Source: Thermoanaerobaculia bacterium | GTDB taxonomy: Bacteria; Acidobacteriota; Thermoanaerobaculia; UBA5066 | DNA: 64,000 nt | NCBI GenBank assembly: GCA_963719225.1 | Contig: CAVRAY010000001.1 | Coordinates: forward strand, 2,784,001 to 2,848,000 | Reading direction: 5' to 3' | Position numbers and translations under genes: made by a program | The notes under the pieces: generated by a model | Databases searched by the model: none | What the model was told of the DNA's origin: nothing | What the model saw: only the letters and a program-made list of their open reading frames with translations | In this document: positions 1 through 64,000 of the stretch, piece after piece | Numbering within the stretch: position 1 is the first letter of the stretch | How the letters are laid out: each line of letters opens with the position of its first letter

Positions 1-526
1 CGATGCCCGACACGAAGTAGTCGAGCCGCCGGCTCGCGAAGTCGCGCAGGATCTCGGGGCCGGTCGTCTGGCGGTGATACGCGGGATTCGACGGGTTCTC
101 GAACTGCTGCGGAAGGAACCAGCCGTGCTTGTCGGCCAGCTCCTTGGCCTTCTTGACCATTCCGGTGCCGCGCTCGGCCGCGGGATGAAGGATCACTTTC
201 GCGCCGAGGCCCTTCATGAGCTTCCGGCGCTCGACCGAGAACGAGTCCGACATGATCGCGACGAAGGGATAACCCTTCACCGCGCACACCATCGCGAGCG
301 CGATTCCGGTGTTGCCCGACGTCGGCTCGATGACCGTCTGGCCCGGCTTCAGGACGCCGCGCTTCTCGGCGTCCTCGATCATCGCGATCGCGAGGCGATC
401 CTTCACCGAGCTCATCGGATTGAAGGCCTCGCACTTGACGTAGATCGTCGTTCCCGCCGGCGCGAGGCGGTTGATGCGAACGACCGGAGTGTTTCCGATT
501 GTGCCGAGGATGCTGTCGTGAATCAT
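1..526 (-). CDS. cysK: Cysteine synthase (O-acetylserine sulfhydrylase), runs off the left edge
   Basis: Hand translation MIHDSILGTIGNTPVVRINRL...KCEAFNPMSSVKDR...IEPTSGNTGIALA shows the PLP lysine SVKDR and TSGNT motifs; GGAGGA RBS upstream. Confidence 0.93.
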   Translation of the reverse strand, partial: MIHDSILGTIGNTPVVRINRLAPAGTTIYVKCEAFNPMSSVKDRLAIAMIEDAEKRGVLKPGQTVIEPTSGNTGIALAMVCAVKGYPFVAIMSDSFSVERRKLMKGLGAKVILHPAAERGTGMVKKAKELADKHGWFLPQQFENPSNPAYHRQTTGPEILRDFASRRLDYFVSGI

Positions 527-562
527 GCCGTCCTCCCGAGGGCCGGAATCATAGCGCCACGC

Positions 563-1039
563 TCACTGCGCCAGCTTCCACTTGCCGCCTTCGAGCACGA
601 AGGGAATGGCGATGGTGTTCGACGACGAGCTCACGGTCCCGGGCTCCGACGACTTCTGCTCGACCTGGACGACGTTGAGCGTCGCACGCGAATCGTCTTC
701 GATGATGAGAATGCCGCCGGCCTGGATCCCGGCCGCGAGGGCTGCCTTCTTCGGCAGCATCTTCTTTCGGAAAGCCGTGCTCTCGGCCCGCTCGCTCGCG
801 GGGAGGGCTTTCCAGTCGGCTTGTGCCTTGCTGCTGGCGAGCTTCATCGCATCGTCCATCCGGCCGCCGTGGAGAGCCTCCGCATACCTCAACGCGAGGT
901 CACCGACGGGATGCTTCAGGATCTCGGCCCCCTGAATCCGCCTCTCCTTCGCGGGCTCGGCCGAGTCCGCCGAAAGTGCCGCAAAAACCCCAAGGATGAG
1001 CATCGGAAGGACCGCCACGCGCACGGCTGTCTTTTTCAT
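563..1039 (-). CDS. Hypothetical secreted protein
   Basis: N-terminal signal peptide, AGGGAG RBS, C-terminal 'FVLEGGKWKL' typical of small NTF2-like/DUF4878-like exported proteins. Confidence 0.7.
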   Translation of the reverse strand: MKKTAVRVAVLPMLILGVFAALSADSAEPAKERRIQGAEILKHPVGDLALRYAEALHGGRMDDAMKLASSKAQADWKALPASERAESTAFRKKMLPKKAALAAGIQAGGILIIEDDSRATLNVVQVEQKSSEPGTVSSSSNTIAIPFVLEGGKWKLAQ

Positions 1040-1147
1040 GGATTCTCCCTTTCATAAGGCTACCCTATTCCGCGGGAGCGTCTGGATCCCGGCCCTCGAA
1101 GCGTCAAGTCCGCGAAGCGTCAAGAACAGTTAGGGAAGGAGTTTCGA

Positions 1148-1963
1148 ATGAGAGTCCTCACGATGTCCGTCCTTCTGCTCGTCGCCATGTCGACAACCTC
1201 CATTTCGGCAGACCAACCGACGGATCCGGGACGGAGGCCCCTCGGAGAAGAATCGCGGTCCGCGCGAACCGCGGAGGGCAGGCAGGCGCTCGCCGTGGGC
1301 GCCGTGTCACATCTTCTGCTCCCGACCTCCGCCAACGTCCACGGCAATTTCGGCGCCTTCTTCAAGACGAAGGTGAGCATCTTCAACGCCGTGAACGCCA
1401 CCTACAGCATCCGGGTGGGGTTGAGCGTCTCGACCGGCGAGATCGCGCACGCCTTCATCATCCTGTCACCCGGTCAGACCCGGACCTTCGACAACATCCT
1501 CGACGATCTCTTCGGCTATACCGGCGGCGCCGCGATCGATCTCGACAGCCAGAACACGTCGTTCCGGTTCATCGTGAATGCCCAGGTCTACGTGGACACG
1601 ACGAACGGCCGCTACACGACGGCGTTTCAGTTCGCCGACGACCTCGGGGACATCACGCCCTCCCGCCCGGGCTACGTGGTCGGCGTCTCGGTCAACGCGA
1701 CGAAACGTACGAACGTCGGATGCGCCAGCAACAGTGCCTCCCCTCAGACGATCAGGTTTCAGGGGTTCGATGCGAACAACTTCGCCGTCGGAAGCGAGCT
1801 GAGCTTCACGCTCGCCGGCTTCGGCTGGGCCCAGTACGCGGCGAATTTCACGCTCACGAACGGAGGGATCTACATCACCGCGTCGGACAACGCCGTCTGC
1901 TACGCGGTCGAGGTGGACAACAACACGAACGACGGCACGTTCCAGCTCGCGACGCCGTTCTAG
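1148..1963 (+). CDS. Hypothetical secreted beta-rich protein
   Basis: Signal peptide, AAGGAG RBS, coding-like codon use; motif LLLPTSANVHGNFGAFFKTKVSIFN. Confidence 0.75.
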   Translation: MRVLTMSVLLLVAMSTTSISADQPTDPGRRPLGEESRSARTAEGRQALAVGAVSHLLLPTSANVHGNFGAFFKTKVSIFNAVNATYSIRVGLSVSTGEIAHAFIILSPGQTRTFDNILDDLFGYTGGAAIDLDSQNTSFRFIVNAQVYVDTTNGRYTTAFQFADDLGDITPSRPGYVVGVSVNATKRTNVGCASNSASPQTIRFQGFDANNFAVGSELSFTLAGFGWAQYAANFTLTNGGIYITASDNAVCYAVEVDNNTNDGTFQLATPF

Positions 1964-1990
1964 GACCGCGAGGCCGGTTCGACGCCGGCT

Positions 1991-2422
1991 TTACTGCTCG
2001 AGTCCTCTGCCGAAGGCGTCCAGCCCGTTGCCCGCGGTCGCCATGGCCGAGCAGTAGGCGTCGATGCTCTTCGTGGCGGGGACGCCGTCGTCGTCGTAAC
2101 GAACTTCCAGGTGGAGGTACGGCGCAGGCGACATCCACCCTTCGAACTGCGTGGGCTCCACGCGGCTGACGCTCGACCAGCGGTCCGGCGGATAGCCGGG
2201 CTTGACCGCGGTCAACGTCCACTCCACGACGAAGGCCGTCGGCCCGACATTCGTCACCATGACCCACGTCTGGCCCTTCGCATCGCAGTACGAGAAGAGA
2301 TTCAGCGCGGAGTCGTCGACTCTCTGGGGGGCATGAAGTCCCACGGAGGGTTGGGCCGCGTGGCGGACCGGGAGATGCGGGGCCCGCAGCGTGAGGGCGG
2401 TGGCGAGAAGGGGGGCGATCAT
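1991..2422 (-). CDS. Hypothetical protein, possibly exported
   Basis: ORF 1991..2512; ATG at 2422 (MIAPLLATAL) preceded by GAGGAA RBS. Confidence 0.6.
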   Translation of the reverse strand: MIAPLLATALTLRAPHLPVRHAAQPSVGLHAPQRVDDSALNLFSYCDAKGQTWVMVTNVGPTAFVVEWTLTAVKPGYPPDRWSSVSRVEPTQFEGWMSPAPYLHLEVRYDDDGVPATKSIDAYCSAMATAGNGLDAFGRGLEQ

Positions 2423-2559
2423 GGCCGTTCCTCCTCTCTCGGCACGATTTCTCGTGCCAGTCATCCGTCCGTTGCAACAAGCGCGCCGGGGCTGTCTGGA
2501 GCGTTCTTCCAAACTGTGAGGCGCGTCATGGGCGCGATGCTCCGCGGCGGAGAAAGGAG

Positions 2560-2658
2560 TGGCGGAAGCGTGTGGGGGTCGAACCCACCCGCCGCCCCTC
2601 TCGGAGCGGGCACGCTGGTTTTGAAGACCAGGAGGGCCGCCGGGCCCCTTGCGCTTCC
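2560..2658 (-). tRNA. selC: tRNA-Sec (anticodon UCA)
   Basis: Reverse complement GGAAGCGC...CTGGT-CTTCAAA-ACCAG...long variable arm...GTGGG-TTCGACC-CCCAC-ACGCTTCC-G-CCA; 8/5 geometry, encoded CCA; TAGAAT -10 at 2666-2671. Confidence 0.95.
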
Positions 2659-2711
2659 GCGGCAGATTCTACCGGGCATGCCTTCTGCAAACGTGGATCG
2701 CGTGTTTCCAG

Positions 2712-2738
2712 TCATCCGGCGCTGAGGGGAATTTCGTA
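2712..2738 (+). promoter_or_regulatory. Putative ECF sigma promoter TCATCC-N17-CGTA for the DUF4331 operon
   Basis: Matches TGATCC-N16-CGTA found upstream of the operon's own ECF sigma gene. Confidence 0.5.
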
Positions 2739-2833
2739 CAAGGCAGCGAATGTCGCCCGTGCACCACGTCCGAGACGCTTAATCGATCGCCAAGCGGGAA
2801 CGAACCACGTTCGAACCACCCCAAGGAGGTCCC

Positions 2834-4492
2834 ATGTCCAGAACGGGAGAACTGCGTTTACGCGGCATCGTCACGGCCGTCACGGCCGGAATCCTGGCGG
2901 CCGCCGCGCTCCTCGCGCCTACCCCGGCGCTCGCGTCCAGCCACAACGAGGCCCCCTTCACGTCCCGGAACCCCAGCCTCGACGACACGGACTTCTACAT
3001 GTTCCGGGACCCGAACGACCCCTCGATGGTGAACCTGATCGCCTGTCGCTACGGGCTCATCGAGCCGCAGGGCGGCCCGAATTACGCGGGCTTCCAGGAC
3101 GGCGCCTGGTACGACATCAAGATCGACAACAACGGCGACGGCGTCGAGGACATCACGTACCGCTTCACGTTCAAGACCACGTACAAGGACCCGAACACGT
3201 TCCTCTACGCGCTCCCGGGCCTGACGTCGTTCACGGATCCGAACCTCCTCGTGACACAGACGTACACGCTCGACCGGATCGCGGGCCCTGCGGGAAACCC
3301 GTCGGCCGGCCAGATCACGCGGATCCTCACGGATCAGCCGGTGGTCCCGCCGTACATCGGCCCCAAGACGTTTCCGAATTACGTGAGCCTGCCGAACGGC
3401 ATCCAGAAGACCGCGGACGGCAAGACCTCCGTCTTCGTCGGCCCCCGGCAGGATCCCTTCTTCGTGGACCTCGGCATGGTCTTCGACGCGGTCAACCTCG
3501 AGGTCGGCGCCGGTAACGGCCGGCCGGGCGTGGGCGTCGGCGCCACGGGAAGCGGCCGGGACACCCTGTTCGGCTACACGGTCCTTTCGACGGCTCTCCA
3601 GGTTCCCATCGCGAACCTCACCTCCGTCGGCTTTCAGGTCGGCGACCCGACGAACTCGGTCGCCGTCATCGGGGGGTGGGCCTCGGTCAGCATCCCCGCC
3701 ACGCGCACGATCAACCCCGACGGCACGATCACGTCCGGCACCAACTACATCCAGGTCTCGCGGCTCGGCAACCCGCTCGTGAACGAGGTCCTCGTCGGCG
3801 TGGGCCGCAAGGACAGGTGGAATTCCGTCGGGCCGGCGAACGAATCCTTCTTCCAGGGGAACGCCACGACCCCGGGCGAGCTCTTCCCGATCCTCGCGAC
3901 GTACATGACGGTGCTCTTCCCCGGCGTCAACGTGCCTCCTGGCCCCCGCGGGGACATCGAGCTCGCGCTCTTCCGCGGCCTCGGGCCCGCGGCCGCCGCC
4001 CAGTTCGGGGTCCAGATCAACTCGCACCCGGGCGAGGTGTACGCGGACGAGCTCCGGCTGAACACGGCCGTCGCGCCGACTCCCTTCTCGAGCGCGAACC
4101 GGCTCGGGTACCTGGGCGGCGACGCCGCCGGTTTCCCGAACGGCCGGCGGCCCTGCGACGACGTCGTGGACGTCGAGCTGCGCGTCGTCGCGGGCGTTCT
4201 CGTCGGACCGCCCTTCAACGCTTCGCCGAACAGCCTCCTCGGAGACGGAGTGGACTTCCCGGAGCGCGGCTGCCGGTACAATTTCCCCTACATGTGGTCG
4301 CCCACGAGCGGCTTCGCGGCCTTCCACGCCGGCCCGCCGCAGGCAGCGCACAACGCTCAGGTGAAGGGAATTCGCGATTCCAGCGCCAAGGGCTTTCCCG
4401 AAGGCATCACCGACGAGGAGTTCGCCGAGCGCGTCCGCATCGCCCGCGATCGCGACGACCTCGCGAAGATCCAGCCCGTGGACCTCAAGTAA
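2834..4492 (+). CDS. DUF4331 family secreted protein
   Basis: Signal peptide then ASSHNEAP...DDTDFYMF; FVGPRQDPFFVDL, QVSRLGNPLVNE and GFPNGRRPCDDVVD motifs; AAGGAGG RBS. Confidence 0.9.
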   Translation: MSRTGELRLRGIVTAVTAGILAAAALLAPTPALASSHNEAPFTSRNPSLDDTDFYMFRDPNDPSMVNLIACRYGLIEPQGGPNYAGFQDGAWYDIKIDNNGDGVEDITYRFTFKTTYKDPNTFLYALPGLTSFTDPNLLVTQTYTLDRIAGPAGNPSAGQITRILTDQPVVPPYIGPKTFPNYVSLPNGIQKTADGKTSVFVGPRQDPFFVDLGMVFDAVNLEVGAGNGRPGVGVGATGSGRDTLFGYTVLSTALQVPIANLTSVGFQVGDPTNSVAVIGGWASVSIPATRTINPDGTITSGTNYIQVSRLGNPLVNEVLVGVGRKDRWNSVGPANESFFQGNATTPGELFPILATYMTVLFPGVNVPPGPRGDIELALFRGLGPAAAAQFGVQINSHPGEVYADELRLNTAVAPTPFSSANRLGYLGGDAAGFPNGRRPCDDVVDVELRVVAGVLVGPPFNASPNSLLGDGVDFPERGCRYNFPYMWSPTSGFAAFHAGPPQAAHNAQVKGIRDSSAKGFPEGITDEEFAERVRIARDRDDLAKIQPVDLK

Positions 4493-4501
4493 GCTCTTTT
4501 C

Positions 4502-5707
4502 GTGCATCCTCTCCGGCCGCCGCTCTCCCTTTTCGTGCGGGCGGCGGCCGCCGCGCTTCTCCTGCCCTTCGCCGTGAGGGGAGCCGAACCCGGAGGGAAG
4601 AACGGCCCGCTCGCGCTCGCCGAAGAGCGATACCAGCGCTATCGGAGGACGCTCGATCCCTCCGACCTCGCCGCTTCCGAGGCCGCGGTGGCGAAAGGCC
4701 TCGCCGCCGCGCCGACCGACTTCGGCCTCCGAAAATTCCGGCTGAGGCTCCTCCTTCCCCACCACCGCTTCGAGGAGCTGGCGCGCGAGGCCGCGGCGCT
4801 GAAGGCGGAACGGCCGGACGACCCGGAGCTGGACGGCGCGCTCGGGGACGCGTTCTTCGAAGTCGGCCGCTATCCGGAGGCCTTCGCCGCCTACGACCGC
4901 TTCGTGGCGGCAAAGCGCTGCACGGCTTCGTTCAGCCGCGCCGCTCTCGCGAAAGACGCCGTGGGCGACCTCCCGGGCGCGCTCGCCGCGCTGGACCTCG
5001 CCGCGAACGCCGCGCTGCCCGCGGACCTCGAGGGCTACGCCTGGTGCCGGGCGCGCGCCGCCCGGATCCTGCTCAAGATGAACCGGTACGAAGACGCGGA
5101 AGGGCGCCTCGTCGAAGCCCTCCTCCGTGTTCCGAATCACGCGCCGGCGCTCGCCGCCGCGGCGGAGATCGCGGCCCGCAAGGGACTCTGGGAGCCGGCC
5201 ACGCGTCTCGCCGAGCGCTCCTTCTCCTTCGTGCCCGAGTTCTCCGTCGCCGCCGCTCTCGTCGACTATCGGCGCGCGATGGGCGACGTCGCCGGCGAGG
5301 AGCGCGCGAAGGCGACCGTGAAGACCCTCGAGGCGCTTCTTCCCGCCGCGGAGAAGAAGGTCCATCGCCTCCTCGCGTTGTATCTGGCGGAGCACGGCGA
5401 CGCCAAGCGGGCGGTCGAGATGACGTCGAGGGAGCTCGAGACCCGCAAGGACATCGGCGGATACGACGCGTATGCGTGGTGCCTGTACCGGGCCGGACGT
5501 GCCCGCGATGCCGTGGAGCCCATGGCGAAAGCCCTCGCGACCGGTACGATCGACCCCGTGCTCGAGTTCCACGCGGGCGCGATCGCCCGAGCAGCGGGCG
5601 ATTGCCAGTCGGCCGTGAAGCACCTCACGCGCGCGCTGGAAATCGACTCGCGCTTCCACGTGCTCCATGCGGAAGAAGCGAGGAGGATGAAGAAAGAGAT
5701 CGAATGA
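4502..5707 (+). CDS. Secreted TPR protein (usual DUF4331 partner)
   Basis: Signal peptide, TPR-like helices, DAYAWCLYRAG...FHAG motif. Confidence 0.85.
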   Translation: MHPLRPPLSLFVRAAAAALLLPFAVRGAEPGGKNGPLALAEERYQRYRRTLDPSDLAASEAAVAKGLAAAPTDFGLRKFRLRLLLPHHRFEELAREAAALKAERPDDPELDGALGDAFFEVGRYPEAFAAYDRFVAAKRCTASFSRAALAKDAVGDLPGALAALDLAANAALPADLEGYAWCRARAARILLKMNRYEDAEGRLVEALLRVPNHAPALAAAAEIAARKGLWEPATRLAERSFSFVPEFSVAAALVDYRRAMGDVAGEERAKATVKTLEALLPAAEKKVHRLLALYLAEHGDAKRAVEMTSRELETRKDIGGYDAYAWCLYRAGRARDAVEPMAKALATGTIDPVLEFHAGAIARAAGDCQSAVKHLTRALEIDSRFHVLHAEEARRMKKEIE

Positions 5708-6324
5708 GAAAATCTTCCTCTGTATTTCTTTTCCTCTTTCTTCTCCTCTCTTCAGCAAAATCTTTCTCCCATCCCATGGGGAATTTCTCCGTGAACCGCT
5801 GGACGCGGCTTTCGCCGCGCGCGGGGGGCATCGACGTGACGCACGTCATCGACCTCGCGGAGATCCCGACGCAGAAGGCGCTTTCGGACTCGAACCTGAC
5901 GAGCGCGCCGCGAGGCGAGGCGCTCGCGAAGCTGCGGGACGCGCTCGGCGCGCGCTTTCTGCCGGGCTTGGTTCTCACCGTCGACGGCGCGCGCGTGGCG
6001 CTCGCGGTCGTGAGAAGCGATCTGGAGTTCACCCCGGGAGTCGCGGACCTCCCGACCGCGCGCCTGACGCTGGACCTCGAGGCGAAGGCACTGCTCGAGG
6101 GCGTCAGGGCCGTGGCGTTCTCGGATACGAACTTCGAAGGCCGCGCGGGCTGGAAGGAAGTCGTCGCGGTAGCCGGAAAAGGGGCCGCGATTCTCGCCGC
6201 CGACGTGCCCGCCTCGGACCGCACCCGGGGGCTGACCGAATACCCGACCGACCCGTCGGAGCCGCCGGCGGAGGTCACGCGCGCGGCGTTGCGCGTGAGG
6301 TTCGGCGCAGGGCGGGTCCCCTGA
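5704..6324 (+). CDS. Exported protein resembling the extracytoplasmic N-terminal domain of NicO/HoxN-type nickel transporters
   Basis: ATG overlaps TPR stop; signal peptide then HPMGNFSVNR, DLAEIPT and GWKEVV motifs; no membrane transporter domain follows. Confidence 0.7.
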   Translation: MRKSSSVFLFLFLLLSSAKSFSHPMGNFSVNRWTRLSPRAGGIDVTHVIDLAEIPTQKALSDSNLTSAPRGEALAKLRDALGARFLPGLVLTVDGARVALAVVRSDLEFTPGVADLPTARLTLDLEAKALLEGVRAVAFSDTNFEGRAGWKEVVAVAGKGAAILAADVPASDRTRGLTEYPTDPSEPPAEVTRAALRVRFGAGRVP

Positions 6325-6929
6325 TGCAGCTCGTGGACCCGCCGGGACGCGTCGTGCGCCCGCCGAGCGCCGCCCGGGAAGCCGCGGGCGTAGCAGCCGC
6401 ACTCGCGATCGTGCTGGCCGCCGGGGCATTGCGCGTCCTGACGCTGGACCGTTCGAGCGCGTCCGCGGCGATTCCGGCCACGACGGCGCTCGAGGGGACC
6501 GATCAGACGCTCTTCCAGGCGATCCTGGTCTCGGTCGACGCCATCGCGGACCTGAAACGAAGAACCGGTGCCTGGCCGGACGTCGCGGCTCTCGCCGCGG
6601 ACGACGTCCCCCCGTTTGCGCCCGCGCTCCTTCCCGCCGAGGCGCGCGGCCTAGATTGGAAACGGCGCGTCGACGGCACGTCCGCGGACTACGCGGGGCT
6701 CGACCCGAAGGGCCGCCGAACGGCGTTCCTGCTCCGCGTCTCCGAGAGGTCGACGAGCGGCCTCGACCAGGGCACGCCCACGCGTGCCGCGCGCGCGGGG
6801 CCGCGTGTCGCGGCCGAAGTATGGATCGTCAAGGGCGGCACCGCGCTGCCCGGCGCTTATCCCGCGACCGACGGCTGGTTTCAGCTCGTCGCGCTCGACG
6901 GCGAGGCCGGAGCAGGAGCGCGGCGGTGA
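6324..6929 (+). CDS. DUF6162-like (FpvH/FpvK-like) membrane-anchored protein
   Basis: VVRPPSAARE plus TM helix, WPDVAALAADDVPPFA motif; directly precedes the FpvC-like SBP. Confidence 0.65.
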   Translation: MQLVDPPGRVVRPPSAAREAAGVAAALAIVLAAGALRVLTLDRSSASAAIPATTALEGTDQTLFQAILVSVDAIADLKRRTGAWPDVAALAADDVPPFAPALLPAEARGLDWKRRVDGTSADYAGLDPKGRRTAFLLRVSERSTSGLDQGTPTRAARAGPRVAAEVWIVKGGTALPGAYPATDGWFQLVALDGEAGAGARR

Positions 6930-7816
6930 GAGCGCGCGCCGCGGCGCTCGCGCTTCTTTCTTTCGCGGCGTTCCCCGCCGCCGGGTCCCGGGCGCGCCCG
7001 CTGCGCGTCGGCGTCACGCTCAATCCCTATTACTCGTGGATCGCGAACGTGGGCGGGAACGCCGTCACCGTGGTCTCGGTGGTGCCCGCCGGCGCCGATC
7101 CACATTCGTACCAGCCGCGGCCCGAAGACCTCGCGGCGCTCGAGTCGCTCGACGCCGTCGTCGTGAACGGGCTCGGCCACGACGCCTTCCTGGAGCCGAT
7201 GCTCGAGGCCGCCGGCAAGAACGGCCTCGCGCGGCTCGACCCGAACCGTGGCGTCCCGCTCCTTCCCGGAGCCTCGGGGGGAGCGAACAGCCACTCCTTC
7301 CTCTCGGTTCTCGCGGCCTCGCAGCAGATCCAGACCCTGGCGAAAGAGCTCTCCCGCCTCGATCCCGAGGACGCCGCGCTTTTCGAGGAGAACGCAAGGA
7401 GCTATACGAAGAAGCTGCGGCGCCTCCTCGCCGAGGCTCTCGCGCGTCTCGACGGGCTGGACCTCTCCGCTGTCCGCATCGCGACGGTCCACGACGGCTA
7501 TGCCTATCTCTTCTCCGATCTCGGCCTGAAAGTGCAGGCGGTCGTTCAGCCCCGGCACGGCCTCGAGCCCTCGGCGCAGCAGCTCGCCGACACGATCGCG
7601 CGCATCCGGGCGGCGCACGTGAACCTCCTGTTCACGGAAATGGGCCTCGATCGCCGGTACGTCGATACGATCGAGAAGGAGACCGGCTGCCGGATCTTCC
7701 GGCTCACGCACATGGCGGGCGGCGAGGTTTCGAAAGGCCGGTTTCTTCGCGACACGCAAGCGAACCTCGACGCGATCGTCTCCGGCGTCGCGGCGGTCGC
7801 GGGGCGCCGCCCGTGA
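6926..7816 (+). CDS. Metal ABC transporter substrate-binding protein (cluster A-I, FpvC-like)
   Basis: LRVGVTLNPYYSW, DPHSYQP, NGLGHD, HSFLS, ATVHDGYAYL, HGLEPS motifs; GTG overlaps upstream stop. Confidence 0.88.
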   Translation: MRARAAALALLSFAAFPAAGSRARPLRVGVTLNPYYSWIANVGGNAVTVVSVVPAGADPHSYQPRPEDLAALESLDAVVVNGLGHDAFLEPMLEAAGKNGLARLDPNRGVPLLPGASGGANSHSFLSVLAASQQIQTLAKELSRLDPEDAALFEENARSYTKKLRRLLAEALARLDGLDLSAVRIATVHDGYAYLFSDLGLKVQAVVQPRHGLEPSAQQLADTIARIRAAHVNLLFTEMGLDRRYVDTIEKETGCRIFRLTHMAGGEVSKGRFLRDTQANLDAIVSGVAAVAGRRP

Positions 7817-8514
7817 GCGCCGCGGCGGGTCCGGTCGTCGCGATCCGCGGGCTGAGCGTTTCGCGCGGACGCGACCTCGCGCTCGACGGCGTCGACCTGG
7901 ACGTCTTCGCGGGCGAGGTCCACGGGCTTGCCGGCCCGAACGGCGCTGGAAAGACGACGCTCCTTCAGTGTCTCCTCGGCCGAATGGCGTTCACCGGCAC
8001 GATCCGCCTCGCCCTTTCCCCAGGCGAGCCGATCGGCTACGTGCCACAGAGCCTCGAGCTCGACCCGGCGCTGCCCGTCTCCGTATCCGACCTCGTCGCG
8101 CTCGCGCTCCGCCGCGCTCCCGTCCTCGGACGGCATTCCCCGGCGCTTCGCTCCCGCATCGCCTCCGCGCTCGCGGAGACCGGATCCGAGGGCCTCGCCG
8201 TGCGCCGTCTCCCCGAGCTTTCCGGCGGCGAGCTGCGGCGCGTCCTTCTGGCGCAGGCGCTCGTTCCGCGGCCGAAGCTTCTCCTCCTCGACGAGCCGGC
8301 CAGCCACGTCGACGACGAGGGAACACGCCTCATCGAGGCGCTGCTTCCCCGCCTCGCGAGGCGAGGCACCGCCGTCCTCCTCGTCGAGCACGACCTCGGC
8401 CTCCTCGGGCGGGTCTCGACGCGCGTCACCTTCCTGAACCGGCGGGTCGTCTCGACGGGCGATCCGGCACGGCTGTCCATTACGGATCCCGTCGCGGAAG
8501 GGATCGCACCGTGA
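7813..8514 (+). CDS. Metal ABC transporter ATP-binding protein (FpvD/ZnuC-like)
   Basis: GPNGAGKT, LSGGE, LLLLDEP, H-loop VEHD. Confidence 0.92.
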   Translation: MSAAAGPVVAIRGLSVSRGRDLALDGVDLDVFAGEVHGLAGPNGAGKTTLLQCLLGRMAFTGTIRLALSPGEPIGYVPQSLELDPALPVSVSDLVALALRRAPVLGRHSPALRSRIASALAETGSEGLAVRRLPELSGGELRRVLLAQALVPRPKLLLLDEPASHVDDEGTRLIEALLPRLARRGTAVLLVEHDLGLLGRVSTRVTFLNRRVVSTGDPARLSITDPVAEGIAP

Positions 8515-9395
8515 GCGGCGTCTACGAGACGGTGGCCGGATGGGCGCGCGCGGGGTTCCTGCCGGCGATCTTCGTCCACGCGTTCATGGTCCGCGGCCTG
8601 ATCGGCGCCCTCCTTCTCGGCCCTCTCTTCGGAGGGGTCGGCACTCTCGTCGTGGCGAGGCGGATGTCGTTCTTCACGCAGGCGATCGGAAACGCGGCGA
8701 TGACGGGAACGGCCCTCGGCCTTCTGCTCGGCGAGCCGCCCGGATCCACCTGGGCCGGCCTCTACGGATTCTGTTTCGCCTCGGCGATCCTCGTCATTTT
8801 CGTCCAGCACCGCGGCCGCATTCCGTCCGACACCGTCACCGGCCTGTTCCTCGCGCAGACGCTGGGCCTCGGCGTTCTCATGGTGTCGCTCGTCTCGAAG
8901 CGGTTCGACATCCACCAGATCGAGGGGACGCTCTTCGGCAGCCTCCTGACGCTGCGCGACGCCGATCTCGCCATCCTGCTCGCGACGGCGGTCGCGGCGG
9001 CGCTCGCGGGCGGATTCCTCTTCAACGACCTCGTTCTCGCGAGCCTCAGCCCGTCGCTGGCGGCCGCGCGCGGGAAGAAGCCCGCGCTTCTCGACTACGT
9101 CTTCGTGACGCTGGCGACGGCGGTCGTCGTCTCGGGCCTGAAGCTGGTGGGCGCGCTCCTCGTCCTGGTCATGATCGTCGTGCCCGCCGCCGCGGCGCAG
9201 AACGTGGCCTCGAACCTGCGCCAGTTCTTTTTCGCGAGCGTCGCTCTTTCCACGCTCGCCGCCGTGGGCGGACTGTTTCTCTCGGGTTTCCTCCCCGTTC
9301 CGACGGGCGGCGCCATCGCGCTCGTCTCGACAGCCCTCTTCTATCTCACGCTCGCGTGGCGCCCGGTCCGCCGGCGCCGGAAGGTGATTCCATGA
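8511..9395 (+). CDS. Metal ABC transporter permease (FpvE/ZnuB-like)
   Basis: Hydrophobic; GTLVVARRMSFF, LFGSLL, KLVGALLV...VPAAAA. Confidence 0.9.
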   Translation: MSGVYETVAGWARAGFLPAIFVHAFMVRGLIGALLLGPLFGGVGTLVVARRMSFFTQAIGNAAMTGTALGLLLGEPPGSTWAGLYGFCFASAILVIFVQHRGRIPSDTVTGLFLAQTLGLGVLMVSLVSKRFDIHQIEGTLFGSLLTLRDADLAILLATAVAAALAGGFLFNDLVLASLSPSLAAARGKKPALLDYVFVTLATAVVVSGLKLVGALLVLVMIVVPAAAAQNVASNLRQFFFASVALSTLAAVGGLFLSGFLPVPTGGAIALVSTALFYLTLAWRPVRRRRKVIP

Positions 9396-9712
9396 GGCGC
9401 TTCTTCGTGCTCGCGCTGCTTCTCGCGGTCTCGGGCTCCCTCCTCGCCCATGACATCGCCGTTTGGGCCGAGGTCATGAAGGGCCGCGTCCACGTCGAGG
9501 TGTATTTCAGCGACGGCTCGCCCGTGGGCGACGCGCCGATCGAGGTCTCGAACGCAAAGGGGAAGGTCCTTCTCACCGGGCGCACGGACGCGAAGGGGGT
9601 CTTCGATTTCGCGCCTCCCGAAAGGACCGCGCTCACGATCACCGTTTCCGTGGGCTACGGTCACGAGGCGACGGCGCAGGTGAAAGCCGAGGACCTGAAG
9701 GAACCCGAATAG
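9392..9712 (+). CDS. Small exported protein, FpvJ/CbiL-NikL-like
   Basis: Signal peptide ending LLA-H; YFSDGSP...GRTDAKGVF...GH pattern. Confidence 0.7.
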   Translation: MRRFFVLALLLAVSGSLLAHDIAVWAEVMKGRVHVEVYFSDGSPVGDAPIEVSNAKGKVLLTGRTDAKGVFDFAPPERTALTITVSVGYGHEATAQVKAEDLKEPE

Positions 9713-9734
9713 TAGGCCCGCGTCGAGCCCGGGG

Positions 9735-9760
9735 TGATCCGGCCGCGGCCGGGATCCGTA
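9735..9760 (+). promoter_or_regulatory. Putative ECF autoregulatory promoter TGATCC-N16-CGTA
   Basis: Lies 8 nt upstream of in-frame ATG 9769; resembles promoters of SigK/SigE-ChrR type ECFs. Confidence 0.6.
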
Positions 9761-9768
9761 TTCTGCGT

Positions 9769-10434
9769 ATGGCCCGCGCCCTGCCGATGCTCGGGGAACG
9801 CCGGGCCGGGCATAATCCCGGCCTGAATGCGAGACCGTTCATGAGCGTGGTGCCGCGGCAGGACGGCGCTCGCGCACGGCATGCCGAGCTGATGCACCGG
9901 ATCGCCGCGGGAGACCCCTCCGCGCTGTCCGAGCTCTACGACCTCTCGAGCCGTTACGTCTACGGCATTTGTCTCAAGGTGCTCCGCAACCACGCGGATG
10001 CCGAGGAAGTGACCCTCGACGTCTACGCCCAGGCCTGGCGCCAGTCGGCCCGGTTCGACGCGAGCCGCGGTGAGCCGGTCGCCTGGCTTCTGATGCTCGC
10101 CCGCTCGCGTGCCATCGACCGGCTTCGCGCCCGGGGAGGCATCTCCCGGCACGAAGAGAGCTTCGACCAGGTGCGGGATTTCCCGTCCCCTCTCACGGAC
10201 CCGGAGTCGGGCACGGCGCTGGAGCAGCGCGCGTCCCACGTGCGCGCCGCGCTCGCGTGTCTCCCCGCCGAGCAGCGCGAGGTCATCGAGCTCGCGTACT
10301 TCCAGGGTCTCACGCACACGGAAATCGCCGAGAAGCTCGCGCAACCCCTCGGAACCGCGAAATCGAGGATCCGGCTCGCGCTCCATCGCTTGCGCCAGAC
10401 GCTCGGACCCAATTCGGAAGGGTGGACGTCGTGA
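9769..10434 (+). CDS. ECF RNA polymerase sigma factor (SigK-like); start may be 9841
   Basis: DAEEVTLDVY...AWLLMLARSRAIDRLR (region 2); LAYFQGLTHTEIAEKLAQPLGTAKSRIR (region 4). Confidence 0.92.
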   Translation: MARALPMLGERRAGHNPGLNARPFMSVVPRQDGARARHAELMHRIAAGDPSALSELYDLSSRYVYGICLKVLRNHADAEEVTLDVYAQAWRQSARFDASRGEPVAWLLMLARSRAIDRLRARGGISRHEESFDQVRDFPSPLTDPESGTALEQRASHVRAALACLPAEQREVIELAYFQGLTHTEIAEKLAQPLGTAKSRIRLALHRLRQTLGPNSEGWTS

Positions 10435-10937
10435 GCGACGAGACGAACGACCGCGACGCCCTCGAGCTCGGACGCGAATTCAGCGACGTCATCGAGGCGC
10501 TCGCGTTCTCCGCCGCGGCGACGCCGCCGCCGCACCTCAAGAAACGCATCCTCGAGAGGATCGCCTCCGAGGCTTCCCTGCCTCCCGGCGGACGCGCCGT
10601 GCTGCCCGGCGTCACCGCGGTGCTCGTCGCCGACACCTCGTGGATTCCGGCTCCGCTGCCCGGCCTGGACTACAAGCTCCTTCACCGGGACGATGCCCGG
10701 GGCTACACGACGCGCCTCCTGCGGTTCGCTCCCGGCTCGACGTATCCCGCGCACCGTCACGGCGCCACGGAGGAGGTCTTCATCGTCGCCGGCTCCGTGC
10801 TCCTGAACGGCGTGATGCTCCGCGCCGGCGATTATTGCCGCTCAGAGGCGGGCACCACCGAAACCGCGGCGTACAGCGCGGAAGGCGGGATCGCGATCAT
10901 CGTCTCGTCGGACACCGACGAATTCCTCAGCGCGTAA
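10431..10937 (+). CDS. Anti-sigma factor with ChrR-like cupin domain
   Basis: PPPHLKKRILERI ASD helix; PAHRHGATEEVFIVAG cupin motif; coupled to sigma. Confidence 0.82.
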   Translation: MSDETNDRDALELGREFSDVIEALAFSAAATPPPHLKKRILERIASEASLPPGGRAVLPGVTAVLVADTSWIPAPLPGLDYKLLHRDDARGYTTRLLRFAPGSTYPAHRHGATEEVFIVAGSVLLNGVMLRAGDYCRSEAGTTETAAYSAEGGIAIIVSSDTDEFLSA

Positions 10938-10961
10938 CCCGCGCCCGGAGGCTGATCGGCG

Positions 10962-11390
10962 TCACCGCCGCGTGAGAGTGAACGTTCCCGAGACGTTTCC
11001 GCAGCAGGTCGCCCCGGTGCCGGTCGCCTCTCCGCTGTAGCTCCCCGTGAGGCCGCCGGAGGGCGTCAGCGTGGCGCTGCCGCTCGCCGAGCCGCCGCAC
11101 GGCGAAAACCCGCTGAAGCCGATCGAGAAGACGAGCGTCCCGCCCGAGACCGCTCCCTGGAGGCTGCCGACGCCCGGGAATTCCGCGACGACGGTGCAGG
11201 ACGTTTGAAAGAGCGTGACGTCTTCGGTCTTCGAGAGGCCGCACGAGTCCGTGAAAACTCCCGTGTACTGGCCCGTGAGGGGAATGCAGGACGGCATCGC
11301 CGTGGGAGACGTGTCCTGGCGGCAGCCTCCGAGAGGGAGGACGCCCGCGAGGAAACCCGCACAGACGAGGCCGAGCGCCGCCCTTTTCAC
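10962..11390 (-). CDS. Hypothetical lipoprotein, Cys/Gly/Thr-rich
   Basis: Lipobox LGGC after hydrophobic stretch; several paired cysteines. Confidence 0.7.
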   Translation of the reverse strand: MKRAALGLVCAGFLAGVLPLGGCRQDTSPTAMPSCIPLTGQYTGVFTDSCGLSKTEDVTLFQTSCTVVAEFPGVGSLQGAVSGGTLVFSIGFSGFSPCGGSASGSATLTPSGGLTGSYSGEATGTGATCCGNVSGTFTLTRR

Positions 11391-12694
11391 TCTGCTCCGC
11401 GCGCCGAGGCGAGCCTCTCGACGCTTCCGACGCAGTCCTTGGCCTTATACGTGTGCCCTCCGCACGCGAGGAGAAGCGCGTCGAACGCGCGGCAGAGCGC
11501 GATGAGGCGGCTCGCGTTTCTCCTCGAGACCGGGAAATCCAGAGCGAGCGAGAAGCCGTCGGGCGCGTACCCTCGTGAAGAGCGGTCCGCCCGGTGGCGT
11601 TTGACGACCGCGAGAGAGGAGACGACTCCCATCTCGTGCTGGAGACGCAGCGCTTTTTCGAAGGCCGCCTCGGCGGCATCCCGCGGCACGAAGAGCTGGT
11701 ACTGGATGAACCCGCCCGGCCGGTAGGCCTCGTTCCAGCCGGGCAGATAGTCGAGGAGAAAGGAATACGCGACGAGCGACTGGCGATAGCGCGCCCGCCC
11801 GTGCAGGCGCGAGACGGCGTACTTTCCGAGGTTCACGAACCGCATTTGAGGTCCGGCGGCCATGAGCTTGAGAGCGAAGAGGAGGACCGGCTGCGGCATC
11901 GGCCCGATCCGGATGTCCGCGACCTGCTCCTCGACGCTCAAGCCGTTCCGCTCCCCCTGTTTCACCGCGTGCTCGTTCGCGACGTGGACGACGCTCCGGC
12001 CGAGGCCCGCGCCCCTCGGCCAGCAGTCCATCCACCCGACGACGTAATCCCAGTCTTCCTTCGCGCCGTCGAGAGCTGCGAGCGTCGCGGCGAGATCGGG
12101 CGCCACGAAGGCCTCGACGTCGAGGTAGCCGGTCGCGATCTTCTTGAGCTTCAGCGAGACCTCGACGATCGGATCGCGGAGCCGCCAGTTGCCGACGACC
12201 TCGTCGAAGTCCGGCGTCCCGCGTGCGATCGTCTCGATTCGCCCTCCGTCGCGCAGGATCGAGACGCTCTCGACGTGCTCCGAGATCGTGCCCTTCTTCC
12301 AGCCGTTCTTGCCGTGCACGTTCATGGCCACGGCGCCGCCGAGAGTGACGTGCATCGTCCCCGTCACGACGGGCGGCCAGTAGCCGCGGGGGATCGACCA
12401 TTTCCACAGGTCGCCGAGGGTGAGGCCCGCCCCGGCCCGGACGATCCCGGAGGCTTCGTCGAAGCCGGCCACCGCGTTCAGGCCTGTCATCTCCACGACG
12501 GGGCCGGCGGGGTTCGTCGAGGCGTCGCCGTACGAGCGGCCCGCGCCGCGGAAGACGGGCGTCGCCCCGCTCGCGGCACAGGCCGCGAGCGCCTCGCGAA
12601 GCGCGTCGAGCGAGCGGGGCCGGAAGACCGGGGACACGGACACGTTGTAAAGGCCGAAACCCTCCAGGCGCTCGGGGGGAGGAAGCGCGCTCAC
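11387..12694 (-). CDS. FAD-binding oxidoreductase, DprE1-like
   Basis: RGAGRSYGDA, PPVVTGT..VTLGGAVAMNVHGKN, FIQYQ, GFSLALDFP, YKAKD motifs. Confidence 0.85.
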   Translation of the reverse strand: MSALPPPERLEGFGLYNVSVSPVFRPRSLDALREALAACAASGATPVFRGAGRSYGDASTNPAGPVVEMTGLNAVAGFDEASGIVRAGAGLTLGDLWKWSIPRGYWPPVVTGTMHVTLGGAVAMNVHGKNGWKKGTISEHVESVSILRDGGRIETIARGTPDFDEVVGNWRLRDPIVEVSLKLKKIATGYLDVEAFVAPDLAATLAALDGAKEDWDYVVGWMDCWPRGAGLGRSVVHVANEHAVKQGERNGLSVEEQVADIRIGPMPQPVLLFALKLMAAGPQMRFVNLGKYAVSRLHGRARYRQSLVAYSFLLDYLPGWNEAYRPGGFIQYQLFVPRDAAEAAFEKALRLQHEMGVVSSLAVVKRHRADRSSRGYAPDGFSLALDFPVSRRNASRLIALCRAFDALLLACGGHTYKAKDCVGSVERLASARGAE

Positions 12695-13434
12695 GGCGGG
12701 CCGAACCTCTTGAACAGGAAACGGGGCACGTGCCGCATCGCCAGGCCGAGGAGAGCCCAGCGCCGGTAGACGTAGAAGACCTCGTGCTGCTTTTCGAGAC
12801 GGTCTGCGATGATCCGCGCCGCCTCCTCGGCCGGCGCGACCCAGAAAGTTCCCGCCTTCCCGGCCGTCATCCGCGTCGCGACGTAGCCGGGTTTCACGGT
12901 CGAGACGGTCACGCCGAACGGCGCGAGCCGGTTGCGAAGGCCCTCGAGGAACGTCGAGAGAGCGGCCTTCGAGGCGTTGTACGCGGGATTCCCCTTGCGG
13001 CCCCGGTCGCCCGCGATGGAGGAAATGGCCGCGATCTGCCCGCGCCCGGCGATTCGAAACCAGTTCGAGGCCAGGCCCAGCAGCCTCACGGCCGCGACCG
13101 CGTTGATCTCCATCGTCTCGGCGTCGAATCGGGGCACGCTCGTGACGCCATCGCCATTGTGCATGACCCCGGCGTTGTAGAGGAAGAGGTCGCAGTGGCC
13201 CGTCACGGCGAGGGCTTCGTGGAACGCGGGCTCGAGCCGTGCCGAATCCGCGACGTCGCAGACGACGCCGTTGACCGTCGCGATCGGGAAGCGCCGCCTG
13301 AGATCGGCGACGAGCGCTTCGAGCTTCTCCGGCGACCGCCCGAGGATCGTCACCCAGAAGCCGCGGGCGGCGTACACCTCCGCAAGGGCCTTCCCGAGGC
13401 CGTCCGTCGCGCCGACGAGGATCACCCGCTTCAC
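12691..13434 (-). CDS. SDR oxidoreductase, DprE2-like
   Basis: GATDGLG, SSIAGDRGR..N..YNASKA, KPGYV. Confidence 0.85.
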   Translation of the reverse strand: MKRVILVGATDGLGKALAEVYAARGFWVTILGRSPEKLEALVADLRRRFPIATVNGVVCDVADSARLEPAFHEALAVTGHCDLFLYNAGVMHNGDGVTSVPRFDAETMEINAVAAVRLLGLASNWFRIAGRGQIAAISSIAGDRGRKGNPAYNASKAALSTFLEGLRNRLAPFGVTVSTVKPGYVATRMTAGKAGTFWVAPAEEAARIIADRLEKQHEVFYVYRRWALLGLAMRHVPRFLFKRFGPP

Positions 13435-13474
13435 ACCCTGCTGCTCTCCCGCCGAATCTTCGCAGAGAAGGCGC

Positions 13475-14425
13475 TCACGGCCACACGCTCTCCTTCTCCT
13501 CGTGCCAGTCGCGGGTCATGTCGAGCCAGAACGCGAGGCCCGCATGCGGTCCGAAAGATGCGTAGACCCGGGCGACGCGTGCGTCCTTCACGGCGCGCCC
13601 CCGAAACCTCAGGGTCGCGACCTTCTTGCGTGACCAGGCGTCGAGGCCCAGCTTGCGGTGTCGGCCGAGGAGACGCCCCAGCGTGTCGGCGGCGTAAGGG
13701 CCAAAGCCCTTTTCCGCCCGAATCTCCTCCTCGACTTCCTCGTCGGGACGTTCCGGATCCTCCCAGCGCGTCAGCTCCAGCTTTCCGGAGGCGACGCGCC
13801 GCGCGAAGGAGGCGAGATACGGCGCCCGGTAGCCCCACTTCGCCGCCGCGAGAGTGCGCGCGGTCATTCCCGCGACGAACGGCGCGTCGGGAAACGCGCC
13901 GCCTCGATCGAAACGCTCGATCAGGTTCGTCACCATGACCTTCGTCAGGCCCCAGGTGCAGTTCGTCGTCGCGAGGACCTTCACGGCGTCCTCGAAGAGC
14001 GTCGGCGCGCGCAGGATCCGCCCCGCCCCGCGCCGCGCGACCCACGCGAAGCGGGGGTCGCCGGCGCAGAGGGAATGGAAGGAAGAAAGATCTGCTTTCA
14101 GATCGAGGACCCTCTCTAGAACGCGACCTACGGCGCGAGAAGAAATGTCCGAAGAGAGATTTTCTTTGAAAGGTGAAGAGGGCACGCCCGCCGCCGCGGC
14201 GCGACAAGATGCGCCGCCGCGCAATTCACCCTTCGAAGAAAGCGCCCGTGCCGTCGCGACCAGTCCGCTCGTGCGTTCCCCGACGATGACGCGCACGGGG
14301 CATTCTCCGACCAAGAAAATCAATCCCAGTGTCTTCTCTTTCTCGTCCCACGCGAACGGGGGCAGGTCGTACCAGCCGTGACTCCGCACGACGAGCCCCA
14401 GGTCCATCGGCGGGAGCCTGAGCAT
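13475..14425 (-). CDS. HhH-GPD DNA glycosylase (AlkA/Ogg-like)
   Basis: SHGWYDLPPF, GRILRAPTLFEDAVKVLATTNC, GYRAPY, KGFGPYAA; contains an in-frame palindromic insert at 14161-14241. Confidence 0.8.
   Translation of the reverse strand: MLRLPPMDLGLVVRSHGWYDLPPFAWDEKEKTLGLIFLVGECPVRVIVGERTSGLVATARALSSKGELRGGASCRAAAAGVPSSPFKENLSSDISSRAVGRVLERVLDLKADLSSFHSLCAGDPRFAWVARRGAGRILRAPTLFEDAVKVLATTNCTWGLTKVMVTNLIERFDRGGAFPDAPFVAGMTARTLAAAKWGYRAPYLASFARRVASGKLELTRWEDPERPDEEVEEEIRAEKGFGPYAADTLGRLLGRHRKLGLDAWSRKKVATLRFRGRAVKDARVARVYASFGPHAGLAFWLDMTRDWHEEKESVWP
14161..14241. repeat. Intragenic palindromic element with 17-bp inverted ends
   Basis: TTTCTTTGAAAGGTGAA...TTCACCCTTCGAAGAAA (15/17 complementary), 81 bp. 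Confidence 0.75.
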
Positions 14426-16872
14426 CACGGGCTCGAGCCGATGCCGGGGCCCGGCCCGTCGCCGCCGTGCACGTTGCAGCGCTCGGTGGGCGCGGTGCCC
14501 TCGAGGAAGACCTCGTTGAGGGATTTGGGGCACTCCTCCGTGACGAGCATGCCCGTCGTCGGATCGATCGAAGCCGTCACGATGCCCGGCGTGGTCGGGA
14601 ACGGCGCCTCGAAATACTGCGAGGGGAGACGCCGCACGAAGTCGGCGAAGATCGGAAGCGCCGCCGAAGAGCCCGAGAGGTTCAGGCCGCGGTTGTCGTC
14701 GAAGCCCACCCAGACGGCCACGAGAAGGCGCGGCGAGAAGCCGATGAACCAGGCGTCGCGTCCGTCGTTGGTCGTGCCCGTCTTGCCCGCGAGGATGCCC
14801 TGCGCCCCGAGGCGGCGGGCGGAGGCGCCCGTGCCGTGATCCACGACCCCCTGCAGGACGGAGTCGAGGATCGAGATCGCGTCCGCGTCCGCGCCGCGCA
14901 CGACGGGCTCGTCCTTCGTCTCGATGCGCCGGGCGTTCGGACCAACGATGCCGAGCAGCGCGTTCGGTCGCACGCGAAAACCGCCGTTCGCGAACGTGCA
15001 GTAGGCGGCCGCGATCTCCATGGGGCTCGTCTCGAACGCTCCGAGTGCGAGCGACGGGAACGGCCTCATGGGGGACGCGATGCCGGTGCGCCGCGCCGTG
15101 TCGACGATGTCCGGGAGAAGGGTTCGCCCCGGCGCGGTCTCGGTGACGGCGATGCGCACCGTCGGGATGTTGATGGACTGTTCCAGCGCCTGGCGCGCGG
15201 TCATCGGCCCCCGGAACTCGCCGTCGTAGTTCTTCGGCGACCAGGTCTCGTCCTCGCCCTTGCCCCACACGAGCGCGATGGGCGAGTCGACGAAAATCGA
15301 GGCGGGCGTGATGGGCTTCGGGAGGTCGCGCTTTCCGAATGCCGTCAGATAGACGAACGGCTTGAACAGCGAGCCCGGCTGGCGGCGGGCCTGCACGACG
15401 CGGTTGAACTGGCTGACCTGATAGTCGCGTCCCCCCACGAGCGCGCGCACGGATCCCGTCGCCGGGTCGAGCGCGATGACGGCGGCCTGGAGCGCGTCGT
15501 CCTCGCCTTTCGGCCGAAGCCGCTTGTAGCGCCTTTCGAGCTCTTCGAGTCCCTTGAGAACGGCCGCCTGCGCGGCCTGCTGCATGTCGGGGTCGAGCGT
15601 CGTGTAGACCGAAAGCCCGTCCTCCTTCACGAAGCCGGGTGCTTCCTTCACCTGGTTGAGGACGAAGTCGACGAAGTGCGGCGCGATGATGCCCGCGGGA
15701 GGACCCTTCGACCGCGTGAGAGGCGCGCCGAGCGCGGCTTCGTAGGCGGCCTTGTCGATCTTCTTCTGCTCGAGCATCCCCTTGAGGACGAGGGCGCGTC
15801 GCGCCCGGGCGTTCTCGGGATTCCGGTAAGGCGAGTACTTTCCCGGCGAGGAGATGAGACCCGCGAGCATCGCGGCTTCCGGGAGGTCCAGCCTCGAGAC
15901 GCTCTTCCCGAAGTAGAAGCGCGACGCCTCCTCGACGCCCGTGACCGAGATCGAGCCGCGCTGGCCGAGGTAGATCTCGTTCAGGTACGCCTCGAGGATC
16001 TGCTTCTTGTCGTATTTAGCCTCGAGAATGACCGCCATCAGGGCCTCGACGACCTTGCGCTTCAGCTTCCGCTCGGGCGTCAGGAACATGTTCTTCACGA
16101 GCTGCTGCGTGAGCGTGGAGGTTCCGCGAACCGCACCGCGCCGTGCCGCGCCCTGGAGGACGGCGCCCACGAGTCTTCGGAACGCGATGCCCCCATGCGT
16201 GAAGAAATCGCGGTCTTCGGTCGTGAGAATCGCGTCGAGGACCACCTGGGGGACCTGGTCGAGCGTGACGAGCGTCCGGTCCTGCATCTTCTCGTCGTAG
16301 ACGGACCCCACGACTTCCGGCTCGAACACGACGTAGGGCAGCGGAGTTCCGTCGTCCGCGCGCTTGAGCGCCGCGACCCGACGCCCCGAGAAGTCCATTT
16401 CGGCCGGCACACCGGGCGTCCGCCCCCAGGCCGTCTCCCGCGCGTTCGAGGTGACGGCGATGCGTCCCCGGACGTGCGCGTACTGCCCCGCGGCGACCGG
16501 CGGCTTCGGGACCTCGACGTAGCGCAGGCGCGAGAGCCGCCGGACCACGTCGTCGGCCGAAAGCGTGTCTCCCGGCCGGACGGCCCACACGTCCGAATAG
16601 AGGCGCGTCGGAAGCGACCACCGCCGACCGTCCATCGTGCGGGAGACGACACGGGAGAAATAGAGGACGACCACAAGGCCTGCGACGAGGAAGAGGGCGA
16701 GCGTGGCGCCCAGGAAGAAAAGTACGGGGTGCGGGACGCGGCGCAGGCGTTCGGTGAGCGCGCGCAGCGCCGGAGCCAGGCGCGCCCGGAGCGCGCGCGC
16801 GGCCTGAGCGGCCTTCTCCGAGGCCCGCGCCAGCTTCTCTTTCGCGGCGCTCCGCGCGCTCCGGAAATCCAC
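14425..16872 (-). CDS. mrcB: Penicillin-binding protein 1B (transglycosylase/transpeptidase)
   Basis: TM plus UB2H-like region; EDRDFFTH, STLTQQLVKN, YLNEIYLGQ; SLFK, SIN, KTGT. Confidence 0.88.
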   Translation of the reverse strand: MDFRSARSAAKEKLARASEKAAQAARALRARLAPALRALTERLRRVPHPVLFFLGATLALFLVAGLVVVLYFSRVVSRTMDGRRWSLPTRLYSDVWAVRPGDTLSADDVVRRLSRLRYVEVPKPPVAAGQYAHVRGRIAVTSNARETAWGRTPGVPAEMDFSGRRVAALKRADDGTPLPYVVFEPEVVGSVYDEKMQDRTLVTLDQVPQVVLDAILTTEDRDFFTHGGIAFRRLVGAVLQGAARRGAVRGTSTLTQQLVKNMFLTPERKLKRKVVEALMAVILEAKYDKKQILEAYLNEIYLGQRGSISVTGVEEASRFYFGKSVSRLDLPEAAMLAGLISSPGKYSPYRNPENARARRALVLKGMLEQKKIDKAAYEAALGAPLTRSKGPPAGIIAPHFVDFVLNQVKEAPGFVKEDGLSVYTTLDPDMQQAAQAAVLKGLEELERRYKRLRPKGEDDALQAAVIALDPATGSVRALVGGRDYQVSQFNRVVQARRQPGSLFKPFVYLTAFGKRDLPKPITPASIFVDSPIALVWGKGEDETWSPKNYDGEFRGPMTARQALEQSINIPTVRIAVTETAPGRTLLPDIVDTARRTGIASPMRPFPSLALGAFETSPMEIAAAYCTFANGGFRVRPNALLGIVGPNARRIETKDEPVVRGADADAISILDSVLQGVVDHGTGASARRLGAQGILAGKTGTTNDGRDAWFIGFSPRLLVAVWVGFDDNRGLNLSGSSAALPIFADFVRRLPSQYFEAPFPTTPGIVTASIDPTTGMLVTEECPKSLNEVFLEGTAPTERCNVHGGDGPGPGIGSSP

Positions 16873-16915
16873 GTCCGGAGTCTAGCGAAGGGCCCGGCCG
16901 ATGCTAGGATTCAGC

Positions 16916-17467
16916 GTGCGGCTGATGACGTCCCCTCTCCGCAGGGTCCTCGAAGAGCTCGACGATTGGCGCGAGCGCATTCCCCTTCCCGAGCTGAAGC
17001 GCGCCCTGGCGGACTTGACGGTCACTCTCGAGGACGTTCGTCCGTTCGTGAAGTTCGACGGCGACGGTTACCGCCGCAACCTCATGCACTCGGGGCCGGT
17101 CTATCAGGCGCTCGTCCTCTGCTGGCGGAACGGCCAGCGGAGTCCGATCCACGACCACCGCGGATCGAGCTGCGGCGTGCGCGTCCTCCACGGCACGGCG
17201 CTCGAGACCGTCTTCGAGCGCGCCCGCAACCGGATGATCTATGCCGTCCGCTCCCACGAGATGAAGCCGGGATCGATCTGCGCGACCCAGGACGACGACA
17301 TCCACCAGGTCTCGAACCTGGCGGCCGACGGCGGCGACCTCGTCACGCTCCACGTCTATTCCCCGCCCCTCCTCCAGATGGGCACGTACTCGCTCTTCGA
17401 CACGGAGGTCAAGCCTTTCTCCGAGCCCGTGTACGAGGAAGCGCTCGTGGACGGCGGGGGGATCTAG
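16916..17467 (+). CDS. Cysteine dioxygenase type I family
   Basis: YRRN...LCWRNGQRSPIHDH...IHQVSN...TLHVYSPP 3-His cupin motifs. Confidence 0.88.
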   Translation: MRLMTSPLRRVLEELDDWRERIPLPELKRALADLTVTLEDVRPFVKFDGDGYRRNLMHSGPVYQALVLCWRNGQRSPIHDHRGSSCGVRVLHGTALETVFERARNRMIYAVRSHEMKPGSICATQDDDIHQVSNLAADGGDLVTLHVYSPPLLQMGTYSLFDTEVKPFSEPVYEEALVDGGGI

Positions 17468-17481
17468 TACCCCGCACGGGC

Positions 17482-18423
17482 TCAGGAGATCCAGCCGGCT
17501 TTCAGCGCCGCGAGCGTCGCCGAGGCCGCGAGGACCCAGAGAGCCACGCCGAGGGCGACGGGCTTCAGACCCACGCGCCTCAAGGCATCCCGCGTCAGAG
17601 ACGTCCCGATCAGGAAGAGCGTCACGACGAGGACCCGCTTTGCGCCCGCGGCGACGGCGACGCCGGCAGGGCGCAGCGCGGGCACTCCCGTGGCGAGAGC
17701 CGCGACGGCCACGAAGCCGACGAGAAACCAGGGCGGCGCCGTGACGGATTTCCCGCGCTCGCCCGTTCGGCGCGCCCGCGCCCATCCGATGACGAGCGCG
17801 ACCGGCACGATCCACAGCGCGCGTGCGAGCTTCACGGTCGTGGCCACCTCCACGGCCTTCGGCCCGTAGGCCGCGGCCGCGCCGACGACCGAGCTCGTAT
17901 CGTGGATCGCCAGCGCCGCGAACAGGCCGAATCTCGCCTCGTCGAGCCCGGCGAACCGCCCGAGCGGCGGGAACACGACGAGCGCGACGGCGTTGAGGAG
18001 GAAGACCGTCGCGAGCGCGACCGAGATGGACTCGGCTTTCGCCTTGATCGCCGGCGCCACGGCCGCGATCGCGCTGCCTCCGCAGATCGCGGTCCCCGTC
18101 GTCACGAGGAGCGCCGTGTCCTCCTCGACGCCGAAAAGGCGCGCGAGGAGGAGCCCGGCGCAGAACGTCAGCCCGATCCCGACGGCCGTGTATCCGATTC
18201 CCCGCGCTCCCACCCGCCCCACGACGCCGAGATCGGCGGCCCCTCCGAGCCCCATGACCGACAGACCGAGCAGCAGATGCGCGAGCCTTCGCGTCCCCGA
18301 AAGCCACGGGTTCCCGGCGCCGAGCGCGACGAGGATCCCCGACACGAGCGCGGCCGCTGGCGGGACGAACGGCAGGGCCGCGAGAACCGCGAGCAGCGGC
18401 ACGAGGATGTGTCCGGGCGTCAA
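17482..18423 (-). CDS. YeiH / putative sulfate exporter (PSE) family membrane protein
   Basis: GTAICGGSAIAAVAP, IHDTSSVVGAA, ATTVKLARALW. Confidence 0.9.
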   Translation of the reverse strand: MTPGHILVPLLAVLAALPFVPPAAALVSGILVALGAGNPWLSGTRRLAHLLLGLSVMGLGGAADLGVVGRVGARGIGYTAVGIGLTFCAGLLLARLFGVEEDTALLVTTGTAICGGSAIAAVAPAIKAKAESISVALATVFLLNAVALVVFPPLGRFAGLDEARFGLFAALAIHDTSSVVGAAAAYGPKAVEVATTVKLARALWIVPVALVIGWARARRTGERGKSVTAPPWFLVGFVAVAALATGVPALRPAGVAVAAGAKRVLVVTLFLIGTSLTRDALRRVGLKPVALGVALWVLAASATLAALKAGWIS

Positions 18424-18430
18424 GGGCCCG

Positions 18431-18440
18431 AGTGTAGGCT
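18431..18440. promoter_or_regulatory. Bidirectional overlapping -10 elements (TACACT minus, TAGGCT plus)
   Basis: AGTGTAGGCT; each -10 lies 6-7 nt from a divergent start codon. Confidence 0.55.
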
Positions 18441-18446
18441 AGCGGC

Positions 18447-19313
18447 GTGACCGACACGCACCGCGACGCCTCCGTGTCGACGCTCGTGTACCGCAGCGAC
18501 GGGAAGGGGACGCGCTGGGAGAAGGACTCCCTCGTCGCCGAGGAGCCGCTCGAGATCCGCTTGCGGGAAGGCGGCGCCGAGCCCGAGCGGTTCGTCGTCA
18601 CGATGCGGACGCCGGGCGACGACGACGACCTCGTCACGGGCCTTCTTTATGGAGAGGGCGTCATCGAGGAGATCGGCGAGATCGTGGCCATCGAGGCGCC
18701 GGACGAGGGAAGCGTCTCGCGCGAGCTCGCGAAGAACGTCCGGGTCGTCACGCTCGCCCCGCGCTCGGGCCGCCGGCGCGCCCGCCGGGCCACGGTCATG
18801 GGCTCGGCCTGCGGAGTCTGCGGCCGCACGTCGGTCGAGGACGTCGCGGCCCTCGCCGCGGCCGCGCGCCGCGGGAAGGAAACGCCCCTCCCCGGCGCGT
18901 CGCCGGACCTGACGATCTCCGCGTCAATCCTCACGTCGCTTCCCGGACTCCTCCGCGCGCAGCAGTCGGTGTTTTCCTCCACGGGCGGCCTCCACGCGGC
19001 GGGCCTCTTCGAGGCGGACGGGACCTTCCTCCTCGCGCGCGAGGACGTAGGGCGCCACAACGCGACCGACAAGGCCGTCGGCGCCCTCCTGAGGAGCCGG
19101 CGGCCGTGCCCGCCGATCCTCCTCGTCTCGGGCCGGCTCGGGTTCGAGATCGCCCAGAAGGCGGCGCTCGCCGGGGCGGTCATCGTGGCCGCCGTGTCGG
19201 CGCCCACAAGCCTCGCGGTCGACCTCGCCGAAGAGACGGGCCTCACGCTCGTCGGCTTCCTGCGCGGCGAGCGCTTCAACGTGTACACGCACCCCGAGCG
19301 CATCTCGAGGTAG
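18447..19313 (+). CDS. fdhD: Formate dehydrogenase accessory sulfurtransferase FdhD
   Basis: EEPLEI, TMRTPG, SACGVCG, TGGLHAA, REDVGRHNA, VSAPTSLA. Confidence 0.93.
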   Translation: MTDTHRDASVSTLVYRSDGKGTRWEKDSLVAEEPLEIRLREGGAEPERFVVTMRTPGDDDDLVTGLLYGEGVIEEIGEIVAIEAPDEGSVSRELAKNVRVVTLAPRSGRRRARRATVMGSACGVCGRTSVEDVAALAAAARRGKETPLPGASPDLTISASILTSLPGLLRAQQSVFSSTGGLHAAGLFEADGTFLLAREDVGRHNATDKAVGALLRSRRPCPPILLVSGRLGFEIAQKAALAGAVIVAAVSAPTSLAVDLAEETGLTLVGFLRGERFNVYTHPERISR

Positions 19314-19330
19314 CTCGGAAGGAAAACGAA

Positions 19331-21331
19331 CTACTTGAGCAGATGGTCCTCGACGAACTTCAGCGTCGCGAGGAACTGGAAGTCCTGGTTGTTCTTCTTG
19401 GAGAAGCCGTGGCCCTCGTTCTTCGCGAGGAGGTACCACACGGGCCCGCCGTTCTTCTTGATCGCCGCGACCATCTGCTCGGCCTCGGTGTACGGCACTC
19501 GGGGGTCGTTGCGCCCCTGGACGATGAACATCGGCTTCGTGATCTTGCCGGCGCTCGTGAGGGGTGACATCGTCAGGAGCTTCTCGCGCATCTTCGGATC
19601 GCGCTCGTCGCCGTACTCGACCCGTCGCAGGTCGCGCCGATAGCTTTCCGTGTGCTCGAGGAACGTCACCCAGTTCGAGATCCCGACGACGTCGAGGGCG
19701 CACCGGAAACGGTCGTTGTAGTGCGTCATCGAGGCGAGCGTCATGTAGCCGCCGTACGACCCCCCCATCACCATGACCCGGCTCTTGTCCAGCGAAGGCT
19801 GCGACGCGATCCAGTCGAGGAGCGCGCCGATGTCCTTCACGGAATCCTCGCGCTTCTCCGCGTTGTCGAGCGTGAGGAACGTCTTGCCGAAGCCGGACGA
19901 GCCGCGCACGTTCGGGTAGATCAGCGCGACGCCGAGCTCGTTCAGGTAGAAGTTGTTCCGGCCGAGAAAGCCGGGCTGGTACTGCCCCTCCGGGCCCCCG
20001 TGGATGCTGACGATCACCGGGCGCGGTCCCGTGAAGGTCGCCGGCGGGCGATAGAGGAATCCCGTGATCGTCCGTCCGTCGAAGCTCTTCCACGAGATCT
20101 TCTCGGGCTCGGAGAGAGCCGCGGCGTCGAGCCCGCCCAGCTCGCTTTCCGTCCAGCGCTCGATCTTCCCGGTCGCACCGGCCGTCACGTCGATCGAATA
20201 CACGTCGGAAGCGGAGCGCGCGGAGGCGAGCGAGAAGGCGAGGTCCTTCCCGTTCGCGTGAAAGCGCACCGCGCCGATCGTCCCGAGCGGGAGCTTCGGG
20301 AGCGCGATCCCCTTTCTCGTGGCCGTGTCGAGGACGTGCAGCGTCTCGACGCCGCCCTCGTTCACGACGAACGCCAGCTTGCCGCCGTCCTCGGAGAGAC
20401 TGAGTGAAGACACGTCCCAGTCGATGCCGGGCGCGAGCACCGTGATCTTCTTCGACGCGAGATCGAGCGACACGAGGCGGTGGAACTCGGCGCCCGAGTC
20501 CGTCGTCGTGTAAACCGATTTGCCGTCCTTGGCGAAGATGGCGCGGCCCCAGGCGACCTTCTCCTTCGATTCAGGCGTCGCGAGGCTCTTCGCGCCCGTT
20601 GCGGCGTCCACGAGCCAGTACCGGCTCTCGTTCGCGGAGACGTACTCGCCCACGAGGAGAGTCTTGTCGTCGGGCGACCAGTCGGAGACTCCCCATCCGC
20701 CACCCGAGACCTCGAGGACCTTCCGCTCGGTCTTCGCGTCGGCCGGGTCGACGACCCAGACGTCGTTGTCCTTCCCGTTCCGGCGCGTCGACTGGTATGC
20801 GAGCCACTTTCCGGAATGCGAGAAGTCGCCGCCCGTGTTGCGGGACTTGCCGTCCGTGAACATCGTGACCTTGCCCGTCTTCTCGTCCCGCCAGAAGAGC
20901 TGGTACCACTCGCCGCCGCCGACGTCCTTGTTGAAGACGAAGCCGTCGCCCGACAGGGGGCGGAACCGCGCGCCGCCCGTGCGCTCGGGATAAAAGGTGA
21001 GCTGCGTGCGCGCTCCGCCGGGGAACTTCACGCGGTGGACCTGCGCGACGTCCGCGAAGCGCGTCCCGATGAGCATCTCGCGGCGCACGGGATGCCAGGC
21101 TTCGAACACAGCGCCCCGCGACTCGGTCCAGGGCGCGACGCGCTCGGCGAGCGCTTTCGGGATGGGCGGCAAGCCGTCGGCGACGAGGTTCTCGTTCGGG
21201 GGGACGAGGGCTTCGTCGCCCATCGCCCGAAGGCAAGGCACGAAGAGCACCAGGAAAAGGGAAATTCTGCTTAGAAAGAGAAAGACGGGGGCCGTTGCTC
21301 TCCCGCTGCTCATACTTTCGTTCAAACGCAT
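19331..21331 (-). CDS. S9 family (acylaminoacyl/dipeptidyl) peptidase
   Basis: Beta-propeller repeats; HGGPE, GGSYGG nucleophile, NDPRVP, EGHGF; exact start uncertain because the N-terminus overlaps a repeat element. Confidence 0.9.
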   Translation of the reverse strand: MRLNESMSSGRATAPVFLFLSRISLFLVLFVPCLRAMGDEALVPPNENLVADGLPPIPKALAERVAPWTESRGAVFEAWHPVRREMLIGTRFADVAQVHRVKFPGGARTQLTFYPERTGGARFRPLSGDGFVFNKDVGGGEWYQLFWRDEKTGKVTMFTDGKSRNTGGDFSHSGKWLAYQSTRRNGKDNDVWVVDPADAKTERKVLEVSGGGWGVSDWSPDDKTLLVGEYVSANESRYWLVDAATGAKSLATPESKEKVAWGRAIFAKDGKSVYTTTDSGAEFHRLVSLDLASKKITVLAPGIDWDVSSLSLSEDGGKLAFVVNEGGVETLHVLDTATRKGIALPKLPLGTIGAVRFHANGKDLAFSLASARSASDVYSIDVTAGATGKIERWTESELGGLDAAALSEPEKISWKSFDGRTITGFLYRPPATFTGPRPVIVSIHGGPEGQYQPGFLGRNNFYLNELGVALIYPNVRGSSGFGKTFLTLDNAEKREDSVKDIGALLDWIASQPSLDKSRVMVMGGSYGGYMTLASMTHYNDRFRCALDVVGISNWVTFLEHTESYRRDLRRVEYGDERDPKMREKLLTMSPLTSAGKITKPMFIVQGRNDPRVPYTEAEQMVAAIKKNGGPVWYLLAKNEGHGFSKKNNQDFQFLATLKFVEDHLLK

Positions 21332-21357
21332 TGCTCATACCTCTTTTCGAAGAAAAT
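21265..21357. repeat. Degenerate palindromic element over the S9 peptidase start
   Basis: TTCTGCTTAGAAAGAG...CTCTTTTCGAAGAAAAT; internal direct repeat TGCTCATAC x2. Confidence 0.55.
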
Positions 21358-21372
21358 CCCGGTTCTTCTCTT

Positions 21373-23463
21373 CTACTTCCACGGCTCGATCTTCTCGATG
21401 ACCAGACTCTCGCCGAGGACGTTCGCTTTTTCGCCGACCGTCTTTCCGAGCAGCGCTTTCCCCAGGTCCGACAGATAGGAGTAGATCCCCTCTTCGGGCT
21501 TCGAGTCCCAGGGGCCGAGGAGGGTGACGGTCTTCCCGCCGGTCGCGCCCTTCAGGGTTACCCGCGCGCCCGGCCTCACCTCGGTCGTGTCCACGGTCGC
21601 GGAGTCGAGGGCGCGCGCCTTCAACAGCTCCTCCTGGATCTTGCCAGCGCGCGCGGACAGGAGCTGCTGCTTGTCGCGGCGCGCCTTGTATTCGAAGTTC
21701 TCCGTGAGGTCGCCTTCCGCGGCCGCGATCGTGATTCCCTTCGTGTTCTCGGGGATCTCGACCTTGAGGATGTTCTCCAGCTCCTTGCGTTTGGCCTCGA
21801 TGGCCGGCGCCGTGACGAAGAAGGTGTCGTCCTCGGTCCGCCTGAGATCGGGAAAGCGCATCTCGGCGGCGGCGACGAGCCCGTCGCGCCGGTGCGGCTC
21901 GAGCTCGTGGTGGCGCGAGAGGGCCTCGAGGAAGAGGCGCGCGTCCTCGACGGTGGCCTGCTTCACGAGCCAGCCGGCGACGAGGCCCGTCCGGTCGAAC
22001 ATCTCCCGGACCTTCGAGCGCGCGGCTCCCAGCTCGTCCCACGTGAGCGCGTCGAGAAGGCGCGCGAGAACGGCCGGGTTGAGACGCGCGCGGAAGGAAT
22101 CGTCCTCGACCGAGCGCTGGACGAGCCAGATGAACGCACGCGGCCCGACGCGGGGCGACTTGACGAGCTTCTCGAGGGTCCGCTCGCGCGTGGACGGCTC
22201 GATCTCGGCGAGGCGCCGGTCGATTGCCTCGAGCGTGCGCACGTCCTCCTCCTTGAAGAACCAGTCGGCGAGGATCGCGGGTGCCTCCGCCGGCCGCTCC
22301 TTGACGACGATCTCCAGGGCCCGCTCGCGCATCACCCGGTCCCCCAGGCGCGGGAGCAGCGCCAGCGGCTGCGCGAGGACGTGCCTCTCGATCGCGCCCG
22401 CGAGAGAGACGCCGGGAATCTTCTCGACGAGAACCGCGATCTCGAAGGCGAGGGCGGGATCGCGATCCTCGAGCGCCTCGGCTTCCTTCGCGAGAGTCCT
22501 GGCCATGGCCGTCGCGAGGTCGGCCGAGCGCTTCTGGTTCTTGCGAAAAAGGTCGACCTGGTCCCGCAGAGAGGCCCTCTCGAAGCGCGCGAGGAGCGAG
22601 GCGTCCGCGGCGTCCGCCGAGTGCGACCATTCCACGGTCGCCGTCTTTCCGCTGCCGTGCACGACGGCCTGCGGGTTCTTGCGCGCCGCGGTCCACCACG
22701 AGGTCCACGCCTCTTCGGGGATCAGCCCCTTCACGGCTTCCTTCACCTCGGCCATCGTCAACGGCCTGCTGAAGGACTCGACGAGGTGCTTGAGGGCGAG
22801 GCCGGGGTCCGCGAGGACCCGCTTCCTCAGGGACTCGGGAGAGGTCAGCTTCTCGAAGAGGAAATGTCCCTCCTGGAGCGGAACGAGATTCTTCGACGCG
22901 ACACCGATCGGAATGGCGATCCCCTTCGCCGCTTCGAAGTCCATCCGCACGGAATCGAGGGCGAAGTTCGTCTCGACGACCACCCCCGCTCCGCGGCCCG
23001 CCATCGAAAAGACCCGGCCGACCTCGAACGGCAGCCATTTCTCGGCCTTCTCGGCACGCGTGAGACCGTCCGCGGGATCCTTTGCCTCCCGGAACTTGAA
23101 GCGCCCGAGAAGGGCCTGGAGCGAAGGGCGGGACGGCCATGCGGCGGCCAGGGCTTCCTCGAAGAGCTTGTGAAAGCCGTCGGGTGTCGAGGGGGTCGCC
23201 CCCGCGCGGACCGCCTCCTTCAGGATCGTCCAGCGAAGGCGCGCCGCGACCGGATCGGACGACCTTCTCTTCAGCTCGGCCTCGGCCATCCCCGCGACGG
23301 CCTGTACGCGTGCCTTCTGCCCGGCCCGCGCGAGGCCGCGCACCGCGGCGAGCAGGGTCTCGGACTTCCCGACGGGGTCGGAGAGCGCGTCCAGGAAGGC
23401 GGTTTCGACGAGATCGAAGCGTTTTTCGGAGAGCAGGCTCTGAAGAGGGGCGCCGTTCGTCAA
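21373..23463 (-). CDS. Long GreA/GreB family protein with ~520-aa N-terminal extension
   Basis: C-terminal EIPENTKGITIAAAEGDLTENFEYKAR and LLGPWDS...ISYLSDLGKALLGK-like GreA motifs. Confidence 0.85.
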   Translation of the reverse strand: MTNGAPLQSLLSEKRFDLVETAFLDALSDPVGKSETLLAAVRGLARAGQKARVQAVAGMAEAELKRRSSDPVAARLRWTILKEAVRAGATPSTPDGFHKLFEEALAAAWPSRPSLQALLGRFKFREAKDPADGLTRAEKAEKWLPFEVGRVFSMAGRGAGVVVETNFALDSVRMDFEAAKGIAIPIGVASKNLVPLQEGHFLFEKLTSPESLRKRVLADPGLALKHLVESFSRPLTMAEVKEAVKGLIPEEAWTSWWTAARKNPQAVVHGSGKTATVEWSHSADAADASLLARFERASLRDQVDLFRKNQKRSADLATAMARTLAKEAEALEDRDPALAFEIAVLVEKIPGVSLAGAIERHVLAQPLALLPRLGDRVMRERALEIVVKERPAEAPAILADWFFKEEDVRTLEAIDRRLAEIEPSTRERTLEKLVKSPRVGPRAFIWLVQRSVEDDSFRARLNPAVLARLLDALTWDELGAARSKVREMFDRTGLVAGWLVKQATVEDARLFLEALSRHHELEPHRRDGLVAAAEMRFPDLRRTEDDTFFVTAPAIEAKRKELENILKVEIPENTKGITIAAAEGDLTENFEYKARRDKQQLLSARAGKIQEELLKARALDSATVDTTEVRPGARVTLKGATGGKTVTLLGPWDSKPEEGIYSYLSDLGKALLGKTVGEKANVLGESLVIEKIEPWK

Positions 23464-24029
23464 CCCAGCATTCCCTTCTTCAGATCCTCGGACGGCGGCT
23501 TCGGCCCGAGCCAGAGCAGGAAGACGACGTCGGCGAAGTCCTTGCCCTCGAACGTCCCGAGCTCCTTGTCGCCGGCGAAGAAGGTCGTGCCTTTCCCGGG
23601 CACGTAGACGAACGACAGCGTCGCGCCTTCCTTCACGTCCGGCACGAGTGCGAGCATCTTGTCGAGTGCCGCTTTGTGGGCCGCTGCCTTCTCCTTCGCG
23701 TTGGCCTCGAATCCCTCGGAGAAAGCCTCGGTGAGCTGTGATTTCTTGAGGTCGCGGAGGAAGTGCATGCGCACCGCCTTCGGAGCATCGGCGGCGACGA
23801 TTCCCGCGGCGTCCTTCGAAGGGGTTTCGAGGTAGAGGCCGCCCACGTAGACCTTGAAGATGGCCTTCTTGCGCAGGCCGAGCCCGTTCAGCTTGAGCGT
23901 CTTGTCGCCCGCCGAAAGCGTGTCCGGCAGGGTGACGCCCGCCATGTCGCGGGCGAGAGCGGGGCGGTCGGCCAGGAAGAGGCCCGAGAGAGCGAAGACC
24001 CCGAGTGAGAGAGACGAAATGCGTTTCAT
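23460..24029 (-). CDS. Chalcone isomerase-like secreted protein
   Basis: Signal peptide; LKLNGLGLRKKAIFKVYVGGLYL...WLGPKPPSEDLKKGMLG; AGGAGG RBS. Confidence 0.88.
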   Translation of the reverse strand: MKRISSLSLGVFALSGLFLADRPALARDMAGVTLPDTLSAGDKTLKLNGLGLRKKAIFKVYVGGLYLETPSKDAAGIVAADAPKAVRMHFLRDLKKSQLTEAFSEGFEANAKEKAAAHKAALDKMLALVPDVKEGATLSFVYVPGKGTTFFAGDKELGTFEGKDFADVVFLLWLGPKPPSEDLKKGMLG

Positions 24030-24114
24030 CGAATCCTCCTGCGAGGGATGGATTCTACGGGCACGGGAGGCCATTTCGAAGGCCGGGACACGATTCCTCG
24101 ATGAGAATGCGGCC

Positions 24115-25029
24115 GTGGGTGCGCTGCTCCTTCTCGGAATCTCCGCGCTCGCGGCGTCGGGCGCGTTCAGCACGGGCACGTCGACCGGGCGGATCAGGAT
24201 CGTGGATGCCGACGAGGCCGCGGGCTTTCCGGAAGTCGTCGTTCTCGACGCGCGCTCCGCGAAGGATTTCGCGGCCGGTCACGTCCCGGGAGCGCAGCGC
24301 GTCGACTGGCGCGAGTGGACGCTCGAGAAGCCGGGCACGCTGAACGCCTTCTTCGGAAATCCCGCCCGCTGGGGCCGGGTCCCGAACGCGGACGCGGTTC
24401 TTCAGAAGCGTCTCTCGGACCTCGGGCTCTCGAACGCGCGCCCCGTTCTCGTCGTCGGGGCGCCCGGGGGCTGGGGCGAGGAAGGCCGCGTCGCCTGGAA
24501 TCTGCTCTATTGGGGGGCGGAAGAAGTCCGGCTCCTCGACGGCGGCTTCCCCGCGTGGCGAAAGAATCCCGCGAGGCCGGTCGAGGTCGGCGCGGCGCGC
24601 CGCGTCGCGCCCGGAAATTTCGTCCTCGACGTCCGCCCCCAGCGACGGATCGAGGCGAAGAAGCTGAAGGCGGCTGCGGACGCGAAGGCCACGGCGCTTC
24701 TCGACGCGCGCACCCCGGCGGAGTTCGCGGGGAAGAGGATGGCCGGGCAGAAGCGCGGCGGCCACATCCCGGGCGCACGTCTCGTCCCCGCGAAGAGCCT
24801 GTATGCCGCCGACGGCCGGTACGTCGATGCCGAAGAGCTGAAGCGCCTCGCGGGAATCGGCCCGGACTCGACGAGCCCCCGAGCAAGACCGATCACGTAT
24901 TGCACCGGCGGCGTGCGCTCGGCCCTCCTCGCCGTCCTTCTCGAAGCGCGCCTCGGCGTCGTCTCGGCAAATTACGACGGATCGCTCTGGGAGTGGTCGG
25001 CCGATCCTTCGCTGCCGCTCGTCAAGTAG
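24115..25029 (+). CDS. Tandem-domain rhodanese/sulfurtransferase with signal peptide
   Basis: LDARS..F..GHVPGA, LLDGG, GHIPGA, YCTGGVRS, NYDGSLWEW; start uncertain. Confidence 0.88.
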   Translation: MGALLLLGISALAASGAFSTGTSTGRIRIVDADEAAGFPEVVVLDARSAKDFAAGHVPGAQRVDWREWTLEKPGTLNAFFGNPARWGRVPNADAVLQKRLSDLGLSNARPVLVVGAPGGWGEEGRVAWNLLYWGAEEVRLLDGGFPAWRKNPARPVEVGAARRVAPGNFVLDVRPQRRIEAKKLKAAADAKATALLDARTPAEFAGKRMAGQKRGGHIPGARLVPAKSLYAADGRYVDAEELKRLAGIGPDSTSPRARPITYCTGGVRSALLAVLLEARLGVVSANYDGSLWEWSADPSLPLVK

Positions 25030-25112
25030 AAGAGAACAAGAGATTTCTGCTTCCCTCTCGGATCGTTTCGGCGGTGTGCGACGTGCTACAGCGAAGCGAA
25101 GGCACGGTTGTT

Positions 25113-25204
25113 TTTTCTTAGAAGGTGAAAGAATCACGGGCGCCGCCGAAGCCAAGGAGGAGGCCCGATGCGCAACCCCGGGTCCCATTCACTTTCTAAG
25201 AAAA
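25113..25204. repeat. Palindromic element with 17-bp inverted ends enclosing an RBS and start codon
   Basis: TTTTCTTAGAAGGTGAA...TTCACTTTCTAAGAAAA (16/17 complementary). Confidence 0.8.
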
Positions 25205-25929
25205 GAACATCGAAAAGTCCTGCTAAGAGTCGCCCGGCTATAAGTCGGGCTCCCCGGCCTGCTCCGAAAGCAAAGAAACCTTCGTCTTCTCCCGCCCCGA
25301 CTCTCACCGTCTCCTTCGTCTCCATCGAGGTGATGCACAACGGCTGGCCCGGTGAAGGCGTTCGCGCGACGGATCTTTCGCTCGTCCTTCAGCTCGAGGA
25401 TCCCGATCCCGCCGTAGCCGGCGAAAAAGCCGCGCTCGCCTCCGCGCACCTTCCGTTCTCGGCATCCTCGGGGCAGACGGTCACCGCGGCGCAGCTGCCG
25501 CCCGATCAGAATGGAAACCCGCTCTTCGGCGGAGCCGTGAAGCTTTCGAGCCACGTGAACCTCCACGCGCGCCTCTTCGTGGAGCGCACGAACGCGGTCG
25601 GCCCGATCCTGGGAGCAGCCCTGAATACCGTGATCGGGCAGTTCCTGGGCCGCATTCCGCTCCTCGCGACGCCGGCGCGGGAAGTCCTCCACGTCCAGAT
25701 CGGAAAAGTGATCGCGACCGAGCTCGCGCGCGCGACGGCGATCGTGCCCGTGGACGCGACGTTCCGCGGGTCCCATCCCGTCACGCTCGCACTCGTGGCT
25801 CCGGTGACGATTCCCGGCATTTACGCTCCGCCGGGGAGCCCCGAGGGCTACAAGAAGGGCGTCATCTCGACGGAGGGAGACCTTACGGCCCTCCTCCACC
25901 TCACGCTCGACCTGGAGCTCGCGGGCTGA
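25168..25929 (+). CDS. Hypothetical protein
   Basis: AAGGAGGAGG RBS; basic disordered N-terminus followed by a globular-looking region. Confidence 0.65.
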   Translation: MRNPGSHSLSKKRTSKSPAKSRPAISRAPRPAPKAKKPSSSPAPTLTVSFVSIEVMHNGWPGEGVRATDLSLVLQLEDPDPAVAGEKAALASAHLPFSASSGQTVTAAQLPPDQNGNPLFGGAVKLSSHVNLHARLFVERTNAVGPILGAALNTVIGQFLGRIPLLATPAREVLHVQIGKVIATELARATAIVPVDATFRGSHPVTLALVAPVTIPGIYAPPGSPEGYKKGVISTEGDLTALLHLTLDLELAG

Positions 25930-25965
25930 GGCGGCTCGCACGGCGCCTTCCAGCCCTGCATCTCG

Positions 25966-26514
25966 ATGCGCAGCTTTCTCGCGGGCGCGGTCCTCGCCAC
26001 TTCCGGGGACATCACGCGGCAAAACGTCGACGCCATCGTGAACGCCGCGAACAGCTCCCTCCTGGGCGGGGGCGGCGTGGACGGGGCCATCCATCGCGCG
26101 GGCGGGCCGGCCATCCTATCGGCCTGCCAGGAGCTGAGGCGCACGGTGTGGCCTTCCGGGCTTCCCACCGGAGAGACGGTCATGACGCCCGGCGGCGACC
26201 TTCCCGCCAGATTCGTGATTCACACTGTTGGACCGGTCTATGGATCACATTCGGGAAACGAGGCGGCCCTTCTCGCTTCCTGCTATCGGAAGTCGCTCTT
26301 TCTCGCGGAGGAGCACGGTCTCCATACCATTGCGTTTCCGGCGATCTCGACAGGCATCTACGGCTTTCCGCGCCCGGAAGCCGCCGAGGTCGCGTCCTCG
26401 GCGATCGCCTCGACACTCGCGGAGCTCCCGCGGATTCGCGAGGTCCGGCTCGTTTTCTTTTCGCCCCGGGATCTCGAGGTGTTCCTTGAGAACGAGAAGT
26501 TCGGCGCGGCCTGA
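25966..26514 (+). CDS. Macro domain O-acetyl-ADP-ribose deacetylase (YmdB-like)
   Basis: GDIT, VNAANSSLLGGGGVDGAIH, IHTVGP, AISTGIYGFP. Confidence 0.93.
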   Translation: MRSFLAGAVLATSGDITRQNVDAIVNAANSSLLGGGGVDGAIHRAGGPAILSACQELRRTVWPSGLPTGETVMTPGGDLPARFVIHTVGPVYGSHSGNEAALLASCYRKSLFLAEEHGLHTIAFPAISTGIYGFPRPEAAEVASSAIASTLAELPRIREVRLVFFSPRDLEVFLENEKFGAA

Positions 26515-26556
26515 CGTCTCGCTCGATCCCCTCACGTCGCTTGATATCGTCGGGCC

Positions 26557-27024
26557 GTGGGGACGAGCGTTCCAGCCGGGTTGGAGATCCGGCCCGCAGC
26601 TCGGGACGACGCGAACGTGATCTCGGAGCTTCTGACGGAGCTCGGTCATCCCCTCGAGCCGGTCCTCGCCCGAACGCAATTGGAACGGATTCAGGCCCTC
26701 GCCCCGAACCACGCCGTCTTCGTCGCGGTTGTGGATGGAACGGTCGTCGGGCTCGTCTCCGCATTCTCGACGCCGGTTCTCCACCGGGCTCTGCCCGTGG
26801 GACGCGTCAGCGTTCTCGTCGTGGCCCGAGCGCACACGGGAAAGGGAGTCGGCTCCGTGCTTCTTCGCCATGCCGAGCAATTCCTGGCCGCGCTCGGCTG
26901 CTGCCGCATCGAGGTGACGAGCGCGTCGCACCGCGAGGCGGCGCATCGCTTCTACCGCGAACGGGGATACGCGCAGCAGGGTGTCAAGTTCACGCGCGAC
27001 ATCCCGGAAATGACGACGCCATGA
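26557..27024 (+). CDS. GNAT family N-acetyltransferase
   Basis: LVV...GKGVGSVLL motif A; AHRFYRERGY. Confidence 0.85.
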   Translation: MGTSVPAGLEIRPAARDDANVISELLTELGHPLEPVLARTQLERIQALAPNHAVFVAVVDGTVVGLVSAFSTPVLHRALPVGRVSVLVVARAHTGKGVGSVLLRHAEQFLAALGCCRIEVTSASHREAAHRFYRERGYAQQGVKFTRDIPEMTTP

Positions 27025-27626
27025 CGCAGACGAATCGCGGCAATTTCCTCGTCGCGGCCTACGAGACCGAGCGGCTGAAGACGTTGAGCGTGTGGTCTTG
27101 CTTCGGCGACTCGGATCTCGGCTTCCAGCCGGCGCCGAGGTCTCGCACGCCGCTCGAGCACATGGTTCACCAGTGCGTGTCGGAAGACACCTGGATGAAG
27201 AACATGCTCGGCATCGAGGTAACGCTTCCCGCGCTGCCCGCGCGCGAGGACCGCCTCGGCTTCCTACACCACTACGCCGAGGCGTCCGGGAAACGGCGCG
27301 AGATTCTCGCGACGAAAACCCCAGACTGGTGGGACACGGAGACGAAGTTCTTCGACGTGGAGGAGACGCGCTCGTGGGTGTTCCTCCGGCGGCTGACGCA
27401 CTCGTCGCACCATCGCGGCCAGCTCACCGTCTACTTGCGTCTCCTGGGCCGCCCGCTCTACTCGACGTACGGGCCGACGGCCGACACGGGCGGGCTTTTT
27501 CTCAACAAGGCCCCGACGCTCTACCGTTACCGCTCGCTCGAGCACCTGCTCGCCGCCGAAGACGCCGGCGGCGAGTGGCCGGAGCTGCCCGGCCCGGGTG
27601 AAAAACCGCCCACGGAGAGGCCATGA
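27021..27626 (+). CDS. DinB/YfiT family protein
   Basis: HQCVSED, HSSHHRGQLTVYLR...YGPTAD. Confidence 0.88.
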   Translation: MTQTNRGNFLVAAYETERLKTLSVWSCFGDSDLGFQPAPRSRTPLEHMVHQCVSEDTWMKNMLGIEVTLPALPAREDRLGFLHHYAEASGKRREILATKTPDWWDTETKFFDVEETRSWVFLRRLTHSSHHRGQLTVYLRLLGRPLYSTYGPTADTGGLFLNKAPTLYRYRSLEHLLAAEDAGGEWPELPGPGEKPPTERP

Positions 27627-28096
27627 AACTTCGAGCCGCGGTCCTGTCCCTCGCGATCGCCGCAAACGCCGCGGGATCGCCCGCAGACCCGCCCGCGCCG
27701 CAGTTCTTTCCCTCTCCCGATCCCGCGCTCAAAGCCCTTCCTTTCTCGGAGGCCGTGCGGACCGGCGACCTGCTCTTCGTCTCCGGTCAGATCGGGAACG
27801 CGCCCGGCACGCTCGACCTCGTTCCGGGTGGGATCGACGCGGAGGGCCGGCGGGCTCTCGAGAACATGCGGGCGATCCTCGAACGGCACGGCTCCTCGCT
27901 GGACCGTGTCGTGAAGTGCACGGTATTTCTGGCCGACATGCGCGAGTGGCCGGCCTTCAACGAGGTGTACCGGCGCTTCTTCACGCACGGCCTTCCCGCG
28001 CGCAGCGCTCTCGGCGCGAGCGGCCTCGCCCGGGGCGCGCGCGTGGAGATCGAGTGCGTGGCTTCGGTCGGCCCCCGCAGGCCTAAGGCGCGCTGA
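27623..28096 (+). CDS. RidA/YjgF family protein with N-terminal signal peptide
   Basis: PFSEAV, FVSGQIG, VVKCTVFL, PARS, VEIE. Confidence 0.88.
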   Translation: MKLRAAVLSLAIAANAAGSPADPPAPQFFPSPDPALKALPFSEAVRTGDLLFVSGQIGNAPGTLDLVPGGIDAEGRRALENMRAILERHGSSLDRVVKCTVFLADMREWPAFNEVYRRFFTHGLPARSALGASGLARGARVEIECVASVGPRRPKAR

Positions 28097-28113
28097 AGGC
28101 GAGGCTTTCCTAG

Positions 28114-28158
28114 GCGTAAAAACTTACGCTTGACTTACGTCTCAGGCGGACCTACGTT
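28114..28158 (+). promoter_or_regulatory. imuA promoter TTGACT-N17-TACGTT with ACTTACG-N4-ACTTACG box
   Basis: -35 at 28130-28135, -10 at 28153-28158, GTG 6 nt later; repeats at 28122 and 28133; also GCGTAA-N4-TTACGC palindrome. Confidence 0.7.
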
Positions 28159-28164
28159 GGCCGG

Positions 28165-29019
28165 GTGTCGGCGCTGCTTCTTTCCGCCCCGCTGCCCCTT
28201 CCTGACTTGCCTCGAGAGATCGCCGCCCGGCTGACGACCGCCTCCGGACTTTCGCGCGAACGGTTCGTACCGGGGTTCCTGCCCACACGCATCGAGGGGC
28301 TGGACCGATTGTTGGGAGGCGGGCTGCCCCGCGGCGCGCTCGTGGAGATTTCGGGGCGCGCAACCTCGGGCCGTTTTTCGGTGGCGCTCTCTGCCCTCGC
28401 CGCAACCACGCAGACGGGCGAAGTCGCCGCGCTCGTTGATCCCGGCGACCACTTCGATCCGCAGGGGGCGGCTGCCGCCGGCGCCGAGCTTTCACGGATG
28501 CTTTGGCTGCGCCCGCGTGGGCTAAAGCCGGCGCTCGCCGCGGCCGAGACCATCCTCGCGACGGGCTTCGCGCTCGTCGTCCTCGACCTCGGGCTCTCAC
28601 GCATCTCCAGGCGGCGTTTCGACGACGCCGTCTGGCTGCGCCTCGCGCGGCGCGCCCGCTTCCACGACGCGGCGCTCCTCGTCCTGGCGCCTTACCGCGT
28701 CACGGGCACCGCGGCGCACGTCGTGCTCGCGGCCGATGCGGCTCACGCGGGCTGGGACCGCGCGAGCCTGGACCGGCGGGCGCAGAGCGTGTCGCTCCTC
28801 GACGGCCTGTCCTCGCGCCTCGTGCTCGAGAAAACGCGGGACTCGAAGATGAATATGAATATGAAAGACAAGACGAGCTTGCTGAATCTCTCCCTGCTGG
28901 ATGCGGTTCAGGCAGGTAAGGAAGAGAGAAAAGAAAGAAAGATTTGCTTAGAAAGGGAAGAAAGAGAAAGAGAGAACGCCGTTTCGTTTTCCAGGCATTC
29001 ATCCGCATTCGAGCGTTGA
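28165..29019 (+). CDS. imuA: ImuA-like RecA-fold protein
   Basis: LDRLLGGGLPRGALVEISG, degenerate Walker A, ALVDPGDHFDP, LVVLD; directly upstream of imuB. Confidence 0.82.
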   Translation: MSALLLSAPLPLPDLPREIAARLTTASGLSRERFVPGFLPTRIEGLDRLLGGGLPRGALVEISGRATSGRFSVALSALAATTQTGEVAALVDPGDHFDPQGAAAAGAELSRMLWLRPRGLKPALAAAETILATGFALVVLDLGLSRISRRRFDDAVWLRLARRARFHDAALLVLAPYRVTGTAAHVVLAADAAHAGWDRASLDRRAQSVSLLDGLSSRLVLEKTRDSKMNMNMKDKTSLLNLSLLDAVQAGKEERKERKICLEREERERENAVSFSRHSSAFER

Positions 29020-29057
29020 GGGGTCTGGGAGCCAGGGATATTCACCTTCTAAGAAAA
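28943..29057. repeat. Palindromic element spanning the imuA stop
   Basis: TTTGCTTAGAAAGGGAA...TTCACCTTCTAAGAAAA; right end is an exact consensus copy. Confidence 0.75.
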
Positions 29058-29088
29058 ACTGCATGACATCAACCGAGGCACAGCAGGC

Positions 29089-30672
29089 ATGGAACGACCG
29101 GCAGATGCGCATGCGGAGCAGCAAAAAAATTCGTCCCCGGCCACTCCGGCCGCTCCCCGCCTCGCGTGTCTCGTGGTGCCGCTGTTCCCCCTCGCCGCCC
29201 GGCTGCGCAGCGAGCCCGCGCTGCGGGACGAGGCGGTCATCCTGTGCGAAGGGAACGGGACGGCCGCGCACGTGGTCGCGGCCACGCGCAAGGCGCGCAA
29301 GGTCGGCATCCGCCCGGGCTTCACGCTGCCGCAGGCGCGGGCGCTTCTGCCCGACCTCCTCACGCGCGCGCGCGACGCGGAGAGCGAGCGCGCCGCGCAG
29401 GAGGCTCTCCTCGACGTGGCCGGCACGGTGTCGCCGCGCGTGGAGGACGCGGGCGACGGTGTCGTGTACCTCGACGCGGACGGCCTCGAGCGCCTCTTTC
29501 CCGACGAGCACGACCTCGGCCGCGCCCTGATCGCCGCCGCGAAGCGCGAGTCTTTGCCCGCGCGCTGCGGGCTCGCGTCGAGCAAGCTCGCCGCGCGCGT
29601 GGCCGCGACGTTGCCGGACTCTCCCGTCGCCGTGCCCGCAGGCGGCGAAGCCGCGTTCCTCGCGCCGCTGCCTCTCGCGAAGCTGGATCCCGACGCCGAG
29701 ATCGTCGAGACGCTCGCGCGCTGGGGTCTCTCCTCGGTGGGCGACCTCGCGAAGCTGCCCGCGGCCGACGTCGCGAGCCGGCTCGGCGCGCGCGGACACG
29801 CGCTGCACGAAATCGCGCGCGGGCGCGACCCGCGCCCCCTCGTGCCGCGCCGGCCGCCGCCGGGCTTCACGGAAGGCATGGAGCTGGAGTGGCCGCTCCT
29901 CACGCTCGAGCCGTTCCTCGCGCTGGCCGAGAGCGCGCTCGAACGCCTCGCGCGGCGCCTCGAGGCGGAGGCCGTGGGCTGCGCGCGGCTGGACATCTCC
30001 CTGACGCTCGAGCCCGAAGGCTGCGACACGCGCAGCCTGGATCTGCCCGCGCCCACGCGCGACGTGAAGACGCTGCTCACCCTCGTGCGTCTCGGGCTCG
30101 AGGGCCGGCCGCCGGGCGCCGCCGTGACGGGCTTTTCCCTCACGGCGCAACCCGACGCCCCGCGCAAGAGCCAGCTCACGCTCTTCGGGCCGGCCGAGAT
30201 CTCGCCCGATCGCCTCGCGACGGCGCTCGCGAGGCTCTTCGCGCTCCTCGGGCCCGGGCGCGTGGGCGCGCCGAGCCCCGTGGACGGCTACCGACCCGAG
30301 CGCTTCGCGCTCGTGCCATTCGCGCCGCCGCCGCCTCCCGTGGTACGCAAAATGCCGAAGACGGGCCGTGGCCTTCTCTCGGTGCGCGTGCTGCGGCCGC
30401 CGGTGCCGCTCGAGGTGCTTCTCGAAGGCGAGCGGCCCACTTCGCTGCGCGCGCTCGAGCCCCGTTCCACGGAGGGCGGCGGGGGACGGCCGGTGGACGT
30501 GGCCGGCACCGTGCGCGTGGCCTCCGGGCCCTGGCGCCTCGAGGAAGGGTGGTGGCAGGAGGCGCCTGCCTTCCGCGCGTACTGGGACGTGGAGCTTTCG
30601 GGCGGCGGCCTCTACCGCATCTTCCACGACGAAGCGGGCGGCGAGTGGTTCGCAGACGGCGTGTACGACTAG
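29089..30672 (+). CDS. imuB: ImuB, Y-family polymerase-like protein
   Basis: GIRPGFTLPQARAL, SPRVE..G.GVVYLD, QLTLF clamp motif, C-terminal GPWRLEEGWW...WFADGVYD. Confidence 0.88.
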   Translation: MERPADAHAEQQKNSSPATPAAPRLACLVVPLFPLAARLRSEPALRDEAVILCEGNGTAAHVVAATRKARKVGIRPGFTLPQARALLPDLLTRARDAESERAAQEALLDVAGTVSPRVEDAGDGVVYLDADGLERLFPDEHDLGRALIAAAKRESLPARCGLASSKLAARVAATLPDSPVAVPAGGEAAFLAPLPLAKLDPDAEIVETLARWGLSSVGDLAKLPAADVASRLGARGHALHEIARGRDPRPLVPRRPPPGFTEGMELEWPLLTLEPFLALAESALERLARRLEAEAVGCARLDISLTLEPEGCDTRSLDLPAPTRDVKTLLTLVRLGLEGRPPGAAVTGFSLTAQPDAPRKSQLTLFGPAEISPDRLATALARLFALLGPGRVGAPSPVDGYRPERFALVPFAPPPPPVVRKMPKTGRGLLSVRVLRPPVPLEVLLEGERPTSLRALEPRSTEGGGGRPVDVAGTVRVASGPWRLEEGWWQEAPAFRAYWDVELSGGGLYRIFHDEAGGEWFADGVYD

Positions 30673-30725
30673 ATCTTCGCCGTGCTCCCCTGCAGGCGTT
30701 ATCGTCCGATCGCAACGAGGTCGAA

Positions 30726-30980
30726 ATGAAAAAGGCCAAACGCGCTCCTGTTTCCGCCGAATTCGTCTGCACGCGCGTCGGAAAGGCGTACGTCAGCTTT
30801 CACCTGATGCCGATCTACATGTCTCCCGAACTCGCGAAACAGATCTCTCCGGCGCTGAAAAGGCGCATGCAGGGCAAGGCCTGCTTCAACTTCAAGGCAC
30901 CGGATCCGGCGCTCTTCAAGGATCTCTCCGGCCTCACGAAGTCGGCCTACGAGACGTGGAAGAAGGAAGGACTCGTCTGA
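30726..30980 (+). CDS. Small protein, probably N-terminally truncated (DUF1801-like)
   Basis: GAGG RBS; YVSFHLMPIY...LKRRMQGKACFNF motif. Confidence 0.55.
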   Translation: MKKAKRAPVSAEFVCTRVGKAYVSFHLMPIYMSPELAKQISPALKRRMQGKACFNFKAPDPALFKDLSGLTKSAYETWKKEGLV

Positions 30981-31609
30981 AAAGAAAGCTCTACGACGAG
31001 GCGTACTTCCGGAAGTGGTATCGCGATCCGAAGAAGCGCATCGTGCGTCGTGCGGGCGTCGCGCGCAAGGTCGCGATGGCCGTCTTCGTCGCGGAGCATC
31101 TCCTCGGCCGTCCGATCGATTCGGTGCTCGACGTGGGCTGCGGCGAGGGCGGCTGGTTTCCGCTGCTGCGCGCGCTGCGCCCGAGGCTGCGCTACCTGGG
31201 CCTCGATACGAGCGACTACGCCGTGCGTCGGTTCTGCCGCTCGCGCAACGTGCATCGGGGCTCCTGGGGCGAGCTCTCGGAGCTGCGCTTCGACCAGCCG
31301 TTCGATCTCGTCGTGTGCTCGGACACGCTCCACTACGTGCGGACGTCCGAGCTCGTGCGGGGCCTCGAGGTCCTGCCGGAGCTCGTGGCGGGCGTCGCGT
31401 ATCTCGACTTCCTCTCGGCCGACGACGATCTCGAAACGGGCATCGAGGGCGATCTCGTCGGCTTCAAGATGCGCCGCACCTCCTGGTATCGGCGAAAGTT
31501 CCGCGAGGCGGGTCTCGTCGAGTGCGGCCTCGGCTTCTGGGCTGCGTCGGAGCTCGCTCCCCGGCTCACCTTGCTCGAGCGCGCACCCGGACAGAAACAG
31601 GCGCCTTGA
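30977..31609 (+). CDS. Class I SAM-dependent methyltransferase (probable CTG start)
   Basis: VLDVGCGEG, FDLVVCSDTLHY; CTG overlaps the upstream TGA, AAGGAAGGA RBS. Confidence 0.8.
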   Translation: MKRKLYDEAYFRKWYRDPKKRIVRRAGVARKVAMAVFVAEHLLGRPIDSVLDVGCGEGGWFPLLRALRPRLRYLGLDTSDYAVRRFCRSRNVHRGSWGELSELRFDQPFDLVVCSDTLHYVRTSELVRGLEVLPELVAGVAYLDFLSADDDLETGIEGDLVGFKMRRTSWYRRKFREAGLVECGLGFWAASELAPRLTLLERAPGQKQAP

Positions 31610-31635
31610 CTTACGCTTTACTTACGCCATAGGCT
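31606..31635 (+). promoter_or_regulatory. dnaE2 promoter TTGACT-N18-TAGGCT with ACTTACG-N4-ACTTACG box
   Basis: Same box as the imuA promoter; ATG 6 nt after the -10. Confidence 0.7.
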
Positions 31636-31641
31636 CGCCCC

Positions 31642-34600
31642 ATGGCGGAAGGGCCCCCCAGCCGTGACTTCATCGGCCCATACATCGGATGCGGCCTGCA
31701 TTCCTCGGCGGGCGCGCGCAAGGAGAAAGCGCGCGTGCGCGCGTTCGAGCGGCCGCCCGTTCCTCCGAAGCGCGCGAGACCGTATGCCGAGCTGCGCGTC
31801 GCCTCGGCGTTCTCGTTTCTGAACGGCTCGTCGCTGCCGGAGGATCTCGTCGTGCGAGCGGCGGCGCTCGACCTCCCCGCGATGGCACTCGTGGACACGA
31901 ACGGCCTCTCCGGCGCCCCGCGCTTCTGGAAGGCGGCGAAAGCGGCGGGAGTGAAAGCGCTGGTTGGAGCGGAGGTCGTCATCGCGCCGCACCCGGCTCT
32001 CATCGGGAGTCGTTCGAAGAGGATTTCGGGATTTTCTTCGAAGGGTAAGAAGGGAGAAGAAGCCGAAGCGCGGGGCGCGCGCAGCTCAGCCCCGCGCCGC
32101 GGAAGCGGCGAATCGCCCTCTTCCCCATTCGAAGAAATCCCCGGTCATCCTCACAACAGCCACCTCCCTGGCCCATTGGGCCTCGTCCCCCCTCCCCTCC
32201 CAGCAGGAGTTTCTTATCCCCGCCTGACGCTGCTCGCCGAGAGCCAGAGAGGCTACCGGAACCTCTGCTCGCTTCTCACCGCGGCCGCCGCGGGGAAGCC
32301 GAAGGGGCAGGCGGCGGCGACGTGGGAGGAAGTCGCCGCCCACGCGGAAGGGCTGCACGTCCTGACGGGGGGCGAGGAGAGCGTCGTGACGCGCGCGTTG
32401 ACATCGCGCGACGCGGGAGGTTTCGACGCGGCGCGGCGCGAGCTCGACCGCCTCGCGGCGCTCTTCCCGGGACGCGTGCACATGGAGCTGCAGCGCCACT
32501 TCCTGCGCGAGGAGGAGCACCTGAACCGCGCGCTCCTCGATCTCGGGGGCGCCGCGCGCCTGCCCGTCCTCGCGACGAACGGCGCGCGCTACGCACAGCG
32601 GAAAGACAAGGACCTCTTCGACGCGCTCACGTGCATCCGCCACCACACGCATCTCGACGCGGCCGGCACGAAGCTGCACGCGGGGCGCGAGCGCCACCTG
32701 AAGTCCGCGGCCGACATGGAAACTCTCTTCGCGGATCTGCCGGGCGTCCTCGAAAGAAGCGCCGAGCTCGCGGGACGCCTTTCCTTCACGCTCGCGGATC
32801 TCGGCTACCGCTTCCCCGCGTACCCGCTGCCGCCGGGGGAGACGCCGTCGTCGTTCCTCAGGCACGTCACGTGGGAAGGCGCGCGCTCGCGCTTCCGGCC
32901 GCTCACGGGAAAAGCGCAGGCCCAGCTCCAGCGGGAGCTCGACCTCATCGAAAAGCTGGACCTCGCGGGCTATTTCCTCATCGTCTGGGACATCGTCAAC
33001 TTCTGCAAGAAGGAGCACATCCTCGTGCAGGGGCGCGGCTCGGCCGCGAACAGCGCCGTGTGCTACGCGCTCTCGATCACGGCGGTGGATCCCGTGAAGA
33101 TGGAGCTTCTCTTCGAGCGCTTTCTCTCGGAGGAGCGTGGGGAGTGGCCCGACATCGACCTCGACCTACCCTCGGGCGACCCGCGCGAGAAGGTGATCCA
33201 GCACGTCTACAAGACGTACGGAGCCGACGGCGCCGCGATGACGGCGAACGTCATCACGTACCGCGACCGTTCGGCCGCGCGCGAGATGGCGAAGGCCCTC
33301 GGGTTCTCGCCGGAGCAAGTGGACACGATCGCGAAGCACCTCGGGACGTGGAGCTTCGGCGAGTACCGCGACGGCGCGGCCGACCTCGGCAAGGAGATGG
33401 CGGCCGCCGGGTTCGACCCCGCGCATCCGCGGGTCGCGCACTTCGGGAAGCTCTTCATGCGCGTCCAGAGCCTCCCCCGCCACCTCGGGCAGCACTCGGG
33501 CGGAATGGTCGTGGCGATGGGCCGGCTGTCCGAGGTCGTCCCGCTCGAGCCCGCCGCGATGGAAGGGCGCGTCGTCATCCAGTGGGACAAGGACGACTGC
33601 GCGGACCTCGGCATCGTGAAGGTGGACCTCCTCGGCCTCGGGATGCTGGGCGCGATCGAGAAGATGCTGCCCCTGATCAAGGCGCACGAGGGCGTGGAGG
33701 TGGACCTCGCGCATCTGCCCGCGGGCGACCCGAAGGTGTACGAGCTACTCCGCGCGGCCGACACGATCGGCCTCTTCCAGGTCGAGAGCCGCGCGCAGAT
33801 GGCCTCGCTGCCCCGCCACGCGCCGAAGGTCTTCTACGACATCGTCGTGCAGGTCGCGATCATCCGGCCGGGGCCGATCGTGGGCGGGATGGTGCACCCG
33901 TTCTTCGACCGGCGGCAGGGCAAGGCGCCGGTCGAGTACCCGCACCCGTGTCTCGAGCCGATCCTGAAGCGCACGCTCGGCGTGCCGCTTTTCCAGGAGC
34001 AGCTCCTCCGGATCGCGATGGTCGCCGCAGGCTTCACGGGGGGCGAGGCGGAAGAGCTGCGCCGCGCGATGGGTTTCAAGCGCTCCGAGGAGCGTATGGG
34101 CGCGATCGAGGAGCGGCTGCGCGCGGGCATGGCGAAAAAAGGGATCACGGGGCCCGCGCAGGACCAGATCGTCAAGTCCATCACGTCGTTCGCGCTCTAC
34201 GGCTTTCCCGAGTCGCACGCGGCCAGCTTCGCGCTCATCGCGTACGCGAGCGCGTGGCTGAAGGCGCATCACCCGGCGGCGTTCACGGCGTGCCTCCTGA
34301 ATGCGTGGCCGATGGGCTTCTACCATCCCGCCACGATCGTGAAGGACATCCAGCGCAAGGGCACGCCGGTGCTGGCCATCGACGTGAATTTTTCTGGATG
34401 GGATTGCAGGATAGAAAGAGAAGAGAAGAGGGCGGCCACGCGCCCGCCCCTCGCCGTGCGTCTGGGCATGCGCTTCATCAAGGGGCTGAAGCAGACGACC
34501 GGGGAAGCCATCGAAAAGGAACGAGAGAAGAGATTCTTCGAAGATGTCGCGGACTTTTCTCGCCGGTGCCGCCTGCGTCCCGACGAGATGACCTTGCTCG

Positions 34601-35153
34601 CCTACTCCGGTTCTCTTTCGTCCCTCGGCGTCTCCCGCCGCGCGGCGCTGTGGCAGGTGGCGGAGGTCTCACGCCCTCTCGGCGCTCTCTACGCAACTCT
34701 TCCTCTTTCTCTTTCCTCGCGGAACTCTCCTCTCCCCGAGATGTCCCTGATCGAAGAGACGACCGCCGACTACCGGGCGACGGACCTCACGGCGGGGCCG
34801 CATCTCCTCGAGCACCTCAGGCCATTTCTGTCCGCGCAATCGATCCTCTCGGCCGCCGAGCTGTCCGGCGCCAGAGAGGGGAACGCGTGAAAACCGCGGG
34901 CGCCGTCATCGTTCGCCAGCGCCCCGGCACCGCGAAGGGCTTCGTCTTCCTGTCGCTCGAGGACGAAAGCGGCATCGTGCAGGCCATCGTGCGCCCCGAT
35001 CTCTTCCGGGAGAACCGTTCGGTGATCGTGGGCTCCGGAGGCCTCGTCGTGGAGGGAAAGCTCCAGAAGGAAGGCGGAAACCTCTCGGTGAGGGCCGAGC
35101 GTTTCTGGCCGCTTCCCTCGTTGCCGGACCTTCCCAGCCACGACTTTCGCTGA
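31642..35153 (+). CDS. dnaE2: Error-prone DNA polymerase DnaE2; frameshifted near 34880 in this sequence
   Basis: PHP domain, GRGSAANS, PDIDLD, PRHLGQHSGG, YGFPESHAASF; the OB fold RQRPGTAKG and terminal SHDFR lie in another frame after a G4 run. Confidence 0.92.
32032..32137. repeat. Intragenic palindromic element in the DnaE2 PHP domain
   Basis: TTTTCTTCGAAGGGTAA...TTCCCCATTCGAAGAAA with inner GCGCGGGGC/GCCCCGCGC stem. Confidence 0.72.
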
Positions 35154-35162
35154 GGCTCCGCG

Positions 35163-37142
35163 TCAGCGCCCCGCGATTCGCGCCGCTTCCTGCAGCTTCG
35201 AGGCGGACGCCGCGAGAGCGTCGAGCAGCCGGGTCGTCTCGGCCTCGACCGAACCGTCGCCATGCAGCGCCCGTCGAAGGCCGGGCAGCGTGTCCGTTCC
35301 GCAGCCGGTCTCGGCGGAGGGCCCGAGGAGAAGATTGCGGCGCGCGAACTCGGGTGCAGCTCCGTCGTGAAAAGCGGCCATGGCGTCGAGAAGGAGGGGT
35401 TCGATCTTCTCCGCGCCGAGGCGTCGGCGCGCGGCTCCGAGCGATTCCCACCCGCGGGCCGCGAGGCGCAGGCGCAGGACCGCCGCGAAGAGCTCGCTTC
35501 GCCGCGCGAGCCGCCCCGACGCCGGATCCTTCGAGAGCTTGGCGAGCTCGTCCTCCAGAAACGTCGCGACCTCGGAGAAGCGCCACGGCGGCTCGGGAGA
35601 TTCCGCAAGCACCGATGTGTAGAGCGCCAGGATGCGCGCGAGGGTCGCGCTGACGCGGTAGCCGGGATCGAGGATCCGGCCGAGGAGGTACGGATCGTCG
35701 TATGCCGAGTGGTATTGCGGGTATGTGCGCCGCCCGAAGCCGAGCTCGACCGACGGGATGCCGCCGAGGCCCAGGAAAGGCGCCGTGTCGCCGCTGAAGC
35801 CCGGCAGCTGCATGGTCCCGCGGAGCGAGAGCAGGACGTGACCCGAGGCGGGATCGATCACGTGGCCGAGAACTTCGTCGAGCGATTCGCGCATGCCAGG
35901 CGAGACGTCGGCCATGAAATCGAGAGCACGCACGGAGGAGTCGACGTAGAGGAAAGCCGCCATCGGCGGCGCGCGCGCTGCCAGGCGATGCTCCACCCAG
36001 AGCGTGGAGCCGAGCATCCCGTACTCCTCGCCGTCGAAGAGCGTGAAGACGATGTCGCGTTCTCCCTTCCAGCCTTCGCGCGCGAGAGCCGAGAGAGCCG
36101 CCGCGGCCTCGAGGACGGCGGCGACGCCCGAAACGGGATCGACGGCGCCGTTCACCCAGGCGTCCGTGTGCGCGCCGACGACGAGGGCGCCGGCGTCGCG
36201 CCGGCGCCCCGCGAGCGTCGCCGTGACGTTCCGGAGCACGCGCGCTTCCGTGCGCGAACGCGTGCGGAGCCGCACGGTTTCCCGGGTCGCTCCGAGTCGG
36301 TACGGAACCTTGAGCCATCCGGTCCACTCCTCGGGTGCGGGCGGGCCCTCCACGCGTCCGAGGAGATCCCTGGCGACGCTCTCCGATACGGGCAGTGCGG
36401 GCAATGCCGGACGAAGCCGCGGGAGAGAGCGGCACTCCGCGCAATCGGGAGCGCCCGGACGGAGGAAATAGCGCAGCATGGAGCCGCGCTGGACGGTCCA
36501 CGGGTTGAGGTACGGGCCGGCGGGAAAGTCTGGCTTGACGATCCCGAGGTCGCGCCGCTCCGGATAAAGGAGGAGGGCCGCGGCACCTTCCTCCTCGGCG
36601 AGAAGGGACTTCATGGAACGGCAGATGCCCTGGGCCCGTGCGAGGACGACCGCGCCTTTCACGGCGACACCCGCCCGGCGCAGGACGTCGTAATCCTCAC
36701 GCGCTCCGTGGTTCGCGTAGACGACGCGCCCGGCGACGTCCCCGTCCGGGACCCACGCGAAGAACGGCAGCTCGGCCGGGGCCGCGGCCGAGTAGGGATC
36801 GCCCGCCAGCTCGCGTTCGGCGAGGTCGAAGCCGCGGCCGGCGGCCCCTTCGACCGCGAGCGACGCCTCGACGGGCTCGGGGATTGCCACCGTCTGCTCC
36901 GAGATCGTCGCCTCGAGGCCTGCGGCGCGGAGGAGTTCAGCCGCCGCCTCCACGGCCGCGCGCTGCCCCGGAGTTCCCGCACGATGCGGGACGCGCGCGA
37001 GTGCCTCCACGTTTCGCTCCATCCGCACGGGGTCGACGAGCGTTTCGAGGCGCTTTGTACGGCGCGCAAGCGGGTCGCGCCCTCCACAGGCCGCGAGCGC
37101 AGTGAGGGCGAGTGCGACGGCAGCGCTCGGGCGGCGCGTCAC
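35163..37142 (-). CDS. M28B glutamate carboxypeptidase II-like lipoprotein (PA domain)
   Basis: Lipobox LAAC; HTDAW, AVDP, DGEEYG, YVD, YHSAYD. Confidence 0.85.
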   Translation of the reverse strand: MTRRPSAAVALALTALAACGGRDPLARRTKRLETLVDPVRMERNVEALARVPHRAGTPGQRAAVEAAAELLRAAGLEATISEQTVAIPEPVEASLAVEGAAGRGFDLAERELAGDPYSAAAPAELPFFAWVPDGDVAGRVVYANHGAREDYDVLRRAGVAVKGAVVLARAQGICRSMKSLLAEEEGAAALLLYPERRDLGIVKPDFPAGPYLNPWTVQRGSMLRYFLRPGAPDCAECRSLPRLRPALPALPVSESVARDLLGRVEGPPAPEEWTGWLKVPYRLGATRETVRLRTRSRTEARVLRNVTATLAGRRRDAGALVVGAHTDAWVNGAVDPVSGVAAVLEAAAALSALAREGWKGERDIVFTLFDGEEYGMLGSTLWVEHRLAARAPPMAAFLYVDSSVRALDFMADVSPGMRESLDEVLGHVIDPASGHVLLSLRGTMQLPGFSGDTAPFLGLGGIPSVELGFGRRTYPQYHSAYDDPYLLGRILDPGYRVSATLARILALYTSVLAESPEPPWRFSEVATFLEDELAKLSKDPASGRLARRSELFAAVLRLRLAARGWESLGAARRRLGAEKIEPLLLDAMAAFHDGAAPEFARRNLLLGPSAETGCGTDTLPGLRRALHGDGSVEAETTRLLDALAASASKLQEAARIAGR

Positions 37143-39211
37143 TGTTTGCGCGAGATCCCCGGCGTCGGCCGCGGCGGTCGCCCGGTGCCCTCCGCCACGC
37201 GATTCGCCACGACGAGCTGGTCGCGCGCGCGGGAGAAGGCGCCCGCAAGACGCGCGACCTCCTTCGCCGCGGCGGCGCGGTCGTTCCGGCCGACGGCCTC
37301 TTCGAGCGCCGGGAACGGTATGGCACCGCACCCGGTCTCGGGCGAAGGCCCCCAGAGGCGGCAACCCCGCCCAAAGGGCGCGCCGGGCGCGGTGAAAGCG
37401 CCGAGCGCCACCGAGAGGAGACGATCGAACCGGCCCGCGTCCTTTCCCGGACCCTCCGCACCTCGCACACGGAGATCCCATGTGCGCGCCTCGGCCTCGA
37501 AAAGCTCGATCTGGCTCGAGACGGGCCGGGTGATTTGCGGAATCCACCCGATGGAGGAGGGATGGCGCGACTGGATCTCGAGTACCTTGCGGCTCGAGAA
37601 ATCGGCGAGCTCGGCGAACCGGAGCGGAAAAAGGCGCGGGGTCGCGAGCATGCCGACGTACAGGGCGAGGATCCGGCTGAGCGCTGCGGATCGCACGAAG
37701 CCGGGGTCGCCGAAGCGCTTCATCCACGTCACCGTGTCATAAAGAGTGTGGTAGCTCCCATACCAGCGGCCGAAGCCGAGCTCGGCGACCGGCGTCGCCG
37801 AAAACCCGAGAAACGGCGCGGCATCGCTGGAGAAGCCCGGCAGCTCGGGAACGCCGGAGGTCTCCGCGAAAGTCCTGCCTGAAGCCCCCGGATCGCGCAC
37901 GAGCCTGAGAACGTCCGCGAGCGGGCCGCTGAGACCCGGGGTTGCGCTCAGATAGAGGTCGTTCGCGCGGACGGCCGAATCGACGTTGACGAAAGCGAGC
38001 GCTGGAATCTCCCCGCTCGCGAGTCGCTCCTCGAGCCACCATGTGGACCCGAACATGCCGGGCTCCTCGCCGTCGAAGAATGCGAACACGACGGGACGCG
38101 AAGGCTTCCAACCGCGCTCCACGAGACGCGCGAGCGCGGCCGCGGTCTCGAGCACGACAGCCGTGCCGGACGAGGGATCCACGGCGCCGTAAACCCAGGC
38201 GTCGATGTGGCTGCCGACGATCACCGGCGAGGCCAGCGGGTCGGCCCCCGGAATGGTCGCAAGGACATTGCGGAGCGAGGCGCGCACGCGCTTCCCCCGG
38301 ACGGTCATGCGCACGCGCGCCGGCCCGGGGCCGAGCGCGTAAGGCGCGTCGAGGAGTCCCTTCCAGTCCGGGGGAGACGCCGGTCCCGCCATTTCACGAA
38401 GGAGCGCCTCGGCGACCTCGCCCGAGATCGCGAGGGCGGGGATCTTCGGCAGGGTGTCGACGCCCATCACCTTCGCACGCCCTGGATCGCCCGGCCGGAG
38501 GAAGTATTTGAGAAGCGAGCCGCGCGAGACCGCCCAGCGGTTCGTGGACGGGCCGAGCGGATAGGCCGGCTTGACGATGCCCTGGTCGCGGGGCTCGAGA
38601 TAGATGAGGAGTCCCGCAACGCCCGCGCGCTCGGCCGCGAGCACCTTCATTCCCCGGCAGACACCCTGCGCCTTGACGAGCGCGATCTTTCCGCGAACGT
38701 CGACGCCCGCCTTGCGCAGGGCCTCGTAGTTCTCGGGCGCACCGAACCCCGCGTACACGACGGGAGCTTCGAGATCGGCCTCCGGCGCGTATGCGAGGAA
38801 AGGAAGCTCGTCCTTCGCGACGGCCGTCGCAGGATCCTCGGCCAGGGCGCGCTCGTGGAGGTCGAAGGCTCGCGGCGCCGGCTTCGTGAGCGCGAGAGAG
38901 AGCGCCACGGGTTGCCAGAGCTCGACCTCGTGCACGTCGCTCCACGTCTTCAGTCCGGCTGTCCCGAGGCGGCGGGCGATCTCCTCCGCGACCTCGGAAT
39001 TCGCGAGGGTGCCGGCCCGGTGCGGACTCTTGGCGAGGGTATCGAGCATCTCGCCGATCCTCTCGGGCGAGACCAGCTCGTCGACGTCGGAGCGGAAACG
39101 CGAGAGAAACGGCCTGCGGGCAGGGAGGACGAGGAGTCCGACGCCCAGGATCACGAGCATCGCGACGGCGGCCGCGATGACGATGACGCGTCGAATGCGC
39201 TCCTCCGTCAG
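37139..39211 (-). CDS. M28B glutamate carboxypeptidase II-like membrane-anchored protein (start CTG 39211 or ATG 39160)
   Basis: N-terminal TM; HIDAW, AVDP, DGEEPG, NVD, YHTLYD. Confidence 0.85.
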
Positions 39212-40491
39212 AGTGTTCGCATCAGGAGGCTGGCGTTCGTTCCGCCGAACCCGAACGAGTTCGACAGGGCGACGGGGATCTTCTTCTCGCGCGCGGTATT
39301 CGGCGTGTAATCGAGGTCGCACTCGGAGTCGGGAGTCGTGTAATTGATCGTGGGCGGAACGACGCCGTGGCGCATGGCGAGCGCGAGAATGCCCGCCTCC
39401 AGGCCCCCCGCCGCGCCCAGGAGATGCCCCGTCATGGACTTCGTGGACGAGACGGCGAGCTTCTTCGCGTGATCGCCGAACACTCGCTTGATCGCGATCG
39501 TCTCGATACGATCACCGGCCGGCGTGGACGTGCCGTGCGCGTTCACGTAGACGACCTCCTCCGGGTTCACGCCCGCGTCGAGAAGCGTGTTGCGCATGAC
39601 GCGGAACGGGCCGTCGCCGTCGTCGGAAGGCGCCGAGATGTGGTACGCGTCGCCGGACATGCCATACCCCACGAGCTCGGCGTAAATCGAAGCGCCGCGC
39701 GCCCTGGCGAGTGATAGGTCCTCGAGGACGAGGATGCCTGCGCCTTCGGCGAGGACGAAGCCGTCGCGGCCCTTGTCCCAAGGCCGCGACGCGCCCTGGG
39801 GATCGTCGTTACGCGTCGAGAGGGCGCGCATCGCGGAGAACCCGCCCACCGCGAGCGGCGTGATGACGGCCTCCGAGCCGCCCGCGATCATCGCGTCGGC
39901 GTCCCCGCGCCGGATGACGTTGGCCGCATCGCCGATCGCGTGGGCGGACGTCGCACAGGCCGTGGCCGTGGCCGAATTCGGACCCTTCGCTCCGGTCTGG
40001 ATCGAAACGAGTCCGGCACCCATGTTGACGATGAGACCGGGGATGAAAAAGGGGCTGATCCGCCGGGGGCCCTTCTCGAGGACGATCTTGTGCGTCTCCT
40101 CGATGAGCGGAAGGCCGCCGATTCCCGAGCCGATGCACACGCCCACGCGCTCGGCGTTCTCGGGCGTGACGACGAGGCCCGAATCGGTCATCGCCTCCTT
40201 CGCCGCGGCGACGGCAAAGTGAATGAACGTGTCGAACTTCTTGACTTCCTTCTTCTCGAGGAAGGCGGACGGGTCGAAGCCTTTCACCTCACCCGCGATA
40301 CGGCACGCGTAATCCGTGGCGTCGAATCGGGTGATCATCCCGACGCCCGAGACGCCCGCCGTCAGGCTGGCCCAGTTCTCCTTCGCCGTGAGGCCCACGG
40401 GAGACACCAGGCCGACGCCCGTGACGGCGACACGCCGCCGGCCTCGGCCGTCGAGGAGGGGAACTGGATTCGCGGACACGCGTCGAGGCAA
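39208..40491 (-). CDS. fabF: 3-oxoacyl-ACP synthase II (start possibly 40479)
   Basis: [32 protein letters not shown]. Confidence 0.96.
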
Positions 40492-40498
40492 CCCCGGA

Positions 40499-40744
40499 TC
40501 AGGCGGGCTTCGCGTGCGACTCGATGTAGGCGACTGCGTCCTTGACCTTCTGGATCTTTTCGGCGTCCTCGTCCGGGATCTCGATGCCGAACGCCTCCTC
40601 GAAGGCCATGACCAGCTCGACGGTGTCGAGGGAGTCCGCGCCGAGGTCGTCCACGAAAGAGGCCTCGGGCTTCACTTCGTCCGCCTGGACGCCGAGCTGC
40701 TCCACGATGATGCCCTTGACCTTTTCTTCCACCGAATTCGCCAT
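40499..40744 (-). CDS. acpP: Acyl carrier protein
   Basis: [18 protein letters not shown]. Confidence 0.97.
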
Positions 40745-40862
40745 CGCGATCCTCCGAAAGTCTTCGTCGTCTGAAAGACCGGCATTCTGAGGGCTGCCGG
40801 GACCCGATTTCAAGCGTGCGGAGTGTATCCGATCGAGGAAGAATGACGATTTTCAGGGGACT

Positions 40863-41939
40863 TCACGTGCGGAAACCCCGATCGCGTGCGAAGACGATCG
40901 CCTGGGCGCGCGTCCACACGCCGAGCTTGTCGAAGAGGTTCGAGATGTGGTTGCGGACGGTCTTCTCGCTCAGGCCGAGGCGCTGGGCAATGTCCGCGTT
41001 GCTCAATCCTTTGGTCAGCAGGGCGAGAATTCCCCGCTCGCGAAGGGTCAGCGAGGCGAACGCGCGCTCCTCGCCTCTTTCGGCAGGTGCGATTCCCATG
41101 AAGTCGCGGATGGCGGCGCAGAATCGCTCCCAGGCCGGCTCGGCCTCGAGCAGGATGTGGTTCTTCGAGTCCAGCTCGACGAACTCGGCGCCGGGGATGA
41201 GGGCGGCCAGCTGGCGCCCGGAGGCGACCGGCACCACGGCGTCCTCGCGCGCATGGATGACCAGCGTGGGCGTGCGCACCTTCGCCACCAGGTCCTTGAC
41301 GTCCACGTCGCCTCGGGCGCGCAACAGGTCGGCTGCGACCGCCGGCGCACTGGTCCTCCGGCAGAGCTCGTTGAACCAGTCCATCTGCGCGCTGGTCGCC
41401 CCTGGTATGAAGCGCGAGGTGAACACCTGCCGGAAAGCGGGATTGTCCCGGCCCCAGCCGAGGACGGCGAGGTCGACGATCGCCTCGTACTCGCGCTTCG
41501 CGGGGGAGTCGTCGCGGAGCGCCCACCCGCGCGCGTAACCGCCGTACAGGATCAGCTTCGAGACGCGTTCGGGGTGTCTCACCGCATAGGCGATGGAGGT
41601 CGCCGCCCCTTGAGAGACGCCGATGAGCGGGAAGGCGCCGTCGGGAAGGGCCGCGTCGGCGACGGCCTCGAGATCGCCGACCCAGCGCGAGGGGGAGAGA
41701 TCGGCGACGTTCCAGTCGCTCAGCCCGCAGCCGCGCTCGTCGTAGCGCACGAAGCGGAAGTGGTCGGTGAAGAAGCGGATCCAGTGCCTCCAGACGGGGC
41801 TCTCCCATTCGTATTCGAGATGGCTCAGCCAGTTCGAGGCCTTGACCAGCGGCGGGCCGGTCCCGGCCTCGGCCCAGGCGAGCTGCACGCCGTCCGGCGT
41901 GCGGAGAAAGTGGATGCGCTGGCCTGGCCTCTTTTCCAT
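40863..41939 (-). CDS. Alpha/beta-hydrolase-LuxR HTH fusion regulator
   Basis: YDERGCGLSD, GVSQG; C-terminal LTLRERGIL...GLSNADIA..LGLSEKTVRNH. Confidence 0.9.
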   Translation of the reverse strand: MEKRPGQRIHFLRTPDGVQLAWAEAGTGPPLVKASNWLSHLEYEWESPVWRHWIRFFTDHFRFVRYDERGCGLSDWNVADLSPSRWVGDLEAVADAALPDGAFPLIGVSQGAATSIAYAVRHPERVSKLILYGGYARGWALRDDSPAKREYEAIVDLAVLGWGRDNPAFRQVFTSRFIPGATSAQMDWFNELCRRTSAPAVAADLLRARGDVDVKDLVAKVRTPTLVIHAREDAVVPVASGRQLAALIPGAEFVELDSKNHILLEAEPAWERFCAAIRDFMGIAPAERGEERAFASLTLRERGILALLTKGLSNADIAQRLGLSEKTVRNHISNLFDKLGVWTRAQAIVFARDRGFRT

Positions 41940-41946
41940 CGGCAGC

Positions 41947-42002
41947 GGGACGTTCGTCCCATCGATCCGCGGCGATCATAGCCAGATCGGGACATTGTTC
42001 CC
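41947..42002. promoter_or_regulatory. Two palindromic GGGAC-N4-(G/T)TCCC operator candidates
   Basis: GGGACGTTCGTCCC (41947) and GGGACATTGTTCCC (41989), 42 bp apart, between divergent genes. Confidence 0.55.
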
Positions 42003-42053
42003 ATTGGCAACGCGCCGTCTGGAGCCGATCTTACGGCGCAGGAGGATCGGAAC

Positions 42054-42971
42054 ATGCTCACTCACAAATACGACTACAGGTCGAATCTGGAAGCATCGGA
42101 GAAGGCCAACTGGAAGCTCGAAGACGTGATCGAGGGACGGACCTTCGACTTCGGGCGGCGGTTCCTGCCGGAATCGCTCGCGGGGGTGGACGGCATCGGC
42201 TGCCTGAACGCCGGGGAAAAGCTCAAGCTCAATCAGATCCGCGGCTTCACCTACCTGTACCTCTTCGGCCTGATCGAGGAATACATCCTGCCCTCGGTGA
42301 TCGAGCATGCCGAAGGCAGCGTGCACGGCAACGACTACGAGATGCGCGCGCTCCTGCGGTTCGCCGAGGAGGAAGCGAAGCACATCCAGCTCTTCAAGTG
42401 GTTCGTAAAGGAGTTCGAGAAGGGGTTCGGCACGCCCTGCGGGGGAATCGGTCCGGCGAAGGAGATCGCTGCGGCCATCCTCAACCACTCCAGGCTGGGC
42501 GTGTTCCTCACCACGCTGCACATCGAATGGATGACGCAGAAGCATTACACGGAGAGCGTGAAGGACAACGCCGCGGAGCGGCTGGATCCGCTCTTCTCGA
42601 GCCTGCTCAAGCACCACTGGCTCGAGGAAAGCCAGCACGCCAAGCTCGACACGCTCATCGTCGACAAGATCGCGAGCGCGCTCGAGCCGGCGAAGATCGA
42701 CGCGGGCATCGAAGACTACATGTCCATCGGCAAGTTCCTCGACGGCGGCCTGGCCGCGCAGGTGCAGCTCGACCTGGAGAGTCTGCAGAAAGCGATCGGG
42801 CGCACGCTCTCCGCCGAGGAGAAGGCCGAGATCGCCGAGGCGCAGACGAAGGCGTACCGCTGGACGTTCCTCGCGAGCGGCATTACTCACCCGAACTTCG
42901 ACAGGAGCCTGCGCGAGCTGAGCGCCCAGGGCCACGAGCGGGTCGAAGAGCTCGCGCGTGCCGTCGCCTGA
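42054..42971 (+). CDS. Ferritin-like diiron protein (AurF/HDO-like)
   Basis: EEEAKH and EESQH ExxH motifs, HIEWMT; AGGAGG RBS. Confidence 0.8.
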   Translation: MLTHKYDYRSNLEASEKANWKLEDVIEGRTFDFGRRFLPESLAGVDGIGCLNAGEKLKLNQIRGFTYLYLFGLIEEYILPSVIEHAEGSVHGNDYEMRALLRFAEEEAKHIQLFKWFVKEFEKGFGTPCGGIGPAKEIAAAILNHSRLGVFLTTLHIEWMTQKHYTESVKDNAAERLDPLFSSLLKHHWLEESQHAKLDTLIVDKIASALEPAKIDAGIEDYMSIGKFLDGGLAAQVQLDLESLQKAIGRTLSAEEKAEIAEAQTKAYRWTFLASGITHPNFDRSLRELSAQGHERVEELARAVA

Positions 42972-43090
42972 CCGCGAATCTCACCTTTTCGTTTTGCCTG
43001 GGCCGTATCGACGGGGGATAGCTCCTCCCGCCGAAGCGGTCGCGAGAAGCAAAGAACTTGAAAGGGCGAAAATGTAGTACCATTTCGACC

Positions 43091-43336
43091 GTGCGCTTCG
43101 TCTGGCATTGGGAGAACGTCGAGCACGTCGCGCGCCACGGGCTAAGCCCGCAAGAGGTGGAGGCCGTGTTTGGCGCAAAAGACCTCGGCATCGAAGCATC
43201 CGGCAGGCGCGGGCGATGGGTCGCCGAGGGGACGGTCGCGGGGCGTGCTCTCCGCGTCGCGTTCACGCTGAGCGGACCGGACGAAGCGCACGTCATCACG
43301 GCGTATCCGATCGGGCGAAGGAGGCGGCGGACATGA
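43091..43336 (+). CDS. BrnT-like toxin
   Basis: FVW...NVEHVARHGLSPQEVEAVF...LRVAFT....HVITAY. Confidence 0.72.
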   Translation: MRFVWHWENVEHVARHGLSPQEVEAVFGAKDLGIEASGRRGRWVAEGTVAGRALRVAFTLSGPDEAHVITAYPIGRRRRRT

Positions 43337-43665
43337 GAACAAAGCAGAAGCGATCACGCAAAACCTACCGCTCGCTCGCCGAGCTGCCGAAGAGCTTTGT
43401 CCCGCTCGAGGAGGCGAAGCGCACCCTCGAGCGAGACGCCGCGTGGTTCGAGAAACACCTCGGTCCTGACGTCCCCCGAATCACGCGCCGCGGCCGGCCC
43501 CCGAAGGGTACGAAGGTGGAGCCGGGGAGGGTCCGGTCGCTCCGAATACCGGACTCGACGTGGCGCGCGCTGCAAAGACAGGCGAAGGCTTCGGGGCTCT
43601 CGACGAACACGGCGGTGCGTCTCGCCGTGCTGTCGTGGACGGAGCACTCCACCGACCGTCGATAG
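43333..43665 (+). CDS. BrnA-like/RHH antitoxin
   Basis: ATGA overlap with toxin; RRGRPP followed by RSLRIPDSTW ribbon-helix-helix pattern. Confidence 0.68.
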   Translation: MRTKQKRSRKTYRSLAELPKSFVPLEEAKRTLERDAAWFEKHLGPDVPRITRRGRPPKGTKVEPGRVRSLRIPDSTWRALQRQAKASGLSTNTAVRLAVLSWTEHSTDRR

Positions 43666-43668
43666 GAC

Positions 43669-44427
43669 CTATCCGATGTAGAGCCCGCCGCTCACGTTGA
43701 GACAGGTCCCGGTCACGTAAGCGGCGGCATCGGACGCCAGATAGACGACGGCGGCCGCCACGTCGGCGCCCGTCCCGAGCCGTCCGAGGACGATCTGGTC
43801 GACGAGCGCCTTTTTCTGGTCGTCGTTCAGCGCACCCGTCATGGACGTCTCGATGTAGCCCGGCGCGACCGCGTTCACGGTGATCCCCCGCGATCCGATC
43901 TCGCGCGCGAGCGCCTTCGTGAACCCGACGACGCCGGCCTTCGCCGCGGCGTAGTTCGTCTGGCCCGGGTTTCCCATGAGGCCCACCACGGACGTGATGT
44001 TCACGATGCGCCCCGGAACCTTCTTCTTCAGCATGACCTTCGCGGCCTCCTGGGCGCAGAGGAAGACGCCGGTGAGGTCCGTCGTGAGGACCTTGTCCCA
44101 GGATTCCTTCGACATCCTGAGGATGAGGCCGTCGTCGGTGATGCCGGCGTTGTTCACGAGGACGTCGAGCTTGCCGTGCTTTTCCACGATCCCCTTGAAG
44201 GCGGCCGAGACGGAAGCGGGATTCGTGACGTCGAGGCGCACGGCCTCGGCCCGGCCGCCTGCCGACGTGATCGCGTGCGCGACCGCGGCGGCTTTGTCTT
44301 CGCTGCGCGCGGCGACGACGACGAGCGCGCCTGCCGCGGCGAGCGCGTTCGCGATCGACTCGCCTATCCCCTGCGAGCCGCCGGTGACGAGCGCGATCTT
44401 TCCCTCGAGCGAGAACGAAAGAGCCAT
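43669..44427 (-). CDS. fabG: 3-oxoacyl-ACP reductase
   Basis: TGGSQGIG, NNAGIT, NYAAAK; fab cluster context. Confidence 0.95.
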   Translation of the reverse strand: MALSFSLEGKIALVTGGSQGIGESIANALAAAGALVVVAARSEDKAAAVAHAITSAGGRAEAVRLDVTNPASVSAAFKGIVEKHGKLDVLVNNAGITDDGLILRMSKESWDKVLTTDLTGVFLCAQEAAKVMLKKKVPGRIVNITSVVGLMGNPGQTNYAAAKAGVVGFTKALAREIGSRGITVNAVAPGYIETSMTGALNDDQKKALVDQIVLGRLGTGADVAAAVVYLASDAAAYVTGTCLNVSGGLYIG

Positions 44428-44443
44428 CTGACTCCTTTCTCCG

Positions 44444-45373
44444 TCAGGCGAACGTCGCGAGAGCCGTGGCCGTGGACGTGGTCCTGACCGGCCAGTCCTT
44501 CGCGATGCGTTTCGCGAGACCCGCGAGGACAGCGCCCGGACCGGCCTCGACCGCCGACGGGGCGAGGCCCGCGAGGCGCTGGACCGACTCGACCCAGCGG
44601 ACCGGCGAGCAGATCTGGCGCTGGAGCGAGTCGCGCGCGACATCAGGATCCATCGTCTCCTTGGCGTCCACGTTCGTGACGACCGGAATCGCGAGCGGGC
44701 GAAAGGCCGCCGCCGCGAGGAACGGCGCGAGCTTTTCTTCGGCGCTCTTCATGAGCGCGGAGTGAAAAGGGGCGGAAACCGGCAACGAAAGGACGCGCTT
44801 GGCGCCCTTCGACTTCAGGATCTCGGCCGCCTTCGCGACGGCGGCGGCGCTTCCCGCGATGACGGTCTGCTCCGGCGAGTTGAAGTTCGCGGCCGAGCAG
44901 ACTTCGCCGGTTGCCGCGGCGGCTTGGGCGCACGCCTCGACGACGGCCTCGGGCGCGAGACCGATGACCGCCGACATGGCACCCTGCCCCGCCGGGACGG
45001 CGTCCTGCATGAAAAGGCCGCGACGCCGGACCAGAACGACCGCGTCCTCGAGCGTGAGGGCGCCGGCGGCGACGAGAGCGGCGTACTCTCCGAGGGAGTG
45101 CCCCGCCGCCACCGTGGGCGTTGAACCCTTCGCCTTCAGGACCTCGAGGACGGCGACGGCATGCGTGAGGATCGCGGGCTGCGTGACCGCGGTCTGCTTG
45201 AGATCCTCGTCGCTCCCCTCGAAGGACACCTTCGAGACGTCGAGACCCAGAGGCTGGAGCGCCGCGTCGGCCCGCCGGTAGACGTCGCGGGCCTCGCGAA
45301 ACGCCTCCGCGAGATCCCGTCCCATCCCGGCGAACTGCGAGCCCTGGCCCGGGAAGAGGAAGGCGAGGCTCAA
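44444..45373 (-). CDS. fabD: Malonyl-CoA:ACP transacylase
   Basis: FPGQGSQ, GHSLGEY, VSAPFHS. Confidence 0.96.
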   Translation of the reverse strand: MSLAFLFPGQGSQFAGMGRDLAEAFREARDVYRRADAALQPLGLDVSKVSFEGSDEDLKQTAVTQPAILTHAVAVLEVLKAKGSTPTVAAGHSLGEYAALVAAGALTLEDAVVLVRRRGLFMQDAVPAGQGAMSAVIGLAPEAVVEACAQAAAATGEVCSAANFNSPEQTVIAGSAAAVAKAAEILKSKGAKRVLSLPVSAPFHSALMKSAEEKLAPFLAAAAFRPLAIPVVTNVDAKETMDPDVARDSLQRQICSPVRWVESVQRLAGLAPSAVEAGPGAVLAGLAKRIAKDWPVRTTSTATALATFA

Positions 45374-45377
45374 CGTC

Positions 45378-46361
45378 TCACCAACGGACGAGCGCGGCAC
45401 CCCACGTGAGTCCGCCGCCGAACGCCGTGATGAGGATGATGTCGCCGCGCTTCAGGCGGCCGTCGCGGGCGTACTCGTCCAGCGCGATCGGAATCGAGGC
45501 CGAGCTCGTGTTCCCGTAGCGTCCGATGTTGTTCATGCAGCGCTCGGCCGGGATCTGGAGCCGGTCGGCCGTGGCCGTGAGGATCCGTTCGTTCGCCTGG
45601 TGCGGGAGGAGCCAGTCCACGTCGGCGGTCGTGAAGCCGCTCTCCGCGAGGACGAACTTGCTGACCTCCACCATCGACCGGATGGCGACCTTGAACGTCT
45701 CGCCGCCCTTCATCTGGATGAACGGAAGTCTCTTCTCGAGCGTCTCGGGACGATTCGGCGGGTACGTGGACCCGCCGCCCGGCATCGCGATGAAGGGGGC
45801 TCCCTCTCCGTCCGAGTGGATCGACGTCGAGAGAACGCCGTGGTCGGCTTTCGTGGCCTTGAGGACCGTGGCGCCGGCGCCGTCCCCGAACAGGATGCAC
45901 GTGCCGCGGTCGGTGTAGTCCACGAACCGGGTCAGGAACTCGGCGCCGATGAGGAGGATGTTCTTCGCCTTGCCCGACTGGATGAGCCCGTCCGCGACGT
46001 GGAGCCCGTACAGCCAGCCCGAGCAGGCGGCGTTCAGGTCGAACGCGGCTGCCTTCTTCGCGCCCAGCTTGAACTGCACGACCGGCGCGGCGCCCGGGAT
46101 CAGGTGATCGGGCGTGCAGGTCGACAGGATGATCGTGTCGAGATCGGAAGCCGTGATTCCGGCGTCTTCGAGCGCGGGAAGGGCCGCGCGTACGCTGAAG
46201 TCCGACAGGATGTCTCCTTCGCCGGCGACGCGGCGTTCGCGAATGCCCGTGCGCGACGTGATCCATTCGTCGGACGTCTCGACCATCTTCGAAAGGTCAT
46301 CGTTCGTCAGGATCCTTTCCGGAATGGCCCGGCCCGTGCCGGCGATCGTGGCGTGAAACAT
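45378..46361 (-). CDS. fabH: 3-oxoacyl-ACP synthase III
   Basis: AACSG, PHQAN, GNTSSAS, FGGGLTWG. Confidence 0.96.
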   Translation of the reverse strand: MFHATIAGTGRAIPERILTNDDLSKMVETSDEWITSRTGIRERRVAGEGDILSDFSVRAALPALEDAGITASDLDTIILSTCTPDHLIPGAAPVVQFKLGAKKAAAFDLNAACSGWLYGLHVADGLIQSGKAKNILLIGAEFLTRFVDYTDRGTCILFGDGAGATVLKATKADHGVLSTSIHSDGEGAPFIAMPGGGSTYPPNRPETLEKRLPFIQMKGGETFKVAIRSMVEVSKFVLAESGFTTADVDWLLPHQANERILTATADRLQIPAERCMNNIGRYGNTSSASIPIALDEYARDGRLKRGDIILITAFGGGLTWGAALVRW

Positions 46362-46392
46362 CGTTCCTCCGTAGGGACGTGAAGCCGGAATG

Positions 46393-47403
46393 TTACCTAG
46401 AGAGCGACGGCGGCGCGAACAGCAGTGCCCTCTCGCGGATTTTCTCGGGAATCCCGCGCCGCACGAAGTCGTCGGCCGCCCGGATGGCGTTTCGCACGGC
46501 CTTCGCGTTCGAGCGCCCATGCCCGATCAGACACGCGCCGTTCACACCGAGGAGAGGCGCGCCTCCGTACTCGCTGTAGTCGAGACGCTTCTTGAACGAC
46601 CGAAAGGCGTCCTTGGACAGAAGAAAACCCATCGACGCCTGGAGACTTCGCGTGATCTCCTGCTTGAGCGCTTCCTCGACGAGGTGCGCGAGGCTCTCGG
46701 AGACCTTGAGGATGACGTTGCCCGTGAAGCCGTCCGTCACGATGACGTCCACGTCGCCCCCATACACGTCACGCCCCTCGACGTTCCCGATGAAACGCAG
46801 ACCTGACTCCTTCAGGAGGCTGTAGACCTCCTTCACGGTGTCCGTGCCTTTGCCTTCCTCTTCCCCGACTGACATCAGGCCGATCTTCGGCTTCTCGATG
46901 CCGAGGACCTCCTGCGCGTAGAAGTGGCCCATGACGGCGAACTCGCGGTAGTGCTCCGGCCGGCAGTTGACGTTCGCGCCGACGTCCAGGAGGACGCGCT
47001 TGCGGTCGAGCCCCGGAAGCACCGTCGCGAGCGCCGGCCGGTCGATCCCCTCGACGACGCCCATGATCATCTTCGCGACGACCATGGCGGCACCGGTGTG
47101 CCCCGCCGTGAACATGCCTTTCGCGCGCCCGTCCCGCACGCATTCGGCGGCGATCCGGATGGACGCGCGGCGCTTCTTTCGAATCGGAGTGATCGAAGGC
47201 TCGTCGAAGAGGACGACCTCGTCCGCGTCGACGACGCCGATACGGCTGCCGTTGTACGCGATCTTGCGAAGCTCGGACTCGATCTCCCGGCGCCTGCCGA
47301 CGAGGAGCGTGTCGAGACCGAAGTCCACGGCCGCCGCAACCGCTCCCTCCACGTTGACGCGAGGGGCGTGGTCCCCCCCCATGGCGTCGACGGCGATCGT
47401 CAA
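46393..47403 (-). CDS. plsX: Phosphate acyltransferase
   Basis: IAVDAMGGDHAP, GNVEGRD, DGFTGN, GGAPLLG. Confidence 0.96.
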   Translation of the reverse strand: MTIAVDAMGGDHAPRVNVEGAVAAAVDFGLDTLLVGRRREIESELRKIAYNGSRIGVVDADEVVLFDEPSITPIRKKRRASIRIAAECVRDGRAKGMFTAGHTGAAMVVAKMIMGVVEGIDRPALATVLPGLDRKRVLLDVGANVNCRPEHYREFAVMGHFYAQEVLGIEKPKIGLMSVGEEEGKGTDTVKEVYSLLKESGLRFIGNVEGRDVYGGDVDVIVTDGFTGNVILKVSESLAHLVEEALKQEITRSLQASMGFLLSKDAFRSFKKRLDYSEYGGAPLLGVNGACLIGHGRSNAKAVRNAIRAADDFVRRGIPEKIRERALLFAPPSLSR

Positions 47404-47404
47404 G

Positions 47405-47590
47405 TCAGGCCTTCTCGGCTCCGCTCATGACTTCCCGGCCCTTGTAATGACCGCAGGAGGGGCACACCCGGTGCGGCAACTTCTCCGTGCCGCAGTTCGG
47501 GCAGTTCGAGGTCTGCTTGGGCTTCAGGAAATCGTGGGCGCGGCGCAGGTCGCGGCGCGTCTTGCTGTGGCGGTGCTTTGGATTCGGCAT
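47405..47590 (-). CDS. rpmF: 50S ribosomal protein L32
   Basis: MPNPKHRHSKTRR...CPNC...HRVCPSCG. Confidence 0.96.
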   Translation of the reverse strand: MPNPKHRHSKTRRDLRRAHDFLKPKQTSNCPNCGTEKLPHRVCPSCGHYKGREVMSGAEKA

Positions 47591-47645
47591 GGCGGTCTCC
47601 TGTGACGGTCCGACGCGCGAAGGCGAGGACGAAAAGAGTCTGGTT

Positions 47646-48230
47646 TCAGTTCCCGGGTTCGAGAAGAGTTCGAAGCGACTTCCAGCGCTCGTCCGAAGGA
47701 GGCCGGCAGACGCACGGCGCGAGGTTCCGGTCGGCACCGCACATCGGACAGAGCCCGCGGCAGTCTTCCCGGCAGAGGACCTTCAGGGGAACCTCGAGCT
47801 GCACCTGCTCTTCGACGAGACCGTCGAAGGGCACGACGAGGTCGTCGTAGTACAGGACGTCGAGATCCTCCGGCGCGAGCTCGAGGCCCTCTTCGGACTC
47901 CGCGTCTCCCTTCGTGCGCTTCTCGGTCCGGTCCGCCTTCGAAGCGGGCTTGCCTTCGCGCGGCTTCTCGTGCGCCGGCGCGAAAACCCAGAACGCATCG
48001 CTCGCGCGCCGAAACGAGACGGGAGCGAGGCAGCGTGCGCAAGACGTGACCCCTTCGAAGGCGACTCGGCCGTTGAGCACGAAGCCGGGCCCCTGCCGCT
48101 CGAGACGTCCCGTGAACGTCACGGGCGAGAGCGACACGAGCTCGGGGCGCGCCAGGCTCCCGGCTGGAAAGTCGAACTGATGAGAAAGATCAACCGGCTG
48201 ATCGAAAGCCGCTTCGAGGTTCAGATCCAT
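47646..48230 (-). CDS. YceD/DUF177 family protein
   Basis: CARCL, LCREDCRGLCPMCG, DERW; upstream of rpmF. Confidence 0.9.
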   Translation of the reverse strand: MDLNLEAAFDQPVDLSHQFDFPAGSLARPELVSLSPVTFTGRLERQGPGFVLNGRVAFEGVTSCARCLAPVSFRRASDAFWVFAPAHEKPREGKPASKADRTEKRTKGDAESEEGLELAPEDLDVLYYDDLVVPFDGLVEEQVQLEVPLKVLCREDCRGLCPMCGADRNLAPCVCRPPSDERWKSLRTLLEPGN

Positions 48231-48283
48231 GGGAAAAGGCTCCTCCGTAACGGAGAGCAGCCGCGGAATATAACATGGAAAGC

Positions 48284-49369
48284 ATGCGCCTCGCCGTCGA
48301 TGCGCGCCCGCTCGAGGAGCGTCCGACTGGCGTCGGCCGCTATCTCGAGGGGCTGCTTTCCGCCTGGCTCGACCAGACGCCAGCGGATTCTTTCGTCCTG
48401 CTCTCGCCGCGGAGGGTCCACGTGCCGTCGCGCCTTTCCGGCCGGGTGGAGGTGACGAAGACACCCGCGCTCCCGGGGACGGTCTGGCTGCAGACCACCG
48501 CCGCGCGCGCCGCTCACCGGGCCCGCGCCGACGCCTTTTTCGGAAGTCTCGGCATCCTGCCTCTTCTCTCTTCGCTGCCGGGGGTCGCAACCGTTCATGA
48601 CCTCACGCCTCTTCTTTTTCCCGCGTGGCACTCGCGTAAGAATCGCCTTGGCTTCAACCCCTTCATCGGCGCGACCGTCCGGCACGCTCGCCGCATCGTG
48701 ACGGTTTCCGAGGCGACGCGGCGGGACCTCGTCGCCGCGTTTCCCGATGCCGAGCCGAAGACCGTTGTCGTGTACAACGGCATCGCACCCGAGACTCCCG
48801 CCGCCTTCGCCGCGGTCCCTCACGGCGGAAAGCCGTACGTCCTTTATGTGGGCACGCTCGAGCCGCGCAAGAACGTCTCGCGGCTCGTGGCGGCGATGGA
48901 GTCGATCTGGGATCGCCGACCGGATTTTCCCGAACTCGTCCTGGCGGGAGAAGACGGCTGGGGCATGAAAGAATTTGCCCAGACCGTTTCGGGCTCACGG
49001 CACGCGGCGCGCATCGCGCGCGTCGGCTATCTCGATTCGGGCGAAAGGGCGCGTTGGCTCGGAGGGGCGCGCGTCTTCGCGTATCCGAGTCTTTACGAAG
49101 GCTTCGGCCTCCCGCCCCTCGAAGCGATGGCGCAGGGGACACCGGTCGTGGGCTCCTCGTCTTCGTCGCTTCCGGAGGTGATGGGCGACGCCGGTCTCCT
49201 GCCGGATCCGACGAATATTCAAGACATCGCCTCGGCATTGGAAAGGGCGCAGGACGACCAGAAATTCCGTCGCCGCGCGGCTGCGGAGGGCCCGCGGCGC
49301 GCTCAGAGCTTCACGTGGGCGGCCGCGGCGGCCAAGACGCGCGCCCTGTTCGTGGAGGCGCTCTCTTGA
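48284..49369 (+). CDS. Glycosyltransferase family 4
   Basis: TGVGRY, TVHDL, GTLEPRKN, YEGFGLPPLEAMA. Confidence 0.92.
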   Translation: MRLAVDARPLEERPTGVGRYLEGLLSAWLDQTPADSFVLLSPRRVHVPSRLSGRVEVTKTPALPGTVWLQTTAARAAHRARADAFFGSLGILPLLSSLPGVATVHDLTPLLFPAWHSRKNRLGFNPFIGATVRHARRIVTVSEATRRDLVAAFPDAEPKTVVVYNGIAPETPAAFAAVPHGGKPYVLYVGTLEPRKNVSRLVAAMESIWDRRPDFPELVLAGEDGWGMKEFAQTVSGSRHAARIARVGYLDSGERARWLGGARVFAYPSLYEGFGLPPLEAMAQGTPVVGSSSSSLPEVMGDAGLLPDPTNIQDIASALERAQDDQKFRRRAAAEGPRRAQSFTWAAAAAKTRALFVEALS

Positions 49370-50418
49370 CGGAGCGAAAGAAGCTCATCCTCGTCGATGC
49401 TCGGAAGGCACGCGACTTCGGGATTGGAACGTACCTGCGGGGCCTCCTCTGCGGCCTCGCAAGCCTGGACCGCTTCGAACTCCGGGCGCTCGTTCTACCC
49501 GGCGACGGGGCGCTCCTTCCCGCGGGCGTCGGAACGACGCCCTGCGCGGCCGCGCATTATTCCTTCGGCGAGCTCGTGGCCGTCCGGCGGGCGATCTCGG
49601 CGGTGAAACCGGATCTCTTCCATGCCCCGCATTACGTCGTGCCCCTCTTCCCGCCACACGCCACGGTCGTCACGATCCACGACCTCATGCACCTCACCCG
49701 GCCCGAGCACGCGACGCCCGCGAAGCGCGCGTACGCGCGCTGGATGATCAGCCGCGCGCTGCGCCTTTCCGCCCGAGTCATCGCGGTGTCGGAGGCAACG
49801 AAGAAAGAAATTCTTGCTTTCGGACCCTCTCAAGGCCTCAAGGTCGAAGTGATTCCAAACGGCGTGGGAGAGAGATTTTTCTTAGAAGGTGAAGAGAAAG
49901 AATCTTCCTCTTATCTTCTCTTCCTCGGCAACGACAAGCCGCACAAGAATCTCGATGGTTTGCTCGCCGCCTGGCCGCGCGTGCGGGGTTCCTTTCCCAC
50001 GCTCACTCTTGTCCTCGCGGGCGTCGAGCCCGGGCGGTCGCTGCCCGAAGGCGCGAAGGCCATCGGCTTCGTGCCGGATGCGGACGTGCCTTCTCTTGTC
50101 GGCGGCGCCCGCGCGCTCGTCCTGCCCTCCTTCGCGGAAGGCTTCGGACTCCCGGTTCTCGAGGCGCAGGCGGCGGGCACGCCCGTCGCGTGCTCGGACC
50201 TCCCCGCTCTCCGCGAGGCCGCGGGCGACGCGGCGGTGTACTTCGATCCGCACGACGTCGATTCGATGATTAAGGGGATACAGAGAATTTTGAAAGAGGA
50301 AGAGCTTAGAAAGGGTTTGAGAAAGAGGGGACGGGCGCGGGCGAAGGAATACTCGTGGCGGCGCGCGGCGGAGCAAACCGCAGCTGTGTATGAAGATGTT
50401 CTTAGAAGGGTGACGTGA
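49366..50418 (+). CDS. Glycosyltransferase family 4
   Basis: GIGTY, TIHDL, KPHKN, EGFGLPVLEA; TTG start overlaps upstream stop. Confidence 0.9.
   Translation: MTERKKLILVDARKARDFGIGTYLRGLLCGLASLDRFELRALVLPGDGALLPAGVGTTPCAAAHYSFGELVAVRRAISAVKPDLFHAPHYVVPLFPPHATVVTIHDLMHLTRPEHATPAKRAYARWMISRALRLSARVIAVSEATKKEILAFGPSQGLKVEVIPNGVGERFFLEGEEKESSSYLLFLGNDKPHKNLDGLLAAWPRVRGSFPTLTLVLAGVEPGRSLPEGAKAIGFVPDADVPSLVGGARALVLPSFAEGFGLPVLEAQAAGTPVACSDLPALREAAGDAAVYFDPHDVDSMIKGIQRILKEEELRKGLRKRGRARAKEYSWRRAAEQTAAVYEDVLRRVT
49877..49918. repeat. Exact 17-bp motif copy with short degenerate inverted partner inside GT4
   Basis: TTTTCTTAGAAGGTGAA at 49877, then CTCTTATCTTCT. Confidence 0.7.
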
Positions 50419-51551
50419 GAGTCGCCCTCGTCCACGACTGGCTGACGGGCACGCGCGGCGGCGAGAAAGTCCTGCTCGAGCTCGTCCGGATGTTTCCGAA
50501 CGCGCCGGTCTTCACACTCTTTCATTTCCCGGGGTCGCAGCATCCCGAGATCGAGGCCGCGGAGATCCGGACGACGTTCCTCCAGAAGCTCGTCTCGCCA
50601 GAGGGGGGCTACCGCAAGCTCCTTCCTCTCTTCTTCGTGGCCGCCGAAACCTGGGACCTCTCCGGCTTCGACCTCGTCATCTCGTCGTCCCACTGTGTCG
50701 CCAAGAACGCGAGGCGGGCGCCGGGCGCTTTTCACCTGTGCTACTGCCACACGCCCGTGCGCTATCTGCACGATCAGTTCGACGAGTATTTCCGCAACCG
50801 CCCCGCGGCGGTCCGGGCGGCAGCGCGTCTCGCCCGGGCTCCGCTTCGTGCCTGGGACCGGGCCACGGTGCCCCGCGTAGACGCGTTTCTCGCGAACTCG
50901 GAAAACGTCAAGGCCCGCATCGCCCGACTCTGGGGACGTGAATCGGCGGTCGTCTTTCCGCCAGTGGACGTGGATTTCTACACGCCGCCGCCCTCCGGAG
51001 CGAGCCGGAACGGCTTCCTCGTCGTGTCGGCTCTCGCCCCGTACAAGCGCCTCGACGACGCGATCGACGCCGCGAACGCCCGTCGGCTTCCGCTCACGAT
51101 CGCGGGCTTCGGGCCGGAGCGCGCCCGCCTCGCGGAGCGGGCCGGTGAGACGATCCGCTTCCTCGACACTCCCAACGACGAGATGTTGCGCGACCTGTAC
51201 CGCGCCTCGGAAGCCGTGCTGATGCCGGGCGAGGAGGATTTCGGCATCGTGCCTCTGGAGGCGCAGGCCTGTGGGACGCCGGTCGTCGCGCTCGGGCTCG
51301 GAGGAGCCACCGAGACGGTGCTGGACGGCAAGACGGGCGTCCTCTACGCCGAACCGGGCGCCGCGGGCCTTCTCGCGGCGCTCGACCGCCTCGGCGGAAT
51401 GGCGCTCGACTCCGCGGCTCTCTCCCGAAATGCCGCCCGATTCTCGCGATACGTATTTCGGGCCCGCTTCCGGGCGACCTTCGAGACGGCGCACGCCGCG
51501 CCCGCCGGATCCCCCGGGGACGCTAGAATCGGCGGTCCGGAGTCCGTGTGA
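50415..51551 (+). CDS. Glycosyltransferase family 4
   Basis: VALVHDWL..RGGEKV, YCHTP, EDFGIVPLEAQACG. Confidence 0.92.
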   Translation: MRVALVHDWLTGTRGGEKVLLELVRMFPNAPVFTLFHFPGSQHPEIEAAEIRTTFLQKLVSPEGGYRKLLPLFFVAAETWDLSGFDLVISSSHCVAKNARRAPGAFHLCYCHTPVRYLHDQFDEYFRNRPAAVRAAARLARAPLRAWDRATVPRVDAFLANSENVKARIARLWGRESAVVFPPVDVDFYTPPPSGASRNGFLVVSALAPYKRLDDAIDAANARRLPLTIAGFGPERARLAERAGETIRFLDTPNDEMLRDLYRASEAVLMPGEEDFGIVPLEAQACGTPVVALGLGGATETVLDGKTGVLYAEPGAAGLLAALDRLGGMALDSAALSRNAARFSRYVFRARFRATFETAHAAPAGSPGDARIGGPESV

Positions 51552-52948
51552 TCCGCCGTCAAACCCGCCGCCTTCAGGCCCTGTTCGTGGCCGCCGACGT
51601 CCTCGCGACCGTGCTCGCGCTGGGCGCGGCCTGGCTCATCCGCTTCGAGTCGGTATGGCCCACGCCCAAAGGCGGGCAGCCGTTCGAGAACTACGCGGCG
51701 TTCATTCCGATTCTCTTCGTCATCTGGCCGGTCGTCTTCTACTTCCACCGGCTGTATCAGATCCGGCGTGACCGATCGACGATCGACGAAGTGCTCGCGG
51801 TGATCGTGGCGGCCTCTCTCGGAACGATCCTCCTCGTGGGCATCCTCTCTTTCTGGCGCGGGTTCACGTATACGAGCCGGCAGCTCCTGGTCCTGTTCCT
51901 CTTCCTCGACGTCTTCTTCGTCTCGCTCGTGCGCTTCGGAATCCGCAAGTACCTCGAGACCATGTGGTCCACGGGCACCGGCGTGCGCCGGACGCTCATC
52001 GTCGGCGCGGGGCATGCGGGCCGCGCGCTGGCCGACAAGCTGCTCGACCACCCGGCGACCGGCCTGAAGCCCGTGGGATTCGCCGACGACGACCCGCTCA
52101 AGAGGGTCGAGAACTATCGCGGCCTCTCGGTCCTGGGCACGACCTCGGAAGTCACGGCGCTCATCCAGGAGCACGAGGTCGATACGGTGTTCCTGGCGCT
52201 GCCCGTCGAGGCGTATCGCACGATGCTCACGATCCTCAAGGAGGTCGGCAACCAGATCGTCGACCTCAAGGTCGTGCCGGACCTTTTCCAGTACGTCACG
52301 TTCAAGGCCGGCATCGAGGATTTCGACGGGCTGCCCGTCATCAACCTGACGCAGATGCCGCTCGAGGGCTGGAACTCGCTCGTGAAGCGCACGATGGACG
52401 TCGCGCTCTCGGCGCTCGGCCTCGTCGCGCTCGCCGTTCTCTTCCCCATCCTCGCGCTCGCCATCTGGCTCGAGGACCGCGGACCGATCTTCTACGCACA
52501 GGAGCGCATGGGCCTCGACGGGCGGCTTTTCCGCATGCTGAAGTTCCGCTCGATGCGCGTCGACGCCGAGGACGACGGAGCCCGTTGGGCCGAGGAGAAC
52601 GATCCACGCCGCACGCGCGTGGGCTCGTTCCTGCGCCAGACCTCGCTCGACGAGCTGCCGCAGCTCATCAACGTGTTCAAGGGCGAGATGTCGCTCGTGG
52701 GTCCGCGTCCGGAACGCCCGGAGTTCGTCAGCACGTTCAAGGAGAAGCTCCCGCAGTACATGCTGCGCCACCGCGTGCGCGCGGGGATCACGGGCTGGGC
52801 GCAGGTCCACGGCTGGCGCGGGAACACCAGCCTCTCCAAGCGCATCGAGTACGACCTGTACTACATCGAGAACTGGTCGGTCGGCCTGGACGTGAAGATC
52901 CTGTGGCTCACGGTCAAGTGGGGCTTCACCCACAAGAACGCGTACTGA
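51548..52948 (+). CDS. Undecaprenyl-phosphate glucose phosphotransferase (WcaJ-like)
   Basis: N-terminal TMs; [34 protein letters not shown]. Confidence 0.92.
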
Positions 52949-52991
52949 GCCTGCCGGTCGAACCGGCGTTTCTCGATCAGTGAAGGGGGAA

Positions 52992-53019
52992 CGGGGGAAA
53001 CACGACCGTGTTTCCCCCG
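52992..53019. terminator. Perfect hairpin between convergent genes
   Basis: CGGGGGAAACACG-AC-CGTGTTTCCCCCG; no clear U-tract. Confidence 0.5.
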
Positions 53020-53074
53020 AACATGACAGCTTCTAGCGCGCCCGTTTCTTGGTGCGTGCGAAGCACGCGGCGCG

Positions 53075-56041
53075 CTAGATCACGAGCGCGCGTCCCGCCT
53101 TGAGCCGCATCGCGGCGCCTTCGAGGAGCTCGGCGTGCTCGCGCTCCTCCGCTTCCAGCTCGCGGTAGAGGCGCCACTCGGGCGAGGCCTCGGAGAACGC
53201 GCGGCCGGTCTCGAGGAAGAACCGGCCCGCCCGCTTCTCGAGATGGACGGCGAGGCGCAGCAGCGCGACGCCGTCCGCGTCTTTCGAGGTCTCGACGCCC
53301 GAGAAGACGGCGAGCTGCGTGGAAGACGGCCCCTTGCCCGAAAGGTCCGGGGCCTCGAGGTGATAGCGCCGCGCGAGCGTCTCCATGTGCTCGCGCTCCA
53401 TGGAGGAAAGCCGATTGAAGAGCTCGATGACCTCGGGGTCGGCTCCGGCGCGCGCCATCTCCTCCGCTCCACGGGCATAGAAGAGGACGCCGCCGATCTC
53501 GATCTCGTACGCGCGCCGCACGGCCTCGGCGAGAGCGCCTTCGGGAGTCGCGAGCTCCTCGCGGGGCGCAAACGCGCCGCCGCAGATCGGGCACAGGCCG
53601 TACGGGAAAGCGAATCCCTCGGAGACCTTCCCGCAGGACGTGCACTCGAAGGACAGCCGCTCGCCCGCGCAGCACACGTAGTCTTCGCCCGGCTCGATCG
53701 GCCGACGGCACTTCTTGCACACGGACTCAGTGGGTGCAGCCACGGCAGGGATCTTCGAATCCGCGCGGACCTCGGGAGGCCAGACGCGATTCTTCAGGTA
53801 CGACGTGATCGCGCGGGCCGCTCTCCGGCCGGCGCCGAGCGCGAGGATCACTGTGGCGGCGCCGGTCACGATGTCACCGCCCGCGAAGACGCCCGGGAGG
53901 TTCGCCGCCTGCGTCGTCTCGTCGACGTTGATGTAGCCCTCGCCGCGTATGTCGAGCCCCGGCGTGGACCGTGCGATGACCGGATTCGCGCGTGTGCCGA
54001 GCGCGTAGATGACGGTGTCGCACTCGAACGTCTCCATCTCGCCGGGGATGGGGACCGGACGCCGGCGGCCGGAGGCGTCCGGCGGGCCCAGCTCCATCTT
54101 CTGGCAGACGAGAGCCTTCACGCCGCCCTTGTCGTCCGTGACGATCTCGGTAGGGCCGCGCAGCCAGTGGAACGTGATGCCCTCTTCCTCGGCGTGGCGG
54201 AGCTCCTCGATGCGGGCGGGAGCCTCCGCCTTCGTACGGCGGTAGACGCACCGGACGAGCTCGGCGCCGAGGCGCTTGGAGACGCGCAGGCAGTCCATCG
54301 CCGTGTTCCCCGCGCCGATGACGACGATGCGCTGGCCGAGCGTGACGGGAGTGTCCTGGTAGGGGAAGTTGTCGCCTCCCATGAGGTTCACGCGGGTGAG
54401 GAACTCGTTCGCGCTGTAGACCTGTCCCGCGAACTCGCCCGGGATGCCGAGAAAAGACGGAGCGCCCGCCCCGGTCCCCACGAAGACGGCGTCGAAGCCC
54501 TGCTCGGAGAGCAGCTGCGGAATCGTGAAGGTCTTGCCGATGACCTTGTTCGTCTCGAAGCGGACGCCCATGTCCTCGAGCTGCTTCACCTCGCGGTCGA
54601 TGATGTTGCGCGGCAGACGGAAGGACGGGATCCCGTAGCGCAGGACCCCGCCGATGATGTGCAGCGCCTCGAAGATCGTGACCTCGGCGCCGTCGCGCGC
54701 GAGGTCGCCCGCGCAGGCGAGGCCGGCGGGGCCAGATCCCACGACCGCGACCTTGCCGATCGGGGCCGGGCGCGGGGGCGGTGCGGTGACGGGCGCGTGG
54801 TCACCCACGAAGCGCTCGAGCCGGCCGATCGCGACCGGCTCCATCTTCTTGATGAGGATGCACTGCGCCTCGCACTGGCTTTCCTGCGGGCAGACGCGGC
54901 CGCAGACGGACGGGAAGTGGTTGTTCTCGCGGATGACAGCCGCGGCGCCCGCGATATCGCGGACGAGAAGGTGTCGGATGAAGCGCGGAATGTCGATGGC
55001 GACCGGGCAGCCCTGCACGCAGGACGGCCTCAGGCACTGGATGCAGCGCTCGGCTTCCGTCAGCGCGTCGGCCATCGTGTAGCCGAGGTTGACCTCGAGG
55101 AAGTTGTGCGCGCGCTCCTCGGCGTTCCGCTCGGCCATCTTGGTGGCGTGCGGCGCGACGTCCTTGAGCTTCTTGTAGTTGCGTTTCTCCTCCTCGAAGA
55201 GCGTCTTCTCGAGGTTGCACGTGTGCGCGAAGTCCTCGTTCGCGCGCGTTTCCTGGGACTTGAAGCGCTGCTGGCGCAGCATGAGCTCCTGAAAGTCGAT
55301 CTTGTGCGCGTCGAAGTCGGGCCCCTCGACGCAGGCGAACTTGATCTCGCCGTCGACCGAGACGCGGCACGAGCCGCACATCCCGGTACCGTCCACCATG
55401 ATCGCGTTCAGGCTCACGGCCGTCGGCACGCCGCGCGGGCGCGTGACCTCGGTGCAGGCGCGCATCATCGGGAGCGGGCCGATCGCCACCACTTCGTCGA
55501 CTTTCTCCTTCGACAGGACGTCCTCGAGCGCGGCCGTGACGAATCCCGGCCGCCCGTACGAGCCGTCGTCGGTGCAGACGATCAGGTCGTCGCAGTACTT
55601 CGCGAACCGGTCTTCCCAGAAGACGAGGTCCTTCGAGCGGAAGCCGATGATCCCCGTGACGCGGTTGCCCGCCTCCTTGAAGGCGCGCAGCTGGGGAAAG
55701 ACCGGCGCGACGCCGAGGCCGCCGCCGACGAGGACGACGTGCCCGACCTTCTTCACGTGGCTCGGCATTCCGAGCGGCCCCACGAAGTCGAGGAACGTGT
55801 CGCCTTCCTGGTACGCGGCCATCATCTCCCGCGTCGTCTTGCCGATCGCCTGGATGACGATCGTCACGGTGCCCCAATCGCGGTCGTAGTCGGCCACCGT
55901 CAGAGGGATGCGCTCACCACCGTCGCGCAGCCGCAGCATGACGAAATGGCCCGGTTGGGCGGCGCGGGCCACGTCGGGCGCGAAAACGTCCCAGAGGAAC
56001 GTCGATTCCGAGAACTGGTGGCGGCGGACGATCTGGTACAT
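53075..56041 (-). CDS. Fused NfnA-NfnB (SudB/SudA-like) oxidoreductase with C-terminal Cys-rich and rubrerythrin-like domains
   Basis: ERIPLT, GGGLG, MVDGTGMCGSC..CVEGP (NfnA); EAERCIQC, CGRVCPQE, GSGPAG, GAGNTAMD (NfnB); CxxC cluster; two EREH motifs. Confidence 0.88.
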   Translation of the reverse strand: MYQIVRRHQFSESTFLWDVFAPDVARAAQPGHFVMLRLRDGGERIPLTVADYDRDWGTVTIVIQAIGKTTREMMAAYQEGDTFLDFVGPLGMPSHVKKVGHVVLVGGGLGVAPVFPQLRAFKEAGNRVTGIIGFRSKDLVFWEDRFAKYCDDLIVCTDDGSYGRPGFVTAALEDVLSKEKVDEVVAIGPLPMMRACTEVTRPRGVPTAVSLNAIMVDGTGMCGSCRVSVDGEIKFACVEGPDFDAHKIDFQELMLRQQRFKSQETRANEDFAHTCNLEKTLFEEEKRNYKKLKDVAPHATKMAERNAEERAHNFLEVNLGYTMADALTEAERCIQCLRPSCVQGCPVAIDIPRFIRHLLVRDIAGAAAVIRENNHFPSVCGRVCPQESQCEAQCILIKKMEPVAIGRLERFVGDHAPVTAPPPRPAPIGKVAVVGSGPAGLACAGDLARDGAEVTIFEALHIIGGVLRYGIPSFRLPRNIIDREVKQLEDMGVRFETNKVIGKTFTIPQLLSEQGFDAVFVGTGAGAPSFLGIPGEFAGQVYSANEFLTRVNLMGGDNFPYQDTPVTLGQRIVVIGAGNTAMDCLRVSKRLGAELVRCVYRRTKAEAPARIEELRHAEEEGITFHWLRGPTEIVTDDKGGVKALVCQKMELGPPDASGRRRPVPIPGEMETFECDTVIYALGTRANPVIARSTPGLDIRGEGYINVDETTQAANLPGVFAGGDIVTGAATVILALGAGRRAARAITSYLKNRVWPPEVRADSKIPAVAAPTESVCKKCRRPIEPGEDYVCCAGERLSFECTSCGKVSEGFAFPYGLCPICGGAFAPREELATPEGALAEAVRRAYEIEIGGVLFYARGAEEMARAGADPEVIELFNRLSSMEREHMETLARRYHLEAPDLSGKGPSSTQLAVFSGVETSKDADGVALLRLAVHLEKRAGRFFLETGRAFSEASPEWRLYRELEAEEREHAELLEGAAMRLKAGRALVI

Positions 56042-56090
56042 GACCCGGATTCTCCGGGTCAGGGGGGACAGCCGCTATGGTGCAAACCCA

Positions 56091-57686
56091 TCAGGCTGCG
56101 CGCGCCGCCCGCAGGACCCGGGGCACGATGATCAACGCAGCGCCATACACGACGAACGTCGCCACCAGCGTGCTCGGGCGCCCGTGCGGGAGATCGTCGA
56201 TGAGCAGCTTGAGACCGGCAATCGCGAGCACCGGGTAGGTGAGGCGAGCGAGGGGGGCGAGCGTCGGGAGGCGCCTGAGCGAGGCGAGCAGCACGGACGC
56301 CGCGGCCAGGACGGCGCCACGTACCGCGGCGACCCGGCCGGCGTCGCCGTCGGGCGCGACGACGGCCGCCAGACCCAGCACGGCGAGCGCGCCGGCGCCC
56401 GCGATCGAGACGCATGCGAGACCGAACATCGCTCCGCGCGCAGGTCCACCGGTGCCCGAGCGGACGCGGGCCGCAAGGAGCGCCGCCGACGCGGCCGAGA
56501 GGGCGAGGACGACGAGAGAGTCTCTGTGTGGCGAGGCGCCAGCGTAGGGAGAGCCGAGGAAGGCGCGCCCGGCGAAACCGGCCAGGCCGGATGCGGCCGA
56601 TGCCACGAGGAGCAGGACCGCTCCATAGGCGGGAGCCATCGAGCCCGCGATCCGTGCCGGCGCGACGGCCGCCGCGAATCCGGCAACGCCCCAGACGAGC
56701 GAGGCGGGAACGTCCGCCAGGGGGGTCAGCCGCGAGACGGCGAAGACGGCGAGAAGAAGAGCCGCCCCGAGCTGGAGCGCCTCGAAGACGTCGGAATCCC
56801 CGGCGCGCCGCCGGATTCGCCGGACCGTCCCCACGAGGGAAACGGCGAAGAGCGAAAGCGCGAGCGCGAGAACGGCGTTCCGGGAGAGGCCCGCGTACGC
56901 CTCGGGCAGTCCCCCGGAACGTCCGGCGATCCAGACGGCTTCGAGCACGACGAGATCCGCGACGGCGGCCGGAACCCATGGAAGGCCGGCCCAACTTCTG
57001 CGGATCGAGGCCGCCCGCGCCCCCGCCACGAGGGCGACGAGAAGAGCGCCGAAGGTTACGAGAGCATGCGTCGTCACGAGGAGCAACGACGCGGTCGGGA
57101 CGACCGAAAGGACGGCGCCCCAGGCGAGAGCCGGTAGGTTGCGGTGGACGGACGCGCCGAGCGCGGCAGCGCCGACCGTGAAGAGCACGGCGGCCGCGGC
57201 CCTCGGACCGAACACGCCGAAACGGGTCGAGGCCTCCCAGACGAGGGGGCATGCAATGGCGAGCGCCGTGATACCCCACGCGGCTGCGGCCGCGTCGGAG
57301 CCCTTCCTCCCGGCCCGGTCCGCGAGGACGAGCCAGGTCAAGGCGTAGGCAAGGCCCAGCGTCACGCCCGCGCCGCGCGGAAACGCGCCCGAGTCGGTCA
57401 AGGCGCGAATGAGGAATGCCCCGGCGAGGACGAAAAGGCAGCGGCCCAAGAGGGCGACGATCGAGGGGGATGAGAGACCGGGAGATTTCTCAGAAAGCGC
57501 GCCAGGGAGCGTTGCGTCTCGCGCCGCCGTTTCCGCGTCTGCTGCGGCGGTGCGGCCGGCCTTATTACCTTCTAAGAAAGGGTGCTCTTCGGCTTTCTCG
57601 AGTGCCGCGACGCGCATCTCCACCGACCGGAGAGACCGGGCCAGGTCGGCGACCTGCTTCTCGAGATCGGAAACGAGGTCGTCCAT
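56091..57686 (-). CDS. Polytopic membrane protein (DUF2339-like)
   Basis: N-terminal coiled coil then many TMs; C-terminal GLKLLIDD...TFVVYGAALI. Confidence 0.7.
   Translation of the reverse strand: MDDLVSDLEKQVADLARSLRSVEMRVAALEKAEEHPFLEGNKAGRTAAADAETAARDATLPGALSEKSPGLSSPSIVALLGRCLFVLAGAFLIRALTDSGAFPRGAGVTLGLAYALTWLVLADRAGRKGSDAAAAAWGITALAIACPLVWEASTRFGVFGPRAAAAVLFTVGAAALGASVHRNLPALAWGAVLSVVPTASLLLVTTHALVTFGALLVALVAGARAASIRRSWAGLPWVPAAVADLVVLEAVWIAGRSGGLPEAYAGLSRNAVLALALSLFAVSLVGTVRRIRRRAGDSDVFEALQLGAALLLAVFAVSRLTPLADVPASLVWGVAGFAAAVAPARIAGSMAPAYGAVLLLVASAASGLAGFAGRAFLGSPYAGASPHRDSLVVLALSAASAALLAARVRSGTGGPARGAMFGLACVSIAGAGALAVLGLAAVVAPDGDAGRVAAVRGAVLAAASVLLASLRRLPTLAPLARLTYPVLAIAGLKLLIDDLPHGRPSTLVATFVVYGAALIIVPRVLRAARAA
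57486..57579. repeat. Intragenic palindromic element
   Basis: TTTCTCAGAAAG...TTACCTTCTAAGAAA. Confidence 0.65.
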
Positions 57687-57735
57687 GGCGGTCGACTCTT
57701 GCTGTTGCGTCTCTCGCACCTCCGTGGAGGAGAGC

Positions 57736-58914
57736 TCAGACGGCCGCTTTTTCCTCTTCGAACGGCGGCAGGACCTTGACGAGAACCCAGAGGATTCCGA
57801 ACGGCAGGATCATCAGGAGGATCGCGGGGAGCAGCCCTTCCCTCGTGGCGAACGCCATCTTGTACGTCGTGTACCCGAGGAAGCTCTTCGAGAAGAGCTG
57901 TCCGCCGATGACGACGTTCCACCGCATCGCGAAGATCCCCATGAGGGTGAGCACGCCGGCGAGGGCGTAGATCCCCTTCCGGGCCGCGTCGCTCAGCTTC
58001 ACGACCTGGATGAACGCCAGCATGGAGATCGGGACGATCGTGCCGAAGACGATCTGCACGAGGATTTGCGAGGTGTAGAGCCGCGTGTGCACCATGAAGT
58101 CGAGGCTCTTGAAGGACTCGTCCGCCTCGTAGATGCGGTGGATCAGGTCGAGCATCTCGAGCGAGAAGTCGATCAGGAAGGCGTACATCAGGTAGCGGGC
58201 GATGGTATCCACGCACGGCATGTCGATGGGAATGCCCTTCAGGAAACAGACGATCATGTACATGAGGAGGACGAGGGCGATACCCGAAACGATGGCGGAG
58301 AAGAGGAACACGATCGGCATCACGGGCGTGGACCACCACGGATTCGCCTTGATGGAGCCGAAGATGAAGCCGACGTAGCCGTGCAGGAGGAAGGCCGACG
58401 GGATTCCCACGATGGTGATGAAGCGCCCAAGCTTGTCGTCGATGCGGAGCGACTCCTCGCTGATGTTGTCGACGCCGAGGGTGAGGACCCGGTAGAGAGT
58501 CTTCTTCCAGCCCGTCTCGGACCGGGCCAGAAGCACCATGTCCTTGCGGTAGTCGAGCCAGATCTCGAGTACGAGAACGGCCATGAGGTACCAGAGGTAG
58601 ATGAAGCCGAACATCGCCATCGCCGAGCTCGTGTGCGGCGTGAGGTACATCTCGAAGGAGCGCTCCGGATGGCCGAGGTGGAGCTGCAGCGGCAGCGGCG
58701 CCACGAGGAGGAACGCGAGCGCGGAGAGGAGCGCGAGCCGGTACGTCGGCTTGACCGCCGCCACGTTGAAGACGCGCTCGAGCGAGGCGAGAATGAAGGC
58801 GCCGGCGACGAGGCCGGTCGTGAAGGGGTAGAGGACGATGAGGATGCTCCACTGGAGCTCCACTTCGTTGGGGTACATGAACCCCTGAACGGCCTGGAGA
58901 AGCCCTTCTTCCAT
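57736..58914 (-). CDS. NrfD/PsrC family membrane protein
   Basis: W..LIVLYPF.TGLVAG, HLGHPER, SSAMA, RWNVVIGGQ. Confidence 0.9.
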   Translation of the reverse strand: MEEGLLQAVQGFMYPNEVELQWSILIVLYPFTTGLVAGAFILASLERVFNVAAVKPTYRLALLSALAFLLVAPLPLQLHLGHPERSFEMYLTPHTSSAMAMFGFIYLWYLMAVLVLEIWLDYRKDMVLLARSETGWKKTLYRVLTLGVDNISEESLRIDDKLGRFITIVGIPSAFLLHGYVGFIFGSIKANPWWSTPVMPIVFLFSAIVSGIALVLLMYMIVCFLKGIPIDMPCVDTIARYLMYAFLIDFSLEMLDLIHRIYEADESFKSLDFMVHTRLYTSQILVQIVFGTIVPISMLAFIQVVKLSDAARKGIYALAGVLTLMGIFAMRWNVVIGGQLFSKSFLGYTTYKMAFATREGLLPAILLMILPFGILWVLVKVLPPFEEEKAAV

Positions 58915-58918
58915 GGCG

Positions 58919-59677
58919 CTACCTCACCGACCCGTCGAGGCCGTTGTAGAAGACTTTCGCTCCGGTCGCGAGCTGCGGCTTCAGGACCTGGATCTTGTGG
59001 GTCCTCAGGAACTCGTGAACCGGATCCTTCGGGTCCTTGAGGTCGACGAGCTGGCGCGCGCCGGTCGGGCAGCCCTCGCAGCAGGCCGTCGTGAGGCCTT
59101 TCGTGATGCGGTGGTAGCACAGGTTGCACTTATCGACCGTCTTCGTGCGCGGGTCGATGAACCGGCACCCGTACGGGCACGCCTGCACGCAGTAGCGGCA
59201 GCCGAGGCAGTAGGTCTTGTCGACGAGGACCGCGCCGTCGGGGCTCTCGAACGTGGCGCCTACCGGGCACACCTGCGTGCAGGGCGAGTGCGCACACGCG
59301 TTGCAGAGCTTCGGCACGAAGAAGCTCTTCGCACCGTCGCCGGCCGCGTACTTCTCGGGAAAGCCGTTGTAGCCTCCGTCCGGCGAGTCGACTTCGGGAT
59401 GCTCCTTGGCTTCTGCGACGTGATACCGCTCCACCCACGTCCGGAAGAAGTAAGGCTCGAGGGGCACGTCGTTCTCGGTCTTGCAGGCCCTCACGCAGCT
59501 GCCGCACCCGATGCACTTCTCGATGTCGACGATCATTCCCCAGTAGTGCTCGGTGGCCTTGTACGCGGGCTCCTCCGCCTTGCCGGTCTCCACGGCCTCG
59601 AGGTAGGCGGCGGCCGGCGCGGTCAGCACGAGGAGCTTTCCGGCCGTGAGCACGAAGTCGCGACGGTCGGAGTTCAT
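58919..59677 (-). CDS. NrfC/TtrB-like 4x[4Fe-4S] protein with Tat signal
   Basis: SDRRDFV; CIGCGSC, CNAC..SPC..VCP, CLGCRYC..ACP, KCNLC. Confidence 0.92.
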   Translation of the reverse strand: MNSDRRDFVLTAGKLLVLTAPAAAYLEAVETGKAEEPAYKATEHYWGMIVDIEKCIGCGSCVRACKTENDVPLEPYFFRTWVERYHVAEAKEHPEVDSPDGGYNGFPEKYAAGDGAKSFFVPKLCNACAHSPCTQVCPVGATFESPDGAVLVDKTYCLGCRYCVQACPYGCRFIDPRTKTVDKCNLCYHRITKGLTTACCEGCPTGARQLVDLKDPKDPVHEFLRTHKIQVLKPQLATGAKVFYNGLDGSVR

Positions 59678-60144
59678 TTCTTCGGCTCCTTGTCGGGCGC
59701 GTGCGGAGCATGGCAGCCGTTGCACGCCCCGCCGTCGAAGTGGCTTTTCGGATCGATCTGGGGGAACTTGCTCGGCTTCGCGACGTTCGTGAGGTGGCAC
59801 GTCAGGCAGATCGTCTTCGGGTCGGGTTTGAATGCCTTGTTCGTGGAGGGATCCTCCGCGTGCTTCGCGAGCGCCCCGTGGCAGGCTTCGCACCCGACGC
59901 CGGCGTGCTTTCCGCCCTTCCACACGTCCCGCTCGTCCGTGTGGCACTCGATGCAGGCGCTCCGGCCGGCGAAGTGGGGGGCGCGGACGCGGTTGTCCGC
60001 GAGGGCGCCGGCCCGGTAGTGGCCGTAGACGCCGAATCCCTTCGGAACGAGCACGGCCTGGAGGATCAAAAAGACCACGATCCCGGCCGCGAACAGGACC
60101 GCGATGCGAACAAGATGCTCCTTGTCCTTCATGAACCTGTTCAT
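59674..60144 (-). CDS. Membrane-anchored tetraheme cytochrome c
   Basis: TM; CIECH, CEACH, CLTCH, CNGCH. Confidence 0.9.
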   Translation of the reverse strand: MNRFMKDKEHLVRIAVLFAAGIVVFLILQAVLVPKGFGVYGHYRAGALADNRVRAPHFAGRSACIECHTDERDVWKGGKHAGVGCEACHGALAKHAEDPSTNKAFKPDPKTICLTCHLTNVAKPSKFPQIDPKSHFDGGACNGCHAPHAPDKEPKK

Positions 60145-60194
60145 GAAAGGGGACGATGGAGCGCGGGCGGCCGCCCGCCAATGATTCAGGCGTG

Positions 60195-63100
60195 CTATTT
60201 AGGGGGGGTGTTCGGGTCCGGGCCGCCGTCGACCTGCCTGATCTTCAGGTAAAGGAGGACCGCGAACGCCGAGATGAGCCCGCTCGCGAGGATGAGGCCG
60301 TTTCGCCGGAACCGGTACTCGGCCCAGACGGCGGCGGCGGCCTTCCGGAGGCTTTCCTCGGCCTCCGACGCCGCCGCGGAGTTGCGGATGAAGTCGCTCC
60401 GGTCGAAGGTGTGAATGCCGAGGCGCGTCTTGCGAAGCGCGTCGTTCACGGCGCTCGACTGGAAACGCAGCTCGTCGACGTCGAATCCCCGCTCGGCGAG
60501 CCGGTCGACGTCCTTTCCGAGGGCCTCGTGCGACTCGCGGAGGGACGTGATGGACGTGTGGAAGAACCGCGCCGTCTCGTCGCATTTCGGCTGGCCGTAC
60601 TTCGCATGACACGAGTGACAGAGCGCCTGCGGCGCGTCGCTGAGCATCTCGTCGGTGGGCCTCGCGATGTCGTGCTTCCCGTGACAGGTTTCACATTCGG
60701 GCCACCCGTGCGCCAGGAAAGCCTTCTTGTGAGGGCTCCCGTCGAAGAGGTTGCCGTTGGCGGCATGACAGGTGCGGCAGACCTGCGACACGAACTCGGT
60801 ATGCGGCGGGAGGGCCGCGTGGTTTCCATGACAGCCGTTGCACGCCGGCGCGCCCGCATCGTGCTTTCCGAGGAGCGCCAGGCCGTGGACGCTCTTCTTG
60901 TACTGCTCGAGCTGGTTCGTCGGGATGGGGGTCACCCCGTCGTCGAGCGTGTAGCCCTTCATGTAGGCGGCGTTCGCATGGCACTTGCCGCAGGTCGACG
61001 GGATGTTCTCGCGGTACACGAGCGAGTTCGTGCTGTCGGGCGGCCGGATGCCGTGCACGCCGTGGCAGCTCACGCACTGCGCGGCCTTCGGGTCCTTCGT
61101 CTTGCCGAGGAGAAGCTGCCCGTGCTTGCTCGTGCGGTACTTGAGGAGCTGGTCCACCGGAAGGGACGGGTTGTAGCCCCGCATGAACTCGCTCGAGGAG
61201 TGGCAGCGAGCGCAGAACTCCGGGATCCACGAGCGATCCTCGTGCCGGACCTCGGACGCGGGCCAGCGTTTGCCGATGTCCGCCGACATCTCGGCGTCGC
61301 TGGGCTTCCCGCCGTGACACCCGGCGCACATGAGCCCGCCACGGAAATGCACGTCGCTCACGATCTCGCGGAGGTCGAGGTGGGCGTTCGCGTCGCCTTT
61401 CGCGCGCGGCTTGAAGAGGATTTCGTCCGGGAGGTCCGGGTTCGAGTGGCACAGGACGCAGTTGTCTCCCAGGATCAGCTCCACCTTGCGGTCGTCGATG
61501 TCGAGAGCGAGAAGCGTCGCGAGGTGCGCTCCCGACGAGACCCTCCCGTCCTTCGCGGCGACGAAGAAGAGCTCCTGGGCGTGGCTGGGGAGAGTCCGGA
61601 AACGCGCCTTCGCCTTCTCGCTCAGGAGAGGCCCTGTCTTCTTGTCGACTTCCGTGAAGAGCTTCTGAAACTCCGCGGGCCAGGCTCCTTCGACGACGTG
61701 CCCCGGAGCCGACGCACTTGCCGGAGCGGAAGCGGTCGCCGGAGCCGGCGCGCCCGCCTTCTCGTCCGCACGTACCTCGAAGGCGCCGATCAGCCCGAGA
61801 ACCACGAGCGCCGCTGCGGACGTGCCGCGTCGGACCCGCCCTGCGAAAAGAAGGGCGAGGAGGACGGCGAGAGCGGCGCCGCCGCTCGCGAGCCAGCTCA
61901 GGTGCGCGAATCCGTTGAGCACCGCCTGCAGGAGGACGGCGGCGGTGAAGGGGAACGCCGAGTGGCCCCACTTCAGGCGCCGAAGGACCGTCACGGCAAG
62001 CCCGATCCCGATGATCCACAGTGCCGCCGTCCGCGCGATCGTCGCCGCCATCACGGGGTCGCCCGCGGGGTCCTTTCCGTGCGGCGCGTGGACGCCCACG
62101 TCCCACGCCTTGAGGGTCAGGAACCCCAGGAACAGGAGTCCTGCGACGCCGAGGTCGGTGAAGAGCGGGCTCGGCTTTCCCTTCGCCGCGTTCCGGTCGA
62201 GAAGCGGGATCGCGAACGCGATCGCGCCGAGGATGCTCGCCAGGAGCAGGCAGGCCTGCGGCCCTTCCATTCCGAAGAGATGTGCCGGGAACTCGCGCAA
62301 CATCTGGTACACGGACAGGAAGTACCACTCCGGTTTGATGCCCGGATAGGCCGGCTTCAGCGGGTTCGCCTTGGCTCCGAGCTCCCATTCCATGCCCGGG
62401 ATTCCCGGCCCGAACGGAAGCGCGACCGCCAGGAGCGCGAGGATGTTCAGGCAGATCACCCACAGGAGCAGGTCGCGCATCGCGAAGTTCGGGAAAAAAG
62501 GCATCCCGCGGGGCCGCGGTTTCGTCGCATCCGACGGCTCGCCTTCGAGCGGCTCGGCCATCCCCTGCCTCTGGATGAAGAGGAGGTGGGCGCCGATGAA
62601 CCCCGCCATGACGAGCGGGAGGATGCAGACGTGGAGGGCGAAGAACCGGTACAGGGTCTGGACCGAAACTTCCTCGCCTCCGCGCAGCACGCGGAGCATC
62701 CACGGGCCGACGACGGGAACGGACTTGACCGAGTCGGTCCCCACCGCCGTCGCGAAATAGCTGAGCTCGTTCCAGGGCAGGAGGTAGCCGGAAAACCCGA
62801 AGCCCAGGACGATGCCGAGCATCGCGAAGCCCGTGTACCAGGTCAGCTCGCGCGGCTTGCGATACGCCTTCAGGAACAGGACGCTGAAGAGATGCGCGAG
62901 GACCGCGAGGCTCATGAGGTGCGCCGACCAGCAGTGGATCGAGCGGATGAGCCAGCCGAACGGCACGCGGCCGACGAGGTTCTTCATGCTCTCGTAGGAC
63001 GTGTTCTCCCCTACCTGGTAGTTCATGAGGAGGAGGATTCCGGTGCCGATCTGGACGACGAAGAAGAAGAGCGAGACCCCGCCGAGGTAATACCAGACCA

Positions 63101-63242
63101 TCGAGTGCGACCCGACGGGCACCTCCTTGTGGCCGAGGAACGCGACGAGGCCCGAGAGCTGGAACCTCTCGTCCACCATGCGCCAGATCCGCGCGCCGAC
63201 GGAGGCCGGAGGGGCTGCGGCCGCATCGCGCTCGGCGCTCAT
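60195..63242 (-). CDS. Cytochrome b/subunit IV fused to a nonaheme cytochrome c domain
   Basis: RSIHCWSAH, GYLLPW, LYRFFALH, PEWY; nine CxxCH motifs; C-terminal TM. Confidence 0.9.
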   Translation of the reverse strand: MSAERDAAAAPPASVGARIWRMVDERFQLSGLVAFLGHKEVPVGSHSMVWYYLGGVSLFFFVVQIGTGILLLMNYQVGENTSYESMKNLVGRVPFGWLIRSIHCWSAHLMSLAVLAHLFSVLFLKAYRKPRELTWYTGFAMLGIVLGFGFSGYLLPWNELSYFATAVGTDSVKSVPVVGPWMLRVLRGGEEVSVQTLYRFFALHVCILPLVMAGFIGAHLLFIQRQGMAEPLEGEPSDATKPRPRGMPFFPNFAMRDLLLWVICLNILALLAVALPFGPGIPGMEWELGAKANPLKPAYPGIKPEWYFLSVYQMLREFPAHLFGMEGPQACLLLASILGAIAFAIPLLDRNAAKGKPSPLFTDLGVAGLLFLGFLTLKAWDVGVHAPHGKDPAGDPVMAATIARTAALWIIGIGLAVTVLRRLKWGHSAFPFTAAVLLQAVLNGFAHLSWLASGGAALAVLLALLFAGRVRRGTSAAALVVLGLIGAFEVRADEKAGAPAPATASAPASASAPGHVVEGAWPAEFQKLFTEVDKKTGPLLSEKAKARFRTLPSHAQELFFVAAKDGRVSSGAHLATLLALDIDDRKVELILGDNCVLCHSNPDLPDEILFKPRAKGDANAHLDLREIVSDVHFRGGLMCAGCHGGKPSDAEMSADIGKRWPASEVRHEDRSWIPEFCARCHSSSEFMRGYNPSLPVDQLLKYRTSKHGQLLLGKTKDPKAAQCVSCHGVHGIRPPDSTNSLVYRENIPSTCGKCHANAAYMKGYTLDDGVTPIPTNQLEQYKKSVHGLALLGKHDAGAPACNGCHGNHAALPPHTEFVSQVCRTCHAANGNLFDGSPHKKAFLAHGWPECETCHGKHDIARPTDEMLSDAPQALCHSCHAKYGQPKCDETARFFHTSITSLRESHEALGKDVDRLAERGFDVDELRFQSSAVNDALRKTRLGIHTFDRSDFIRNSAAASEAEESLRKAAAAVWAEYRFRRNGLILASGLISAFAVLLYLKIRQVDGGPDPNTPPK

Positions 63243-63694
63243 GCCGCACCGCCCGGCTTGATCACGCTCACCGCGCCCTTGAGGTCGCCTTCCACCGTGA
63301 AGGCGGCCAGCGGACGGGGCGGCGGGCCCGAGATGACGCGGCCGTCGAGCGCGAACTTCCCGTTGTGGCAGGCGCACCAGATGATGCCGTCCGCCGGCAC
63401 GAACTGGACAGTGCAGCCCTCGTGCGTGCACTTGGCCGAGAGCGCTTTCAGCTTCTGCTCCTTGTCCTTCAGGAGCAGGACCCGATCGGTGCCGACGCGG
63501 GCGATCAGGAACCCGTTGCTCGAAAGCTCCTGTTTCTGAGCGTCGGTGAGCGTGGCCTTGTTCGAGCCGCCTCCGTCCTTGAGAGGCGTGAGGTACTTCA
63601 GGACCGGATAGAGAACGGCCCCCATCCACGCGGCGAAGCTCGTGCCGAGCAGGGCGTCGATCCAGCGACGCCGCGTGAGGGGCTGAGAGCCCAT
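63239..63694 (-). CDS. Rieske [2Fe-2S] protein
   Basis: Tat-like TRRRW; CTHEGC and CACHNG boxes; GPPPRPL. Confidence 0.93.
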   Translation of the reverse strand: MGSQPLTRRRWIDALLGTSFAAWMGAVLYPVLKYLTPLKDGGGSNKATLTDAQKQELSSNGFLIARVGTDRVLLLKDKEQKLKALSAKCTHEGCTVQFVPADGIIWCACHNGKFALDGRVISGPPPRPLAAFTVEGDLKGAVSVIKPGGAA

Positions 63695-63698
63695 GTTT

Positions 63699-64000
63699 CT
63701 ACTTGGACTTCGGGTCGCCAGGGTTCGTGCCCTTCTTGATCTCGTCCATGTTCTTCACGCCGTCGCCGTCGCTGTCGAGAGCCTCGATCTTCTCGAACTT
63801 GAGATCCTTCTTCACGGCCTTCGGGTCGACGGCTGCCTTCCCGAGGACGTCCTTTCCGTAGGGGTTCAGCTCGTGGTCTTCCTTCTTTGGAAGAGGCTTC
63901 ACGTGGCACGTCGTGCACTTGCCCAGCGAGGCCTTGGCGTCGGGATATTTCGCCACGAACGCCTTCTGGTTATCGAGGTTCGCGAGCAGCGTCGTGCCGA
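63699..64000 (-). CDS. Small c-type cytochrome with Ca-binding DSDGDG repeat; N-terminus outside window
   Basis: CTTCH, LNPYG, DSDGDGVKNMDEIKKGTNPGDP; frame open to the window edge. Confidence 0.8.
   Translation of the reverse strand, partial: GTTLLANLDNQKAFVAKYPDAKASLGKCTTCHVKPLPKKEDHELNPYGKDVLGKAAVDPKAVKKDLKFEKIEALDSDGDGVKNMDEIKKGTNPGDPKSK

Follow-up and report, generated by a model that had tools for sequence, protein, structure and literature searches.

Bacterial motifs known to be strong enough to overwrite protein sequence genome-wide are few, among them uptake sequences, Chi, KOPS and HIP1, and to our knowledge none of these requires a facing partner. The matS sites of MatP are palindromes, present as about two dozen single copies and confined to the terminus. 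The motif analysed here is likewise a short duplex signal enriched on either side of dif, but it is asymmetric, paired, present in about 800 copies and merely 2-3-fold enriched at the terminus. It also recalls the parS and NBS sites of ParB and Noc, as its TTTC and GAAA half-sites resemble the familiar ParB-family palindrome, but the centre is 3 bp rather than 4 bp, the flanks are asymmetric and the sites are used in pairs; Noc sites, moreover, avoid the terminus. Like Rickettsia palindromic elements and MITEs, it is read as extra protein loops at 24 of 84 sites, but it has no conserved interior, its length is not a multiple of 3 and native codons are mostly overwritten.

Further likenesses are found among dispersed repeats, here compared with the available parts of their published descriptions. 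The DUS and USS of Neisseriaceae and Pasteurellaceae, as portrayed there, also comprise hundreds of short, lineage-specific sites within genes, on both strands and without transposition, but our motif is clumped, terminus-biased and built of obligate convergent pairs 65-250 bp apart, and the likeness is one of sequence pattern alone (PMC2817400). REPINs share inverted doublets, variable spacers and singlets resembling decayed doublets, but the available account has them extragenic, with fixed spacings (71 and 110 bp), compensatory changes and a RAYT, whereas 60% of our pairs lie in genes, with broad spacing, no covariation and no RAYT (PMC3116915). The convergent heptamer repeats of Xanthomonas and Nostoc have the same dispersed, convergent arrangement of a purine-rich and then a pyrimidine-rich arm; from what could be consulted of that source, they consist of tandem 7-mers, lie between genes in about 90% of cases in Xanthomonas and show no origin or terminus bias, whereas our motif is single and complex, mostly coding and terminus-biased (PMC4692102). 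Our literature search found no match for the motif system, which would be new under any reading, whether as a terminus organiser from a non-model phylum, as a further uptake sequence beside DUS and USS, or as a repeat that spreads by rewriting DNA instead of inserting into it.

The window, the whole 64-kb stretch of DNA analysed, contains the following sites, scored in bits with a weight matrix trained on the genome:

14160..14242, convergent pair (14160, plus strand, 30.7 bits; 14226, minus strand, 19.0 bits) in an Ogg/AlkA-like glycosylase gene (13475-14425, minus strand)
21266..21356, intergenic convergent pair between a greA-fusion gene and an S9 peptidase gene
25113..25204, convergent pair downstream of a rhodanese gene, with an exact motif at 25113
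28943..29057, convergent pair reaching from the 3' end of imuA into the imuA-imuB spacer, with an exact motif at 29041 (minus strand)
32032..32138, convergent pair in a hypervariable loop of the PHP domain of dnaE2 (31642-34890, plus strand)
34532..34548, plus strand, weak single site (13.6 bits) in dnaE2, absent from the original prediction
49877..49893, plus strand, unpaired exact site read as FFLEGE in a GT4 glycosyltransferase gene (49366-50418)
50397..50413, plus strand, unpaired site read as VLRRV, in that glycosyltransferase gene at its 3' end
57485..57580, pair whose left arm has decayed (7.3 bits), with its right arm at 57564 (minus strand, 20.9 bits), inside an ORF (56091-57719, minus strand)

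The motif is real: all three exact copies originally listed (25113 plus, 29041 minus and 49877 plus) were recovered, and the window holds seven matches with three or fewer mismatches where 0.01 would be expected. The weight matrix also bore out the inverted pairs, five of which are strong and convergent, measuring 83-115 bp between their outer ends; of the variant pair proposed at 57486/57565 the right arm stood and the left arm scored only 7.3 bits. The peptide readings FFLEGE, PFLEGN, FSSKG and VLRRV are present in ORFs as claimed, and SLSKK only with an ORF start at the ATG at 25168; the right arm of the pair at 25113..25204 may overlap the start of this ORF (25168-25929). The glycosylase, a weak TIGR00588 match, carries its pair within a genus-specific inserted loop, and in relatives the dnaE2 PHP loop shows added arms, lost arms, no repeat at all or different repeat families. 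An Rfam scan of the window returned tRNA-Sec alone.

Genome-wide, the predicted excess over a Markov background was confirmed, with 813 sites of at least 17 bits in G000 against about 22 in a 5th-order simulation. Neighbours no more than 200 bp apart were convergent in 234 cases and divergent in three, and apparently orphan sites had a weak partner on the inward side in 36% of cases compared with 5% on the outward side. Pair spacing is broad, at ~65-250 bp with a lower limit near 65 bp centre to centre, the centre distance being at least 70 bp in 243 of 262 de-duplicated pairs, and no 10.5-bp helical phasing of spacing was detected. The purine-rich flanks noted in the window occur throughout the genome, with 76-84% purine next to the core. 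The motif also emerged in G000 from an unbiased scan for convergent k-mers, whereas 0.8 Mb of the outgroup G028 gave only heptamer-type repeats, and no heptamer pairs were found in G000.

Inside ORFs, where 179 of the 297 pairs (60%) are located, all frames and strands are used, sense as often as antisense. At fourfold-degenerate A/T sites in high-information motif positions, identity was 84% (n=124) compared with a background of 15%, which together with the use of every frame upholds the claim that constraint acts on DNA rather than peptide. The idea of an element inserting in frame fared less well. Alignment with G028 placed 60 of 84 internal in-gene sites on native residues and 24 in insertions, although the insertion share (29%) exceeds that of controls (5%) and whole-pair insertions are present in some loops. 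The length is a multiple of 3 in only 50 of the 179 in-gene pairs, pair interiors are unrelated to one another (the 297 pairs fall into 270 clusters, the biggest being a kinase paralog family) and often native coding DNA, and no Y1/RAYT gene was found in G000; these results do not support the MITE or Rickettsia-palindromic-element reading. At empty dnaE2 sites, no target-site duplication was evident by eye. Residues at sites are poorly conserved (identity 24% vs 52%), and sites are rare in strongly codon-biased genes. Site positions are kept between species and between genera, with 191 of 244 aligned sites in the same place in G019 (76% identity). Accessory islands and acquired DNA are site-poor (13.9 vs 30.2 per 100 kb), and eight of ten gene runs absent from a syntenic G019 block hold zero or one site. 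Extra tandem arms and arm losses both occur, and the dnaE2 loop in outgroups houses heptamer, BoxC-like and other palindromic repeats.

The original prediction had also proposed tabulating sites against origin and terminus, and in G000 both convergent pairing and a higher terminus-side density were established. With dnaA and a canonical parS at 0.33 Mb of contig C2, and a dif-like site at 2.0376 Mb of C1 flanked by one motif pair per side, sites number about 24 per 100 kb in the 1.2 Mb on either side of dif and 9-12 in the origin half; divided at 1.25 Mb from dif, the figures are 24 inside and 9 outside. The two sides of dif are equal (23.2 and 24.8 per 100 kb, against about 10), the difference persists when suspect contig ends are left out (25.5 vs 11.6 per 100 kb), and the gradient is present in genic and intergenic DNA alike. 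Enrichment at the terminus amounts to only 2.2-2.6-fold, step and log-linear models describe it nearly equally well, and site units are clumped along the genome (variance/mean 1.66, gap CV 1.28). G019 samples show the same gradient (rho -0.49), which is not an independent replicate because its sites are shared with G000. A one-sided distribution around dnaA in G019 was dismissed, as mapping revealed a junction of terminus-side DNA with the origin region.

All 26 genomes of the genus are rich in the motif, and eight of eight of a sister genus carry it at low copy, where site density in G086 derives from pattern counts only; it was absent from 25 of 26 other family members and essentially absent from the rest of the class. 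Five pattern matches in viral contigs, all at 33-41% GC, were taken as chance. No sequencing run contained more than 18% of motif words, and there was no RNA run among those listed. This sharp profile, with two genera carrying the motif, eight sister genera without it and 1-245 strict 12-mers per genome (a >200-fold range), should make a cognate protein directly findable. Y1/RAYT genes (PF01797) were not found in G000 but were present in three of 24 genus and 11 of 16 outgroup genomes, GxxExxY genes were found in none of 41 genomes, DUF559 in none of three genus genomes and histones in none of five genomes. Likewise, the GIY-YIG search gave no genus-specific candidate, HU and ParB copy numbers matched those of outgroups with no genus-specific candidate, 87 small basic proteins read by eye offered none, and we found no motif-flanked nuclease gene and no small gene bracketed by a motif pair in G000 bar one weak dapB-like case. 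A four-helix-bundle gene was rejected as partner, being single-copy beside mdh, order-wide, also in outgroups and free of flanking motif. The sole named candidate is the second ParB-family protein, encoded with ParA next to dif in G000, but it occurs in 55 of 61 family genomes, motif-free genera included, and two outgroups carry an almost unchanged version of its helix-turn-helix; because motif-free outgroups also have it the candidate is weak, and we doubt that it is the cognate protein.

The relationship between partner arms bears on two very improbable readings. One holds that the sites act as RNA or single-stranded hairpins (terminators, RNase III stems, REPIN or MITE ends), or as pause sites of the Shine-Dalgarno type, matching the 16S tail by complementarity. 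Arms are indeed 74-79% complementary across about 30 nt, and the matrix assigns 17 bits to the 16S 3' end and ITS start, but there is neither covariation between arms (core z 0.12; flanks |z| <0.7) nor G-U wobble bias (650 vs 608), which argues that the sites act as duplex DNA. Moreover, sense and antisense use are equal, distance to start codons is not preferred, convergent-gene spacers are not enriched (5 of 68 intergenic pairs vs 134 of 1196 spacers) and invariant bases lie outside the segment able to pair with the tail as its extent is usually given, and we regard this reading as largely refuted. The predicted GC-hairpin interiors are GC-richer (0.72 vs 0.66-0.68), but they fold more stably than shuffled sequence by about the same margin as control DNA (in genes, -0.023 vs -0.016 kcal/mol/nt; outside genes, -0.011 vs -0.017), and the only conserved sub-motifs within them were GC-rich words. 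The other reading takes the sites as intragenic invertons, at which a global invertase or excisase would invert or cut out the DNA between the two arms. Inverted orientation, the 65-250 bp size range and the quasi-palindromic core would suit it, but all 53 interiors alignable between the two species compared are in identical orientation in G019, with none inverted, the 15 kinase paralogs are all in native orientation, and partner arms have no crossover sequence in common; we rate it very improbable. Intrastrand triplex was dismissed by reasoning, as the purine-pyrimidine-purine order does not fit.

Two further explanations are unlikely but deserve more weight. Were the motif a third type of DNA uptake sequence, a competence receptor preferring facing-site DNA would, through uptake and homologous recombination, cause it to accumulate. 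The coding location, poorly conserved residues, long-term conservation and rarity in acquired DNA are all DUS/USS-like traits in the available part of that account (PMC2817400), and comEC is present in five of five genomes, but two of these are motif-free outgroups. DUS and USS are, furthermore, spread more evenly than random in the same part of that source, as opposed to clumped and terminus-biased, and facing pairs 65-250 bp apart inside genes are not among the arrangements described there (PMC2817400). A comparably small chance attaches to a selfish repeat with convergent arms, which a small nuclease-like protein of the four-helix-bundle, DUF559, GIY-YIG or RAYT type would write and whose arms gene conversion, not selection, would maintain. 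Palindromic repeats sharing the dnaE2 loop in outgroups, the convergent purine-rich/pyrimidine-rich arms flanking the outgroups' canonical four-helix-bundle genes, tandem extra arms, arm losses and patchy copy number all speak for it, as do unexpectedly long exact runs shared by arms (at least 24 bp in 64 arms, where position-specific Markov models give 4-24 such arms), although register variants of one consensus can yield such runs. Against it, positions are stable across species and genera, overwriting is commoner than insertion, the searches for Y1, GxxExxY, DUF559 and bracketed small genes came out as above, the four-helix-bundle gene of the genus lacks motif flanks, and a reverse transcriptase occurs in G000 alone of five genomes.

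Paired sites for a chromosome-organising or looping protein, as originally suggested, gave the best fit, to which the terminus enrichment adds, while our searches did not pinpoint the protein. We give a little under even weight to the view that the pairs serve a putative protein bridging 65-250 bp and organising the terminus half of the chromosome. The ~800 oriented sites of 17-22 bp are likely to be double-stranded docking sites for this putative host protein, which would bridge or wrap each facing pair. A dimer may read the quasi-palindromic core TTTC-N3-GAAR, with direction supplied by the purine-rich flanks, and a pair of complexes facing each other would take up no less than about 65 bp, enclosing the GC-rich segment as a mini-loop. 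New sites could arise where the sequence tolerates change, through substitutions or short insertions, and be retained once a partner is in range. Against an organiser, the spacing lacks the 10.5-bp phasing that short, rigid loops should produce; the insertion excess and the dnaE2 loop shared with unrelated repeats in outgroups also count against it, and the copy-number range and absence from most other family members sit badly with an essential one. More tentatively, the motif might be a bacterial chromatin code, working only as convergent pairs in the manner of CTCF anchors at a 100-bp scale and tiling the terminus half, with a putative DNA-bridging protein from the ancestor of two Thermoanaerobaculia genera; if so, it was valuable enough to rewrite hundreds of proteins. 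The copy-number range itself provides a natural series for how DNA-level codes invade proteomes.

On the contigs of relatives, no strand change was seen among the 15 joints listed (86 more exist), which we do not count as evidence. Long pairs of 330-390 bp numbered 0-4 in each of 29 genus genomes, and the ends listed look like ordinary native DNA.

The AT-rich 17-bp motif is real, clade-restricted and kept at silent positions, and it belongs to none of the families tested. The exact copies noted at 25113(+), 29041(-) and 49877(+) are all present, and the window contains 7 matches with ≤3 mismatches compared with 0.01 expected. Its inventory comprises five strong pairs of facing sites, a further pair in which one arm has decayed (7.3 bits), and three sites outside pairs, two of them strong and one weak. 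Using a weight matrix built by iteration, with strong sites defined as ≥17 bits, we detected 813 sites in the source genome (4.75 Mb, 68% GC, two contigs, C1 and C2) compared with ~22 in a 5th-order simulation of equal length, the anticipated excess over a Markov background. The core of the matrix is W-T-T-T/G-C-T-T-M-G-A-A-R-G, with C4, G8 and A9 nearly invariant, and, as had also been proposed, the flanking sequence on the motif strand is rich in purines, over about -20 to +25. Of the 274 TTA codons in the genome, 77 fall within sites.

An 11-mer pattern gave 134-513 matches in 24/24 genus genomes versus 3-12 across the 16 genomes from other families, a contrast that stays if genomes G025 and G030 are dropped, and a class-wide draw gave 144-366 matches in 10 genus genomes and 0-30 in 140 others. 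A strict 12-mer occurred 27-245 times in 26/26 genomes of the host genus (g1) and 1-25 times in 8/8 of the sister genus (g11), with one match in total across 26 genomes of eight other genera. Sister-genus sites pair as in the source genome, and several occupy matching positions in the same genes (12 loci, picked for having a match). A pair scan of 15 of the 64 parts of GTDB returned 121 loci, and 79 of the 80 titles listed were Thermoanaerobaculia or Acidobacteriota. A sample of the outgroup G028 (L323-L362) has dispersed repeats of its own, namely heptamer arms, at least three REP-like palindromes and an intergenic 12-mer.

In G019, a relative at 76% identity of which 1.2 Mb was sampled, 244 of 318 strong sites could be aligned to the source genome, where 191 have a site at the same place, 35 another site ≤150 bp away and 18 none; retention conditioned on the source genome alone was 201/259 sites. 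At fourfold-degenerate A/T third positions, high-information motif positions were 84% identical (n=124) versus 15% for background (n=19,258). We infer from these alignments that purifying selection probably acts on the site DNA, the alternative explanation of the silent-site conservation being repeated rewriting at one place.

Among source-genome neighbours ≤200 bp apart with both sites ≥17 bits, 234 were convergent, 59 tandem and 3 divergent. With a 250-bp limit there were 297 pairs and 269 unpaired sites, the latter having a weak inward partner in 36% and an outward one in 5%. Centre spacing in 262 de-duplicated pairs (pair length at least 60 bp) was <60 bp in 8, 60-69 in 11, 70-99 in 91 and ≥100 in 152, the distribution had the same shape for 135 pairs in G019, and 10.5-bp phasing, looked for in the source-genome pairs, was absent. 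Using a custom gene caller (4135 genes), 179/297 pairs fell entirely within a single ORF, with a length divisible by 3 in 50/179, and 68 had both arms intergenic. The interiors group into 270 clusters, the largest being 15 kinase paralogs in which a native kinase subdomain sits between the arms; one pair encloses a tRNA-Gln gene. Long Ser/Thr kinase paralogs stand in tandem at C1:2,293,000-2,320,000, a cluster also found in G019, and in each of them a 106-bp motif pair overwrites the same kinase subdomain.

Partner arms were as alike as shuffled partners (262 pairs; core 11.44 versus 11.43 matches; all four zones |z| < 0.7), and across 162 in-gene pairs G-U-type and A-C-type mismatches were even (650 versus 608). 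Sense and antisense sites are equally frequent in the source genome and every frame is used, which upholds the original prediction of a constraint at the DNA level. The GC-hairpin interiors that it described are indeed GC-rich, with no structure beyond composition-adjusted controls. A search for Y1/RAYT genes, as its MITE-like route suggested, found none in the source genome and gave matches in 3/24 genus and 11/16 outgroup genomes. Very probably the element is a paired site conserved as DNA, neither a MITE nor a hairpin, and RNA structure is a most improbable explanation of the motif. The 16S rRNA 3' end and ITS start (C1:905,528-905,553) match the motif reverse strand at 17 bits, probably by coincidence.

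The window includes a mutagenesis cassette that carries motif pairs.

Selected features of the window (coordinates, strand, description)
2564-2658, minus strand, tRNA-Sec gene
28165-35153, plus strand, imuA-imuB-dnaE2 mutagenesis cassette with two motif pairs inside
34887-35153, plus strand, dnaE2 OB-fold as a separate small ORF

The dnaE2 PHP-domain loop (window 32030-32140; L163-L192) is a hot spot common to lineages, with repeats in frame. Across 30 loci, genus members show pairs, added tandem left arms, missing right arms, empty loops and one unrelated long palindrome, and in outgroups the loop is occupied by other repeat families. By locus, the loop repeats include BoxC-like palindromes (L185), heptamer arms (L187, L189) and other palindromes (L192, L169). 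Another long palindromic element, whose ends are like the motif's outer end, occurs in the same loops (L169, L015; genomes G007 and G017), and its hairpin tag was sought in the source genome and not found. In an Ogg/AlkA-like gene (30 aligned out of 34 genomes with a match), the left arm overwrites a native strand with length unchanged in most genus members, and the right arm and a second left arm occupy a genus-specific loop; arms are gained and lost among genus members, with none at 7 outgroup loci. Comparison with 0.8 Mb of G028 (21% of its genome) gave reciprocal best hits for 44/272 site-bearing genes; of their 89 sites, 5 terminal ones were left out, 60 lay on native residues and 24 in insertions. 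Overwriting thus predominates, and insertion is a genuine second mode. Residue identity was 24% at the 60 aligned sites versus 52% at random positions, and the insertion share among controls was 5%.

The dnaA gene lies at C2 326 kb, adjoined by parAB and a parS that is canonical by its consensus, and the GC-skew maximum is at C1 2.10 Mb. At C1 2.0376 Mb is a dif-like site, recognised by its XerD arm, with a motif pair on either side and a second parAB just upstream. Site density per 100 kb was 24.1 within 1.25 Mb of dif versus 9.2 beyond (Mann-Whitney p 2e-8, 94 bins) and equal on both arms, with step and log-linear models of distance fitting nearly alike. C2 past ~450 kb repeats, at ≥70% identity, genes that also lie in C2 0-250 kb and C1 0-100 kb, and may be a chimeric join or contamination; with this part and the initial 0.2 Mb of C1 excluded, the densities were 25.5 versus 11.6 (82 bins). 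The gradient away from the terminus ran from 21.8 to 5.9 in genic and from 90.9 to 11.3 in intergenic DNA, and G019 regions likewise have fewer sites the farther their orthologous region lies from the terminus (rho -0.49 over 60 regions), a result not independent of the source genome. A motif occurs ≤400 bp from the dif-like site at 22/26 genus loci, little above intergenic background. Sites per 100 kb also fell from 19.1 to 5.7 as codon bias rose (sites masked).

The second parA-parB directly adjoins the dif-like site at L363 (C1:2,037,400-2,039,524), and also at L365, L366 and L370-L399, and is possibly a terminus-linked ParABS-like system. Its ParB matches TIGR00180, with TIGR04285 under cut-off, occurs in 55/61 family genomes plus two other families, and has a recognition helix nearly identical in outgroups; it is a candidate partner solely by location and TTTC/GAAA half-sites. 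Searches for other genes found GxxExxY in 0/41 genomes, DUF559 in 0/3 genus genomes, histones in 0/5 genomes and RT in the source genome only, among 5. GIY-YIG was represented by one long UvrC-sized gene per genome in 3 genus genomes, and by one small copy in the suspect C2 part. A divergent four-helix-bundle gene is present in 20/24 genus genomes and was rejected as partner, being single-copy, also in outgroups and without flanking motif. At L210 (C1:776,365-776,770) this TIGR02436 gene adjoins an mdh-like gene, is kept across the order and looks domesticated; canonical outgroup copies are bracketed by convergent heptamer arms. The available part of PMC4679880 leaves a helix-bundle partner unmentioned.

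The most economical reading, which we favour tentatively, is of duplex sites that a protein would read directionally and use as facing pairs, organising the terminus, a function that we infer. The dif-centred excess points to this role, the lower spacing limit would be set by a pair of footprints or by the smallest possible loop, and spacing without phasing fits a flexible bridge or spreading better than a rigid loop. An uptake-sequence-like drive is unlikely: it would account for coding location, conservation and island depletion, but it leaves pairing and terminus bias unexplained. Genes that the syntenic G019 block lacks have half the site density, and 8/10 runs of such genes carry 0-1 site; a kinase cluster found elsewhere in G019 is one exception. 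We are equally doubtful of a selfish repeat written by a nuclease, which would explain the insertions, common hot spots and patchy copy number, although our searches found no gene for it and site positions are stable. That the sites serve an invertase is very improbable; interior orientation was unchanged between the source genome and G019 in 53/53 alignable interiors.

Points of comparison included matS, Noc/NBS, parS, dif, RPEs and nuclease-associated repeats. Among largely open-access full texts we found no publication on the motif or lineage, and the comparison papers were PMC4692102 for heptamer repeats, PMC2817400 for DUS/USS and PMC3116915 for REPINs. Separately, attC-like repeats (an 11-mer in 18 copies) separate short genes in two arrays, at C1:2,197,000-2,208,400 and C1:1,103,000-1,113,500, which are likely integron cassette arrays.
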